Shown: one piece after another, positions 1 to 64,000 of the stretch
Layout of the letters: each line of letters begins with the position of its first letter
How positions within the stretch are numbered: position 1 is the stretch's first letter
Source of the DNA: Bilabrum cf. latius
Lineage: Eukaryota
Direction: 5' to 3'
Assembly (NCBI GenBank): GCA_965178125.1
Contig: OZ237767.1
Coordinates: 372,001-436,000, forward strand
Length of the DNA stretch: 64,000 bases
Program-made: the position numbers and the translations under genes
Notes under the pieces: generated by a model
The model's database searches: none
Told to the model about the DNA's origin: nothing
Seen by the model: only the letters and a program-made list of their open reading frames with translations

Positions 1-1303
1 TATCCTCGAATTGCCGCATAACCATTTTATCTAATTTCTCGGCATCTCGCTTTCGCCGCGCTGGGGTGGAGTGTAAGGGCATGATTCGTGTGCTGATTGT
101 AACTCAGTTGCACTTCCCGTGGATTTGGGGATACCCGGAAGAAACCAGCCGGCTCCTGTGAGTTCATTATTGATGTACGCTCTGATTAAACTATGCTAGT
201 GGATACATAATTATTGAATGGGCACTTCCACCGGGACTGGGCTCGTCGTTTTGTTCGTTGTTCTAGGCGCTGCTTGTTGTACCGGTGTGATTGCTGCCTG
301 TGCGCGTTGCCGCGCAGTCTCATGGCTGTTCTAGGTACAATAGGTCTCTCAAGCTCGCGATGACAGTGATACGGAACAATTGATTGAATTGGAGGCAGGC
401 AACCGGCGAGTGCGCCGCAGACAAGGGCGAGCAGCAGCGGATCCAGCAATCGACGAGCGCTGGCTTGCAGTGCCATCAGCAAAACTGAACGACGACACAG
501 GCGCGGCTACCTAGCGTTCTGATACCAAACAGTAGCCTGTTCTCACGGCACGTGACCTGGAGCACGCCCCAGATGCAACCGGCATGTTTCTGCCGGCCCG
601 CGAGGATTTTGACCGGCGCGGGCGTGCCATCTACGGCGATGCTTGGGACAGAGCAACCCCGGCCGGTCCAGGTGGCGAGCCCTCCGGGCTACCTCTGAAA
701 GCCGTGTTTTCTATGCGCCCCTCCGCGATGCAGGACCTGCAAGCTAGAGCTAGGGCATAGGCCCGAGCACTTGCCTCCGAGAAGCGAGCACGCCGGATGC
801 CAAAGCACGACAGCAATCAGGCTGCTGCCCGCGGTAGTGGCCGTAGTGGCCGTAGCAGACGCAGGAAGCGAGCACGTCCACCACTTCCGGCCGCTGGTCT
901 TGTCATGAGCCCGCAATCAGCCGGTAAAGGTACTAAAACGAGCGAATCGATCGCTGCCAGTGCCAGTGAATCAAGCCGGGGGGCCAGTCCAAACCCAGCA
1001 CGAGGCGCACAGGTCAGTGGGGGCGAAAGCGGAGACGACGCAGACGTGTCCGGAGGCGATGGGATAGAAGAAGACTCGAGCGACGGCGGCGTAGACAGCA
1101 GCGATTTCGAGTGCGAGGTGGAACCCAAGTGGTGAGGGGGGCCGCCCCCATAGTGGGGTAGAACCAAAGCGCTGTATCCTCTGTTGCATTTCCGTGCCCA
1201 TCCAAGCTCAGTCTACGTGCATGCGCATGAGCCGATGACCACGCATTGCTGCAATCTACCACTAGTGGCGGCAAAAATGTTACATATAGAAGGGCAGCCC
1301 GCG

Positions 1304-3642
1304 TCAAGTGCCGGCATCGTCCCCCCCTCGATCGGCGGGCCCTCCCTCCACGGCCGCTCCCTCATCGCGATTGCCTGTGTCAGAACGCCCAGCCGCTGCC
1401 ACCGCCCCACCACTACCGGAATTGCTGAGATCCTCCTCGTCCAGCGACACAGACCTTTGCCTGCCTCTCCTGCCCCTCCTCTTCACCTACCCCGCACCAA
1501 TGCCTTGACCTCCTGTTCCTACCCATCCCACTGGGGTCGGCTGCGGTGAGGGTGATGATGATGATGCTGGACCGCCGGCTGCACTCGTCACACGAATGCC
1601 CGGCCGGTCGCCCCTCGCAGCCGTGGACAGGGCCGCTGTTCCCCTTGTTCCCTAGCCGATCCCGTACCTGCCGTCGCTGACCGACCTAACCTCTGCCCCC
1701 GCCCCGGCTCCAGCCCATGAGTTGGCGCCGATGCGTGGGGGTAGCCCACGTACTGTACCCGTTGTGGCCTGCATGTGTGACGAGTGCGATGTCCCGCCCT
1801 CGTCCAGTCTCCTGACCCCCACCCTGGGGCTAGCCTCTGCCCACTCGTCATACCCGCTCGTCATACCAGTAGTACCGCTCGATGCCCGGCTGCCCCCAGT
1901 AAATCCGCCGCTTCTGCTCCTACGGAACGCGCTGTTGCCACCGCTGCCGCCAGTCGCTCTGCCGCTCAGCAGCACGGCAAAATGCAGAGCACCCTGCTGC
2001 ATGCTCCTGGGGGACTCATCCGCCCTGTCACCGTCCACGTCCCCGTCCTCGCCATCGTCACCCGACCCAAGATCCAAAGCAGAGTCTCCATGATGCAGCC
2101 GGTGCAGGTCCCTAGCCAGCTCCAGTGCGGTGTCAGTCACGGCCCGCGTGCGGAGGGAATCCGATGCCAAGCCGGAAGAAGACCGTCTGCTGCGGCCTCC
2201 TCCCCTCCTCCCGCGGCCGCCCACTCCTGCACCGAGACCGTCAGCACTCGTCACACGGAGAAAATCCATGCGGGGCGGCAGCGCGGGCAGCAGCGAGTCC
2301 TCTTCCTCGCCCCCCCCACCGACGGGGGAGGGCAGGGGAAATGCGCCCGGGGGTGAGCGGTGCATCTCCTGGCCCGTGCTGCGGGCATCGGCGCCCTTCG
2401 GGCTCACTGCCGCAGCAGCACTTTCATCATCATCATCATCATCATAATCACCGTTATCGTCTACCTCTGTTACATCTCGCCGGCCGTAGGGCCCGCCATC
2501 GTCCGCCTCGTTCTCCCCCTTCCCGCCTGCACCTGCTTGCGACATGCGCGCCACCTAGTCATCGAGGTCCGTTGCTCCGGTGCGGGTCCCGGGCGAACCA
2601 CTCGTCACACCGACCCGGATCCGCAGGTCTTCCGTTCCACGCCGGGGGCTAGGCGTGATGTCTGCGCCGGTGCCCACTGCCAACGCCCCTGAGTCACTCG
2701 TCACACCAATCTCCGAGGCAGTCCCCGCCGACTCCCCCCGCCTGCTCCTCGTGCCCTCCCTGCCGCCTGCGACGCTCTCCAAGCCGGCAAACGAAGACGT
2801 CCTCAATCTGTGGCCGCTACCCCCGCCCCCCACCACGCCCCACCGTTGGCCTTGTGCTGCAGCGGCCAGAGCGTCTACGGCGGCGTGTGCTCCCGCAGGC
2901 GGCGCGTCCTCCCACACACCCTCCTCATCCTGCTCAAACCAGAGCCTGTTCAGCACCGTGACGTCAATGTCTGCTATTTCCGGGGTGCCCGAGGAGTGAA
3001 GGTCGGCCCACGCGCCGCGTGCAGGGAGTCGCTTCGCGTCGGGGTCCGTGAATGTCTCCCTGCTGCTGAGCGACGGAATCAGCATGGTGTTGTACCCAGT
3101 GTATGCCAGCAGAAACATCGAGAATGAAACGAGCATCCAGGCCGGTATCGTCACCGCCAGCTCCTTGCTGGGATAGTAGGTGAACCCGACCGCGAGCAGC
3201 CATGCCTCAGGTACGAAAGCCCAAACAAAGAAGATGACTGCGAGCAAGATACTACGAAGGCAAAATTTGACGAGTCCATGACAAGTTTAAACATTATCAT
3301 GCGCATGCAAAACGGTGCCTGCCTTACTTAAAGACAAGGCGCTGATGGCCCATCCAGCGAATCCATACGCTGCCACGAGCCTGCTTTCTTTGACCTCAAC
3401 ATCAATATCACCAGCCGACGAAGCTCGTCTCCTGCGATTTCTAGCGGGGAAAACTAGAGACATACACGCTGGACGGTAGAATCCAACACTCAGCCAATTG
3501 CAACACGGGGTTCTCACCTGCTTGAGACCGAAGACGGTGATCCAGACTAAGATTCGACCGAGTCGGCTCTTTGGCGACTTTTACGATTCGAAGAAGGAGT
3601 ACTGACGCGACTCCTTCTCCCAGATGGCGTCGCGCGCTCCAT
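1304..3642 (-). CDS. PIGP: PIG-P-like GPI-GlcNAc transferase subunit with a long low-complexity C-terminal extension (spliced; in-frame TAG at 3547, 2555, 1652, 1487)
   Basis: Removing intron 3238-3327 gives YGFAGWAISALSLIIFFVWAFVPEAWL...TYYPSKELAVTIPAW...PEIADIDVTVLNRLWF, the PIG-P pattern. ORF pieces 2555-3247, 1652-2554 and 1304-1486 share one frame, are joined only by TAG, and end at TGA. The start and first exon are provisional. Confidence 0.8.
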
Positions 3643-3761
3643 CGAATGGCACAGACAGGAACTTGAAGTTGCTCTTTGCTGCATAAACGAACCTTCGATA
3701 AGATACGGGATGAGGTTCGCTCTGAACACGTAACCTCCAGAACTTCACACTGTGGGCAACT

Positions 3762-5738
3762 ATGATCCGCCAGGCTTCATGCGCGCAGCGAGTATCAAGA
3801 ACATTCAAATCTTTGAGCCTAAGGACGATCTCTGCATCTGCATCGTCCTTGTACGCATACAGAGCGGCGGCAGGCACTGCGGGATCAATCGAAGCCGGAA
3901 GCATGAAAGCGGTAGAATGCAAGGGAGCTGACGGCACTATTGAGGTGTTATTTGTGCGAACCAAGACGGGCAAACTGTTCGGAGTTGAACCAAAGTGCCC
4001 GCACTACGGAGCACCTTTGGTGAGCGGAGTCGTGGCTGACGGGACCCCAACCTATGGTGTCAAGCCGAGTGCCAGCGTAATCTGCCCATGGCACTTGGCC
4101 GAGTTCGACTTGGAATCAGGTGCGAGCCTTGGCGGTCTGGCACTACGCGGCCTGCAGACCTACTCGGTCAACGAGGCCCCTGACGGATCCATCAAGGTGC
4201 AGCCGAAACCGAGCAACGCCGACGAGGCAAAGCCGCTGCCAGGCGCTTCCCAGTTTTTGCTTCGCGGCGGATTGCAAGACATCGACGGGGAATCTGTCGC
4301 CGCCGGTCTCCTATCCAAGGTGGTTGTGGTGGGCGCCGGCGCGGCGGGCATGGCCGCTGTGCAGGAGATGAGGGAGACTGGCTACAGGGGCCAGATCGTC
4401 GTGGTATCCCAGGAGAGGCACTTGCCCTACGACCGGACGAAGCTGAGCAAGGGCGTCATGCCAGCATCGGACGAGGACATGGCCGCGCTCACTCTTTACG
4501 ATTCCGAGTGGTTCGAGGAGCACCGAGTGACGCTGCTCCTCAACACGACCGCGACGGACTGCGACATGCATGAACATTCATTCATGCAGGGCGGCACTCT
4601 AAAGCTCTCAAGCAGCAGCAGCAGCAGCAGCAGCAGCGCCCCCACGGAAGGGAGCCTCGAGTTCGAGCACGCCGTGTTTGCGACCGGTTGCATCCCGAAC
4701 CGGTTGCCATAGTCATTGGTTCCGCCAGAGCGCGGCGCCGCCGTGCTCCGATCCGCCGACGACGCCATGGCCATCCGGAAGTCTTTGGACAGCGAGGACA
4801 CCAGAAAGGTGGTCATAGTGGGGACCTCGTTCATCGGCATGGAGATGGCCAAAGCCGTAAGCGAGAGGCTGGGCAAACCCGGACCGGAGGGGCTGGATGC
4901 GCTGACCGTGGTCGGGATGGAAGACGGGGTGTTCGCGAACCTTCTCCCGCCCCCGGCCAGGGAGCCGATCGAGAAGGCCGCGAGAGAGGCCGGGGTGAAG
5001 TTTCACTTCAACGCCTCGGTCGAGGGAACAACGGGCGGGGAGGATGGCCGTGTGCAGAGCGTGCAGGTCAAGGAGGGTGAGAACGGGCCGATCGTTGATG
5101 TGCCCTGTGATTTCCTGATCCTCGCCGTCGGTGGGCAGCCAGCGACCGAGGCACTGGTCGATGCCCTGGCGCACACAAGGTGTGGAATGGACTCGCGGAT
5201 CCTTGTTGACATCGACTCCAGGTGCGTGCCCACCACGGCTGCAGACGCCTCTATTTTCGTCGCGGGGGACATCGTGAGCGCTCCCCGAAGACAGGGGGGC
5301 CGTCGCGATCACATCGAGCACTGGGGGCACGCACAGGCCGAGGGGCGGTGGGTGGGGCGGCAGGTGGTCAGCGCGGCAAGCGGGAAAGACTGGGGCATTG
5401 TCGAGCGGAATGAAAGCATACCGTTTTTCTGGACGGCGGGGTTCGGAGGGAACGTTCGCATGGCGGGTCACGCGAATGAGACGGCGGAGAGGACCATGAG
5501 CACGGATTCGGAGCCGGGCTCCGGGTCCTTTGGCGTGTTTTACCACAGGAACGGGGAGATTCATGCCATGGCCACCCTGGGGAAGGACCCAGCCCCTTCA
5601 GCATTCGCTGCCCTGGCCAAGGTGCGCAAGTTGCCGGGTGCAGAGGCATTCAAGGGCGAGGAGGAGGGAGGTGGTGGCGGTGGTGGTGGGAAGGGACTCG
5701 CGACCACCGACATCGTCGAGGCGCTGAAGAGGGCCTGA
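3762..5738 (+). CDS. Rieske 2Fe-2S domain plus FAD/NAD pyridine nucleotide-disulfide oxidoreductase (AIF3-like); in-frame TAG at 4710
   Basis: CPHYG...CPWH Rieske motifs, the GAGAAG FAD motif, YDRTKLSK, VVIVGTSFIGMEMA, AGDI, IEHW and IPFFWT. The two halves are in frame across one TAG and the gene ends at TGA. Confidence 0.9.
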
Positions 5739-5909
5739 GCATCACGGGTGGCTGGAATTCATGTGGGTTTAGCGGATACGTCCAAAAAGCGCGTTTATTC
5801 GAAAATCTTTCCTGTGCAGTGGCACAGGACAACGAGAGTGAAAGTAGATCCACCATGCAGTGCAATTGCCGCAAGAACTGCATGGAGCGTTGTGGGGCCC
5901 ATTGTATTG

Positions 5910-8900
5910 ATGCAAGTCCTTGAAGCTATCGTAACGAACTTGCCTGTGCTTTGCATTGCCATGATAGCGTGTGCAGTAGCAAGAACAGAGATACCGTTTC
6001 AGTACGGTTGGCGGTTTCAATTCTGCGACGCGTCGTCCGGCGATCCAAATTGTATGCCGGGACCATATGGCGATGCACCAAGCATATTCGCAAACTATTG
6101 GAACGATTTGGCAGGATTCATTTGCACGTAGGCGGATGGGTCTCCTCTCCTAACCTCTGACAACAGATTTACTGCAGCAGATTGCGCGACCGGTTGCGCG
6201 TACGAACCAAGCTGCTTGGCGTGGCAGGCAAACCCTGGAGTAATTCATTGCGTGTATGCATTCAAAGGGTACAGATGCCGTCCAGACCCGAGCAAGAACG
6301 CAACCGCGTGGACGCACGGCGGATCCAGGACAGAGGAGCAGGCCAAGCGACCGATTCGAACCGACTATCCCTGGGCCAAGGAGAACCTTCCCGAGGCAGA
6401 TACATGGGAGATTGTTGATGCACCACACGATTACTTGATTCGGAACTCCACGTTCACTCACTTTGCCGATCCGTTCCACGCATACCTGCCTCGCAACTCG
6501 ACAGGATGGTACAGAAAACAGTTTGTCTTGCCCGAGGAATGGCTGCCGTCCATTGCAGGGTTTAACAGCACGATATTTATCCGATTCGAAGGCATATTTC
6601 ACCTCTCGTAGATCTGGCTGAACGGGCAGTACCTCGGCCAGCACGGCTCCCAGGAGGGCGGGTACTCGTAGTTCACCGTCCGGCTGGACAACTGCACTGC
6701 ACTGCGGTACGGTGCTTCCTCCTAGCCCAACGTGCTGGCCGTCCGCGTGGATGGATCCTTCGGCTCCGGGCACTGGTACGAAGGAGCCGGCATGTACCGC
6801 GGTGTGCAGCTGGTGAGGGCCCCCCTTGTGCACGTGGTGGAGGGAGGCCTCTTCGCCTCTCCCGAGCTCGATGTGACGAGTGATCAAGGTGTGACGAGTG
6901 CGACAGAAGGTGCAAGAGATAGAGGCACCGTGTCGATTCCAGTGTCCGTTGAGCTGGAGAACCATGGTTTAGAGGTTGCAACCGCTCGCATCGAGGTGCA
7001 ACTCACATCTGTCGATGGGGGTCCTGTGTTGGCTCGAGCGAATGTGACGAGAGTGATCGAGACGGCCGTGAGCTCCCCGCGGTGCATCCGTGACAGTGCT
7101 ACGCATGTGACAAGCGAGGGGGCAACAAGGCCGGGACTTCAGTCTGCATCATCGACCACCGCGCCGCACACGATCACGGCGCTGCTCACTCTCGATGTTG
7201 CGCCCAACGAGCTGGAGGCGTGGTCCGTGCAGCACCCCAGCGGACTGTATCAGGTGACCGCGACAGTGACTGCACTGCGCGGCGGTTCATCGGATCATCG
7301 CGCTCTTCCGACCGAAACATCAGATGCGGGATCATCGGAGATCCTCGCCGATGAGGTGACGGAGGAGGTTGGGTTCAGGACCGTGTCTGCCTCTTTGACG
7401 GAGGGCCTGATCCTGAACGGGGAGGCCTTCAAGCTCAGGGGGTTCTCCCACCACAACTCCTTCACGCAGCTGGGGACAGCCTTGTCCCCCCGCTTCGAGC
7501 TGTACAGGGTGCAGCAGGCCAGGGCCATGGGCGCCAACATCTGGAGGAACTCCCACAACCCCTACCGGCGGGAGCTGTACCAGCTGACCGACAGGATCGG
7601 GATGGTCATGTGGGACGAGCACAGGGACTATGGAGTGTTCGGGCCGTCAAGCAGCGAGGCGCCGCTCGGGGTGCAGGGGTTCAGCTACCTCCCTGGCATG
7701 CACGCCATGGTGAAGAGAGACAGGAACAGGCCTTCCATCGTGATGGCGAGCTTCTGCAACGAGTACGCGTGCGGGTGTGGCAGGAACACGACTGGCATTG
7801 CCTTCAGGAACGTCTCCAAGGCTCTTGCTCCTCACCTGCTCACTGCAGCGAATGGCGACACTGTGGGGCTGGACGTGCAGGGGCACTCGCACCGTACCAA
7901 TAGCACCTTTGCGCAGTTTCATCAGGAACACCCCGGTGTTCCCCAGGTCTTGTCCGAGTGTTGTTCCTGCAAGAGCCAGAGGCTGCCTGCCATCGATCGC
8001 GCGCTGCCTGCCTGCATCCAGAACGAGAACTCGCCAGGCCTGCTTCCCTACGTGCTCGGCTCTCTGGGAGTCTGGACCAGCTTCGATTACTACGGGGAAC
8101 AGCAAACATGGCCCGATGTGAGCAGTCCTTTCGGCCAGTTCGACATCGCAGGGATGCCCAAGCCGCACGCGTTCTGGTACAGGGCCAACTGGCTCCACAA
8201 GCGGCCTAGCACGGACCCGGGCAAGCCGCTGCAGCCTCCCGCCAACTTGACCAGGGTCTTGGATCTGCCCGACCAGCTGCAGCTTCTGGTCGACGCAGGT
8301 CCTCGTAGCGAACCAGCAGCGAACGTTCGTGCTATTAGCACGAGCCCAATCGCCGAGCTCATCACAGACGGAAAGAGCTAGGGCAAGCAGAGCACGCAGG
8401 GATCCTACCCTGACCAGGTCAACATGGTCAGCTGGAGCGTGCGCTTGGGGAACGTTCACCGAGAGAACAATGCGCACCCGGAAGAAGGGCAGTGCGAGTT
8501 CCCTACGAACCTGACGAACGTTCACTGCCTCGGACTCTCGAAGATGCCGGAGCCCTCCAGCCCGGACCAGTGCAGGCTGGGGTGCTGCGCGCTGCCGGGC
8601 TGCACTGTGTGGCAGTGGGCAGCCGACCGAGGGTGCTGGGCCGGCAGCGTGGACACAAAGCAGTGCGGGGCCAGCCGCGGCGTACCATGGGTAGGTGGGG
8701 GGCGAGCGGAGGCCCCTGGTGTGACGATTGCGAACCTGACCGTGCTGGGCCTGGCCGGGGACGGCAGCACCGTGGAGTCCAGGCACACCGTCCTCGCGCC
8801 CTCTGGAAATGACACGCTACTTATGGGTATCACAGACGTCCCCAGCCCCGCCTCGGGGACCGGCACCGCCCTGCTCCTCGATGGGGAGGACACTGCCCTG

Positions 8901-9401
8901 CTCCGGGTCATGCTCGCCGACGGGCAGGGCAACTTGAGGAGCACGGCGGTTGCCAACGTCAGCGCCACGATCGAGTCGGGGCCCGGGCGCGTGCTGGGCG
9001 TGGGCAGCGGAGACCCGGCCTGCAAGTGCCAGCCGGGCAGCGAGTCTTGCGGGACCTACGGCGGGCTGGCGAGGGTGCTGGTGCAGGTCACGGCCGACTG
9101 CGTGACCCCCAGCCGCGCGCTATCCAAGCAGATCGACGTGGACTCGGGGGCCAGGACGCTCATCGCGGGCCAGGGAACAGGGGTCGCGTGCCCCTCGGGG
9201 GGGGCGAACGTCGTGCGGGTGCAGGGGGTGTTGGATCCCTCCACTGTTCCCCAGGGAACAAGTGCTACGGTGGTGACTCGTGTGGTGGTGCCTGTGTCCA
9301 TCGATGTCCAATCCGATGGGGTACTTGCCGTGGCGCGCTCCAGTGGGATGCACGGGCAGGAACAGGATGTGGGGGCGATGATGGACCGGTTCCTCGGGTG
9401 A
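5910..9401 (+). CDS. Secreted glycoside hydrolase family 2 (beta-galactosidase-like) with Cys-rich inserts; in-frame TAG at 6129, 6609, 6669, 6723, 8379
   Basis: Hydrophobic N-terminus, GWYRKQF, FEGIF..S*IWLNG, WYEGAGMYR, RNSHNP, RDRNRPSIVMASFCNE, WTSFDYYGE, FGQFDIAGMPK and GVGSGDP. The frame is continuous to TGA at 9399. Confidence 0.9.
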
Positions 9402-9634
9402 TTTGATGGGTTGCTGATCTGTTTGTTTTTGCTGGTTTGATTGTTGGATCTAGACATGAAGTTGGCCGCAACATGCGACCATTGTTGACGCCATGCTTGC
9501 AAGAATGCGACCATCAGATTGCACTCGTCACTACGATAATAGCTTTGTCGCGAACGGACACGAGCTAAAATCGCGCATAGTGGCTGAACATAACTTACTG
9601 TGATAAAGCTAACGCCAGCAGTCGACTGTTTAGT

Positions 9635-10417
9635 ATGAGTGGGGCCTCTTTCACGGGGTCCTACACTGGTTCGACCTACGAGGGTGACAAAGTGTGGGGC
9701 GAAGCCGAAGGAGAGGGTAGATTTACGTTTGCGGATGGATTAGTGTATGAGGGTGACTTCCAAGATGGCGAATTTCACGGCAAAGGCAAGTTAATATTTC
9801 CGAATGGAGCAGTGATCAATGGAGTGTGGGAGCACGGGAGGGAGGTTGAATCTCACCTCACCTTTGAGGACGGTCTGGAATTCGCCAAGTCCCTTGAGGA
9901 GTGGAAATACTTGACGCCAGGGGACCGGCGCTATCACACAGAAAAGATTGAAGGACTAAGACCGGCAGGAAATACGCAGCGAAGCAACGATCCGGTCGAA
10001 TCGAAGCTGCCCGATGGCTCGTACGACGTTGGCGCCGGGCAGCACTACGACCCGAACACGGACCGAATCGTCGACACAACTACGTCGGAGTCCATTCGAA
10101 GACCCACCGCAAAAGAACGAGCATGGATTCTGAGCAAATGCCGAGTCGGTGCTCCGGCATCGGCCGGCGAGGCATCTGCGCAGATGCGCGGTGCTCGCTC
10201 GCTGCTCCCCGACGACGAGGACGTCAGGGCCAGAGGGACAGGGGCTAGTGGCAAGCCACAGGAAAGAGATGGGCCTGTAGGAAAGCCCCGGTAGACCACT
10301 GGCAGCACCGCGGGGAGGAGGGGCACAGCTGGCGCTGCTGCAGGTGCTAGCGACGGTGAGGTTAGAGCCGATGCTGACGCGGGCAAAGGGAGTTCCTCCT
10401 CTGGGGGAGGTACGTGA
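9635..10417 (+). CDS. MORN5: MORN repeat protein, MORN5-like; TAG at 10292 read through to TGA
   Basis: YEG..G.G MORN repeats followed by WKYLTPGDRRYHTEKIEGLRPAG, YDVG and WILSKCR. Confidence 0.8.
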
Positions 10418-10466
10418 TGCATTCAACGAAAGTACAGATACGTGATGCATTGAATGAAAGTACAGA
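10411..10466. repeat. 28-bp imperfect tandem duplication overlapping the MORN5-like stop codon
   Basis: tacgtgatgcattcaacgaaagtacaga followed by tacgtgatgcattgaatgaaagtacaga. Confidence 0.9.
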
Positions 10467-10567
10467 TCGGTAGCAAGATACAATTGGCCACGCATTGGAT
10501 GGCTGCAACCCTGGCACTGCCCTCTTATTGCCCCAAAACCCCTTGCACCGTCACCTTCACCTTCTAG

Positions 10568-10737
10568 CACACCCTCACACACTCGTCATGTCCACATCAC
10601 CCCATCGCCTCCTCCAGCACCCTCACACACTCGTCATGTCCAGATCACCCCATCGCCTCCTCCAGCACCCTCACACACTCGTCATGCCCAGATCACCCCA
10701 TCGCCTCCTCCAGCACCCTCACACACTCGTCATGCCC
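10568..10737 (-). repeat. 48-bp tandem repeat (about 3.5 copies) duplicating the last ankyrin helix and stop codon of the adjacent gene
   Basis: The unit translates on the minus strand as GHDECVRVLEEAMG-TGA-S. Confidence 0.9.
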
Positions 10738-12380
10738 CCCCAATCGAGCCGCCTCCAGCGGACCCACCACCCTGGTCCCGCCCGCCCCGTCCTCCATCTC
10801 GCCCTTGATCTCCAGCCCGCCCGCCAGCTTGCCCAGCCTCAGCCTCCTGGCCAGCTCCATGGGCCTGCCCTCAGCTGCAGCTTCGAACACCATGCCTGCG
10901 TCCCTCTCGGCCTCGTGCGACCGCCTGAAGCGGACCATGCAGCTCTTCCGCGCTCTCCACGCTCTGGCTTGGATGATTTCTCGAATCTTCTTTGCGTGCC
11001 CATGCTCGCGCTTGCCATTGACCAGCAGATGCAGGAACCGGTCGGGGTCCCTTTCTGCTTCGGGGAAATCCTTCATCGCCATAGCCGCATTGAATAGCGT
11101 CCGTCGGGCGTCCAACACGCGTGTAGGAGGCTTTGCTTTCATTTTCTTGGTCCGGTTGGTCACTTTGGTGATGAAATCATCGGACACGGTGGCGCCGTGT
11201 GCGACCAGCTGTGCGACCATCGGTAGGCTGTCGTATGGTGAGGTCTCGACTGGAACCTGCGTCAGCGGGGTCCGGTCAGCCTGCAATACTGGTCTAGACA
11301 ACAAGCCATGATGTAGGGACAAAGCTTGGACGCTCGTTTTGATGCCAAGCGATAAACCTGTTTGTTCCATCACCTAAGCCTAGACATCATGGGAGGCCGT
11401 TCTGGCGCCGATGTACTCACCCTGCATCTCCTGTTCAGGTCTGCTCCACGTGCGACCAGCAGTGGTACGACGTCGGATATCATGGAAAGCGCAGCAAAGT
11501 GAGCGGCAGTGAAGCCCATCTGAGCAGTGCAGAGGATGGTCATTGATAAGTAGCATACTTCGCCGCATGCATCGCAGATGACTGCAATGTATTCACAAGA
11601 CGTCTGCTCACGCTGTCAGTCCAGTTCGGATCCAAGCCAGCTGCATTTGGATCCAGAAGTGCACGAACCACTTCCAAATCGCAACGAGCATACCCCGCTG
11701 TGGCCAAAATTAAGCTGTTCCTCCTATTGTTCTACGCCTTTTCTGCCTCTCTAAGCACTGCGCATGCCTCCTTGTGGCCCTGCACCGCAGCCAGCATCAA
11801 CGGAGTTCGCCGCTCGTCCTGCAAAGCGGCGGTCGATGCATAGCATGAACAGGTATCGTCATACGTAATCAAACAATTTCTGCAGACCAGGTTTAACATA
11901 TGCAGTTGGATCGGTAACCCACCCCTCCAACGGGCACGCAAGGCAAGCTGCCCTGGACGAGGACCCGGCAGGTCTAGGCCTAGCCACAGCACGCGGCCAA
12001 ATGGAGTGCCGTGTACGCTTTGCCGATAAACAAAGCAGATTCAGCACCGGCACCATCGCTGAATTCCATTTTAACCAGTCGATTGCACACTCTTGGTAAC
12101 CCGAGAACGGCTGAGAATTCCAGCGTGTTGAGATCCTGCGGCGCATTACACAAAATCTATTACGAGACCGATCGTACTTCATCATTCAATATAAAAATGT
12201 TTATGAGCGTGTCTTTCTAACTCTTCGCCCAATCAGCGGGAGCAGGATCGGCATGAGCCTTTCGGGAATGCACTGCAGTCCGGTTCTGGTAGTATGCGCT
12301 GATTCAATGAGTCGCAACGCAGCAGCGTCGCCCGCCTCTGCATCTCGAAATGTCACTGGAGAAATTCTACTGGCGGACAT
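10693..12380 (-). CDS. Multi-exon ankyrin repeat protein; in-frame TAG at 11980, 11974, 11732
   Basis: Exons translate to YTALHLAACCG*A*TCRVLV, RTPLMLAAVQGHKEACAVL, GFTAAHFAALS...LLVARGADLN and GPLEAARLGGHDECVRVL, separated by GT-AG introns. The start is uncertain. Confidence 0.75.
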
Positions 12381-12475
12381 TTTGGAGGCTGGGCCTGGAC
12401 TGCGCATGGACCCATTATCATTACAGTGCAGTGCATGCCAGTGGAGGCGAGCGCGTTGGTTCATTCTTCCCTCGC

Positions 12476-13655
12476 ATGCTTCAAAATTGTGCCCTATTGG
12501 GTATATTTGCAACTCTTATACTAGAAACACTTCCTGTGCGCAGCATGTGCCCCAACCAATGCTCGTTTCACGGTCGCTGTGATGAGAGAGGCCACTGCAA
12601 CTGCTACACAGCAACAGGGAATTTCGGCGGGCACACGTAGCCACTTTTCCGCGGTGCGGATTGTTCCGAGCCAGTGTGCCCTTTTGGAAGATCGTCAAAT
12701 ACCATAGGGCGTGCGACGCCTGGGGTGATTTCGGCAACCGGCCCGGAGCTCGCAGCGCAAGGGAGTCCAACGTCAACTCCCTTGATTCGAGTGATTACCA
12801 GCATATCTAGGCTAATGCAGCCGGACCCGTACCAGTTCTAGGTTCAAATTTTGACACGAGAGGGTCCACTTGCCGGCACGTTGCGATACAAGGGTTCGTC
12901 GGACTCCAGGTACAGCAAGCAGTACTATTTTGATGGGGCAGCTGGCTTGCTGACTTCGCTCGAGAGCCCGCTAGAGCTGAAGCCGAGAATACGAGGCAGG
13001 CCTCGTTCTGCTGGTATTTTTATCTACTTGGACATCGGGACTGGAACAGGTCTATCTGATTGGGCTGTAGGGGACGTGTACATGTTCAACGTCACGAGCA
13101 ACGCCGGGCTGGACGGTGGCGGTGCAGACGGCAATCACATGCACCAGTTCATAGAATGCAGTGGAAACGGATACTGCGACCGCAATACAGCCCAGTGTGT
13201 TTGCAACCAGGGCTGGGAGGGGCAGGCCTGCAGCCGCGGTGAGTCCTGGCCATTTGCTGGTTGTCTTGAACTCCCACGGCACGTTTCATGCCCCCCATCC
13301 GGATTGCTTCATCTTTCTCAAACTCCGCATCGTTCTCGCAGCAAGCTGTCCGATGGACTGCTCTGGACACGGGGTCTGCCAGACCCTCAAGAGCTTCGCC
13401 GCAGCCTCCGGCGTAGTGTATGGCGCCCACGACGGCTCCACTTGGACGACGTGCAAATGCGACACGGGATTCCACGGGTTTGGCTGCGGGAAACGGACGT
13501 GTCCTTCTGGGCCGGATCCTTTGGAAGGAGGAGAAGGGGCAGAGGTCGGCAGGGAGTGCTCTGGGCGCGGGGCGTGCAATGAGGAGCAGGGGACGTGCGA
13601 ATGCCACCCGGGCTTCACTGGGGCCAGCTGCGAGGTCATGTCGGCCCTGTTTTAA
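12476..13655 (+). CDS. Secreted EGF/tenascin-repeat protein, resembling stramenopile Sig1/mastigoneme-type proteins; TAG at 12638 and 12839; ends at TAA
   Basis: Signal-like N-terminus, CPNQCSFHGRC, ECSGNGYCDRNTAQCVC, CPMDCSGHGVC, CPSGPDPL and ECSGRGACN. One intron at about 13239-13341. Confidence 0.8.
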
Positions 13656-13849
13656 AGCCAGGCTCGAGCGATACAAGCTTCAATGATGGTTCCAGTGACA
13701 CACACTAATCTTGTTCTTTAGTTGATCCATTCGCTCAGTAGATCCATCACCCCACTGTGTCTACTGAGTAGACTGGCTGGCTGAGCCGATCTTACGAATC
13801 CAGGTCTTCCCACACGCCGGTGCTCATGGTCTCAAAACCAAGTAAGTAA

Positions 13850-16800
13850 TTATTGGGATCCATCCAAGCTGAACTTCTTCACCGCGCCCCTTGAAGACAG
13901 CGGCGGGCGGGGCTCCAAGGGTCCTTTCGCTGGCGACCTCGTGTGGCTCCTCGCGTCACTCTGACTGCGCTCTCGGCTCATGGGCGGCAGGTGCACGGGG
14001 ACAGAGGAACTGCCTTGCGACCCATGGGCCGAGGATGCAGACCCTCCGCTGCCGCCAGTGGGCGCTGCTGCAGGGTACCCAGGTGACGCTGCTGCCGCCC
14101 TCGGCACCCTTCCGCCTGCTCTTGCCCCTGCCTGGGTCTGCTACTGCTGCTGCTGCTGCTGCTGCTTCTGCCGCTTCGCCGCACTCGTCACACCAGCCCC
14201 GCCCTGCTTGGCTGCTTCCTTCAGTCGGCCCATCCTCTGCCTCAGGCTCGCCGCCCTCACGGCCCCTCTGAGCAGCCTGGCTCCCCTGCCCGGGCGACTG
14301 CCGGGAGTGCCTCGCCCGCCCAAACCAGCGCTCGTCGCGCCGGAGCCACTACTGGACATGGGCGTGGCGCTGGGCGTGAGCTGGGCCTCGTCGTGGATGG
14401 ACCGCATGTCCAGTCGCGGAGGCGGAGAAAAGGCGCCCAATGTGGGTCCGCTCGGCCGGCTGTCACCACTGGCAGTGACGTCCCGCTCGTCATCATCACC
14501 AGCACCTACCCTCTACCCGCTCGCCAAACGGACATTCCCGCTCGGCGACCGGCCCATTTTTGCCATGAGGAGAGGCCGCCCCGTAGGAGGTTTCGGACTG
14601 TTCCCTGAGAAGGACAGCGAACGTTCGATGGCCCCCGGGCTAGGGTTTGACTTGATCCCCTTTCGCGGGCTCCCCATGGCCCTTGGTGTGAGTCCGGCTG
14701 GCAGCAGGCCTCCTCCCCCTTTGGTATCTTCAGCAGCCAGCGCCGACTCCAACGAAAAGCTCCCGTGTCCGCTCGTGCCGCCTCCCGAAGATCCAGAGAG
14801 CCTGTGCCTGCCCCTGTGCCCCTGTCCTCTTGGACTGGCCTGCGCCGCCAGCATCGCCTCCGGTGTGAGGACGGGCCCATCCTCTGACAGCCGCAGCATG
14901 CTGTTCTCACGCTGCACCATTAGGAGCCTCTTCTGTTTCCTGCCCTCATCGCTGCGTCTCGAGCCCAGCGAGCCCACCGACCTGACCGAGTCCTGTCTCT
15001 TGAACCGCCGAGGAGAGGCTGACTGGCCCCTGGGGAACTGCGGCGAGTCGTTTGGGTCTGAACCGCCCCCAGTCCGCCTGCCGGCAGCCGCACCACCGTG
15101 AGCCCTAGGAGTCATTGCGCCTGCCATCTCCCTCTCATCTAGGGAGTGCCCCGACCGCACGCTCTCACCGCCCCGCATGGAAACATGATGCCTCGGTGAT
15201 ACGAGCAGGCCGGGCCCCGCAGCACCTGCCAGTGGGCCGCCCCACACGGACCCACCACCGCCCGACACGGTTGACGTGCCCTACTGCCTGGGATTCTTCG
15301 CAGGAGACGCGCTGGCGGCCTGCACCAGCTGCGGCATCACGGTGGAGGCCGCGCCCAGCCGTTCGCAAGCCAGCCTGGACTGGTTCTCAAGAAAGTTGTT
15401 CACCGGATGCGAGTCTCTCAGTTTATCAAGGCCCTGGGGCTTGTCGATGAGCGTCCTGGACGTGAAGGCGTCAATCTCCTGCGCTGCCTGCGTGGTGTAT
15501 TCGATCCATTGCTCCCGGCGCTGCTCCAGCACGAGGTTGACCCAGCCCAGCTCAGACACACCCACGTCCTCGTCTTCGTCCTCCACCCCGGGATCGGTCT
15601 CCGCCTCGGAGACTGACACAGACCCAGTCACGCTGGCCGATGACGACAGAGCGTCAGAGGACCGCTGGTGCCTGCCACTGCCGCCCAGCCGACCGCTCGT
15701 AGAACGGGCGGGCGAAGCTGCGTGTGCATGCGCATGCCCCTATGCAATGGCGATTCCTTGCTGCTTTACCGCCGCGTGCTTCTTCAGCGTGCCCTTGTGC
15801 ATGTCGTCGTCATGCACGGTCAGCTCGGCAGCTCGCTTGAACATGTCCCGCGCATGCTGCGGAATATCCTGCATCTTGGGCCTCTCGCCCCCTGTGGGGT
15901 CCACGGACGGTGCAAGGGCCGGGCAGTAGCACGCGACCAGCCCCGCAAAGTCCTGCAGACCGAGCCTGACATGCGACGCGCGCACCCCCTTCAAACCTCC
16001 GGGCACGCTGAAACCACCAGGACCCGAACGGCCACTACCGCCATGCCCACCCGCAGCAGCAGCAGCAGCCCCAGCTGTGCCACTTGCACCTGCCTTTGCA
16101 GCCTCCGCGTCTCTCTTTGCCTGCTTTGCTGACACGGGCGGCCCTCTCAGCGACCCCCTGCCCGAGGCAATCCCAACCGCCCTGCGATAGAGCAGGCGCA
16201 GCCGCCTGATGTCCCGCAGGTGCTCGCCGAACCAAAGCCCGAGCAGCGTCTCGAGAAGACTGTCTAGATCCCATCGCCGCCTCCGGAGCTGAGTCTTACC
16301 CCGGACAGACGGGTCGGTCCTGAACTCGGTCAGTCCGGAGACTCCCAGCCCCTCGGCGTCTCCTGAGGAGCCCGACGATGTGGTGGTCCCAGTCGCCTGG
16401 CGCTTGAACGGGAACGGCCCGTGCTGCTGCTGCTGCTGCTGTGGAGTGCTTGCGCCAGGGGTGCTGGCCTGTCCTGGCGTGCCTGCACCGCCAATCGCCG
16501 AATGGCCGGGCGTGTGCGCCCCTGCCGCGGATTCTGCATCTCCCTGCGTCCCTTGCTCGAGCAGCCCTTTTAGCCTCTGAAGGAAGGGCTTCTGCACCGG
16601 GCTGGCGAAAAGAGAGGACGTGATCGAGTTAATCATCCCGAATGATAGGGTGACCTGACGCCGGCGACTCGTGGCTGTCGACCTCGAGCTGGCTGCCTTG
16701 GACTTGCGGGCTTTGGCCGCCCCAGAACCAGGTGTACCGTCGCCTGCTGCTGCACCGGTCACCTCGTCGACGGTGTGGTCCATCCCGGTCCCCATCTTCT

Positions 16801-19800
16801 CCTTCAGACCAGCTTCACTGGTGGTCAGCGTCCCGACACCGCCAGAGACCGCTTCGAGCGTCCGCTCCATAGCCCAGAGAAACCAATCCAGCGCCATTTC
16901 AAAGGAGCTAGAGTGCAATGCGACACCGGGGTCGCCCAGCGGCACAGCACGCCTCCCTAGCACCTTCTTGGCCTGCAGCTTTGCCAGCGCCTTGCTCCCG
17001 CATAGTCTGTCCAGAGTGGACGACGGCAGCGCAAGGAGCACGGCGTACTTGAGGGCCGCATTCACCGATACCGCAGGCGCGCTGGAGCCGTGCGCGTACC
17101 TCCTCGTCAGGAGCGCAAAGACGGTGGGGGACTCTCGGAGTGACCTTGGCAGCTGGTCCAGCATCTTGTTCTTGGATAGGCGCCTTGTCTCTGCCGTGAT
17201 GGCCTCCTGGAGATCGTCGGCTCGTATCATGACGCCGGAGAAAGATCTGGGGGTCCAGTCGCAGCCATCGACATCCGAGAGGAAGCCGAGGAGGCGGCAC
17301 CGAGGCGACCTCGGGGCAAACATGGTGACTGCTTCCTGGATGAAGGCGTGCTGCTTGTTGGCCAGCTTGCGTAGACCGTACTGACGAGTGAGGTAGGATT
17401 TCACGTAGGACTTGAAAGGTCGCCTGTGCTTGCCATCGCGATCGTCGCTCCGGTCCGACTTGAGCTTGCCCGCGAACATGGCGGCCACCTGCACGTGCAC
17501 CTCCGTCAATGTCTCTGCCTTTGCCAGTTTGACCAGCATGGCGTCGTTACGGCGGCGCTTCCGCCTGCGTCGTGTTGTGGTGACGTCAGCTGCGGTCAGC
17601 TCCGAGTCAATGGATCCGACGTCATCGTCCAGTGCAGACTCCGGCGTGCCTTCAGGCTTGCTGCCCTCAGCTGCGGTGAGCACATCACGGGCGCTCGTGC
17701 TCGTCCTTCGCTCGAGCCTCGCCTTGCTTGACGGGGTTGTAAGAGACCTAGCACTCTGCCACTTTTTCTCTGGAGACACGGGGGTAGTCGGGGGAATCTT
17801 CACGACTGGGGTGGGCTGGGCCTCCTCATGCACGGACCGTCGCCGCTTCCAGATGCCCCCGCTGGGCTAAGGCATGCGAGTCGTTCCTTTCAGAAGCCCT
17901 TGCGCTGGAGTGCCCGGACGGGGCGGGCCATTCGTGCCAGCCATCGCGTTCTGGTTTGCGCTCCTCACGTCAATGGCCGTGGGGATGCCGAGGGCCCGCA
18001 TCCGCATCCTCGTGCGGGTGCGTACTCTCCTGCCGAAAGACTGATACCTGCCGGTCTCGTCGAGCACGACGCCAGGCACAGAGGGACTTGAGGGGCTGCG
18101 AGGCTGAACCAAGGCCGTGTTGCTAGAATCGGTCGCGCTAGGCCAGTTGTTCCCTGCTCCGATCGCCCTCTTGGGGCCACCCTTCGGACTGACGAGCATC
18201 TCTGGAGTGGCATCGAAGAGAGAAGAGACCGCCTTGGACACTGTGCCACGCCCGTGCCGCTGCTCCATGCTTTGCGCAGCACCGGATCTAGAGGACCCCG
18301 AGGAGTCCTCATGTTCCCTGCTTCCTGCTGCCAGCGCGCTAGCTGCAGCAGATGTGGCAGACAGAGCCATGCTGTGGCCCGAGCGGCTGGTTGATTTGGG
18401 CGCGACCGTGGCGGGCGCCTCGCTGCCTCCCGCGTTGCTGGACCCGTCCACGCTCGTAGCAGTGTTGATGGCAGGCAGCATTTTCTTGCGAGTGGCCTGG
18501 TGCTGGCCCTCCAGCGAAGTGGGGCTGCCGGCAGTGGGGCTACTGTCAACGCCGTCACCATCCCCGGCCGCGTCGTCCCGAGCGGCCGTACCTGGCCTGG
18601 TGGAGGATTGTGCGGATCCGATACCATCCCTACCGTGCAGGATGGCTTCGCCCGCCGAGTAGTCAGTCCTCAAATCGCCCTCCTTGTCCTCGCTGGAAGC
18701 CGTTGTGGCCAGCCCGACGACACCGCTTCCTATCTCGTCGGACGTGCGAAGGCTTCCTCCATGGGATCCGCGTGGGGATGATGATGACGAGGGTGCATTC
18801 ACCTCGGCATCTGTGTTAGTGTGCGGGTGATCGTCCAGCGACAGCGATAGAGACCTCTCGAATGGCTCGCCATCCTCAGTGGTGCCGCCATCGCTGGTGC
18901 CATCCCCATCCCCATCCCCATCCCCATCCCCATCCCCATCCCCATCCCCATCCCGATCCCCATCCCCATCCCCATCCCCTTCGCTGCCCTCTGCCAGAGT
19001 CTGCACCACCCCGCCCGGCTGCTTCCGCATCACTGCCATCTCCGCGCTGGTCACTGCCCTTGCGGAACCTCCAAGCTGCTGCAATGCGCGGCGCCGTAGC
19101 CCGTCCTGGCCATCGATTGAGGCGATCAGGCTGCTGGAGCGCTGCTTGGGCGGCGGCGGCGCTGCCTTGGAGCCGGGGGCAGACTGCCCGCCCGGTGCAA
19201 CCGGGAGTGTCGTCTCCGTGATCCGTGACAGGCTCGGAGCAATGGAGCGAACCTTCCTTACTGGATGGAACCTCCCAGTCAGCTGCACGGAGGCGAAGGG
19301 TGACGTGAACCGGGTCCTGATGGGCTCCTCCGCCTCCGGGGCGTCTGACTCCATACGGTCATCTCGACCAGATTCATTCTGTCCTTCGCTGTTGTCTGCA
19401 GCCATATCTTCTCGGTCTTTGGCACTAGCGTCTGCAACTCCCCTTGCGACCGTGTCAGCACCAGCAGAGCCGCCAGCAGAGCCGCCATCCTCGGCGACAT
19501 GTTTGGATGCAATGTCCTCGTCCTCCTCGTCCTCTCTGAGCTACTCCATGGCATGTGCGATCGCACCCTCGTCCGCTGATACCTCCATATCGAGGCTCTG
19601 ACCCAGTCCCCCATCGCTAGGCATTTCACCGCTGCCGTCCTCGGTCGCTGCCGATGATGATACACCGTAGTAGCCCGCCCCGCTTCCTTGCGACACCGAC
19701 ACGTCGTAGGACCGGCCCCCGCTCGCTGGGTCTGCCTCCAGATCAAATGACAGGGAGCTGGATCCGGAATCGGAATCACCGCTCCCGTCTGATGACGATG

Positions 19801-22800
19801 CGCCGCCCTCGCTTTCTCCTTCCTCCTCCTCTGATGGCGACGGGGCTCGTGCACCGCCCAGCGCATTTGAGGAGCCAAGTGTCAGAGCTCGCCGGGACGA
19901 AGCGATGCCTCCGCTTCGAATCGGTGCAAGCAGGTCAGACGGCATCGCAATGCCTGCAACAGGCGCGTCTTTCTCCATAGGACCAGCACCCTGACTCTGG
20001 CCCTTGTCGACAAGTCGCGCTGGTGGCTCCGATGGCTATGACCCGCTCTCTGCCGAGCTAATCGAGATCCTGGCACTAGCCGCAAGCGAACCCCGCCTGG
20101 ACTCCGCATCGGCTGCATTGCGGCGGCCCATCCCGATATCATCATCGTCTCCTTCGATCGATGCAAGTCGGGCCCTGGACTCGACCGACCTGGACTGCGA
20201 CCCAACGCTGCGCAGGCTGCCAGAGGCATCTCCCAACCTGCCTCGTGGCGAGCTGAAGGCCACGCTGGGGTCCGTGCCTGGGATGGCACTGCTGGCCACG
20301 GACCCAGAACGGCTGTGTGAAGCAGTAGATCCTGCAAGTCCCCTGCTGCGCTGAAGCGATGCTGTGCCAACTGCTGGCTTGGACTTGGGACCTGTGCTGT
20401 AGGACCCTGCCTCGCTGTGCTCCAGTACTTCTGCAGCAATGGCCTCGTGCCAACGGCTTTTCCCGTGGTCGTGGTCGCTGTCGTTCAGTGCCTTGGGAGG
20501 CTGCTTCCAGGTCGAGTGTTCGCTCCCGACGGATGAACCGTCCTCTCCCCCAACCGGTCTCGCGCTCGCCATGACCCTGCCAAGCACAGGCATCGCCCCC
20601 GCTTCGCTCCGCGTCTCCATCTCATCATCCTCCTTAAGCTCTTCCAGCCGGCCGGGCACAGCCAATTTGAACGAGCCCTTGCTCTCGCCCGCTAGCGCTT
20701 CCTTGCCATCCTTGTGCTCCTCGCCTCGCCTGGTCTTGCCCGGCGGCGACTGCAGCGCGCGACGCTTGCCCGCGGGACCGGCCGAGGCGCCAAGCGGGGA
20801 AGTGCTTCCAGAGACTGCGTTCTTTATCTCTTTCTGCACCATTTCCTGCGCCATTGCTTCTGCCCGCAGCTGCATTTCGGGCGTGATTGGCAGGCCTCGC
20901 CTCGCTGCCTCCTGAAACATCTCGTCCTGCAGCTGCGCCCTAGCAAGACGCAGCCTAGTGGATCGGAAGACGGGACCGTAACTGCCCATCTGTGGGAGCG
21001 TGGTGGCGGCGGGTTGCGCAACCGCGTCGGCCGCAAACACGATGTTCTTGTCGGGGCGGATCAGCCTAGGATCCTTTGCGCTTGATGCGGTGCTTGCAGA
21101 CGCGGCTACGGGAGGCCGCTGCGGAGTCACTGCGTCGTAGGGGGCCTGCACCACAGACTACAGCGCGGCAGGGAACAAGTGCAGGGGCGGTTGTACCAGC
21201 ACGCTGCCAGGGGGCAGGGCCAGAGCGGATGCTAGCTGCCCTTGCAGGATGGGGTCTCCTCTCCTGGCACGGCTGCCGCTCGCTTGGTTCATGCCACCGG
21301 CGAAGGAACTAGTTCGGCGGCTCCCGGAGCCCCCGCTGCTCCTGATGCCTTGGTTGTCGGGCAGATACACGAGCACTCGCACGTCTGCACCGGCGATTAC
21401 GTGTCTCCCAGTCGCGTCCCGCTGGCTCCCTCCCATTGCCTGCAGCCGAGCCAGCAAGGCATGCGATCCAACAGAGGCGTGGCTCACCCGCCTCTGGTCC
21501 TCACCGGGAGGGTCCAGGCCTCGGCGCTGCCCCAACGCAGCCTCCGATCCCACGGGAGAATTCCTTCCAGGGATGGAAGGCATTCTCCCAAAAGATGCAA
21601 GGGATCGCTGGCTGCCCGCCTCGCCGGCCTTTCGCAGGGCGACACTGTGCGGGCCCCTGCCATTGACATCACTGATCCCTTTGCTTGCCATCGCGTCCCC
21701 GCTGACGGCCACAGGAACCAGCCACCAGGTGCCGTTTGCTGGCAGCTCCGGTTCGCAGGAACCGGCAGACGACTGCCTCGCCCTCTGCCTCGTCATCGTG
21801 CCCAGCTCCTCTCCCGATCCGCCTGTAAACACCGCCCTCTCGCACTGCACCGTTGCGTCCCTCGTACGCGCCTGCCGGGCGGCCTTGCGTGCTTGCTGCA
21901 GCTGCTCTCGCAGAGACGCGATCTATTCCCGCATTCGAGCGACCCTCGCCGCGTCGATCTGCGCCTGTTTGGCCACCCCCGCGTGTTCCTTCTCGAACTC
22001 TGCCAGCTCGCTGAGGATGCGGGTGTGCAGCTCCTCCGACGACACCTGCGACTCGAGCTGGTCTCTGAGCCTATCTCTCTCGCCCTGGCGGTTGCGCACG
22101 CTAAGGAAACCACCCACACCCTGTGTGTTCTCCTGCGCTCCGCTGCCATCGGACCGCACGCTGGCAGCTGCAACGGCCCGCACTCCGGTGGTCGGCCCTT
22201 TACTCTTCTTGTCCGACTTATCTGTCTTGATGGTGGTCACAGAGGTCCTGCGGCCTTGCCTCGGATTACTCGCGGCTTTGTCTTCGGGCAGCGCGTCCAG
22301 CTTGCCGCTTCCGGCGGTACCATCTTCGCGGCTCTAAAAAGGCCGTCTTGACCTCGCCTTGGGAGTGGTCGGGTTTGAGCTTGACGTGCCCCCTGGCCTC
22401 GGAGACTCGGGTGTGCCGCTCCCCTCCTCGCCCGAATCAAGCACGTTGACCGACCTTGAGGACGCCTTACGACCTGCACGGAGCGCATTGGCCGCTGCTG
22501 ACTATGAATGAGACGAGGGAGGAGGAGAAGCCACCGTGCCTCGCGCGAAAGAGTCGTCGGGCGCCAGCAGGCCGTTCTTCTGCTTGTACTGTATGCGGCG
22601 TATGACGAACTCCGAGAGGGCCTTTCGTACTACGGGATACGTGGCGATTTCCGGCATCACTCGCAGCTGAAACAGCCGCTGATCATCTGCCGGCAGGGCC
22701 TGATACCCCGCCACAAGAGCCTCGATCTGGTCCACTGCCCTGGGCATGCGTCTCAGCAGGCTCACCGTTTCTCGAGTGGCGTCGACACCAGTGAGTCGCC

Positions 22801-24907
22801 GGGCCAGTTCCGCCTGCCTCCTCTTCTCGTGCGCGATCGCGAGCGTTGCTGCCCGCAGAGCAGCCCTCCGCTCTCGCAGCAGGTTGGCTGCTCCCCGCAT
22901 GGTGACCCGCCAGGCCAAGAAGGGCCAGTTCACGTTTGACCTGGGCTTGGGCCGCACGGCGAAGTCGCCGTGGTGAAAGAGGTCCTGCAGGGCCGGGCCG
23001 AGTCCCCGCGTGACCTTGTTCCCTAGGCCACCCGGGCCCCCACCAGTTGCCCGCAGCAATGACGCACTCCTCGATTTGCCGCTGTGAACAGTGCCGGCGA
23101 TGGTGCTGTGCGCCGTGCGCGGGGAACGGCCAGAAGATCCAGCCCCGACCGCAGCGGAAGTGGAGGAAGCCGGTCCTAGCGTGGCCAAAGTGGCCGGGGC
23201 GATCAGCTCCGCTCTGGATCGCATCTCCCTCTGAGTCACGGCCGGATCCGTGGAGCCGGTCGGATCCACGCGCCCGTCCGCAGCAGCAGCCGACTCAGCC
23301 TATGCCAGCGACTGGCCCAGAGTAGCTCCCGTGGGCTGGAATAGCTTGGCGATCTCGGGAGGTAGTGGGGCCTGTTTCGAGTAAACCTGGTCAAACTGGC
23401 GAAAAAGCAAGCGCGCGATCACACTCGCAGCCGCCGCCACCGGTGCAGCGGCCGTGCCGCCTTTCTTGGCGTACAGGTGCAGCACGGCAAGCGCTACGCA
23501 CGCTAGCAGTCGTGGGCTGGCGGACTCGGGAGTGGAGATGCACATCGACTGCACCATGACTGCGGCCTGCCGAAGCCTTTGCATGCAAAATATGCTCGGA
23601 CTGTTGAAGCTGTCCATTCCCCGCGCGAAGTGCCTTAGAAACCGCCCGCAGTCATCTTCAGTGTGCCTTCCACGTTCTAGCCCTGTCGCATACGCGCCTT
23701 CGTACCCTGATGCATCGTCCTCATCGTCCTCCCCCCCTCCACGTCTCACTTCGCTTTGCTTGGAGGACGACCCTGTGAACGTGCCGCCGTCAGGGTGCAT
23801 TGCACTGCTGTGAGTCGGCGACACGCCGAACGCGTCGCTCCGGAGAGAGGCCACGGACGGCTGCGGCTCAACATAGAGCGGTTGTTCCCTGGTTCCACCC
23901 TCCCCCCGCTTGCCCTCGAGCTCTCCTTCGAATGGCATCCCCACAAGGTCCCCTGTCCCCATGCCGGGGGTTTCAGGGGCCAGCGGTCGCTTGCGGGGGG
24001 GTGGTCGCGGGGGGGCGTCCGACCTGGCATGGTCCGATCTCTGATCCGATCCTTTGTGTTCCCCGCTGGTCTCCCTTGCTGCTGGAGGAGCCTATATGCG
24101 GAAAGACACGCCAGCAGTTGACCTCGACCTGGTACTGGCAGTGGTGGCTGCCAATGGGGCCGCGCCGCCACGCAGCACTGCTTCTACCCGATGGCTACCG
24201 GCAGCAGAGGGAGAGAAGGAGGACGATGAGGAGGAGAAAGGGTTGTTCATGGAGGCCCCTGAAGCCGCCGTACTGGCGGGTGATGCGAGTACCCGTGGCT
24301 TGGCCACGTGAACGCGGTGTGACGAGTGAGTATGTCCCGCTGGTGGCACCACCCCTCCATGGGCAGCAGACGGAGAGGACGAGGATCCTACTGCGGAACC
24401 AGATCCGGATAGTCCGGCCGCGGCGCGGCGCCGCGTAGCCAATGGTACCGGAGCCACAGGGCCCCTGGGAGCATTCGGCCCGTTTTCGGGCCATAGCCTC
24501 CGCTGCGATGATGATGATGAGTGCGAGCTTGGTTGCATGTTGTTGTTGCTACCTGACACACCGCTGCCAGATGCCGGCAGCTACTGGCCAGATTGACTGC
24601 CACTCATCGGAGAAACTGGAATTTTCATTCCACTGTGAGAATGCGCATTCGATGCGTCGTGTTCGGTGGGCCGCACCCATTTCTCAGAGTTGGGACCGGC
24701 CAGCACTGCGCTGCCGATGTTGCTGGCCATGCTGCTGCTGCTTCCAAGAGCATGATGTCCTCCTTGTGAGCGATCCAATCTAGATGCCATCAATTCGCTA
24801 CTCCCTGCACCAGTCCGGGCCCTCGTGTCTCTAGAGGAGCGAGCAGAGAGAGGGAGGCTCGGTGCGACGTGGGCTGGTCCGCCCCGCATATCAGACGAAT
24901 CGCGCAT
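13850..24907 (-). CDS. Giant uncharacterised, largely low-complexity protein (about 3685 aa) with 14 in-frame TAG codons; ends at TAA
   Basis: The ORF-track fragments from 13850 to 24907 lie in one frame. I translated the gaps between them and found only TAG, never TAA or TGA. There is a helical island KLKSDRSDD...YLTRQYGLRKLA and a coiled-coil segment. Confidence 0.8.
18900..18979. repeat. (CCCCAT)n hexamer microsatellite encoding Gly-Asp repeats
   Basis: Directly visible; reads DGDGDG in the minus-strand giant ORF. Confidence 0.95.
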
Positions 24908-26143
24908 TCTTTGACGGAGACCGTGACGCTAAAACCGATGCTGGCCCATGATCCTGCCACGGGGCGTTTTGCTGCCACCCATACCCAAAATGCGGTGCGA
25001 TCGGTCTCCGGTTCCTGCGAGATGGAAGGCCAAACAAGTAGCACAGGTACTATCACAGTTAAAGCTCGCGGCAATCGCATGCTCACTGGGCCGATAGGGG
25101 TGTCTCACTGGTAGTATGCATGGGATGTTGTGCACTGCTGGCATTCGTTCCTGAACTCAGGCCATTAAACACGGACTTCAAGGGAGACTGCGATGCATAT
25201 TGAATGGCCGGAAAAAAATGCCCACGATGTTTCGCAGCGTCATAGTTTTCAGCACAATCAAAGATCTAGACCTTACATCTGTACCATAACCCGTGGGAGC
25301 GGCACGTCCGGGTTGCATGGCTGCTCAAGCAGCTATTTCTGTCTCGTTCCGTTGGATGATGCCGGCGGTCGCAACCACTACCGGGTTCTGCGCTCGCTCC
25401 CCTCGCTCCTATTACTCTTCAAGTGGACCTTCGGAAATCACCACGCCTCAGCACCTGATATACGCAGTCTGTACTTAATGTCGTGGCCCAGGGTGTTCCG
25501 CCAACTTGTTTTAGTCCTGAAAATCTGGGAGTCAAGACGCTGCCTGGTGCGACCACCACCCATCCATACGCAGTCGCGGGTTGGCAGAATATGCTATCTG
25601 TAATCGGCTGCGATGTAGCACTAGGAGAGAATCGCTGCCTTATATGTATGCCACTTTGCTCCAGTGGACCTGCTGGTGATGCTGCGGCTCTTGATCCGAT
25701 TACTAAGCACCCTCAGGCTGGGCGTGTCGGGGCCAATGCATCAGAACCCCAGCCGGGCGGACCGCGTGGTTTCGAACATCCATTCCACGATAAGTAGGCC
25801 CCGCGGGCAGCTGAAGTGGTCAGACACTTTCGCAGCATACCACGCTGAGCCGCTGAGCAGTGCCACTGCTGCGGCTCCATCGCTGCCAGTGGCAGCACTC
25901 GACTACCACCCGGTGGCAGGAAGTGCAAGAACTCTAGCTGGGCAGCCCATGCTACACCGTGCAGCCCACTAGCCCACTAGTCCATCGCCGGATGGCCAGC
26001 TCGGCAGCATGATGCATCGCATGCATGAATGATCAACACTACCTGCCTGCCATTTAGCCACATGATTGGCCGCCAGGGGCAGGTGCACTGCACGATAGGA
26101 TTCCTAGGCCAGCTGACGGCACCACTCATTCGTCAATTCCAGA

Positions 26144-27280
26144 ATGTCAACCACGTCCCGAAGGCGCCTGATGCGAGATTTAAAGAAGATGCAGGAAGAC
26201 CCGCCCGGTGGTGTGACTGCTGCCCCAATGGAATCGTGAGGTGAAGCACCGAGTTTGCGATGATGCTCCATTGCGACACCGAACGCGACTTGCCTCAACT
26301 ACGCCCCAATTATCGTCCACAGGAATGTCTTAGTATGGCAGGCAGTTATTCTAGGGTGAGGATCAGCTTGATAATGCAGCCTTAGCATCGCTTTCGAGCA
26401 AGCCAAGTACTCCACCTAGCTCCGTTACTGTGTCCGTCACGCAGCCCTGATGATACTGAATGGGAAGGAGGTGCGTATTTTATAATTGTACTTTAGAGTG
26501 CATTCATGGATGTTGCCCTTGTTTGTGTGGTATGTCAATCGGGAAACGTACGAATACAAATCGACGTTCTCACGTGGTTCGCAGGTACCTTTGCCTTGAC
26601 ACTAGAGTTCGGGGAAGACTATCCTAGCGCTGCCCCCAAAGTAAAGTTTGTGACTGAACTATTTCATCCGAATGGTGAGAGTACCATGGAATGCCTGCAC
26701 TCTGGATGGCGTCGTAGAATCGAAGAGTACGCATCCGCTGAGACCCCACCCACCCCTTTGAACCCATCGGATCGCAGTGTACGTAGATGGCAAGATTTGC
26801 CTGGACATTCTGCAGAAGAACTGGTCCCCCATCTACGACGTCGCCGCCGTGCTCACTTCCATCCGGTCCCTCCTCACGGACCCCAACCCAAGCTCCCCGG
26901 CAAACCCGGAAGCAGCGCGCCTGTACAACGAAGACAGGCGAACGTACCTGCAGAAGGTGCGCAAGTGCGTGGAGAACAGCCTCGTGGTGGCGGGTGTCAC
27001 TCCCGCCGAGCTGGAGGAGGCCGAGGCTGAGGGGGCGAGGATGGCGGGGGAGGCGGGGGGTGGGGGCAGCGGCAGCGGGGCGGCGGGGGATGACAGTGAC
27101 AGTGATAGCGACAGTGATAGCGATAGTGATAGCGACGGTAGCAGCTCGAGCAGCGATTCGGATTCGGATGACGAGGAGGAGGACGGCTAGAAGGGGGGTC
27201 GAGGTGCCAGCGGGAAGGCGCTAGGGGCATCCTCCGGTACAGGTGGCGCGGGCGATGGCTAGGCTAGCATGGAAACATGA
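26144..27280 (+). CDS. UBC2: Ubiquitin-conjugating enzyme E2, RAD6/UBC2, 5 exons, acidic tail; TAG at 27188 and 27260
   Basis: Spliced translation [21 protein letters not shown]...[18 protein letters not shown]...[54 protein letters not shown]. Confidence 0.95.
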
Positions 27281-27420
27281 CATGATGTGACAGTTCCGTG
27301 GTATAAATTTCATCGAGCAATCTATTATGCGATCCTAGCGGTGAACTCATGCTCTCAATGCAGTGCACCACACCGACAGAACGACCACCGCAATCAATTC
27401 CGCTAACTATCAGTTCAACG

Positions 27421-27932
27421 ATGGCAAGAGCATCCCAAGCCAGCTCTGCGGCTACAGATCAGGTAGAATTCTACGAAAAGGTCGGGCAGAAGCACCCAAC
27501 CCCATCTCCTGTGAGAGCAATCGCACTATTTGTCAGCAAGCTCGCTAGCTGACAAGTTGGCAACTACGTCGAATGTATGCATTTCATGTTACTCTTTGCC
27601 ACACAGGGATCCGGCGATCGAGTATTTTATTCTACTTTGCTGAATGAAGATCCCAAAAAGTGAGCGACATCAACATTCGAGTAGCACGGGCTACCCACCA
27701 AACTGCATCGAAATATAGTGCCATCGGTTGTTTCACCAAGCATTACAGTGACTTAGCGTTCGTGTGGATGATTGAGCATGGATGTTATACAAAGGAAGAA
27801 CACAAGAAAATGGAGAAGGATTTCCTTGCCGCGAAAGAGAGATTGAGGGATTTGAATCGATCGGCTGGCGACCACAAAGCAAAGGGAGAGTCCGCAGTGC
27901 TGCCTAAAGGAGTCATGGCTAAAGGCACATGA
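27421..27932 (+). CDS. Small conserved hypothetical protein (3 exons)
   Basis: Spliced GQKHPTPSPGSGDRVFYSTLLNEDPKSDLAFVWMIEHG. From memory this resembles an uncharacterised eukaryotic GQK..P...R.FY..L....P.S..A..W..EHG domain. Ends at TGA. Confidence 0.7.
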
Positions 27933-28563
27933 TGAGCATGAAAGCATTGTTCTGCTCAATTGTCAAGTTGGGCTGGCAGTAGCTGTCTTGGGCGCCGTCA
28001 GAGTTAGGGTTGGGTTGCTCCAAGATTTTGTGCGCACCAGTATCTTCACGAGACGAGAGAATGCGGGGTAGCAGGGGTCATGCATAACTGCATCGAGTAG
28101 GCCGACATCCGCGTTTGGCCACGGTTTGGTCTTCATTGGCTGATGCCGGAATGTGGCTCAGGCACGGCCACTTCGCCGGTTGAGCAGCTTTAGGACGATT
28201 GTGGCGAGACCGAGTCGCCGAGCAGCCCGTGCACGAATGTAGAACGCAAATTTGCCAATTCAATGGCCATTCAATGATTCTGAAGTCCTGGCCTCGCTGC
28301 TAGACCCAGTCGGGTCGCACGGCTCTTTTGTAACGAATACAATATGCATTAAACATTCAATCATCATAATCGCAGGATTCTTCCACCTGTAGCAAGCCAC
28401 GACGATGGCTCAAGCCAGCATGCAGCCCAGTTCCATTGCGCGCTCTCAAACTTTGCCTGGTAGTCCGGAGGACATCTCCCCGCTTCTGCATGGCTAGCGT
28501 CCAAGGCCACGGAGCGGCTCGCAGCCTAAAGTAGACAGTCCGCACATTGATTTGGAGACGTAT

Positions 28564-30202
28564 ATGCCAGAGTCGTCAACTAACTTGGAAGCTCTGCAGA
28601 AGTATTCCGAGTTTGAGCTAATTGACCGGCTCAGAAGACAGCAGAGTCCGTAGTTGCGCGGTTTAACTCCTCAAGGCGGATCGAGTCTCGCGGCCAGCCG
28701 TCTTCTTGGAGACCCCGCGTTTGCGAGCCAAGAAACCTCATAGTCTAGGGGTCGTGCTGGAGATGCATCGCGTGCTAGCTCCTAGGGGAGTCAAAGGTGG
28801 AGCGTGCCGAAGTCCTTCTCCAGTGCGTCAGTTAGCCGGCACCACCAGCGCATGCAGGAGGCGCAGGCCGATGGCTCGCAGAAAGAGGTGCCGCCTTTAT
28901 TTTTAGTTGGTGCAGACCTCCTCAAGCAAGCAGCCCAGGTCACGGTCAAGGATAGCTTCAGCCAGTGCTTCGTCGGGCAATCGCCCAAGCCATGGAACTG
29001 GACTTGGTACCTGATGCCAGCTTGGATCCTCGGCGTGATCATGCGCTACTTTGTTTTGTTTCCCATGCGCCTGTGCATATTTTTCACCGGCTTTATAATC
29101 TTCATCCTTGGTTTCGTGTATGCCAAGGTGAGCGCCGTGCGCAAGACTCGTTTGCGCATCCCCTCGCTCTACCTCCCTCATCAATGGACCCCGCCGATTC
29201 GCCCCATCCCTCCCCCCTTCCCCTGCGCAGACCTTGCACCAGATCAACCCACTGACCCGCCTCTGCTGCACCCGGGCCACGCTGGAGCAGCAGCTGATCA
29301 AGTTCATGTGCGCGACCTTTGTGGCATCGTGGTCGGGCGTGGTTCGCTTCCACGGCGTCAGGCCCAAGCCCATCAAGGACCAGGTGCCCGGGGTATTCGT
29401 GTCCAACCACAGCAGCATGATCGACTTTATCATCCTGGAGCACGCAGACCTGTATGCCGTGCTCGGGCAGCAGCACAAGGGGTGGGTGGCCTGGTGGCAG
29501 AACGCCATCTTGAGCTCGATCGACTGCATCTGGTTCGACCGGGGATCCAAGGACAAGAGGCACGAGACGGCGGAGAGGATCAAGAACCATGCAACCGACC
29601 CCACAAAGGTCCCCATGCTCGTGTTCCCCGAGGGAACATGCGTGAACAACGAGTACGTGCTTCAGTTCAAGCAGTTCGTCTTCACGCTTGGGGTGCCCAT
29701 CAACCCGATCGCGATCAGGTACAACAAGATCTTCGTGGACGGGTACTGGAACTCGAGGCAGCAGTCCTTCCAGGGGCACCTGTTCAGCCTCATGACCTCC
29801 TGGGCTGTGGTTTGTGACGTGCACTTCTTGCCCCCCATGGCCATCCGCAAGGGCGAGGATCCCTCCGAGTTTGCAGCCCGGGTGCAGCGGCGCATCGCCA
29901 ACAAGATCGGTCTCAAGGCCATGCCCTGGGACGGGTACATGAAGTACTGGGCCCCTTCGGAGAGATTCATGCAGGCGAGGAGGGCGGCCATCGCTGAGGA
30001 CCTGCTGGCGGTCCACGGGATGGGGCAGCCGGAGCTGCTGAGAGAGAAGGAGGAAGAGGAGGAGGAAGAGGCAGCAGAGGCCAGGGAGGAGGGAGGCAGG
30101 CTGAACGAGAGGCAGCAGGAGATGGAGAGGAAGGGAGAGGAGGCGAGGGAGCTGAGGTAGAGGATGGTGCAGGCCACGCGGGCAGCGGCAGTGAAGGGCT
30201 GA
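28564..30202 (+). CDS. GPAT9: Glycerol-3-phosphate acyltransferase (GPAT3/4/GPAT9 family); TAG at 28651, 28741, 28783, 30158
   Basis: DSFSQCF...PWNWTWYL, NHSSMIDF, CIWFDR, FPEGTCVNN and WDGYMKY. Intron 29128-29230. Confidence 0.92.
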
Positions 30203-30260
30203 AACAGCGATGTGGGTGAAGTGCGAGGGGGTTTGGTTGCATTGCTCGATAGGGCTACTT

Positions 30261-33200
30261 TCATATGCGTGACAAGCTCTAGATTTCAACTTTTTCCTGC
30301 TTCGACATCTCACCATTTATCTCGCGCTCCATCGCAGCTCGCTTTTCGGGCTTCAGCAAGCCACCGGCCACCATACCCATACTTTCGAGCTCACCGCGAT
30401 AGCACTTCACTCGCTAAAGAACTTGCTCAGCTATCGCGTCCTTTGCCTTCCCCTTGTACAGCTCCATGGCAAGCGCCTGGTCTGTGAGCATGCCCCGTAC
30501 CAGTTTCCGCGCGTACAACTCCGGAGTGAGGGCCCCCGAATCTCTCTCCTCGAACATCTGACGCATGCGATCCTCAACCGCCATCAGCTCAATGTCAGAC
30601 CCTTCAACCCCTTTTGCCACCGCCTATTCGAGTCTAGCCTGCTCCTTCATTATGAACTCGAAGGAGAAGATCAGCATGGGGCTCAATGGCGCTCGGAGGT
30701 GATCCCGAGGCACAACGTACCCGGTCGACGCAGCGGCAGCGGCCTGTTGCTTGCCTTGACCTGCAGTTTCAGTTCCTGTCGAGTTCGACGGCGGAGGCAT
30801 AGTCCCGCTGGACCCTGGCTGGGATGCAGGAGCGGGAGTGGGAGTAGAAGTGGGAGCAGGAGCTGGAGCTGGAGCCGGGGCAGGGGTAGGTGTTGGTGCT
30901 GGTGCTGCAGCGGTTGCCTGCCTTTGCTGAGCTGCCGCTTCCATCTGGTCCATTGTATGCTTCAGCATCGCTGCGCCCTCCTTCGCCAGTTCTTCTTCAA
31001 GCTCTTTTACCTGCGCCTGTGACACCATCTGGCCCTCTACGAGGCCCTTCACGTCGCTCTCGTACGTCTGCACGCGAGACTGGACGCTCCTGAGGTCTGC
31101 CATCACGGACCGGGTCACCTCCAGGGGGCCGTCTTCGCCCTGAGCCTTGAGCCTCTTCAACTTCTCGCCAAGGGCTCGAGCCAAGAGCCGGTCCTGCCGG
31201 GCACCTTTCAGCAGTCCCTTCGTGTAGAGCTCAGGGGTGAGCTCGCCGGAGTCTCGAGAAGCAAGCATGTTCTGAATCTGGCGGTCCAGCACCATCTGCA
31301 TGCTGCGGATCTCCGTGGCCTGCGCTTCCCCCCTTGCGCTGGCTGCCTCCTGTTTCAGCCTTTCGTCCTCAGCCTGCAGGATGGTGAAGCTGAAGATGTG
31401 CTCGGCCTTCGGACCAACCGGTCCAACTGCGATATTCCGAAGCGCCGTAGCCGCCTGCTCCGCCTCCTGGCCCTTGCCCGATCCAAGCAGAGCCACCAGA
31501 CCGCCCAACGCACCTGCATCCACCACGGACTGCCTCAGACCATCCGATCCATCCGCGATATTTCCAAGTGCCCAAGCCGCCTGCTCCGCCTCCTTGCCCT
31601 TGCCCGATCCAAGCAGAGCCACCAGACCGCCCAACGCACCTGCATCCACTACGGACTGCCTCAGGCCATCCGATCCAACTGGTAGGCCGAGCCCGCTTAC
31701 GACCTTGATCACCTCACCTGGATCAGACAGTGCATGCAATGCCATAACCTCGACTGCATCGCTCATTACTTGTCTCATACTCGATGATAACTCGGCCAAT
31801 GAGCTTATCTCATATTCTATCCTCAGCTGCCATAGCACGCGATACACCCCATCCCAGTCCCCCGGCGCCACCAGCCCATCCACCACCTCCCTGATCCTGG
31901 CAACTGCTGTCTCGCACTCGGCCCCGCCAGCACGCAAGGCAGGCAGTATTGATCTGACATCAGCTGCAGATGCACGTGACACTCCCGATACCGATTCCGG
32001 CCGCATCATATGCACCGCCTCTGACACGCCCATCCTGTCCCCAGGATCAATGCACAGCAGGCCGCGCACCATGTCCGCATACCACCCAGGCCGCTTCGAC
32101 AGCACATCGTCGCCTGCAAGCGGTGCTTCACATGCATGCAGCGCAGCTGCAAGCTCCCCTGGCCTAGGCTTGCTGCCGTCCTGCACTTCACCAGGATAGT
32201 GGTCCCCGAACGGGTGCTGCCCTCCCGTAGCAAGCTCGTGCAGCAGAACGCCCAACTCCCATGACGCCTGCTTCCCAAACGGCACTACAGCATCCATGTC
32301 CCCTGCCGCTCCCCTATTCCACCCGTCCAGCACCTCAGGGGCCAGATGGGCCTGATTGCCGCCCAGCCCGTCACCACCATCCTTCAGGTACCGGTACATG
32401 ACCCCATCCAGCGCCCCCGGGATTCCAGCACCAGAGCCCAGACCAGCTGATCGCGCGGAAGCTTCACGCACATGAACGCGCAGCGAGCACCCGAGATCAA
32501 TCAGCACCGCCCGACCCACGCCCTTCGGACCCCCTTTCGAGTCCCACATCACGTTGTCCAGCTTCATGTCGCGGTGCACCACCCCGTGCTGCAGCAGGTG
32601 ATGCACGCCCTCCGCGATGTCAGAGGAGAGCTGGATCAGCACACCGTCAGGCATGGACCCCGGTTCATCTCCTTCCAAGATCTCCAGATGGTCGCACATG
32701 CGCCGCTGCAGCAGCTCCACCCCCACCATCTGGGCCTTGCGGGGCTGCAGGGAGGCGGCACCAGCCGAGGGCATGCCTTCCCCCGAAAAATCACCGTAAT
32801 CGCCGGCAGCAATGCACACCAGGCTCGGATCAGGCAGCATCTCCACCATCCACACGGGAGGCTTGCACACGCACTCGAACAGCACACGGGCCACGTTGCG
32901 GTGCTCGGGCAGGCGAGCGAGCACGTCGAACTCTTTCTGGGAATCGATGGTTTCGAGCTTGGACGTGGAAAGGCCCCAGTTGAAAACAGCCTTCACTGCA
33001 ATATGATCAGGAGTAGCATCCAAAACATCTTCTGCATTGCCTGTCGGAAGAGCCACACGAAAGACGGCCCCGAATCCGCCGTGTCCCAGCAGGATACTTC
33101 CCTTTGTTGGCTTGCTGCATGCATCTAGTAGCGGTTTGGCAAACCGTCGCCTCTATAAAGAAGTGCCTGATTTTGTCATGAGGTAGACCTCTATCACGCC

Positions 33201-33293
33201 TGAAGGAAGGTCAGGAGCCGGAACGACCTCAGCTGCATGGCTTGGCAAAGACTCGCCGCCGCCGGCACCACTGGCTGGACCAGAGGCAGACAT
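30261..33293 (-). CDS. Protein kinase (PINK1-like catalytic domain) fused to Armadillo repeats and a duplicated helical C-terminal module; TAG at 33153, 30624, 30414, 30279
   Basis: LGHGGFGAVF, AVKAVFNWG, HRDMKLDN, IDLG and GGNQAHLAPEV. ARM repeats VVDAGALGGLVALLGS...AAWALGNIA. Ends at TGA. Confidence 0.85.
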
Positions 33294-33505
33294 GCTTACT
33301 TAGAAATCATCAAGAATCACTGGTTCTTTAGTAGTTGGGCACGCAAAAACGGGCAAACACAGCTAGCACGGTGGGCAGGATCTCTATTTTAAAACACTTC
33401 TCGACTCGGGCAGTTTTAATCTTCTTCTTGACTCTGGCGTCAAGTTGCGCGGCGCCCTGATAGGTTCCGCTGCACAAAACCACCTGGATCCGCCAGAAAT
33501 ATAGC

Positions 33506-36500
33506 ATGTCCTCGGTGAATGTATGGGCAGTAGACGAACCCGTGAAGTCTTTTGTTCTTGTGCATTCAAAGCAGCCGCTTGGTCAGCTACACGATGCGCT
33601 GACTGGTGAGTAGACAGGTTATGCTCAAAGCGGCCAACGAGGTCTCGGCAGCCTGCCAGCTGGCAAGGTGATAATAAAACATGCTTGTGACACATGCACA
33701 CGGTATATAATATTAGTTGCTTCTATTCACAGGTGTTTATGGGAAAGAGCCTGCCGGTCTTGCAGTAGGATCGACGCACGGTACCGGCTCAGCGCAGTCC
33801 GCGACGCACGCCCTTGCCCCGCTGGATGCAATGCGTAACCCACAGCAACATTTTGCGACAGCATGCAAGTCAGCCCTTGGGCCTGCCTTTGAGGCCTCTG
33901 TTGAGCTGGAGACAGCTGAGCGCCGGGGATCCAGCTCGGATACCACCTAGATCGTCTCACCGCCACCAGCCAGCGGGGCCAAAGAAATTGCCACACTCAC
34001 AGGAGTAGCATTCGCAGAACCCGATGCCCTGTTGAATGCCCTGCGCCGAGTTTCGAACGCAAGAGGCGAGGTAAACCGGCAGGATTTTGTGCGAGCATGC
34101 GGAGGCCTCATTCGGACCATGCCGCCGAGGCCGGGACCTCCGCTGTCAAAGGAGCAGTCCGAATCGCTGTTAGGGAGGCTGTTTGCGGCACTGGACACGA
34201 ACGGCGACGGTAGCCTGGACGAGAATGAGCTCGTGGCTGGGCTGCTGCTCGCCTGCCACGGCTCCACCCCAGCTCGCCTCGGCGCCATGTTCCGGCTATT
34301 CGACAGGAACGGGGATGGGCTCCTGTCAAAGGTGAGACTGTGTGAAATTGATTGCGCATGCATAGTAGGCCACTCGCTGCTGGTGTGGCTCCGGCATGCT
34401 GCCGCTGCCGCATCACCAGCGATGGGGCATTGTGCTGGTTACCCGACAGAACTGCATGTCCCTACTTGCTACTTGCTGCGCTCGTGTCGACGACCGCTGC
34501 TGCACCGCACGCTGCCTCGTCACCTATCCTTGCTACGCACAACACGCAGGCAGAATTGGTCTCAAGTCTCGAGCCAGCGTGCAGGCTGCTGCTCCAGGAG
34601 CGCCCGGACATTGCTGCCTCGGCGGGTGCGGTCGCAGTCCCGCAGCACATGCGCCCGGCAGCCATTGCGCGGGCGCTTGCCGCTCAGGCAATGGACGCTG
34701 CAGACGCCAACAATGACGGGGTGCTGTCCTTTGATGAGTTTAGACAGTGGACAAACCGGTCCCTGCCCGGGAGCGGGACAGCTGCCGCGCTGTCGAGCGA
34801 TTTCGAGCAGGGACTGGCTGACCTCGTGCGCGGGCTGGGCGGCATGGCGGCCGCGGCCCATGGCCAGCCCGATGGTGAAGATGAAGATTCCAATGCAGCG
34901 GCAGGGGCTGTCGGAAGTAGTGCCGGGGCTGGCCCGGCATCTCATGACCCTTAGCTGCCTGCTTACGTCGTGAATGCGCGCGGAGAGAACGAGGCGCGCG
35001 AGATGGCGCTAGACGTGCATGCGCCAAGGCCTGCGGGAAGCTCCTGGCGCAGCGGGATTCGGAGGCTGGCTCTACTGACTGGGCTATACACGATGGACCC
35101 GACCGAGGCGATGCATTTCTTCAGCGGATACGAGGAAGAGGGAGGAGAGGCCGGCGGCGAGGGGGGCAGCGGTGCAGGAGCAAGCGAGAGCAAGAGCAAC
35201 GGCGGGGGCAGCAGCAAAGGGGGTAACGGAGAGGGGGAGGATGCTGGTGGGCTCAGCGAGGACGGTTTCGTGCTTGCCATCGAAGCCGCAGCGGCGAGAG
35301 CGCGGGCGCAGGCAGAGCACGTCGGTGCGGAGGCTCCCCAGGAGCTTCGCGTCCATCCCTCCGTGCGGCAGGGGGTCAGCAGGAGGCTGTTTGCCGCCCT
35401 GGATGCCGACAGGAACGGTCTGGTGGATAAGAAAGAACTTGTTGCGGGTCTTGGGGTACTTTCCGGTGTGGGGAGAGGCGCACTGAGTGCAAGCGTTGCG
35501 TTCCAGGCATATGACACCGGCCGTGAAGGGGGCGTGCTTCACTGGCAGCTCGTGCGAATGCTGACTGTGACGAATCGGTTGGCCGCTGTGGCAGACCCAG
35601 AGATCATCCACTGGCTGGGTGACACGCCGGAGGGGGCGGCGAGACAGGCTGCTGACTCCGCCTTCGACTCGGCCGGGGTGTCTGTAGACGGGGGGCGGCT
35701 GTCGCAGGAAGCGTTTGAAGCTTGGTTTGGTGCCGCTGGAGCTGCGGACGCTCAGGTAGCGGCAGCGGCCACCGCTGGCTATCCTGGCGATCGGCGCGAA
35801 CAATAGCAACCGCAGCAGCAGCAGCAGCAGCAGGAGGCCATGGAGCCGGACAGGACCGCTGGGGGAGACTTCCAGGAGCTGAGCACAGCGGACTGGGACG
35901 CGAGAGTGAGTGCAGCGCATGGTGGTGGCAGTGCAGCTGGGCCCGGGATCTCGCTGGATGCCGGCGTGGTGATAGGCACTGTGCCTGAGGGAGCCAGCGA
36001 GCGTGGCAGGCGCGATTCTGCCGACGCGGACGATGCCCCAGGCCCGGCCATCTCACGCAACTTTTCCCACGCGTCTGCGGAGTCTGTGCCCATGGAAGAT
36101 GAAGAGGAGCAGAACGAGGACGGGGCATTTGGTGGCCATACGCCGGGCCTGCCCTCAGCCCCGCCGCAGCCGCAGCCGCAGCCGCAGCCGCATCCCACGA
36201 CAGGCGAACTGGAGGGCGAGCCAACTGCCTCCCGGCTCAGGGACCGCCTCCAGCGCCTGCAGAGCCAGGAATCGGTGGCGTCCAGACAGGGCGCCGAGCT
36301 GGCCAAAGGAGACGACGCTGCGCTGGCCGTTCCAAGCTTGCTGAATGAGTCCTCCACGGGGTCGGACGCAGACGCGACCGAGGGTGGCCTCACACGGCTC
36401 AGGCAGGAGGCCGGTCTGGAGCCGGCCATTGCTGCATCCGTCATACGGTGCGTACTGAGCAAAGCACTCGCGGGGCCCGCGCTCATGCAAACAAGCGCCT

Positions 36501-39500
36501 CTGCTGCGGCTGCAACAGCCTCCGCAGGCTTCAACGGGGCCGGTATCCCGCTCATGCTGACATTCGGCGGGCTGCTTGCTGCGGTCCACGACGTCCACAG
36601 AGACAACGCCACTCGCGAGGGGGACCCCGAGTCCGCCAGCAAGGCCGAGGTTGCCCTAGACCTCGCGAAGTCTGGCCTCACGCCCGATTCCTGGCAGTCA
36701 GCGGCCAGGCGCTTCTTCGTGGCTTGCTCGGCGCACGGGCCCAGGCAGGCGGACCAGACAGCCGACGCGCGTCTCGTCGCGGCTGCGTTCGGAGCCCTGG
36801 CCGGCGGGGACAGCAACCCCAGGGAACAAGCTGAGGCGGTCTTTGAGGCGCTTACCGGGTCTCGATCCCGGGATGCCGCACTACCAGAGGGGCGCTTTGC
36901 GGAGTTTGTGGCGGTGATGGTGGTGATGGTGATGGCGTGCGGCAAGGCGGGCCAGCTGGCAGCGGAGGCAGAGGCGCTCGCCGGCGTGGGTTCATCTGTG
37001 GCCCACAAAGCCTGGAGCAGGATGCGGCGGAGGGCGGCCGCCTTCGGAAGGGAGGTGGCGAGGGGCATCGCGCGCGGGGACGGTGTCGATTAGAGACGCG
37101 CCGCGGATGGCAGCACCGATCGGACTGGCGACGCAGGTTCCCTGTCCGTGTCCGATTTCTCCACGTGGTTCCTGAGCCGACGGGGGGAAGCCAAGGAGGA
37201 CATGAGACAGCTGATGGAGATGCAAGTGCACGTCACCATGGAGCACGCGGGCGCCGCAGGGCTCGTGCTGGGCACGGGCGAGCTGGCGGTGGATCCAGCT
37301 ACCCAGGCAGAGACTGACGCGGCCGCGGGGATCGGAGCACCGACTGCGATGCAGCCGCCATCTCCAGATGCAGCGCACGGTGGTGCCACAGATACCGCTG
37401 GTAGTTCCACAAGCCTGACCACTCCCACCAAGAGGACAGGCGGAGGGGCCAGCTCCGGGTAGGCGGCAATGGAGTACACCCCTGCCGGGTCGCAGCGCCC
37501 AGGGGTCGGGGGCGTGGGGAACAGCGGTGCGGGATCAGGCGAGAGGGGATCGTGGAACGGTGGGCACGCCGGCAGCGGCGGCAATCAAGACGATCCCAGG
37601 GAGAGGGCGAGAGGGTACCGTGCCGGGGCGCCCGACGCACCAGGTGGCAACGGACTGGGCAGAGCGGCCCAGCTCCCATACCACGGCCCCGGCTCGAGGG
37701 GCTACTCGGGGACGGACCCCCTCAGGGACATCCGCCCAGGATATTCTCCCCCGCACAGGAGCTCGGCTGCCCCCTTGTTGGGGACGAGCGACTCGATGAT
37801 GGGCACCCAGGGGGCCGGGACTGGCACGGCGACGGCGATGGCGGGGACTGGCACTGGCGCTGGCGGGGCACATGCATCGGCCTCGTCGACGTCCGGACAG
37901 CGAGCCACCATGCTTCCGTGGACCCAGGCGGGGCTGCAGGCCCAATCCACCGGTGGACTAGTGGGCGCGCTTGGGCTGCCCCCAGCGGACTACTCGGCCC
38001 AGGCGTCCGACCCCGCGGAGATCGCGCGCCTCATGCAGACCCCTCCGAGGAACAGCCTGCTGCCGTTTTCCTCCCCCGGGGATCGTCTCCTCGGGCCCGC
38101 GGCGGGTCATGGTGTGACGAGTGAGGAGACGGCCCAGAGGCCCAGGCCCGGGGAACAGCTTGTGGTGGCCTCGAGCCTGGAGCACCTGGCGCACTCGTCA
38201 GGCCTCGGGGGGTACTCGGCGGACGAGGCGCTGAGGGAATTCGAAACCGCCGCTCGGAAGGAGAGTGGCGGTCACCACGGTGTGACGAGTGCGTCAGCAC
38301 AGCTGTCGAGGCGTGGGTTCCGATCGGTGGGACTCGCGCTCGCCGCCCGGGCCCACGCCTCGAGGCAGGCCCGAGCCAGGCAGGCAGCCGCCGCCGAATG
38401 GGGTGGGGGTGCGAGCGGATCGAGTGCCGCAGGAACCCAGACCCATGGTGTGACGAGTGAGGACCTGGACCTGGCGCAGGTGAACGACAGCCTGGACGGT
38501 ATCTTCAAGGCGTTCGCCGGAGACGACAGGGAGCGGCTCGGTCTCTTGGAGCTGGGGGCGGGACTGGTGATGCTGTGCGAGGGCACGCGGGCCTCGAGCG
38601 CGAAGGATGCTTTCGAGCTGTACGACACTGACGGAGACGGGTACGTCAGCATGCGGGAGCTGCGGACCGCCATCGAGTCGTGCCTACGGGTTCTGGTTGC
38701 GACCGACAGGCAGTCAGCAGCCACGCTGCACGGTCTCAACCCGGGGATGGTCGCTGCGGAAGTAGCCCGCTCCGTCTTCGAGGCCGCTGACAGGTCGGGG
38801 GACGGGAAACTGTCCATGCGAGAGTTCGTGAGCTGGTACCAGGAGGAAGGGGGGCACCTCCTCAAGAAACGGGTGGTGGCGCCGCGCGTGAGGCCGCCGG
38901 TTCCGCTGGCGGTGCACGAGGCCAGAGAGGTATTCGGTCTGGGCAACCTGGCTGCCAGCGAGGCGTGCCAGCGGGTGAACGCCGTGGCGGGCCCGGGTGG
39001 AGTGACAGCCCGCGCTGATTTTGTGAGGCAGCTCGTGGCCATCGCTGCCGAGCGGGGTGCAGATGGGGTGCGGGAAGCGTTGCGCGCGCCTGGTGCTGCG
39101 GGCGGACCAAAGGACGAGTAGAAGGGCGGGTCGAGCGTGTCCCGAGTCTTCGCGCGCAGGCTGCACCGGCAGCGAGTCCTCGAACGGTGCAGGCTGCTTG
39201 CCGGGATCATCTTCTCCGTGCTGGACGTGGACCACTCGGGGACGGTGGACTCCAGGGAGCTGGCGGCGGGGATGACCGTGCTGTGCCAGGGAACAAGGGC
39301 GCAGAAGATCGAGGCCGGGTTCAGGCTATGGGACGCGGACCGCAGCGGGGGTCTATCGGAGCGGGAGATCCGCACGTACGTCACTGCCGTGTTCCGCGTG
39401 CGGGCCGCGGCGGACCCGCATTTCGCGGGCCGAGACAGGCAGTCTGCGGATGGGACGCTGGCCGGTGCCGTGTCGGAGGCGGTGCGTCGCATCGGGAGAG

Positions 39501-40534
39501 AGGTCTCGAGGGCTCGAGCGGCGGCCGCCGGGGCGGGGCAGGCGTGGCCCAGCCTGCATGAAGATGGGGTGACGCAGGAAGAGTTCCGCACGGTGGTGCT
39601 GAACCCCGCTCACGCCGATCGACTGGAGTCCATGGCCGTGGGTGAAGTGCCTGCCGCTGCCGCTGGGCTGGTGCCGGATGACGTCAGGGCCCTGGTGCGG
39701 TTCGGGCAGGAGGGGCTGCACGTCGGTGAGGTGGCGGGGGGGGCGGGGGCTGCGGCGGTCGCGGCCCCAGTGGAGGGGGATGGCGATGATGCGTCGCATG
39801 CGTCGGACGACACGTCTCACGTGCCCTCTGCAGCGTTCGGGTCCGAGGTCAGGGACCGGAACCAAAAGGAGGGGATTATCGGTCGCAATGACGACCCGGT
39901 TGCAACCTCGGGAGGCGTGGCCGGAGGTGCGAGCAGGCACTAGGTTGGCTTGGGCCGGCAGGTGACGATCACTGGCTCCATCGCGCCCGCTTCTTCCGGG
40001 CCGTCCGCTGCCGCCGCATGGCTTGCCGGGCTAGGCGAAGACTGGGGGCCAGCGGACTATGGGCAGGTGTCGGGGAACACGGAGGAACCTTCGCTTTCGC
40101 CGGTCGGAGGGGCCGCCACCAGCGGCGGCACCATCGCAAACGAGCTGATGGTGACCCGCCAGGGTACTCTCACCGGAGAGATCCGAGAGGACGGCACTGT
40201 GACGAGTGCATCCCGGGTGCAGGAGAGGGAGGGGCCGCAGCTGCACAAGCTGAGCCTCGGCGGCGGGCCGGGCGCTGTGCCCATGGGGCGGCAGGGCACC
40301 GACATCGGCACTCCGGTTCCGCAGGGCGCCGCGCATCCCGCGGATGAGGCTGTTGTGGCGGCGTCAGCCGGTGGTGTCCATGCCGAGAGGGCAGACGCGG
40401 TCGCCGATCCCGAGGCAGTTGCTCGGCTGGGCCGAAGCGAGCAAGGCGGCGAGGTGAGCCCCGTCGGGGTTCAGGCCGCGTCAGCATCAGGAGGGTTTGG
40501 AGGAGCGCCCGTAATGATGCGGCAGATATCATGA
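33506..40534 (+). CDS. Very large multi-EF-hand calcium-binding protein; TAG at 33948, 34952, 35804, 37091, 37460, 39119, 39941
   Basis: EF loops DTNGDGSLDENE, DRNGDGLLS, DANNDGVLSFDE, DADRNGLVDKKE, DTDGDGYVSMRE, DRSGDGKLSMRE, DVDHSGTVDSRE and DADRSGGLSERE. Two 5' introns (about 33606-33731 and 34332-34549). The downstream fragments share one frame and end at TGA. Confidence 0.85.
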
Positions 40535-40694
40535 TCGTTCACATTTCCACCCGTTTAGCAACATTGCAGTGCCCCGTTTTCCGACCGCTGGGCTGTTGTC
40601 GTCAGATCCAATCCACTGCAGCCGCGCACAGCAGCAGCATCATGAGGTTCCGCAAAATCTTGAAACGGCAACTCGTACTATTCAGGCGACTAAA

Positions 40695-42262
40695 ATGGCG
40701 ACTCCCGATGCAGTTCATGCAGCACATGGCTCAGAGATGATTGATATTGCGAGTGCGCTCAAGGATGCCGTCGAAACATAGCGCAAAGGTGTGAACGTAG
40801 CCCCACGTGAAGCATACTCGACGGTTGCGGCTTATGAACCTCCTCTCTGAGCATGGGTTACCTTACCACTACGTCGCAGAGTCTGGTACGTATGCAGGTA
40901 ATCTTGAGCGATTTATATTGATAGCTGGGATGCCAAAAGCTGGAAAGTCAACGCTGCTGCAAACATTTTTGCAGCCTGGAAGAGTAGGTGGGCGACCAAT
41001 CCTGCTCTGCCTCTTGCACACGTCGGAATGATTGTATCATGCGAGTACACTCCCCTTGGCTTGCAAGTTTTCCTTGCGCCGCAGACGAGAAGCCGAAGCC
41101 TACCATTGCACTCGAGTACACGTTCGGCCGGCGGTCCACCGCTGGGGGCGGCCGAGAGGTCGCTCACATCTGGGAGCTCGGCGACGGGCTCCCGCTCATC
41201 GATCTCATCAACATCCCAATCACCCCTCAGAGATTATCCCGAGCCGCCGCCATCGTTGCCGTGGATCTCTCGAGACCAGCGGTGGCTGTGCGGGCGGCCC
41301 GCAGGTGGCTGGGAGCCATTCGGGGCAGAGCGGCCGATTGCATCAAGAAGCTCAGGCAGAAGAAACCGGAAGAAGCAGAGGCGGTCGACGCCGCCGCGCG
41401 GGCGAGGGACGGTGCCGAGGCGGGCACCCCCGTGACCGCGCCAGTTCCAGTTTTCCTGATTGCGACCAAGTACGACGTGCTCGCGCGGCAGGACCCCGGG
41501 TTGCACAGGCAGGTGCTCTGCTCGCTCAGGGCGGCCGCCGCCCAGCACGGTGCGTCGTTCCTGTGCTTCTCCAGGTCTGACAGGCACCTGCTCGCCCACG
41601 GGAGGGCGGCTCTGGCCCGGGCCTGTTTCGGCTCCGAGTCGAAGCGGCTGGTGCAGCTCGACCCCTCCAAGCCCGTCGTGGCTCCGTTCGGGTCCGACTC
41701 CCTGGACAAGATCGGCGCGGCGCCTCCGGCAGGTTCCGCAGCCGCCTCTGGATCCTCCTCCGCCCACTCGCCCGAAGACAGCGACCCCTGGGTGCAGGCC
41801 GTCGACACGCTGGCACCCATGTCAAGGGAGGACGAGGAGGCGTGGCGCGCGGAATCCGCTCCCTCCGCGGGCGCCTCCTCTGCCTCCCGCTCCGATTTCG
41901 ACGACGAGCCCTCGAGGCACCCTGAGCCCTCCGTGGATGCTCTGAGGATGCAGAGGGCCAAGGAGCTCGAGAGGTATGTGAAGGAGGCGGAGAAGAGGCT
42001 GAGGCAGGAGGCCAGGGCGGCGGCGGCGGCGGAGAGGGCCGCGGGGGGTGGGCCTAAGGGGAGCAGCAGGGGGGGCGCAGGGGCGGCGGCTGCCTCGGCT
42101 GGGAAGGGGAAGGGAGCTGGGGGGGATGGGGCGGGCGGGGACGCGGATGCGGCGCGAAGACGAGAGCAAAAGAGGGCAGTGGCAGCTAGGCGGGCGGCGG
42201 AGCGCGACGGGGCTGGGGCTGGGGCTGGGGCTGGGGCCGCGTCTGGAGCAGGGACTGATTGA
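40695..42262 (+). CDS. DYNC2LI1: Cytoplasmic dynein-2 light intermediate chain 1; TAG at 40779
   Basis: P-loop GMPKAGKST, KPTIALEYTFGRR, AHIWELG, VDLSRP, TKYD, KPVVAPFGSDSLDKIG and EPSVDALRMQRAKELERY. Two introns. Confidence 0.9.
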
Positions 42263-42564
42263 AGCAATCGACTTGAATCTTGGCACCGTATCTAGACTAG
42301 CGCGGTACCCGTTAAAGCAATCGACTTGATTGAATCAATCGGCTTGATGTATCTGCTGCAGGCGCGGGCTGACGTGGCTTTCGTACCAGCAGACCTGAAG
42401 TAATACCCCCATCCCCAGTGGAATATTGCTGTTGTAGTTCCGTCGGTGCGTTTGTTCCAAATTCGTTCTGCGAACTCGATCTAGATTCGGAATGCGAATT
42501 GCGGGATATCGTTGTCCCGAACGAATGCCGCATGCTGCACAGCACTCATTTTTCTTGCCAAGAC

Positions 42565-44113
42565 ATGGAAACTAAGGCAGCAACCAAGCGCAGTAGCACC
42601 CAGCCAGATGCAAACGACTGCTGCATCATAGAGCGCACGCTTGGCAATCTTGTGATAGCCAAGAAGTAGAAGCCGCAGCCGCGCGGTGCGGAAACCAAGC
42701 GCTCTGCCGCAGACCGGAGAAACTCTTCGCCGAGTGATTTCAATCCCGTGATCGTGGTGCTCGGCTGGCTCAACGGGCAAGAACGACACGTGAAGAAGTA
42801 TTCTGACCTATTCTGCAGGCTCGGGGGCGAGAATGCCGTGGCCGTTCGTTCCTTATGCGACGTGAATCAGGGCGTGTGGAGCATGCACGCCGCCAACGAG
42901 GCCAGGGTGCAAGAGCTGCTCTAGGCCCTGGATCGGGATGTGAGGATCTGATGAACGATGATCTGTTGCATGGCGATTCTTGTGCGAACATTCCGAGTTG
43001 TGGGTGGCTACGTGAAATTTGTGTGGATGATGCCCATCGCGTCCCCGGCTGTGACGTTGTCGTGCGGATGGATCCATGGGGATGGCCCGATTGCTTGCAG
43101 GCAGCGCGACCATGCCGCCCCCCACAACCCTTTTCAAATTGCCCCGCAGGAAGATTTGAAGGGTCGCCCGGTAATCATGTGTGCTTACTCGAACGGGGGC
43201 TGCCAGGTCATCGAGTTCCTGCTTCGTGCAGCGTACAGTGGCGACACGGCTGGTGAGGCTGGGCATCGTCTGGAATGTGCCCCACGATCCGAGCGTCCCC
43301 TGCCGTGAACGCGCTGTGCATGATATCTAGCAGGCAGCGTCCGGTCACTGGTCATGTCTTCTCATCCCGTGTCCCGCAGCTAAGGCGTTCGTGCAGGACC
43401 GATTGGCAGGCTACCTATTCGATTCATGCCCAGCCAAGATATCAGCACATGCTATTTCAACAGCCCTTGCGATCGGGTTCAAGCGCCAGGGCTGGTTTGT
43501 TAGCTCTGCGGCGTACTGGCTCTTCTATCTGTTGTTCTCGGCCTGGATTCTGTTCGCCGTGCTCGGTTTCTCCGAGCTCCGGCAGGAGGTGCTTCACTCA
43601 GTGGTAGCCAATGATCCGAGCAGGGTACCGACGCTCTTCATCTACTCTGACAACGATGAGATAACGGAATGCGGAGCTTTGGAGACTTTCATCGAGCGGC
43701 GGGCTGCAATCTGTTCTACAAAGGTGGAGGGTGCTCCGATAGCAACAAGGTGCAGCGAAACATCGTCCCAAGAAGCCAGGGGTCAGAGCTCCGATACGCT
43801 TGGCCATAAACGTGAAGATGGCACACCCCTCGGGACCGGACCAACCAGGAAGCGGTCTGAATCGCGAGAGCGCTAGATCTAGCCATCGCGAGAGGGTATC
43901 ACGGTTGAGACCCTGTGCGGAGTTCCCATATCCGCAACATTTCAGACCTCGCCAGCTAAACCGCATGAGCCAATGATTGGTGTGTGGAAATTGCCTAGCA
44001 GTCCACACGTTTCACACCTGATGACTTCAGCAAGCGAGTACGAGCAGAGCTTTGCCAACCACCTAGCTTGCTGCTGTGACTGGTGGAAGCATCGCTAGGT
44101 GGCAGATGCCTAA
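42565..44113 (+). CDS. TMEM53/DUF829 alpha/beta-hydrolase-like protein; several in-frame TAG; ends at TAA
   Basis: VVLGWLNGQERHVKKYS, YSNGG, FDSCP and LFIYSDND. The C-terminal SPHVSHL...EY motif is reached only by reading through TAG at 43874 and 43880. Confidence 0.85.
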
Positions 44114-44301
44114 CGAGCAATATTGAAGGCTCAATTGCTGTATCATGTTTGTCAATCCCTGATGTCAAGAGATGCAATGGATTAAAAAAAAGAACTAGTC
44201 TGTGAGTGGCGCCGCGCATGACTCCAAAACCGGTTCCGCACAATCCTCCGGCAAGAATTCACAAGATCTCAGATCAGTACGACAGCAAAAAGGACGGTAT
44301 T

Positions 44302-47300
44302 ATGAGCGTACCCATGCCACAACCATCACTTTTATCGTATAAGTGAGTTCGATTCCTCTTTGGTTGGGAGTAAACTCGCTATCATAAGCATCTTTGCTGA
44401 GTTGCCGCGATTTTCACCCCCTTCCCAGCCAAGATTTACACATGTTTGCCACCAATCTGAGCTACGATTCCTGCAGAAAGTCTATAATTAATTTTTTTCG
44501 TGCGGAGTATGAAGGTATTGCTGCTCTCAAACAGGAGCTTGCAACGCAGGTAAGATCGCATTGATCTAGGCATATTTCGCAGTATCCTTCCTCGTATTTT
44601 ACCGCCGGTGATTTCCGGACACGCCTAAAGCATTTTCTCGCAGCAAGGTGATGAGTCGCTTAGGAGGGCGGAATCCCTTGCTGTGTCGCTACCTCTGCTT
44701 CGCCTTGACTTGACCAATGAGGATCTCACTGCAACAGATAAGCCTGAGTGGCAAAGCCAGAACGACGGTATTGAACGCAAGGCAGACTCAAAGGGCAACC
44801 CTTCCATTTCGATCCTACCAAAGATTGCAGACCCGCGCGGCTGGACCCCCCCGGCCAAGCGCGCCTCTGGGCCTGCTGCCGACAGCCTGGTTGCTGCCTT
44901 GCTGGCCCACGGCATGGATCCTAACCATTCAGCAGTGAGGCAACGATTCGATTCATACACAATTGGGTCATTGTCAGTGCACTGCAGCGGTCAATGCCTA
45001 TAGTTTCACAACGCGTGTCTGGTCATGTAGATCTAGTAGGGTTGGCTGGGGCCGGCTTTGCTGCGGCCTAGGCTCGTGTCACGTCTCTCTCCCAAACACG
45101 AGTTCTAGTGCCCCATTTAGTCAGTATCTGCCGCTATTTTCAATGATTGACCGCAGGATGTTCGTGACGACCCCTCGATCACCCTTATGCATCTCGCGTG
45201 TGCCACTGGCCGGGCCTCTCGTGTCCTCATGATGCTGCTGCACGGGGGGCGGCTGGATGCGACAGACTCGATGGGTTACACGCCCGTTGACTACGCCGAG
45301 CATGCTGCGGTTGTCATGTGGCTCCGGACGAAGGGTGATGATTCCATGGCGAAGGCCGTTGCTCCCTCGGTGGAGGAGGCTGAGCGCGCTGTAGGGGGCC
45401 CTCAGCCCCATGGTGGGGGCGGCGGATGGGGGGGTGGTGGGGGCGGTAGGGGCGGATGGGGTGGCAGGGGTGGATGGGGTGGTGGGGGCGGCAGAGGTGG
45501 ATGGGGTGGTGGGGGCGGTAGGGGCGGATGGGGTGGCAGGGGTGGATGGGGTGGTGGGGGCGGCAGAGGTGGATGGGGTGGTGGGGGCGGCAGGGGCGGA
45601 TGGGATGGTGGGGGCGATTGGGGCGGTTGGGGCAATGTGAGGGGCAGGGGCAGAGGTAGAGGCAGACGTAGAGGCAGACGTAAGGGCAGGGGCAGGGATG
45701 GACTCGGTGACGAGCGCGGTCCTGGTATATAGGAGAGGCCGCAGGCAAGGCCTCCTGCCGGCATCGGCCTGGACACGTTCGCGTGGTACAGACAGTACGT
45801 CCACGCCATGGACGTGTGCAGGATCCGCATGCTTGCCTCTGAAAGCGCCAGCAATGATCTGAGCGACGTCGTGGACGACCGCTCGGCACTTCCTATTGCT
45901 AGGGGGGTGCTTCCTGCTGGCCTCATCCTCGGGGGAATCGCTCGAAACCATCGTGCATCTGGCAAAGCGAAGCAGATTCACCTCGCCGACATGCGACCTG
46001 CAGTGGCCAGGCCCGCCCCCCACGCGCGTGAGGAACCATCGAGCGGCAGTCGAGAGCGACTGGCTGACTGCGTCGATTTCGCGGATGCTGACTCATGCGC
46101 TCTGCGTGTGGGGGGGGGCACTGGACCCTCCGAGCCTAATGAGTACCCTTCTGCCGTGCCAGCAGGACGCAGTGCAACTTCCGGAGCAGCGGGGGGATCA
46201 CGATCGGATGGATACACCAAGTTGCCGGTTGTGTCCTGCATCGCCAACTGTGAGGGCGTGCCCTTGTTCAGCGACGGCTTTCTCTCGGCTCTGCGAAGCT
46301 GCCAGGGGCATCCGGAGGTGTGCGCTCGGCTGCTGCTGCGGTGGTGCAAGCTCGAGATGCACGGCGCGGTATTCCCGCAGGAAATGGACCGGCGCGTTGC
46401 ACTGCTGCGCTTCTTCCGAGCAAGCCGGCAGCTGAGGCTTGCCCGGGGCCTGCGTGATGGGATCGCCAGTGGTGACGTGGCATCAGTGCGAAGGAGCTTG
46501 GACGGGCTGGCAGCGGGGCCACACGCGTGTGCCTGCGCCGTCACTGTTCCCTGGTTAGATGAATGTGACGAGTGCATGGACGAGGGTGAAGGCGTCGCGG
46601 CACTGGTGTCCCACCATAGGCCTGTCGAGGGGTGCGGCAGCGAGGCACCTGGCAGCACTCGCTTGGAGTAGCCAGCGGCTGAGACAAAAGAGGAGCCGCT
46701 GGGCTGCGGGCCTGACGACCTTTTCACGGCGGACAGGATTGGCCGAATCAAGCGATTCATGCGTGGAGACAGTTCTCCTCGGAGCCGGCAGCGGGTCGGC
46801 GCCTCGCCGCTGATGCTCGCTCTATCGATGGACAGGCCGGCAATCGCAGGCCTGCTGCTGCGGCGCGCCGCACTCGATCCCCATGCTGGATGGCTGCTTT
46901 CGGCTCCGGATCACCGCGGGGAGACCGTCCTGCACTGGCTTGTGCGCATGCGCAGAGCCGACGGTGCGCTGCAGGTCCTCCGGTACCGTCCGCTGGGGAC
47001 TCCGGTGGAACGCAACCTGCAGGGCCGCACTCCGATGCACCTTGCGTGTGCCACGGGGCAGCCGTTGCTTGTGTTTGTTCTCGCCCTTGCGTTCGGCAGA
47101 CAGGTGCTCGAGCTGCCCGATGCCTACGGCTTGCTGCCCATCGACCTTGCCGCGGGCAAGGGTGATGCCGCTACTTGCATCGCGTGCCTACTGGTGTCGC
47201 AAGAAACGAGTACCAAGGGCAGCTACGGATACACGGGGTTCAAAACACGTGACTGCGTGCAAGCAGTTCACCCTACAGGGGCCACGGTAGCTGACATGGC

Positions 47301-48429
47301 TGCAGCGGCGGTGGGCCCGGAGAGGCTTGAAGGGCTGCACAGTGCGCGGTTGAGCATGACTCCTGGCAAGCACACAACGGAGGCTGGGATCACGATGACC
47401 ACTGGGGCCGCAGCCGTCCACGAGATCGGTGAAGAGCGCTTGGAGTATGACACGAGCAGGGGCGGGCCAACCAAAGAGAGGGAGGGTGGAGGTGGGGCTC
47501 CGCATGGCTGGGACTAGGACCGGCCTGGACGGGTGCCGCCTCATTTGCCATTCCCCAGAGGAAGCCTCGCTTCTGCTCTGCAGCTGGTGCGCGCTAGGGG
47601 CTACTAGGGCATGTCAGCCATGCGGGCCATAGCAGATGAGCTTGAGGGCGGTGAGGAGCTCTGCGTGAGGGCGCTTGCACTCCGGAGGTTTGTGAGGGAC
47701 TGCCTCTTCAGCCCGGATGGGACACCACTGGAGCTGTGGGAGCGCAACGAGGGTCTGCTTTAGGCCACTAACTTGGCACATGTGACTAGTGGCTTTGCCG
47801 CGACGCCAGCTGCTGCTCCTGTGGCTGCTGCTGGATCGGGCGACAGCTCTGGTGTGGCGGGGCCAGCACCTGCGCATGCCTCCGGACATGATTGCGGCTC
47901 CGAGTCTACCATTGCCCAGGGACTGTTGGATCCAATGGAAACTGGAGAAGTGCGCCTTCCAAGTAGCGAGGTGGCCGGCCGCATCCTGTCAAGGCAGGCT
48001 CACGAATGGGGGGCGCTGCGATAGGATTAGGCCGGGTCTGCGATTGGGGAGCCAGACCCCAGCGATGCTCGCACCAGGGAACGAGCGGAGCGCAGGCAGC
48101 GCTGGGCCCGAACGTATCCCGAATGGGCTGCTAGCTGTCGCATCGCGCATGCCTCGTTTGGCAAGTTGGAGCGGTCTGCGATCGATTCGGCCTTGCAGAG
48201 GGTTTTCGAGACCGAGCATGCCATGCACAGCGGAGCCTGGTCCTCGGGGCGCACTGGCATGCCGGGACACATTGCAGAGCGAATGAGGAAGCAGGCGACC
48301 TTGCCCAAAGGTATAGGTCGGCATATCGTGCTGGGAAAGGCAGCTCTTCGGATAGGCGTGCTGCAGGAGATGCAGAGGGCAGCGAGGCGAGGCGTTTCCT
48401 TGAAGGATGCCGGCAGTACTCCAGAGTGA
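44302..48429 (+). CDS. Ankyrin repeat protein with a Gly/Trp/Arg-rich (GGWGG/RGG) repeat insert; multiple in-frame TAG
   Basis: Three 5' introns. MHLACATG...GYTPVDYA, SPLMLAL, GETVLHW and GRTPMHLACATG. Fragments from 45187 to 48429 are in one frame and end at TGA. Confidence 0.75.
45412..45640 (+). repeat. G-rich coding tandem repeat (GGWGGGGGRGGWGGR units)
   Basis: Recurrent ggatggggtgg...ggcggcag/taggggc units. Confidence 0.9.
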
Positions 48430-49133
48430 TAGAGCTGAGGTGAGGGTGACGGTGACGGTGACCGAGACGGTCTTGCGGGTGAGACCGAATTGTCCCGTGA
48501 ACCCTTTTGGTTGGTGAGGCCAGCAAGGTCTCTGAGATTGAGGTCGCGCGGTGGGCGCAGGACCCGCTCGAGGTGCAGGCGAGGCCCCCGGCATCAAGAC
48601 GATAGGGATGGAAATCCAGATGGTCACCACACGGTGCACGCGCGCGTGCCTGCCATGGCCACGACAGACGGCTTGTGACGGTTTGGCGGGTAGCTTCGCA
48701 GGTCCATCCTCATCGCACAGACGCTTATCATCTCATTTGACGTCAACAACGAATCAGACTCTGTCTCCTTAATACCAATATCTACGTTCGCGCTGCCTGT
48801 GCTGTCGGCCCGGGTCGAAGCTTTTTGCTGTGTTGTCAGCTGGTGAGGCCGATCAGAAATGGTAAATATGTACGAATGCAATTAAATGACAAATTACAAA
48901 TGGACCCATACACCGTAGACCTAGTCAAAAAAATAGAATTGGTCCCCGCCTGACCGTTAAAGCGTTGGCTCCATTGCCGTTCCAGTGATACGGCTAGGCA
49001 ACCGGTGAAAGTATGAATCATTTTGACATTACTCTGCCTGGAAGTCCCAGCGCATGAGGCTTCTTGTGCTCTAGTTCGACTGCAATTCAGGACAGCTGTC
49101 CGGTCCTCCGAGAAAATTATTCTTGACTAATGC

Positions 49134-52100
49134 TCAAATTATTCCGTAACCAATCAGCTCATCTAGCCACTGGAGCACATCCTCATCGCCGTTGGGGTCT
49201 GGCGATGAATGGCTCCTTAACTTGGCACAGATCGACGTCTTTTTCTCGGTGCCACCGCGCAGCAGCTTCGCAGCAGAGACGCCACGCTGTGCAAGTCCCC
49301 TGCGACGAACCTCTGCAGATGCCTCCTGCGTGGGTCTGAACTGGATTGCGATCTGGAAGCCCCGAACCTGCCTCCCTGACCTATCCGGGCCGACGAATGG
49401 CATGAGCCCATGCAAGGGAGCACCGTCACCTTCCGTCTGTCTGACGTGCTGCGCCGCGAACCCCTTCAGCTTGGGGTGGTCCGCAGCATGCACCTCCCAG
49501 CAGCCCCGCCCTGCAGCTTCCGTCCAGCCCTCCATGTGCAAGTAGGTGAAGGTCGGGTGGACCAGCCTCAGCGCAGGCAGATCTACATCACGGCCAGCGT
49601 CCTTTGGGCCACGCCGGGATGCACCTCTCTTTTGTCTCGTGCTCCCCGCCGCGCGGGCGGCCGATGATGACGATGACGAAGATGGGGCCTAGGACGAGGA
49701 TTTCGCGGCTAGGCTTTGGATCGCAGCTGCCCCTGCCCCTGCCCCTGCCCCTGCCCCTGCCCCTGCCCCTGCCCCTGCCCCTGCCCCTGCCCCTGCCCCT
49801 GCCCCTGCCCCTGCCCCTGCCCCTGCCCCTGCCCCTGCCCCTACCCCTACCCCTGCCCCTGCCCCTACCCCTGCCCCTCGCAAGGAGGAAGAAGAAGACG
49901 ATGAGGCAGAAGATGAAGGCAGCCCTGCGGCCTGATGGCTAGTATTGCTACCACTGCCCTTGAGCCCATCTGGAGCTGGCTGCACGCCACCCGCACCTTG
50001 CGCCCCAGCAGCACTGGAAACAGTATCAGCGGCCCTGACACGAACTTGACTCTCTCCTGCACCCGCGGAGGGAATCTCGATGACCTGCACCACACCCTTG
50101 GCCGCTCGACGGAGCAGCTCGATCGAGCACTGCACCGCAAAGGCGTAATCGTCGAACAGCCGCACCACCGTTGCGGCCTTGATCCGCCTCAGATTCATCC
50201 TGTTCTCACCCCTTCGGTTGGACTCCATGGCCAGCTCGAACCATTTGTACCTAGAGCTTGACCGGATCCATTCAGCGGGCACCTCAACTAGCTCTTTCCA
50301 GCGAACATTCTGGGGAATTCTGGAATGCCACGTGGAAGCCGCGGGATTCCTGATCCCTAGGGGCACCTGCGAGGCTGTGCCCCTTGGGACAGGGAGGGGG
50401 GGTGGACTGGCGAAGGCAACGTGGCCAATGCTGGTGCTGCTGACACTACTGCCAAACTTGGCGTTCGACCGCATTCCAACGCCAGGACTCATGCCTGCAC
50501 CCATGCCCGCGCCTATATCCAAGCCCAAACTGGCAGCACCCATGCCAGCAGGCATCCCCGTGTTCCGTGCCACGGCTTGTTCCCTGGCTTTCTCTCTCGG
50601 AGCTGTGCCTTGTACCCCAGCGGCATGCCCCGGGAAATCAAGCACGACTGCCCTTGCACTGCCTGGCAGGCCAGCAGGCGCACTCCCCCCGCCCATCCCC
50701 TCTGGAGGGCTCCTCGCCGTGGCCTAGGTCACACGGGTAATACCCACTGCCAGGGATGGTCCCCCGCTAGGCAAGATGCCACCGCCGGTCGGTGCCCCGA
50801 GCGGCAGGCCCGGTACCCTACTTGCATTCGTCACACCCTAGCCAGCGGGTGGAGCGAGGCCTGCAGCAGGGACACCCTGCACTTGCCCGGGGCCGGTTTG
50901 CATCGTGCGGGCGACCGGCAGTGGAACGGCCGTCAGGGCAGTTTTCCACGAGGGGAGGGGCGAAGGCAGCGGAGGGGGAGGGACGATGTGCGCCCCTCCG
51001 CGCGGTGCTTCTGTTGATGATGCAGGGATGTCGCCACTACTGATGATGCTAGTCGTCACGCCCTTGCTCCCACTACCGCTACCGCCGGCCAGGCCAGCGC
51101 TGCTGGTGGCTGTCGGTGCCGACTGACGAGGCGGGTGCATGCCTTGCTGAGGCAGCGCCCGTCCGTCCGGGAGAGTCGTCAGCGCCGAGGCCTTGCCTGC
51201 CGAATGGCTTGCTTCCGCGGCCCCTTGCCCATAGCCTGGTGCAGATGCAGGGCCGCAGCCGAGAGCATCGGTGGCGCTCAATTGACGGCCGTCTGGACCC
51301 CCGGCGCGGTCTATGTCGGCTTGCTCGCGCTTAGATTTCTGCCCAACGACTCTCTTGTTTACACTAACAGAGACCTAGTTCCAGGCGAACTGCGAGTCGA
51401 GCTGTTGGGATAGCACAGCCCCGTTCTGTTGGGACCTGAGCGAGGACTTCTGCTGCTGCACGCCGACTTGCAGGGCAGGCCCTGCTCGCACATCAAGTTC
51501 TTTGATCGCAGACTCACGATGCCTCTCTCCTAGCAAGCCCAATCTACCGTGCGATGCCGCTCCATGCGTATCATGCCAACCTTGACTCCTAGGTAAGCCG
51601 GCCTAGTAGCCGTTCATGTGGTCTCCCTGTCGTTGTGCCCCGTTGGATCGAGGCAGTAGACTGCGCTGCGGTGGACCCCCCGAGGGATACGCAGGGTAAA
51701 TGCCGTAGTCGTCTGAGCGAAAGGGTCCTGAGAATCCGGCAGAAGCTTTTGCAGAGTCGTCTTGAGCTCGCTGGCGTGGCGTCTCGGTGCGGCTGCCTGC
51801 CTTCCGCATGGCATCAAGTAGCTAAACGGCCATTCCCGCGCCTGCCAGGCCTACTGCTCCAGCAGTATGTCTTGTTGCGTGCTAGACGTGTGGCTGCGCG
51901 TGTGTTTGCAACGAGGAGTCTAGGATGAGCGACGCAGCGCCATGCTTGCCATGGCGCTTGTACAACTCCTCAACGCTGCATCCGAGCTGCATCGCTAGAA
52001 TCAGCACCTACTATTGCAATTGAAGCAAATAGAGCTGCTCCTCCTATCGCATTCGAAGCTTGGCTTGCTCAATTTCTGTCTTGCTTCCGTCCAGTCCGGC

Positions 52101-52475
52101 CCCAACAGAACGAAATGGTTGGCCTCGTTGCTAGGTTGCTGCGATGCCTTCCGCCTCCCGCTAGCCCCCATGGATGATGCTTGCCTGACCCATTGTTGAA
52201 TACCGTGGTAAGTGTGAGTATCCAGCTCTATCGACCCGCTAGTGCACCGTAGACTGAGCTTGGCCGCCAGACTGTGACTGTCGGCTTGATGATAACGGCA
52301 TCGGTACCGGTGGAGTGTCGCCGGCCGCAGCGATTCGGGCACGTTTACGCTGGTAATTGGTGTATGGCGGGCGAAAACTAGACTACAGAGCCGTCGGCCT
52401 TCCAACCATGCCACGACCTACGTAATCCTCGGCTTGAGGTGAAGCACCCGGCGCCACATGAGCCCGCCCAGACAT
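49134..52475 (-). CDS. Uncharacterised low-complexity protein with Gly-Ala repeat; many in-frame TAG in its 5' part
   Basis: ORF fragments 49134-49541, 49689-50696, 50838-51281 and 51603-51809 share a frame that stays open (TAG only) up to about 52590. It includes EIEQAKLRMR*EEQLYLLQLQ**VL. Ends at TGA; the start is uncertain. Confidence 0.65.
49727..49878. repeat. (CCCCTG)n hexamer microsatellite encoding poly(Gly-Ala)
   Basis: About 25 nearly perfect units. Confidence 0.95.
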
Positions 52476-53232
52476 GCCTCCGGATGGACCATGCGATATA
52501 CTAACCGGGTAAGCAGAATCCTGGGTGCTAAAGTCATGCTAATATACTCGACTGACTGCGACTTGTTGGCAAGCTTTTACAGTTGGGACGCGTCACGTGA
52601 GCGCGCAAGGAATACGAGCATTTTCAGAAGACAATCAGCCTCACCAGGTTTGGGCGGCTACTGCTACAAATCTGAGCCCATTTCGGTCCCTGCTAGCGCA
52701 GCTAAAGCACTTAATCCGCCGTAGTTTCCAGGGGCCGATGCTGCCGAACTAGCTGCGGTCGTTGGATGTTACGGCGATCTTGGCATCAATTTACTCTTGC
52801 GTACTGTACTGCTGCTACCGAGAAATATTTTTGGAAAAGTTGGCTATTCTCACATTGACTTTCCATCTTTCAGCGGACGTTGAACGGCTCGTGACACCTG
52901 CTTAGCTGCCAGGTAAGCGAATCTACCGGGCACTGCAGAGTCTCGAGCTCCTCGTTGGCTGCCTATTGCGAGCTTTTTCCCGGTGATATCCGAGAATCAA
53001 TGGTAAAATTATAACGGATATTTCAATGTGTGAGAGATAAACGCGAAATCCTAAAGGATTCAAGCGTTTATCGCTATTTCAGGCTAGCTCTAGCGCAGCT
53101 GCTGGCTGCGCGCTAGTCTGGTTTACGGTAAATATCACTACAATTGCGGGCCGCTTGCTCGGAGATAGCCGGTTAGGGCACACGTCGAGCTGTCTACTTC
53201 AAACCCCTGCACCGCTACGTGCAGACCAAGTC

Positions 53233-55149
53233 TCAGTACCAATCGCATGAGCACACGTCGCCATCGCTGCTGCCATCCGCTGCACCAACTGCCAGCTCAA
53301 CCATGTGAATCGCGATACCGTCACCGGCTCCTCCTCGCCCAGACGGCATCCGACCAACAGATTGCTCGAGGCTTCCACCCATCCTATCACCATTTCCTGG
53401 TGCGCCCTCCCCATCCCCATCCCCATCATAATCAAGATCGCCGCGCACCGCCTCCACCCTCACCTGCGCCCCTTCGCTCCCACCAGGCACGGGGCCCAGG
53501 CGCCCGGGCACCTGAATTCGGAACGTCTGCCACTCCCCAGGACTGGAACCACCAGGGAACACAAAACTGCGCGACGCTCCACTCTCCCCCTCCTACCCGA
53601 TGGTAACGTTTAAGTCCACATTGGCGCTGCTGCTGCTGTCCCACAGCGCCGTCACGCACACGAACGACGGTGCAGCTCCACTTCTCGCAGGCCCCGCGGG
53701 ATTGCCGCCGCCCGGTCCGGTCCGGCCCGTGAGCACAGCATCCATCACAACTTCGATGGGCGCACTCGTCACATCAATTTTCCTGGCCCAGGCCCCGAAG
53801 CGCTGGTAATACGGCCCGATGGATCTCATGCCCTAGAAGGTCCGGTTCTGCACGACCGGGGCCTCGGTACCGTCCCTCCTGGCGTCCATCCAGGGAACAA
53901 GGGACTCGGATGCCTTCGTGAGACGGGCCAGAAATCCGTAGTCCTGCACGTCTCGGTTGTAACCGCCCAGGTCGAGCACGCTCCTCCGCATGGCGACAAA
54001 GCCCCCTGGCGAGCTCGACGGCGATGCGACGTGGGGCGCATACCGAGCCGCCATGCGGGCTGCAGCCAAAAACTGGCCCTTGTAAACGGCCCCAACCTCC
54101 ACTCCTTTGTGCGTGCCTCTGGCTGCCACCTCTAGGTTGTCTCCATACATCGCCAGGAAAGACACCCCGTTGGACAAGTCGCTCAGCACGCGCCACCACA
54201 CCCACGCGGGAGGGGGGCACCAGTGCACCCCCTTGAGCTTGTCGCCTTGCGCCGGGGCCGGGGGGGGGGCACCGTGACGCTCTGATGGATCTGGGCCCCA
54301 CGCGTCGGCCCACGGCTCGGCGTAGCACGTGGTGTTTCCCTGCTTGCACCAGTCCCTTAGAACCAAGTATCGCAGCGCGGTCTCGCTGTCCCTTGGCTCC
54401 ACCTCGGAGGACGTGTGAAACCATGACAGCGATCCGTTCCTGAAATAGTCCTCGATGGTCTCGTACAGCGAAGGATTCAGGGCTAGGTTGTTGCGCACGA
54501 ACAGCCGTGGGGCTCCGGTCTGCGTGAAGCCTTGCACATACGATGGCAGGATGGCTGCTTCGTAGGCGTTGCGTGTGGCTGTCTCGTTGCACCACGGCCC
54601 AAGCGGCACCCCGGCGGGAGTTGTCCACGATCTCGGGTCCATAAGATTGCCTGGGCATCCAAAATGTTCGGTTCCAACGGCATCCCAGTTCATTCTGACC
54701 ACGCTAACGCTGGTCGATCCGGCGTTACTTGCCAAAATATTCTGTTTGGCAAGCCAAGCTGAGGTGCCGACGACAAGCTGCTACCTCGCCTTGATGTAAT
54801 TCGGATGATACCACATCAAGTAAAAATCATCTTTGTCCTCTGAATCACCCCACGAAGGTGTGTAGGGTATTTGTTGACGCATCCAGTCCGGATGGTACAT
54901 TGCATTCACCTAGAAGCTCGTCTTGGGCAAACCACATGGCTACTTCCCCATAACTTGCTTGGCATAGGTCCAATTGTACTGATCGCTGTTACTTGGCTGC
55001 AGCTGCTGCCACTCAAGGACGGTATCACCTCCCACAACGGATACGTTTAGATCTTGCAGCAAGCTGCAATCCGTCATCCACGTGAAATATAGGCCCGCCT
55101 AACTGGTATTGGCATGTAAAAACAGTAGAGAAAGGATCAAGTATTTCAT
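53233..55149 (-). CDS. Secreted putative glycoside hydrolase (TIM-barrel, GH42/clan-A-like); in-frame TAG at several sites including 54781, 53833, 53593
   Basis: Signal peptide MKYLILSLLFLHANTS*A. LEWQQLQPSNSDQYNW, PDW, WYHPNY, GTE and YAEPW. One frame to TGA. The family assignment is tentative. Confidence 0.6.
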
Positions 55150-55318
55150 GAAAAAACGTATCCTGGTGGTGCTGCCGTGCACCGGATTCGCGGGCGCGGC
55201 GCCGCGATGGGACACCGCAACCTATTTTTGGCTTGATGAGACCAAGAACACATTGAGAGGAGACAGCATAGCTGAGGTGTCTCGAAGTTATCCATACGCC
55301 ATTCTCTCACTGGCAGTC

Positions 55319-56398
55319 ATGCGTTGTCAGACTGCTTCCCTCACCCACGCAGGGCTGCTACTGCTCGGATTGGTGATGGCTGCCGTGCAAGCCTAGTACG
55401 TCGGAAATTCGAGCCGGATGTGCCGCCCCGGTGCCCAGTACGCCCGATCGTAGTTGCCTCAAAATTTACCGAGCGTAGGGATCCTCGGGGACAGCGTTTC
55501 GATCGGCTGGACTCCCGATGTAGCGTCTAACTTGGCGCACGACGCATCCGTTCAACACATCCCGTTCTCAGGGGACGGGGGCGCCCTGGATACAAAGTAC
55601 CAGATTGATTGCATGCAGTATTTCACGCGGTCCGCGCAGCTATTGGACACGTCGTACGACGTGATCGGCTTCAATTCTGGGTTGCACGACGTCAACTACT
55701 CCGGACAATACCCTGAAGAGTACACCCCAAAGCCGCAGTACGTCTCTAACCTGAGAATCATTCTGCAGAGGCTCCTCGCATCCAACGACGGACCGGGCGC
55801 GCCCCCGGGCGCCAAGCCCACACGCGTGATCTGGGTGACGACAACCCCGGTCCCGTTCAGCGCCGCCCGGGACGAGCTGGTCAAGGAGTACAACGCCGCC
55901 GCGCTGCAGGTCATGCAGCAGGACGGGTAGGGTAGGGTGACTGTGGTCGACCTGTACACCCACGTGATCTCCATATGCGGGGAACCCCCCTACACTTCGT
56001 GCAACATCAGCAACACGAGCCCCTCCCACCCCTCCCCCCACTACACCGCCGCCGGGTACCAGTACCTCGCCTCCTTCGTCACAAAGGCGGTGCAGGAGGC
56101 CCTTCAGGCGCAGGCCAAGGGCCGCCCCGTTGGTGTGACGAGTGCGCCGAAGGACACGCGGGAGGGCGCGTCACCGGTGGGGTGCGCTGGGCAGGGGGTA
56201 CCGCAGGCAAAGGGCAACAGCTCCTGCTTCTCGGACACCTCAGGGTGCATGCCCGACTCGTGGTCGTACAGCGGCTTCGGGTGCTGCGAGCTGTCCGCGG
56301 GCGCGACCTACTGCGAGGACGACTGGCACTGCTGCCCTGCGGGGAGCAAGTGCATGGAGGGGTGCAGCCTGCACGGGTGCGGGTGCGTGCCGGCGTGA
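55319..56398 (+). CDS. Secreted SGNH/GDSL hydrolase with a C-terminal granulin-like Cys domain; TAG at 55394, 55451, 55928
   Basis: Signal peptide, ILGDSVS, FNSGLHD, WVTTTPVP, VDLY and HYTAAGY. C-terminal CC...CEDDWHCCPAGSKC. Confidence 0.88.
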
Positions 56399-56576
56399 AA
56401 ATCAAGCGGGAATGGTGCAGCGGCGCAGCTTCGTAGTGCTACTGCGCAAGCTAGGGGTTGGCCCGGCGGCGGTGCATCGGGGTTATGGTTCCGGTTTTGG
56501 TGGCCCTGCGCTCAACACCATGTCAGACTGCATTCGCGCCTTTCCTCCTATCGGTTCGATCGAATTATCAGCGAAA

Positions 56577-56918
56577 ATGAGTCGAATTCATTTCAGTCTG
56601 TCTAGAGTTGCCGATGTAGCCCACAGAGTAGTGAATGGCTCCCTGGTGTTCGGGACGCTTGCGATGATTGGCGGGCTCGGGTACGGCGCCTACAGCCTGT
56701 ACGTGCTTCGCCCAGCGTATCTGAATTCAATCCGCAATGAACTAGAAGAGAAAGCGGCGGCCAAGCATGGAATTTCTGTTGAGGAGGTTAGATAGCGAGT
56801 GGCTGACGGGGACGTTGCGTTGGCAACCGAGACGGACATGATTTAGGAGGCCAAACGAAGATAGGCAGCGCAGATGGAAGCTGCAGAGAATGGGAGTAGA
56901 AGTGATTCTAGACAATGA
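56577..56918 (+). CDS. Small single-pass membrane protein, possibly COX14-like; 3 in-frame TAG
   Basis: VADVAHRVVNGSLVFGTLAMIGGLGYGAY, then a charged helix EEVR*RVA...MI*EAKRR*AAQ. Ends at TGA. Confidence 0.55.
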
Positions 56919-57200
56919 GCACGACGTCTCGTTCGCGGTGCTGCAAGCGTGAAACGGTCCGGCCGGCAGGCACTCTGTGCGCCACAGTGTGGCCCCGGCC
57001 ACTGCCGCACTGTGGGGCTGTTTTCGTCGGCGGAGTAGATCGCTGGCAGTGACTTGCAAATAGTTGCATGCTTGGTTTGTGATCTCGGTTTTACAGACAG
57101 GACTGTTGGACGAGTCGGTCTGGCTATTCAACTGATACACTGCATGGGCACGAGTACAAGGTGCCACGCGTCGTAGAGACCTTCAGAATATATGCACAAG

Positions 57201-60837
<3,637 letters not shown>

Positions 60838-60975
60838 GATGCACAGAAATCAGTGCCAGCTCGGAGGCGGTCGCCTCACTGGACGATTTCCAGTCTGTAT
60901 TTCTACAGAAGTGCCACAACGACACGCAACAAACCACAAAAGTGCAAAAAGATCCCAACAGCCCCTCAGTGTACA

Positions 60976-62303
60976 ATGGCGGATACAACAGCATCACAAC
61001 CACCAGCAAGCGTATCGCAGTCTAGTGATGACCGAGGCCCGCTGATATAGCACTTCATGGGAAGGGCTCCGCCGGCACAAAGTCGAGCGGTTGCATCTGG
61101 TAAGCTCGTCATGAGGCATTACAACTGGGAATACAAGCTAAATCTGCATGATTCCTACTCCTTCGCATTTTCCATGTGCCAATCAAGCCTGGTGCAGATG
61201 TTAGCAAAACCCTGGGCACGCCGCTCGGCAAGCTACTGCCAGCTCTGGCAAAGCAGCACGCAAAATCGTTCACGCTTGCGGACATCGAAGGAGACGATGG
61301 CGGCAAAGTGATAATATGCCCGGCTGCAGCTGTAGACACGAAGCACTTTATACACTCGCCGACGGGCCGCGTGATGGCCGTGGACCACGGTAAGCTCCGA
61401 GCGCGGCCCGCTGGAGAGGGCGCCCCAGCCGCTCCGGCCGTGCCTGAGGAGATCGAGCCGCTCCGAAAAGAGCTTGATGCAGCCGCAAATGAGTATGCGA
61501 CTAAGGTATTCGCGGGATAGGGCGGCCCACAGGGAGCGGCCGGCGCGTTTTCCCGCGGCGGCGAGATCATGGTGGTGCTGTCGGGCGAGCGCCGGGACAC
61601 GGACAATTACCTTGCCTCCCGGTGGGCCTCCCGGTGGGCCTTCGGGCCGGAGAGCGGGAAACTGCGGGGCCGCATCGAGGTTGTGTCGCACTATTTCGAG
61701 AACGGCTCCGTGTAGGCCTGCTTCGACCGGAGGTGGGACGACGTGCCACTGCGCGGGCGGGGGGGCGAGGCCGGCGCGGGACCCGGCGAGAGGGCGGGGG
61801 CGGTGCTCAGGGCAATCGCTGGCCAGGAGGCAGACTTTCAGCAGGCTATTTTGATGCATTTCGGGCACCTCTCCGACCAGGGGGTGCAGAAGACCCTCAG
61901 GAGGCTGCTCCCGGTGAGCAAGCAGCCAATGGTGTGGGAGGCCGGGCAGCACCGGACCAGGAGGTTGCTGGGACAGACCGCCCCTGCTGCGGCGGGCGGG
62001 GTGGGCGGGGCCGCGAGGATGGAGGCAGCCGCGCGGGCGAGCGGTTCGGGAGCTGCGGCGGGCGGCACGCCGGGTTCAGGCAAGAAGAGGAAGCTGCCAG
62101 TCGGTGTGGTGCAGGGCAGCCCCCAGGCGGCTCTCGCGGCCGCGATGGCTGGGGGCGGATCGGGGCTGAAGAAGCTGAAGAAGGCCAAGGGGAAGGGGAA
62201 TGGAAAGGCGGGAAGCTCGTCGCCGGCACAGCCCTCAGCCGCCTCGGAGCTACAGGCTGCGTTCAAGAAGAAGCTGAAGAAGACTGGCGGGGATGGCAAG
62301 TGA
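60976..62303 (+). CDS. CAPZA: F-actin capping protein alpha subunit with extended basic/WH2-like tail; TAG at 61048, 61518, 61713
   Basis: LI*HFMGRAPPAQ...DV, NYLASRWASRW, IEVVSHYFENGSV*A and KTLRRLLPVSKQPMVWE. One intron at about 61100-61197. Confidence 0.88.
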
Positions 62304-62548
62304 GCGATTTGAGGGGGCTGGCAACACTAAGTTGGTGTGACAAATATTTATTTTCCGTGTTCGTGTTTGGACTGATGGATGCCGTACTCCAATGGCAATG
62401 TAGAGCTACCAGTAGCACAGGATCGGTTTCAGTTCCGGTTCCGGCCGCGCCGGCGGTGGGGAACGTTCCAGGAATGGCATGCGACTGTCAGGATTTCTAT
62501 ACGGGAAAGTCCGTTTGAACATCGGCTCAGGCGCAACAGACCGCTGCA

Positions 62549-63079
62549 ATGGGAGCAGGAACATCAATCCCAAATGAACTAGTGGAGCTGTCCTACCGCG
62601 CGGGCGATGAGCCGGTGAACCACGTGGACTCGGGGCGGTATCAGTGGCACAGTGCGCAACAGGATGTATTTGAGTGGCCGACATCCGAGGATATACAAGA
62701 TGTCATAGACACGGCAAGGGTGTTTACACTTGCAGACGCTGATAACATGCATCTAGAGGCTAATGGCAGTGCGATATGGGTCCCATGTGGTGGCGGTGCA
62801 CGCTCGAGGCAAGGCATCCAAGACACTACTGGAGCGACAGAAGTACGACAAGCAACACAAGGGGGCATTTTACCTACTATAGTATGTGTTGGAGGTGGAA
62901 TTGTGGTCGGAGCAGCTGGGGGTGCCCTCATTGGCGCGGGCATCGCTACTTTTGCTGGTGTCTTCGGGATCGCGGTCGCAACAGGTGCCGTCGCATACCC
63001 AGTCGGTGGGTTCGGCGCACTTGTTGGAGGGTACTGGACTTGCCTTGCTGCTGGCTGTGGTGACTCTCAATGCGAATGA
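62549..63079 (+). CDS. Hypothetical protein with C-terminal glycine-zipper hydrophobic segment
   Basis: 176-aa ORF ending GGIVVGAAGGALIGAG...VGGFGALVGG. No homology recognised. Confidence 0.45.
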   Translation: MGAGTSIPNELVELSYRAGDEPVNHVDSGRYQWHSAQQDVFEWPTSEDIQDVIDTARVFTLADADNMHLEANGSAIWVPCGGGARSRQGIQDTTGATEVRQATQGGILPTIVCVGGGIVVGAAGGALIGAGIATFAGVFGIAVATGAVAYPVGGFGALVGGYWTCLAAGCGDSQCE

Positions 63080-64000
63080 TTCTTTTCTTGCGTGCGTTGC
63101 CTCGAAGACTTCATCAAGGCGGCATCGCTCTACTGCACAAGCTTTCGAATCCCACTAGCGCGACCACTAGCACACGTGGTACCAAAGTGCGGACCATGTA
63201 TGTTTGTTGACCCGAAAGTCGTCCAAATATTGGCCCACTAGGCTCAAATAGCCCTCTACTCCACTGCTATTCCTGTTGCAATGTTCCGGTATCGGGTCTG
63301 GACAGGTGGAGAATCGACGCACAAAACACTTCCGTGTTCGCATACCACGCACGGTTCTGGTATTGCAATGGAGCCGCAACAGATCAGCGGTACTGACATG
63401 CAGTCCAATCCAGCGGGTCTTTCCGGTAGATCGCTTCCTGTACTGCAGAACGCGGATGAGCAAGTTGCCTGGCCTGAGGCAGAGCAGGAGAACAACAAGG
63501 TTGACATCCGGCAGAAAAAACGCCAGCCAAAACAGTCACGCAGACGCCAAGAAAGAGCAGGAATCCATGGTGGTTAGCGGGGAGGCGAGGAGCCGAAGCT
63601 GCCATAGGCTGGTGCCGGAGTAGATCTGGGTATCCTACATTTCATTCTGACACTATTTGTTGCGGTTGTGCTGCTTCTTTATGTAACTTATAGTGTAGTA
63701 TGGCCAGAACAACTGTGTAGCGCGTGCCGATGCAATGAAGGTGGATCAACTAAGTAGCAAAGTGGTAGCGTAGTTGACGAGAACTGATGGGACGGACAAC
63801 GAGGGGAACCGGGTCAGAAGATTTGAAGCGACACAATGAGATAGTACGTCGTATGAGATGGGGACGCAATGGAAAAGGGAAGTATTGAGCCAATTCTATG
63901 GCCTTTGCGGCCTGAGATATGCGTGTGACGCCGTCGGCGACTCGGATCGTGTGGGAAGCAAGCGCGCCTTGCCTTCGCCTTGTGGCATTATGTAGCACGA

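Follow-up and report, generated by a model that had tools for sequence, protein, structure and literature searches.

The question raised by this locus is whether a protist nuclear genome can use UAG alone as a sense codon, i.e., as an ordinary glutamine (Gln) codon, with UAA and UGA kept as terminators. The window, i.e., the whole stretch of 64,000 nucleotides that was analysed, is intron-poor protist DNA with a GC content of 61%. The reading retained here, at a probability of about 0.8, is that this is nuclear DNA in which UAG would be decoded as an ordinary Gln codon and termination would be left to UGA, mainly, and UAA. The code type in question is NCBI table 15, which is already known, and the lineage is new for it. 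That UAG is sense and UAA and UGA are stops had been proposed in a preliminary description of the same DNA, and is borne out by (i) the reading frames, (ii) the cDNA contigs, and (iii) the alignment columns of homologues.

Reading frames and their ends

Under the standard code, the longest stop-to-stop frames of the window reach 842, 708 and 636 aa, and with TAG open they reach 3768, 2060, 1220, 1152, 1092 and 1012 aa. Opening TAA brings no gain over the standard code (842, 708, 636 and 601 aa). With TGA open the longest frame is at most 1131 aa, the greater total length in frames of at least 300 aa (44,400 aa vs 28,834 aa) being expected since TGA is the commonest stop triplet. Fifteen long TAG-open frames, distributed on both strands and amounting to 15,194 codons, contain 78 in-frame TAG, together with 0 TAA and 0 TGA, two zeros that follow from how long frames were defined. 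Read in frame +1, the same DNA contains 37 TAA, 80 TAG and 264 TGA, and in frame +2, 34, 93 and 258, respectively. As such, TAG is similar in number in all three frames (78 vs 80 vs 93), and one frame lacks TAA and TGA for as much as 11.3 kb; with TAA and TGA together at about 1.95% per out-of-frame codon, the frame lengths are not attributable to chance. TAG lies downstream of the first ATG of its frame in 75 of 78 instances and represents 78/669 (about 12%) of the Gln-type codons of the 15 long frames. The main features are as follows.

1307..3286, - strand: PIG-P frame of 660 codons with 3 TAG, ending at TGA (Pfam PF08510, E 1.7e-24)
3726..5735, + strand: Rieske and pyridine-nucleotide-disulphide oxidoreductase (AIF-like; Pfam), TAG at 4710-4712, ending at TGA
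5739..9398, + strand: GH2 glycosidase (Pfam) with five TAG (6129, 6609, 6669, 6723, 8379), ending at TGA
13853..25156, - strand: 3768-codon frame with 15 TAG, one of them (14141-14143) within poly-Gln, ending at TAA
26144..27280, + strand: ubiquitin-conjugating enzyme (E2) in several putative exons (Pfam UQ_con on one exon), tail TAG at 27188 and 27260, ending at TGA
28144..30199, + strand: acyltransferase (Pfam PF01553) in two frames with an inferred intron between them, 6 TAG in the N-terminal frame and 1 near the C-terminus
30264..33299, - strand: protein kinase with Armadillo repeat (Pfam), 4 TAG, the last at 30279-30281, 5 codons before TGA
34352..40531, + strand: EF-hand protein frame of 2060 codons (Pfam) with 6 TAG, one of them (35804-35806) within poly-Gln
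45151..48426, + strand: Ankyrin-repeat protein frame (Pfam) with 7 TAG
49137..52592, - strand: 1152-codon frame with 15 TAG, no family match
53236..55287, - strand: GH42-like glycosidase frame (22 homologues) with 7 TAG, that at 54910-54912 in a conserved Gln column
55103..56395, + strand: GDSL-like hydrolase frame (weak Pfam match, below cut-off) with 3 TAG, all in X5 and X8 pieces (contigs of public runs, see below)
57201..60837, - strand: MCM3 in 5 exons (Pfam MCM), TAG at 60634-60636, stop TGA at 57201-57203
60976..62303, + strand: CapZ alpha in 2 exons (Pfam, PDB), TAG at 61048, 61518 and 61713, stop TGA at 62301-62303

Over the 3768-codon stretch, the two other frames contain 7 TAA and 56 TGA, and 11 TAA and 58 TGA, respectively. 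Pfam domains recognised within TAG-open frames comprise MCM, CapZ alpha, GH2, AIF-like, PIG-P, kinase and EF-hand. Besides the 15 long frames, in-frame TAG occurs in MCM3 exon 1, CapZ exon 1 (61048-61050), the E2 tail, and the MORN, DUF829, acyltransferase C-terminus and 218-1132 frames. About 19 TAG-bearing genes were counted in all, close to the 20 genes and more than 70 TAG announced beforehand. The presence of TAG in essential genes stands for MCM3 and CapZ alpha, but in DYNC2LI1 two TAG of the long frame precede both the first ATG and the part aligned to PDB 6rlb (from residue 54) and are probably intronic, a third lying in a putative first exon. Likewise, the announced lack of internal TAA and TGA agrees with the codon counts, and that of frameshifts holds within exons but not across genes, several of which have introns (four in MCM3, one in CapZ).

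The 15 long frames end at TGA in 14 cases and at TAA in one, and six further frames at TGA in five cases and at TAA in one; all ends traced are thus TGA or TAA, as first described, but one of those six is probably an exon end and not a gene end. UGA is a terminator, as seen from 14/15 long-frame ends, from the ends of GH2 homologues and from 0 in-frame occurrences vs 264 and 258 out of frame. UAA is not sense in the window, since opening TAA lengthens nothing and it is found 0 times in frame vs 37 and 34 elsewhere; TAA-terminated frames number only two, their ends being seen in the window DNA alone.

UAG might nonetheless have a dual meaning, i.e., Gln internally and terminator near some mRNA 3' ends, as in Condylostoma and karyorelict ciliates. 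Every TAG being read through by construction, terminators of this kind would have gone unseen, and the last TAG of the kinase-Armadillo gene, 5 codons before TGA, may itself be the stop; the corresponding distance is 60 codons in PIG-P and 96 in the 3768-codon gene. On the other hand, among the 13 long frames with TAG after the first ATG, 12 continue for 60 to 343 codons beyond their last TAG without TAA or TGA, and with about 2% of out-of-frame codons being stops, such open runs are unlikely in untranslated sequence. Moreover, the two nearest GH2 homologues have their C-termini exactly at the TGA of the window, which argues against a dual meaning, and no frame requires TAG as its end. A dual UAG is judged improbable, and the objection that TAG could commonly be the true terminal codon is not borne out by these long extensions and GH2 ends.

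Decoding of UAG and the residue inserted

As in other such codes (excerpts of PMC5304391), a tRNA-Gln with a CUA anticodon would pair with UAG and not with UAA; it would probably derive from a duplicated tRNA-Gln(CUG), and the N-domain of eRF1 would have lost efficient recognition of UAG. In the 64-kb window, ARAGORN detected 0 tRNA genes, Rfam gave no match, and eRF1 is not among the genes present. Alternatively, UAG could be read by the normal tRNA-Gln(CUG) through near-cognate pairing, the grip of eRF1 on UAG being lost and no dedicated tRNA being needed. Such a reading is compatible with the lack of a tRNA(CUA) in the 64 kb searched, as well as with the tRNA-Gln-driven stop readthrough described in published abstracts for standard-code organisms, and according to excerpts of PMC5304391, only a minority of variant nuclear codes have a known decoding tRNA. 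Yet, with TAG at about 12% of Gln-type codons and present in MCM3 and CapZ alpha, efficient decoding would be needed, and where the decoding tRNA is known, namely in Tetrahymena and Spironucleus, it is a tRNA-Gln(CUA) (same excerpts). Near-cognate reading thus appears unlikely.

As to the residue itself, 14 of 15 TAG columns, from four genes, were usable in alignments of homologues. Q is the commonest residue in 5 of these 14 columns and not in the other 9; true Q columns in the same alignments behave alike, random sets of 14 such columns giving a mean of 4.27 Q-top columns. Sets drawn from any other residue give a mean of at most 0.58, 0 of 1000 reaching 5, and among 1000 draws of E, K or L columns no more than 1% come up to the Q score of the TAG columns. 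Genuine CAG/CAA columns resemble TAG columns, as columns of no other residue do. Summed over the TAG columns, the log2 odds are +3.8 for Q, followed by A (-17.6) and E (-21.2), all non-Q residues scoring -17.6 or less.

Among individual columns, that of CapZ 61713 has Q in 134/149 relatives and in the 3/3 PDB CapZ alpha chains shown, and that of GH42-like 54910 has Q in 19 of 20 aligned sequences and E in the remaining one. In GH2 (57 homologues), Q is commonest at 6609 (27/55) and 8379 (18/47), and G is commonest at 6129 (residue 131) and 6669 (residue 311), the two nearest homologues having E at residue 311. The CapZ-108 column favours G, the GH42-565 column F, and the MCM3 column has Q and T in 15 of 72 each. 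The TAG of AIF-329 (4710-4712) falls in a variable column, with G, G, N, T and T in the five distant PDB relatives shown, and PDB alignments of GH2 also place TAG at variable, uninformative columns. TAG is found within the poly-Gln runs at 14141 and 35804; in a weak test, Q or TAG makes up 12/155 (7.7%) of the neighbours of TAG, vs 7.6% for Q and 2.8-6.2% for ten other residues. Self-BLAST of the window proteins for paralogues across TAG sites returned low-complexity matches only. An internal repeat of the kinase gene, in which TAG seemed by eye to lie opposite Q, was dropped when BLAST failed to recover it.

Close relatives in a public protein collection, represented by CapZ alpha fragments of 112, 122 and 135 residues, give a further view of these sites. 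In the records P0263 and P0413 (95-96% identical to the window), Q stands at the position of TAG 61713, and the sequence stops one residue short of a CAG of the window. P0265 and P0415 (98%) terminate precisely at the window TAG 61518, and in P0264 and P0414 (69%) the two CapZ sites are both Q. From these protein records, and not from the DNA of the relatives, we infer TAG where the records end, so that TAG and standard Gln codons would be replacing one another among close relatives.

Could UAG be sense for another residue, such as the Glu of some ciliates, the Leu of a rhizarian or the Ser of Scotinosphaera? E at GH2 residue 311 in the two nearest homologues, G as the commonest residue at three columns, and the origin of usable columns from four genes only would speak for it. 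Against this stand the log odds (Q far above A and E), the 5 Q-top columns never reached by non-Q sets and the Q at CapZ sites in relatives at 69-96% identity, so another residue is very unlikely. On column scores and on close relatives with Q at a window TAG, the earlier proposal of Gln is upheld, and the alignments argue that UAG is Gln.

TAG in spliced transcripts

Contigs from four public runs, carrying four organism labels (X1, X5, X7 and X8), were aligned to part of the window. Neither X5 nor X8 is listed as RNA; both were taken as cDNA-holding because their contigs are spliced, skipping five GT..AG introns that are not skipped in the DNA-like runs X1 and X7. A single X5 contig of 3012 nt displays all four joints of MCM3 (introns 59090-59325, 59594-59790, 60278-60385 and 60504-60614; CT..AC on the + strand, i.e., GT..AG on the - strand), and the spliced MCM3 frame is open over 2985 nt. 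Its TAG is located 20 nt from the edge of a spliced exon, and beyond the joint on this side the contig runs for at least 118 letters. The joint of the CapZ intron (61099-61196, GT..AG) is present in both X5 and X8, and the TAG of CapZ exon 1 sits in a spliced X8 contig.

Within the aligned stretch, 19 of 28 TAG fall inside listed X5 or X8 pieces, such pieces being listed for the stretch apart from 52087-53432 and CapZ beyond 61516. Of the 14 TAG of the 1152-codon frame located in this stretch, 9 are in X5 pieces collinear with the genome, and 6 of the 7 TAG of the GH42-like frame are likewise in X5 pieces. The spliced cDNA contigs keep TAG unchanged, with no differing letters listed, and in all four runs each listed piece of more than 100 letters is free of differing letters. 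Mismatches do occur in short pieces covering the acidic, low-complexity part of MCM3, apparently through cross-mapping. A repeat is present at 49727-49842. TAG is thus in frame in real, transcribed and spliced genes, and the objections that it might be removed by splicing or editing, or be a consensus error, both fail.

That the whole pattern would be an artefact of pseudogenes, of assembly or base-calling errors, or of TAG removed by splicing or editing is negligibly probable, given that the frames are interrupted by TAG only and never by TAA or TGA, that the four runs agree and spliced cDNA keeps TAG, and that the standard-code ORFs of related strains stop at the same CapZ site, the one point in its favour being that contigs drop rare variants, such that low-level editing is possible.

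Position among variant codes and in the tree

UAA and UAG are nearly always reassigned as a pair. According to excerpts of PMC11687900, UAG alone is Gln in the nuclear genomes of Iotanema spirale, Protocruzia tuzeti and two phyllopharyngean ciliates only; the preliminary description had called such reassignment rare and named Iotanema and a few ciliates. In the fornicate Iotanema, UAG is Gln and UAA and UGA are stops (excerpts of PMC5304391 and PMC11687900); its case is transcriptome-based, with UAA as the dominant stop and T32G in the GTS motif of eRF1 (excerpts of PMC5304391). As far as these excerpts go, the window resembles it in giving Gln to UAG alone, in what may be a non-ciliate flagellate, with a predicted tRNA-Gln(CUA) and eRF1 N-domain change. 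It differs in its stramenopile-like MCM3 (Iotanema belonging to Metamonada), in consisting of genomic DNA with introns accompanied by cDNA contigs, and in the dominance of TGA (14/15 long frames). In Protocruzia tuzeti, Hartmannula sinica and Trochilia petrani, the latter two phyllopharyngean, UAG only is Gln (excerpts of PMC11687900); the window shares with them table 15 and the line of argument, from internal UAG at conserved Gln columns and from C-termini falling elsewhere than at UAG, but, unlike those ciliates with their nanochromosome/macronuclear biology, it is GC-rich, has conventional GT..AG introns and has an MCM3 grouping with stramenopiles.

In table 6, UAR is Gln, as in many ciliates, Hexamita, Streblomastix, some ulvophytes and Amoeboaphelidium (excerpts of PMC11687900). 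The window has in common with these codes a change from stop to Gln, probably via mutated tRNA-Gln genes, but not the reassignment of UAA (TAA 0 in 15,194 codons vs 37 and 34 out of frame). Table 6 was rejected for the window, as opening TAA extends no frame and no TAA is in frame. UAG is also uncoupled from UAA in the nuclear genomes of the rhizarian exLh, where it is Leu, and of Scotinosphaera, where it is Ser (cited in excerpts of PMC11687900 and PMC5304391), but in the window Leu and Ser are both rejected by the column scores.

In a single-gene tree, MCM3 falls among stramenopiles, near labyrinthulomycetes; the organism is most likely a stramenopile, an affinity already suspected and supported by this tree. 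The one pointer to a flagellate is a gene for an IFT-dynein light intermediate chain, which suggests it. The literature searched yielded no nuclear stop reassignment in stramenopiles or labyrinthulomycetes, and a UAG-only code appears to be unreported for this branch of life; the proposed independent origin draws on this placement together with the absence of reports in the literature searched. AT pressure is usually invoked for stop codon loss. The chances are about even that the window represents the first nuclear stop reassignment in stramenopiles and an independent origin of UAG-only reassignment to Gln, in a GC-rich, TGA-dominated genome not under the usual AT pressure, with TAG and CAG still interchanging at 95-98% identity.

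If true, one more origin in a GC-rich lineage that is unrelated to the others would permit direct study of how eRF1 loses UAG and keeps UAA, and of the source of the tRNA, all the more as public runs already offer genomic and cDNA sequence as well as very close relatives. TAG/CAG interchange at 95-98% identity would in turn make the reassignment datable, and the tRNA and eRF1 changes traceable by comparing relatives with and without the code. In practice, standard-code gene callers truncate these genes at each TAG, the CapZ alpha fragments of relatives in the public protein collection being products of this sort, and without table 15 the annotation, orthology and phylogenomics of the organism will go wrong.

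Searches of wider collections complete the picture. A PDB search with MCM3 exon 1 gave no MCM match, seven ORFs of the window looked up in the protein collection had no exact match (0/7), and a protein atlas queried with MCM3 confirmed the family and pointed to no informative taxon. A metagenome scan with MCM3 returned 80 loci, mostly distant MCM genes, with no close relative and no clear TAG-open signature among them; at two of these loci, L026 and L064, some gain was seen with TAG open.

In-frame TAG, frame lengths and terminators

The 64-kb window has a G+C content of 56-69%, and its two strands together carry about 20 protein-coding genes; within it, no tRNA gene was found and no Rfam family was matched.

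Genes of the window, recognised by Pfam domains except for the GH42-like gene and DYNC2LI1
5739-9398 (+), GH2 glycosidase
53236-55287 (-), GH42-like gene
57201-60837 (-), MCM (MCM3)
60976-62303 (+), CapZ alpha
PIG-P
Rieske and pyridine-nucleotide oxidoreductase (AIF-like)
MORN repeats; EGF modules
E2 ubiquitin-conjugating enzyme
Acyltransferase
Kinase with Armadillo repeats
Large EF-hand protein
DUF829; ankyrin repeats
Cytoplasmic dynein 2 light intermediate chain (DYNC2LI1; PDB search, 6rlb, E 3e-32)

No stop-to-stop frame exceeds 842 codons when all three standard stops apply. When TAG alone is counted as sense, the longest frames reach 3768, 2060, 1220, 1152, 1092, and 1012 codons, the 1152-codon frame including a long GCn/GGn repeat coding (Gly-Ala)n (49727-49842). 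Opening TAA alone lengthens no frame in the window, and opening TGA gives a longest frame of 1131 codons; frames of at least 300 aa do sum to more with TGA open (44,400 aa against 28,834 aa), as expected from TGA being the most frequent stop triplet of the window.

Stop triplets in the 15 long TAG-open frames (15,194 codons), the in-frame zeros for TAA and TGA being a consequence of frame cutting
Frame: TAA, TAG, TGA
In frame: 0, 78, 0
Frame +1: 37, 80, 264
Frame +2: 34, 93, 258

The frequency of TAG is the same in frame and out of frame. TAA and TGA, by contrast, are missing from a single frame for as much as 11.3 kb at a time; at about 1.95% TAA plus TGA per out-of-frame codon, the 3768-codon gap is beyond chance. 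Downstream of the first ATG of their frame lie 75 of the 78 in-frame TAG, and additional ones occur in the first exons of MCM3 and CapZ alpha, in the tail of the E2 gene and in several shorter frames. As such, the observation of in-frame TAG is confirmed, and the count of more than 70 in some 20 genes made in the preliminary description stands. DYNC2LI1, also named there as a carrier, fares less well, since both TAG of its long frame precede the part aligned to 6rlb and the first ATG and are therefore probably intronic; the TAG of a putative first exon remains a candidate.

Regarding termination, TGA closes 14 of the 15 long frames and TAA one, six further frames have the same two ends (five TGA, one TAA), and the two nearest GH2 homologues end on the residue directly before the TGA of the window, in agreement with the proposal that UAA and UGA are stops. 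Beyond their last TAG, 12 of 13 frames continue for 60-343 codons; in the kinase gene only 5 follow, and UAG might therefore have a dual role in some contexts, i.e., as sense and stop codon, although this is unlikely.

Residue at TAG and close relatives of CapZ alpha

Four genes were aligned to their homologues with TAG kept as X (GH42-like, 22 homologues; MCM3, 87; GH2, 57; CapZ alpha, 150 representatives), and 14 of 15 TAG columns were usable at an occupancy of at least 50%. Five of the 14 have Gln as their most frequent residue.

TAG columns with Gln as commonest residue
GH42-like 54910: 19/20
GH2 6609: 27/55
GH2 8379: 18/47
MCM3 60634: 15/72, tied with Thr
CapZ alpha 61713: 134/149; also Q in 3/3 PDB chains shown

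The nine others are variable or favour another residue, namely Gly at GH2 6129, GH2 6669 (Glu in the two nearest homologues) and CapZ alpha 61518, and Phe at GH42-like 53595. Summed over the 14 columns, the log2 odds are +3.8 for Gln, the next residue being Ala at -17.6. As a control, 1000 random 14-column sets per residue type were drawn from the same alignments: true CAG/CAA columns give a mean of 4.27 Q-top columns and 73% attain the observed Q score, whereas any other residue gives a mean of at most 0.58 and five Q-top columns in 0/1000 sets. In these alignments, therefore, the TAG columns behave as Gln columns and as those of no other residue, which upholds the assignment of UAG to Gln. 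The AIF-like TAG faces G/N/T in distant bacterial relatives, which is uninformative rather than contrary. TAG is also embedded in poly-Gln stretches, at 14141 and 35804; Gln adjoins TAG at 12 of 155 neighbouring positions, an enrichment too weak to count.

In an exhaustive CapZ search, short proteins proved to be fragments of near-identical genes, the comparison being made on protein records from contigs of 1.3-8.6 kb. Two of them (P0265, 112 aa; P0415, 122 aa), 98% identical to the window, end in "...KVFAG" precisely at TAG 61518. Two others (P0263 and P0413, 135 aa), 95-96% identical, begin at the next Met, have Q opposite TAG 61713 and end in "...RRLLG", one residue ahead of a Gln coded CAG in the window. 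A third pair (P0264 and P0414, 69% identical) has Q at both TAG sites. Contigs of this length make it probable that the fragments end at stops assigned by the standard code and not at the edge of a contig. On a plain reading, the first of the three sites would be TAG in both strains, the second TAG in the window but CAR in the relative, and the third CAG in the window but a stop triplet in the relative, a pattern as expected were TAG and CAG synonymous. In public protein collections, CapZ alpha of these close relatives is split into records of 112-135 residues that stop where a TAG would be expected, an illustration of how gene calling under the standard code fragments such genes.

TAG in spliced transcripts

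Contigs from four public sequencing runs were compared with positions 49900-62400. In X1, which may be source DNA, the stretch was matched as one piece with 0 differences, and X7 is collinear with the genome over the compared stretch; neither has any of the MCM3 or CapZ alpha joints. In X5, a contig of 3012 nt has MCM3 joints at 59089/59326, 59593/59791, 60277/60386, and 60503/60615, all four skipped pieces being CT..AC on the forward strand, i.e., GT..AG for a minus-strand gene, and the CapZ alpha joint 61098/61197 (GT..AG) is present in both X5 and X8. As spliced forms occur in X5 and X8 and not in X1 and X7, the former contain cDNA, though no RNA label is on record. One MCM3 intron (60504-60614) is 111 nt long, divisible by three and without a stop in frame, so that from the genomic sequence alone it would be taken as coding; its removal is visible only in the cDNA contig. 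Further apparent joints at 57406-58239, an acidic low-complexity part of MCM3 with hundreds of short cross-mapping pieces from the four runs (depth up to 2684), lack GT..AG ends and were rejected as spurious.

Joined, the MCM3 exons give an open frame of 2985 nt with one TAG (60634-60636), located 20 nt into the exon past the last joint, a side on which the contig extends over at least 118 letters; the TAG of CapZ alpha exon 1 (61048-61050) is contained in the spliced X8 contig. The presence of UAG in spliced mRNA is thereby borne out. Listed X5/X8 pieces cover 19 of the 28 TAG in 49900-62400, the others being at sites with no listed piece and uninformative. Removal of TAG by splicing or editing, or a consensus error, is rejected since the spliced contigs keep TAG and the comparison lists no differing letter, although contigs could miss rare edited forms.

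Code comparison and placement

In expressed genes, UAG is read as Gln, and UAA and UGA are not decoded, so that the initial interpretation is supported. This code type is already known (NCBI table 15): in PMC11687900, UAG-only reassignment to Gln is described, as in the window, for Iotanema spirale, Protocruzia tuzeti and two phyllopharyngean ciliates. The same paper reports UAG as Leu in a rhizarian and some phyllopharyngeans and as Ser in Scotinosphaera, unlike the Gln columns here, and UAR as Gln in many ciliates, Hexamita, Streblomastix, ulvophytes and an aphelid, where UAA is also Gln. As only a CUA anticodon reads UAG without UAA (PMC5304391), a tRNA-Gln(CUA) is expected; one mutation from tRNA-Gln(CUG), it would decode UAG. 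The eRF1 would need lowered affinity for UAG, a loss for which a T32G change was proposed as cause in Iotanema (same paper).

The lineage appears new for this code. No stramenopile nuclear stop-codon reassignment was found in the main texts of the open-access literature, a matching stramenopile review included; the runs date from 2025 and a report may exist. Named MCM3 matches comprise the labyrinthulomycete Hondaea, many oomycetes, two ochrophytes and fungi. In a FastTree phylogeny with a fungal root, the query falls within a non-fungal clade (SH-like support 0.94) in which every named member is a stramenopile, therein in a 20-tip group (0.933) with Hondaea as sole named member, and is nested there with five unnamed sequences of environmental or EukProt origin (0.997). 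Being based on one gene and candidates picked by shared words, a stramenopile placement near Sagenista, in line with the "probably stramenopile" of the preliminary description, is therefore a lead only. A metagenome scan with MCM3 yielded neither a close relative nor a clear TAG-open locus; at two loci, opening TAG lengthened frames more than opening TAA (summed frames of at least 200 aa with TAG open: L026, 553 to 2743 aa; L064, 4505 to 9444 aa), gains that may be noise, the longest frames having barely changed.

Near-identical sequence occurs in runs X1-X8 filed under four organism labels in four studies, and the organism may coexist with others in their cultures or samples, or be a contaminant there. 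Relatives of the GH42-like and GH2 genes are patchily distributed, the sole named GH42-like homologue being bacterial (Flavobacteriaceae) and those of GH2 including sponge, Monosiga, Diplonema and bacteria, a spread that may reflect gene transfer. The stop-to-stop frames of the divergent GH42-like (-) and GDSL-like (+) genes overlap at their 5' ends by about 185 nt (55103-55287); between the true start codons there is probably a short upstream region common to both genes.

Follow-up and report, generated by a model that had tools for sequence, protein, structure and literature searches.

Gene content of the window

The window, i.e., the whole stretch of 64,000 nucleotides analyzed here, is eukaryotic and intron-bearing, with a GC content of 61%. 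Pfam searches with 40 frames recovered the PIG-P, Rieske/FAD oxidoreductase, GH2, MORN, ankyrin, EGF, UBC, acyltransferase, kinase-Arm, EF-hand, DUF829, MCM, and CapZ-alpha families, and a scan of 114 of the 187 short frames also matched COX14. The features on which the analysis draws are:

3762..5738, plus strand: Rieske/FAD oxidoreductase (AIF-like); TAG at 4710, inside the Pfam domain
5910..9401, plus strand: glycoside hydrolase family 2 (GH2); five TAGs, at 6129, 6609, 6669, 6723, and 8379
10693..12407, minus strand: ankyrin-repeat gene; contigs of the RNA-type runs show joints at four GT-AG introns; TAGs at 11982, 11976, and 11734
12350..13655, plus strand: EGF-repeat gene, ending in TAA; one intron seen in RNA-run contigs; a spliced contig carries its TAGs at 12638 and 12839
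13850..25144, minus strand: mostly low-complexity protein of 3,764 residues, family unassigned; 15 in-frame TAGs; ends in TAA
14132..14170, minus strand: CAG run interrupted by a single in-frame TAG (14143-14141) and translated as QKQQQQQQQQQTQ
34352-40534, plus strand: EF-hand protein frame with CAA TAG CAA CCG (CAG)7 at 35801..35833; six TAGs
52475-49134, minus strand: frame with CAA TTG CAA TAG TAG at 52008..52022; 14 TAGs, no Pfam match
56577..56918, plus strand: COX14-like gene (cytochrome c oxidase assembly); three TAGs in the tail
57201..60837, minus strand: MCM3, five exons with GT-AG introns, 994 residues; one TAG (codon 68); ends in TGA
61197..62303, plus strand: F-actin capping protein alpha (CapZ-alpha), main exon; TAGs at 61518 and 61713

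The long frame (25144-13850) gave no Pfam match above the cut-off. The protein it encodes is low-complexity apart from a globular-looking stretch at 16870-17540 (about residues 2540-2760), for which the Atlas leads (0.84-0.86, all below 0.9) point to unnamed eukaryotic clusters. CapZ-alpha continues for about 115 residues past its Pfam domain (61955-62303), closing in lysine-rich repeats that we take to resemble actin-binding WH2 motifs. A tandem array at 10570-10783 holds 3.4 copies of the last 48 bases of the ankyrin-repeat gene, TGA included; very high contig depth and many variants at 10700-10880 suggest that this unit is dispersed in the genome. A further dispersed motif, around GTGTGACGAGTG, has a core, GTGACGAG, that occurs 23 times on both strands (e.g., sites at 1584, 2601, 6873, 6891, 14184, 38114, 38282, 38450, 59283, and 59309), and TGACGAGT has 27 occurrences in the window against 4 expected. 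The motif lies in exons, where it often spells GVTS, a string common in Cafeteria proteins, as well as in introns, with one copy a short way upstream of the CAG run. Its role may be that of a chromatin or protein-binding signal acting across the genome.

TAG as a sense codon and the codons that stop

TAG is a sense codon throughout the window. Comparing frame lengths across codes, a check free of the circularity of picking gene models, we counted 6 frames of at least 1,500 nt under the standard code. Reading TAG as sense raised this number to 15 (longest 3,769 codons), and reading TAA as sense gave 7. With TGA, the commonest off-frame stop in the window, as sense there were 32 (longest 1,132 codons), and with both TAG and TAA there were 18, the frames obtained with TAG alone being hardly lengthened. 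The frame at 25144-13850 has no internal TAA or TGA and is far longer than chance, with the other five frames there holding 30-58 TGAs each.

We further built 19 gene models by hand, choosing frames free of TAA and TGA, so that the zero counts in the following are partly by construction. Across their 16,070 codons TAG occurs 83 times, alongside 493 CAG and 106 CAA, and would thus make up 12% of the Gln codons; in-frame TAA occurs 0 times, against about 18 expected had it followed the CAA/CAG ratio. At least one TAG is present in 18 of the 19 models, including MCM3 and CapZ-alpha, and all are complete without an internal UGA or UAA. UGA terminates 17 of them, and in MCM3 it stands at the position where homologues end. 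The remaining two end in TAA, neither end being matched to the C-terminus of a homologue. With no TAA inside the models and frames barely longer when it is read through, UAA is not a sense codon here.

Sequencing runs provided a second line of evidence. Seven runs from three studies, dating from 2025, cover 4000-13900, and four were compared over 3700-18800. Joints in the contigs of three of them (X5, X6, and X7, from two studies) match five GT-AG introns. Because of these spliced joints we took the three as RNA, although no run is recorded as such and X5 is flagged as probably DNA. Of the 17 TAGs that the models place in 3700-18800, 16 are found on listed contigs of these runs without a single mismatch, contigs being assemblies that hide minor variants. 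Five of the 16 are on spliced contigs (the three of the ankyrin-repeat gene and the two of the EGF-repeat gene), and four are on a single 4,535-nt contig of X5 that covers 14181-18679 of the long gene. All five TAGs of the GH2 gene are among the 16, although that at 6609 has just 30 flanking letters on one side of its contig. Of the codon changes listed for GH2 downstream of its TAGs, 9 of 17 are synonymous. At 6609, contigs of X4 and X6 begin or end right beside the T of the TAG, as does one of X4 at the TAG at 6723. These ends may mark CAG/TAG alleles, but a paralogue junction would explain them too, and we did not count them as evidence.

The seventeenth TAG lies in a repeat that the contig comparison skips and is thus outside the RNA evidence. 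It is the one to which the original prediction had drawn attention, arguing that a TAG embedded in a poly-glutamine CAG run behaves as a synonym of CAG. The codon is indeed there and in frame, at 14143-14141 of the minus strand (codon 3668 of the long frame), in a run reading CAG AAG (CAG)7 TAG CAG ACC CAG. The sequence had been given correctly for 14135..14170, although its last CAG falls just beyond 14135, so that the run extends over 14170-14132. Two similar contexts had been named. CAA TTG CAA TAG TAG is present and in frame on the minus strand at 52022-52008, as is CAA TAG CAA CCG in the EF-hand gene, where it is followed by seven rather than six CAGs (35801-35833). Besides TAG, the runs at these sites are also broken by AAG, CCG, and ACC.

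The claim that this context is evidence for glutamine needing no homology did not hold up. A TAG is one C-to-T change away from CAG and would arise in a CAG run regardless, so its presence there is uninformative about its meaning. The enrichment of TAG beside CAG/CAA codons that had been proposed as a genome-wide check was not significant when looked for in the window. For 76 TAGs in 17 coding stretches, Gln neighbors numbered 10 at ±1 (6.4 expected, p=0.115) and 26 at ±3 (19.6 expected, p=0.088), and with the four TAGs of the three chosen sites masked any excess was gone (p=0.72 and 0.83, respectively). A test on one window has too little data to count against the code; it just lends the code no support. 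The other proposed check, for CAG/TAG polymorphisms, found no such swap among 40 of the 129 difference rows of the contig comparison. The idea that transcripts ending at these TAGs would speak against a sense reading is ill-posed, a stop codon not being where a transcript ends. The inference of glutamine itself is nevertheless supported, by homology and RNA rather than by the CAG-run argument.

The residue read at TAG

Alignments with close relatives point to glutamine. Both TAGs of CapZ-alpha (61518 and 61713) face Q in P0002, which, at 68% identity, is the only match for this protein among 6,985 candidates, and the second also faces Q in 3 of 3 PDB alignments shown. In GH2, where three TAGs are within the Pfam sugar-binding domain, the one at 6723 sits at a Q of P0205, before the same PN, BLAST having placed a one-residue gap there. 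Single TAG columns are mostly poorly conserved (e.g., GH2 6129 is mostly G, 6669 mostly S/G, and MCM3 codon 68 mostly E/T), and CAG columns are as variable in the GH2 homologues. We scored residues jointly over six TAG columns (five from GH2, one from MCM3): Q came first with 4.4, followed by T and E with 1.2, and L, Y, and W were outside the top 8. A small bias toward Q is built in, as TAG was translated as Q (3 of 200 residues) when the GH2 homologues were collected. In controls with six random columns for each of seven codons, the right residue was recovered in 75-100% of 300 draws.

Fragmented proteins of a relative at about 80% supply a further indication. The database fragments P0205 and P0277 break off immediately ahead of columns where 83 of 96 and 24 of 44 homologues, respectively, have Q, and one of the two begins three residues past a TAG of the window. 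Such breaks are what would be expected of a standard-code gene caller meeting a Gln-coding stop, and suggest a relative with the same code; the fragments are known as proteins, and the stops cutting them are deduced rather than read as DNA. P0277 and P0002 had no match among viral contigs, nor P0277 among prokaryote genomes. The scan of 114 of the 187 short frames, with matches to UBC, EGF, ankyrin, and COX14, gave no further conserved TAG site.

Several other approaches were set aside. Reading distant GH2 homologues column by column was uninformative, and in the AIF-like PDB alignments the TAG faces G in 2 of 3 shown, or a shifted loop. A naive-Bayes context classifier assigned only 7 of 56 control codons correctly, with CAA ranked 18th, and its result for TAG (R first, Q fifth) was discarded. 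Likewise, in a block correlation TAG tracked AGT best, followed by CAA and CCA equally, which reflects regions of low GC3 and not Gln.

Taken together, these data make it very probable that TAG encodes glutamine, with nuclear UAG reassigned from stop to sense and UGA (main) and UAA (minor) kept as stops. If so, the TAG in the CAG run would in all likelihood be a synonymous C-to-T change like any other. On the model of Iotanema and the ciliates (PMC5304391 and PMC11687900, excerpts), UAG would be read by a tRNA-Gln with the anticodon CUA, one change away from a duplicated tRNA-Gln(CUG) and incapable of pairing with UAA, and its recognition by eRF1 would be weakened. The window itself yielded no tRNA or Rfam match.

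We weighed three other readings against this. The first is that UAG is dual, coding for glutamine inside genes and terminating near some gene ends, as in context-dependent codes. TAG shows a slight excess in the last 50 codons of the models (8 of 83, against 25 of 599 for CAG/CAA; p=0.049), this being one of four cut-offs tried, with p=0.11-0.16 for the other three. Also, in the UBC2/RAD6-like gene a TAG directly follows the acidic tail, 30 codons before the TGA (27188-27280). On the other hand, every model has a TGA or TAA in frame downstream, the tails of COX14 and of the acyltransferase GPAT read on past their TAGs as plausible helices, and MCM3 closes with its TGA at the homologous end. 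Furthermore, the dual-codon organisms described in the excerpted text of PMC5304391 have reassigned all three stops, unlike the situation here. We consider a dual UAG unlikely.

Still less probable, to the point of being very doubtful, is that TAG stands for another residue (Glu, Leu, Tyr, or Trp), or that TAA also encodes glutamine (table 6). Glutamate does share second place in the profile score, and in the GAG control columns the runner-up is Q; but three TAG sites face Q in close relatives, one of them in PDB chains too, and leucine, tyrosine, and tryptophan score poorly. As for TAA, its role as a stop is seen just twice, at model ends that no homologue anchors; against its being a glutamine codon stands its absence in frame where about 18 would be expected. 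Finally, a standard code with the TAGs overcome by RNA editing (to Trp through A-to-I, or to CAG through U-to-C), by readthrough favored by flanking Gln codons, or appearing through pseudogenes or assembly errors is scarcely credible: Gln-flanked stops are passed at 2-8% in yeast (PMC13192750, excerpt) and partial editing would be hidden in contigs that drop minor variants, but TAG is unchanged on the contigs of three RNA-type runs from two studies, spliced ones included, Gln codons are only 10 of its 152 immediate neighbors, the base following it is distributed like that following CAG (as would not be expected of a readthrough signal), fifteen TAGs in a single frame could not each be passed at a few percent, and MCM3 and CapZ-alpha are otherwise intact, with no TAA, TGA, or frameshift alongside the TAGs.

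Source lineage and relation to known codes

The window has no 18S; we placed its source through MCM3. In an IQ-TREE analysis of 44 rows, the window protein forms a clade of six with P0006, P0010, P0015, P0017, and P0019 (support 100/99), apart from fungi and from six metagenome loci with in-frame TAA and TAG; the rows of this tree are a hand-picked subset of 120 proteins and 80 metagenome loci. FastTree (68 rows) made this clade sister (0.903) to a set containing Hondaea fermentalgiana, a position that IQ-TREE does not resolve. P0017 is, judging by its accession prefix, presumably the EukProt entry of Halocafeteria seosinensis. From this one gene and the label we assume for P0017, the source is likely a bicosoecid-like stramenopile and probably a small bacteria-eating flagellate, a single-celled eukaryote. 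The COX14-like gene points to aerobic mitochondria and speaks against an anaerobic fornicate as the source. Neither P0017 (40 Gln) nor P0019 (34 Gln) is interrupted, which would be unlikely at 12% TAG use (p=0.006 and 0.013, respectively), and both probably use the standard code. With less certainty, the code change may have had an independent origin confined to a part of the bicosoecid-like clade.

Of the 80 metagenome MCM3 loci, of which 32 entered FastTree and 18 IQ-TREE, none is close to the window MCM3. Several in-frame stops are found in L027, L028, L033, L035-L038, L046, L047, L049, L051, L053, and L056, with both TAA and TAG in all except L053, whose aligned part contains six TAGs but not a single TAA; L034 and L076 contain TAA alone, and five TGAs are present in L048. 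The six stop-bearing loci placed in the tree constitute one clade, with the window outside it.

Among bicosoecids, Cafeteria has about 70% GC and 1.7-1.9 introns per gene (PMC6972860, excerpt), with which the high GC and few introns of the window fit. In the same excerpt a non-standard code is mentioned for Cafeteria/Halocafeteria in the mitochondrion only (UGA as Trp), unlike the nuclear change in the window, and the excerpted Cafileria paper has a mitochondrial code with UAG as a stop. A literature search for a nuclear code change in bicosoecids, Bigyra, or Cafeteria found none, a report outside its coverage, which takes in few subscription papers and bioRxiv supplements, being possible; apart from the Cafileria paper it matched one on eustigmatophyte mitochondrial genomes. 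Titles and opening lines of abstracts from broader searches likewise showed no nuclear case in stramenopiles, and the word stramenopile does not occur in PMC11687900. The UAG-only Gln code itself is already known, from Iotanema and three ciliates; what is new here is probably the host lineage. We would give an even chance to the broader proposition that Stramenopiles here show their first nuclear code change, with UAG alone reassigned to Gln independently in a GC-rich sub-lineage of bicosoecids whose main stop is UGA, and in at least one relative (about 80% protein identity) as well, but not in more distant members of the clade.

Were this the case, a further supergroup would gain an independent origin of the code, in an aerobic flagellate that is rich in GC, has public DNA and RNA runs, and has standard-code relatives for comparison. 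Standard-code gene callers are probably already cutting the genes of this lineage into pieces, which is what P0205 and P0277 look like, leaving its proteins under-represented in databases. Such a flagellate would also be a candidate for the kind of host used by giant viruses that read TAG as Gln; the excerpted text of PMC13524828, on alternative codes in giant viruses, names no such host.

Several known codes share TAG as Gln with the window. Table 15 of crAss-like and other phages likewise retains TAA and TGA as stops (PMC9523058, excerpt), but the window belongs to a eukaryotic nuclear genome with spliceosomal GT-AG introns. Table 6, in which both UAR codons are Gln, is used by many ciliates, hexamitid diplomonads, oxymonads, ulvophytes, and Amoeboaphelidium (PMC5304391, excerpt; the table number is also given in PMC13524828, excerpt), and differs in that TAA is never in frame in the window models. 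The window MCM3 does not group with the metagenome loci carrying in-frame TAA and TAG. Condylostoma and Blastocrithidia, with all three stops reassigned, are set apart by the lack of in-frame UGA and UAA in the 19 models. A further parallel is the nuclear code of the fornicate Iotanema spirale, with UAG as Gln, UAA and UGA as stops, and a predicted tRNA-Gln(CUA); however, Iotanema is an anaerobic metamonad with UAA as the primary stop (PMC5304391, excerpt), in contrast to the 61% GC, COX14-like gene, and 17 of 19 TGA ends of the window. The same UAG-only table is found in the ciliates Hartmannula sinica, Trochilia petrani, and Protocruzia tuzeti, where, as here, most genes contain TAG but it accounts for a minor part of the Gln codons; its share of Gln codons is 18.5% in Hartmannula and 31.8% in Trochilia (PMC11687900, excerpt), against 12% in the window. 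UAA is the preferred stop in the taxa discussed in that excerpt, unlike the mainly TGA-terminated genes of the window, whose dominance of TGA would thus test whether an AT-rich, UAA-dominated genome is needed for such a code change.

What the first reader, a model, noticed from the sequence alone, without database searches (positions are those of the whole stretch)
61689..61724. TAG occupies the conserved Gln of CapZ alpha (HYFENGSV*A versus HYYEDGNVQL)
Seen: cac tat ttc gag aac ggc tcc gtg TAG gcc, with TAG at 61713-61715. Established: the family motif is HY[YF]E[DN]GNVQ. This is the best single-site evidence that the inserted amino acid is Gln and not Leu, Glu or Tyr.
Basis: partly seen in the sequence, partly recalled or inferred. 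Interest (0 to 1): 0.85.

Follow-up and report, generated by a model that had tools for sequence, protein, structure and literature searches.

The report
TAG read as glutamine in CapZ-alpha gene
In this GC-rich eukaryote an in-frame TAG sits exactly where actin-capping protein alpha subunits almost always carry glutamine, which indicates that the organism reads TAG as glutamine instead of as a stop, a rare but already known kind of genetic-code change.

Summary
TAG at 61713-61715 lies in frame in a two-exon gene for F-actin capping protein alpha (Pfam PF01267, E 2e-33).

- **Family column:** with X at the TAG, the codon aligns to the last residue of H-Y-[FY]-E-[DNE]-G-N-V-Q. Of 147 distant homologues, 131 have Gln, 9 Arg, 4 Ser, and Gly, Thr and Ala one each. 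None has Leu, Glu or Tyr.
- **Close relatives:** two near-identical proteins (96-98%) and a 68%-identical one read Gln at this position.
- **Transcripts:** spliced RNA-like contigs from two studies carry the TAG unchanged, so it is neither intronic nor edited.
- **Window-wide:** eleven long reading frames hold 64 in-frame TAG and 0 TAA in 13,067 codons. Three reading frames appear to end in TAA.

The best reading is a nuclear code with TAG = Gln and with TAA and TGA as stops. This is the type reported for Iotanema spirale and two phyllopharyngean ciliates.

The other TAG sites I tested fall in variable columns, so this is the most informative single site in the window. No suppressor tRNA or eRF1 could be examined, because no genome is held for this window. 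The lineage is unresolved; MCM3 places it among unnamed sequences near stramenopiles. I rate it a new member of a known kind, of moderate interest.

The parts
61713..61715 (+). In-frame TAG codon, residue 214 of the spliced protein, at the conserved Gln of the H-Y-[FY]-E-x-G-N-V-Q motif.
   Evidence: 131 of 147 homologues have Q. Relatives P0002, P0003 and P0356 read Q. The codon is retained in RNA-like contigs.
61689..61724 (+).
60976..61099 (+). Exon 1 of the capping protein alpha gene. It starts at the ATG at 60976 and ends in phase 1.
   Evidence: Reading. The spliced translation is continuous (410 aa).
61048..61050 (+). In-frame TAG in exon 1 (residue 25, PLI(TAG)HF).
   Evidence: the column is variable and Q is the commonest residue (15 of 76). 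The closest matches read IAQHF.
61100..61197 (+). Intron of 98 nt, GTAAGC...TGCAG.
   Evidence: One search gives the intron ends; three RNA-like contigs (X5 record 11, X6 record 16, X7 record 22) all end their laid part at 61197 and carry 151, 115 and 119 further letters. The joint itself was not among the rows shown.
61198..62303 (+). Exon 2, ending with the TGA stop at 62301-62303. It holds the PF01267 match and then a Gly/Ala/Lys-rich tail of about 110 residues.
   Evidence: X5 record 12 covers 62014-62363.
61518..61520 (+). In-frame TAG (VFAG(TAG)GG).
   Evidence: The family column is variable. The 68% relatives P0002 and P0355 read VFAGQSG. The ORFs of near-identical relatives P0004 and P0357 stop exactly here.
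60634..60636 (-). In-frame TAG in the first covered exon of the neighbouring, divergently transcribed MCM3 gene (NKF(TAG)DFL).
   Evidence: the column has Q 15, T 13, R 7, K 7, E 5, L 5 among the 63 of 120 homologues that cover it.
14141..14143 (-). TAG inside a poly-Gln run (QQQQQQQ(TAG)QTQ) of a 3,774-codon reading frame.
35804..35806 (+). TAG next to a poly-Gln run (REQ(TAG)QPQQQQQQQ) in an EF-hand protein gene.
13850..13852 (-). The only TAA in the 3,774-codon TGA-to-TGA frame, five codons before the TGA. It is the probable real stop.

Best explanation
The window is nuclear DNA of a GC-rich (about 61%), intron-poor eukaryote whose cytoplasmic ribosomes read UAG as glutamine, while UGA and very probably UAA still terminate. 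The codon at 61713-61715 therefore encodes the conserved Gln of the H-Y-[FY]-E-x-G-N-V-Q strand of F-actin capping protein alpha. The gene (exons 60976-61099 and 61198-62303) is intact and expressed.

Shown here:
- TAG is in frame, exonic and unedited.
- Translation must continue through it to reach conserved downstream residues.
- TAG corresponds to Gln in homologues and in close relatives.

Inferred from what is established for other UAG-to-Gln lineages, and not tested here:
- Decoding by a tRNA-Gln whose anticodon has changed from CUG to CUA.
- An eRF1 that no longer recognises UAG efficiently.

The confidence given (0.9) is for TAG = Gln at this site. For TAA remaining a stop my confidence is about 0.8.
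For: (1) Pfam PF01267 at E 2e-33. Solved CapZ alpha chains align the TAG to the Q of hYfEdGnVQ.

(2) With X at the TAG, 131 of 147 distant representatives have Q and none has L, E or Y. This is the only Gln column among the 23 columns that are at least 80% conserved.

(3) Conserved residues downstream of both exon-2 TAGs are present: E208, K229, R232, R233, L235, P236 and W244. The window matches the dominant residue at 18 of the 23 conserved columns.

(4) Close relatives:
- P0003 and P0356 (96-98% identical) start at M122, read GSVQACF, and end at RRLLG, where the window has CAG.
- P0004 and P0357 end at KVFAG, which is the position of the window's TAG at 61518.
- P0002 and P0355 (68%) read Q at both exon-2 TAG sites.
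These ORFs were evidently called with standard stops, so their Q is a CAA or CAG codon.

(5) RNA-like contigs:
- X5 and X6 skip three CT..AC (GT..AG on the minus strand) introns of MCM3, and X7 skips one.
- X1 spans everything unspliced.
- X5 covers 61197-61979 and X7 covers 61596-61780 with 0 differences.

(6) Window-wide counts:
- 64 TAG, 0 TAA and 0 TGA in 13,067 in-frame codons of eleven long ORF segments, against 146 TAG and 53 TAA in 26,112 off-frame codons.
- 13.6 in-frame TAA would be expected if TAA:TAG followed CAA:CAG.
- TAGs sit inside poly-Gln runs.
- TAA ends the 3,774-codon frame five codons before its TGA.
- TAA also ends the EGF-like (12981-13652) and DUF829 (43175-44110) frames.
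Against: - No tRNA of any kind is in the window, Rfam gave nothing, and no genome is held. The decoding tRNA and eRF1 are therefore unseen.
- There is no protein-level evidence.
- Several TAG sites lie where homologues do not have Gln: GH2 site 311 has S 30, G 27, P 9, E 3, A 2, T 1, Y 1 and Q 0 of 73. The AIF-like site aligns to G, G, N, T in the 4 chains shown. These are variable columns in distant homologues, so they do not support Gln and do not contradict it.
- TAG has a Gln neighbour in 7 of 64 cases (0.109), close to Gln itself (0.112), but this is not distinguishable from other residues.
- The tool labels the RNA nature of X5-X7 a guess, and labels X5 'probably DNA'. I rely on their spliced contigs.
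- The zero-TAA count partly rests on ORF segments that I trimmed at TAA codons near their ends. Untrimmed, the eleven frames hold 6 TAA. One is 5 codons before the closing TGA of the longest frame and one is at residue 13 of an ORF with no family match. One is at residue 163 of 1,175, upstream of the first kinase match at residue 234. Three are at residues 169, 474 and 572 of 1,232, upstream of the PIG-P domain at 582-689.
- One frame has a TAG five codons before its TGA (30279-30281), so occasional termination at TAG is not excluded.
Confidence: 0.9

Rival explanations
1. Both TAG and TAA encode Gln and TGA is the only stop (the common ciliate, hexamitid and dasycladalean code, NCBI table 6). 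TAA would be rare only because the genome is GC-rich.
For: All eleven long frames end at TGA by construction. TAA is the rarest of the three triplets in the window (187 + 194 occurrences). CAA is about five times rarer than CAG. 64 kb is a small sample.
Against: There are 0 in-frame TAA in 13,067 codons, where 13.6 are expected from the CAA:CAG ratio (P about 1e-6). With the two ORFs that lack family support left out, 6.2 are expected (P about 0.002). The off-frame rate would give about 26. The single TAA of the 3,774-codon frame lies 5 codons from its end. Two frames with Pfam domains end in TAA.
Confidence: 0.12
2. TAG is a sense codon but stands for an amino acid other than Gln (Leu as in the rhizarian exLh and some phyllopharyngean ciliates, or Glu, Tyr or Lys as in other lineages).
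For: At some TAG sites the homologues show other residues. The MCM3 site has T 13, R 7, K 7, E 5, L 5 beside Q 15. GH2 site 291 has T 24, D 19, E 12, Q 4. GH2 site 311 has no Q.
Against: At the only strongly conserved column, 131 of 147 homologues have Q and none has L, E, Y or K. Relatives at 96-98% and at 68% identity read Q at the window's TAG sites: 3 of 3 site-by-relative comparisons available. TAGs occur inside poly-Gln runs. Q is the commonest residue at the exon-1 site (15 of 76) and at the MCM3 site (15 of 63).
Confidence: 0.04
3. TAG has two meanings: Gln inside genes and stop near some 3' ends (a context-dependent code).
For: The kinase/armadillo frame has a TAG five codons before its TGA (30279-30281). 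The COX14-like frame has three TAGs in its last 45 codons, after a body of about 72 residues from the first Met after the last stop, counted by eye (56139-56915).
Against: No gene in the window requires a TAG stop. The residues after these TAGs read like ordinary coding sequence. There are no 3'-end data. TAA and TGA are available as stops.
Confidence: 0.1
4. The TAG is a nonsense mutation in a dead gene, or it lies in an intron, or it is restored to CAG by RNA editing.
For: Under the standard code the gene is interrupted three times.
Against: Every long gene in the window carries in-frame TAGs. Conserved residues continue downstream of the TAGs. RNA-like contigs from two studies cover the site with 0 differences and no joint. 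Relatives keep the gene.
Confidence: 0.01

Closest known systems
UAG-only reassignment to Gln in Iotanema spirale (Metamonada, Fornicata); Panek et al. 2017, PMC5304391 (abstract read)
   Same: UAG is read as Gln while UAA, along with UGA, is kept as a terminator. The inference was made from in-frame UAG at conserved positions of transcripts.
   Different: By the abstract, UAA is the primary terminator in Iotanema. Here TGA closes most frames. The lineage here appears different: its MCM3 groups with unnamed sequences near stramenopiles, and the genome is about 61% GC.
UAG to Gln in the phyllopharyngean ciliates Hartmannula sinica and Trochilia petrani; McGowan et al. 2024, PMC11687900 (abstract read)
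   Same: UAG alone is reassigned, putatively to Gln, and UAA is kept as a stop.
   Different: Those are ciliates with UAA as the preferred stop. Nothing in this window suggests a ciliate: it is GC-rich, lies on a long contig (the best DNA run holds the 7-kb stretch I laid within one 14,319-letter contig), and has GT-AG introns of 98-236 nt.
UAR to Gln codes (NCBI table 6: many ciliates, hexamitid diplomonads, dasycladalean and other ulvophytes, oxymonads, aphelids). The taxon list is recalled; hexamitins are named in the PMC5304391 abstract.
   Same: A stop codon one transition away from CAG is captured for Gln.
   Different: In those codes TAA is also a sense codon. Here 0 of 13,067 in-frame codons are TAA.
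F-actin capping protein alpha subunit (CapZ alpha; PF01267; solved chains 4akr_A, 1izn_A, 5adx_K)
   Same: Full-length match to the family profile, the signature strand motif, and the C-terminal LRRxLPV...W segment.
   Different: Ser replaces the nearly invariant Asn of the motif (145 of 147 have N). Three Gln positions are encoded by TAG. A low-complexity basic tail of about 110 residues follows the family region.

Membership tests
F-actin capping protein alpha (PF01267) | Whole-protein score above Pfam's gathering threshold | tested here: met
   116.5 bits against 24.2, E 2e-33, profile positions 34-259 of 263 from exon 2 alone.
F-actin capping protein alpha (PF01267) | Signature strand H-Y-[FY]-E-[DNE]-G-N-V-Q | tested here: met
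   the window reads H Y F E N G S V (TAG). It matches except for S in place of N (145 of 147 have N). The last position is the TAG.
F-actin capping protein alpha (PF01267) | Conserved C-terminal segment (E208, K229, RR232-233, L235, P236, W244 in query numbering) | tested here: met
   all of these residues are present downstream of both exon-2 TAGs.
F-actin capping protein alpha (PF01267) | Forms a heterodimer with a beta subunit and caps barbed ends | not testable with these tools
   No beta-subunit gene is in the window and no genome is held.
Nuclear code with UAG = Gln and UAA/UGA = stop (Iotanema type, NCBI table 15 pattern) | In-frame UAG in expressed, conserved genes, with conserved sequence continuing downstream | tested here: met
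Nuclear code with UAG = Gln and UAA/UGA = stop (Iotanema type, NCBI table 15 pattern) | UAG positions correspond to Gln in homologues | tested here: met
   Q in 131 of 147 homologues at the one conserved column. Q in relatives at 3 of 3 comparisons. Q is the commonest residue at two further sites. Five further sites are in uninformative variable columns.
Nuclear code with UAG = Gln and UAA/UGA = stop (Iotanema type, NCBI table 15 pattern) | UAA is excluded from coding frames and used as a terminator | tested here: met
   0 of 13,067 in-frame codons are TAA. Three frames appear to end in TAA. The sample is small and the segments were partly trimmed.
Nuclear code with UAG = Gln and UAA/UGA = stop (Iotanema type, NCBI table 15 pattern) | A cognate tRNA-Gln with anticodon CUA | not testable with these tools
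   0 tRNA genes in the window, 0 Rfam hits, no genome.
Nuclear code with UAG = Gln and UAA/UGA = stop (Iotanema type, NCBI table 15 pattern) | eRF1 altered in stop-codon recognition | not testable with these tools
UAR = Gln code (NCBI table 6) | TAA used as a sense codon alongside TAG | tested here: not met
   0 TAA against 64 TAG in frame.

The most novel reading that the evidence does not exclude
This would be an independent, so far unreported UAG-only reassignment to Gln, with UAA and UGA kept as stops. It would sit in a GC-rich, free-living-type eukaryote related to stramenopiles, a supergroup for which four literature searches found no nuclear stop-codon reassignment. That would add a case outside ciliates, metamonads and Rhizaria in which the meanings of UAG and UAA are decoupled. 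It would come with a contiguous genome assembly and RNA data in which the responsible tRNA and eRF1 changes could be read directly.
Probability: 0.4. Interest if true: 0.7.

Novelty: new member of a known kind. Interest (0 to 1): 0.55.

Why it matters
Changes in the nuclear genetic code are rare. Cases in which UAG changes meaning while UAA stays a stop are rarer still: the abstracts I read name Iotanema spirale, a rhizarian and some phyllopharyngean ciliates. Each independent case tests whether the ribosome, eRF1 and tRNA-Gln can separate the two codons, and how GC content and stop-codon usage favour capture.

There is also a practical consequence. Gene callers that use the standard code cut this organism's genes into pieces. 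The database relatives of this gene are already stored as such fragments of 112, 122 and 135 residues. Annotation, orthology and phylogenomics for this lineage will be wrong unless TAG is translated as Gln.

Tried and rejected
- **Whole genome:** none is held for this window, so no tRNA, eRF1 or genome-wide codon survey was possible.
- **Earlier findings of this scan:** three look-ups returned nothing.
- **Related DNA in metagenome contigs:** The single-protein scan returned one locus, L001. Its translation shows only a chance match to one search pattern and no capping-protein motif, so I discarded it. No DNA of the close relatives could therefore be read, and their codons at the TAG sites are inferred from their called proteins.
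- **GH2 gene as a source of more sites:** there were no close relatives; the best was 56% identical over 11% of the query. All four aligned sites are in variable columns and the fifth had no alignment.
- **AIF-like site:** a variable column.
- **Gln-neighbour enrichment:** inconclusive.
- **Protein Atlas on MCM3:** only generic MCM clusters, with no taxonomic resolution.
- **Cluster look-up:** no organism names.
- **Sequencing runs:** no listed holder is on record as RNA. The RNA nature of X5-X7 is the tool's guess, and I judged it from their spliced contigs. The exon 1 to exon 2 joint of the capping-protein gene was not among the joints printed.
- **Literature:** four searches found no paper on a nuclear UAG reassignment in stramenopiles. 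The library is incomplete, supplements are closed, and I read only two abstracts (PMC5304391, PMC11687900), so this does not show that the case is unpublished.

Full report
**The observation.** Window 61689-61724 on the + strand reads cac tat ttc gag aac ggc tcc gtg TAG gcc tgc ttc, which translates as HYFENGSV*ACF.

**The gene.**
- The same frame is open from 61152 to a TGA at 62301-62303 apart from two TAGs.
- Translated with TAG as Gln, exon 2 matches Pfam PF01267, F-actin capping protein alpha, at E 2e-33. The score is 116.5 bits against a cut-off of 24.2, over profile positions 34-259 of 263.
- It also matches ten distinct solved CapZ alpha sequences.
- My gene model is exon 1 at 60976-61099 (starting at the ATG), a 98-nt GTAAGC...GCAG intron at 61100-61197 in phase 1, and exon 2 at 61198-62303. 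The spliced product is 410 residues.
- It has three in-frame TAGs, at 61048-61050, 61518-61520 and 61713-61715.

- A full HMMER search of 1.84 billion cluster representatives found 435 proteins at E 0.001 or better, and listed the best 150.
- Three of the 150 are close relatives. The other 147 are at most 40% identical to the query.
- I re-aligned these with the query carrying X at the TAGs, so that the result does not depend on the residue I assumed. All 147 cover the site.
- Residues at the site: Q 131, R 9, S 4, and G, T and A one each. None has Leu, Glu, Tyr or Lys.
- The neighbouring columns give H 145, Y 138, F/Y 92/52, E 146, D/N/E 88/20/18, G 144, N 145 and V 121.
- Of 219 columns covered by at least 75 homologues, 23 are at least 80% one residue. 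Only one of these is a Gln column, and it is the column that holds the TAG.
- The window matches the dominant residue at 18 of the 23 conserved columns, including seven that lie downstream of both exon-2 TAGs. Translation therefore has to pass through the TAGs to make the conserved C-terminal part.

**Close relatives give the strongest evidence.**
- P0003 and P0356 are 135-residue proteins, 96-98% identical to the window. Both start at the Met 17 codons after the TAG at 61518, and both read GSVQACF across the site of the finding. Both end at RRLLG, where the window's next codon is CAG.
- P0004 and P0357 (98% identical) end at KVFAG, exactly at the window's TAG at 61518.
- P0002 and P0355 (68% identical) read VFAGQSG and HYFENGNLQAKF, so they have Gln at both exon-2 TAG positions.
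- These fragments are what a standard-code gene caller makes of such a gene, so their Q stands for CAA or CAG.
- The overall pattern is what synonymous exchange between CAG and TAG predicts. TAG in one strain corresponds to Q in another, and Q here corresponds to an ORF end there. I could not read the relatives' DNA, so their codons are inferred.

**Is the TAG in the mRNA?**
- Run X1 holds the laid 7-kb stretch (56500-63500) unspliced in one contig.
- Contigs of X5 and X6 (one study) skip 59090-59325, 59594-59790 and 60278-60385 in the neighbouring minus-strand MCM3 gene, and X7 (another study) skips one of these. All have CT..AC ends, which is GT..AG on the coding strand. Those contigs are therefore spliced transcripts, although the tool marks the RNA label as a guess.
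- X5 record 11 covers 61197-61979 and X7 record 23 covers 61596-61780, each with 0 differences and 0 gaps.
- Three contigs end their laid part at 61197, the predicted acceptor site, and carry 115-151 further letters. The joint itself was not among the rows printed.
- The TAG is thus exonic and not edited to CAG.

**The rest of the window.**
- With TGA as the only stop, the window has reading frames of 3,774, 2,060, 1,232, 1,220, 1,175, 1,152 and 1,092 codons.
- Genes recognised by Pfam:
  - MCM3;
  - an AIF-like Rieske/FAD oxidoreductase;
  - a GH2 glycosidase;
  - PIG-P;
  - a kinase with armadillo repeats;
  - EF-hand and ankyrin proteins;
  - an acyltransferase;
  - a COX14-like protein, DUF829, and MORN and EGF-like proteins;
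  - a UBC fragment.
- In 13,067 in-frame codons of eleven segments there are 64 TAG, 0 TAA, 406 CAG and 86 CAA. Off frame there are 146 TAG and 53 TAA in 26,112 codons.
- If TAA were a sense codon in the CAA:CAG proportion, 13.6 would be expected. Leaving out the two ORFs that have no family match, 6.2 would be expected.
- I trimmed some segments at TAA codons near their ends. Untrimmed, the eleven frames hold six TAA. One is five codons before the closing TGA of the 3,774-codon frame and one is at residue 13 of an ORF with no family match. The other four lie upstream of the first Pfam match of their frame.
- Two frames with Pfam domains end in TAA.
- TAGs lie in or beside poly-Gln runs at 14141-14143 and 35804-35806.
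- I conclude that TAG is a sense codon with near certainty, and that TAA is still a stop with about 0.8 confidence.

**Other TAG sites.** These are less informative.
- Exon-1 site: Q 15, S 13, T 11, R 9 among 76 homologues.
- MCM3 site: Q 15, T 13, R 7, K 7, E 5, L 5 among 63.
- GH2 site 291: T 24, D 19, E 12, S 4, Q 4.
- GH2 site 311: S 30, G 27, P 9 and no Q among 73.
- GH2 site 329: Q 8 is the commonest residue, and the closest hit, P0163, has Q.
- GH2 site 131: G 8 of 18 (all GH2 sites).
- AIF-like site: G, G, N, T in the four chains shown.
- None of these contradicts Gln and none proves it.

**Mechanism.**
- Shown: UAG is translated, and the residue corresponds to Gln.
- Inferred from other UAG-to-Gln lineages: a tRNA-Gln with anticodon CUA, one mutation away from CUG, together with an eRF1 that has lost UAG recognition but keeps UAA and UGA.
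- Neither could be looked for. The window has no tRNA gene and no Rfam match, and no genome is held.

**What the organism is.**
- The best named MCM3 matches are oomycetes, a labyrinthulomycete, ochrophytes and fungi, at 53-60% identity over the full region.
- I built a FastTree of the 120 listed hits plus the window. This is a biased sample, rooted at the midpoint.
- The window falls in a 12-row clade of unnamed sequences (support 99), inside the part of the tree that holds the stramenopiles and apart from the fungi.
- This is a lead, not a placement.

**Comparison with what is known.** UAG-only reassignment to Gln with UAA retained as a stop is described for Iotanema spirale (PMC5304391, abstract). 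It is also described for Hartmannula sinica and Trochilia petrani (PMC11687900, abstract). Four searches found nothing on a nuclear reassignment in stramenopiles. The library is partial, and I could not see supplements.

**Verdict.** It is a new member of a known kind, and the interest is moderate.

Noticed in passing
window 13850-13852 (-), 13653-13655 (+), 44111-44113 (+), and all long ORFs: TAA is absent from coding frames (0 of 13,067 codons) while TAG is common (64), and three frames appear to end in TAA. The code therefore looks like UAG-only to Gln, not the usual UAR to Gln.
   Followed up: partly
window 57174-60837 (-) and 60976-62303 (+): MCM3 and capping protein alpha are divergent neighbours, with about 140 bp between the last covered MCM3 base and the CapZ ATG. 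In a distant relative, the MCM3 protein P0239 and the CapZ alpha protein P0358 both list a longest contig of 42,860 bases, which hints at conserved synteny.
   Followed up: no
window 56139-56915 (+): The COX14-like reading frame has three TAGs within its last 45 codons, after a body of about 72 residues counted by eye from the first Met after the last stop. This is either a Gln-rich tail or a place where TAG might terminate.
   Followed up: no
window 30279-30281 (-): The kinase/armadillo-repeat gene has a TAG five codons before its TGA. This is the only other hint that TAG might sometimes terminate.
   Followed up: no
window 61707-61709 (+): The capping protein has Ser where 145 of 147 homologues have the Asn of the H-Y-F-E-x-G-N-V-Q motif. 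The 96-98% relatives share the Ser, and the 68% relative has Asn.
   Followed up: partly
window 61971-62300 (+): A Gly/Ala/Lys-rich tail of about 110 residues follows the end of the capping-protein family region. It contains KKRK and KKLKK patches that look like nuclear-localisation signals; that comparison is from recall and was not tested.
   Followed up: no
window 13835-25156 (-): A 3,774-codon reading frame with 15 TAGs, long low-complexity tracts ((GD)n, poly-Q, poly-S) and only one sub-threshold Pfam hit (TrAA12-like, 26.9 bits against a cut-off of 30.9).
   Followed up: no
window 57436-58371: Depth peaks of hundreds to thousands, and many false joints in all four runs, over the acidic Asp/Glu-rich repeats of the MCM3 tail. 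This is a repeat artefact of contig laying and not a feature of the gene.
   Followed up: no
window 1-64000: No tRNA gene (ARAGORN) and no Rfam family at gathering score in 64 kb.
   Followed up: yes
window 49137-52592 (-): A 1,152-codon frame without any family match has the highest TAG density in the window (15, including a TAG-TAG pair at 52008-52013) and an unusually high CAA share (28 CAA to 36 CAG).
   Followed up: no
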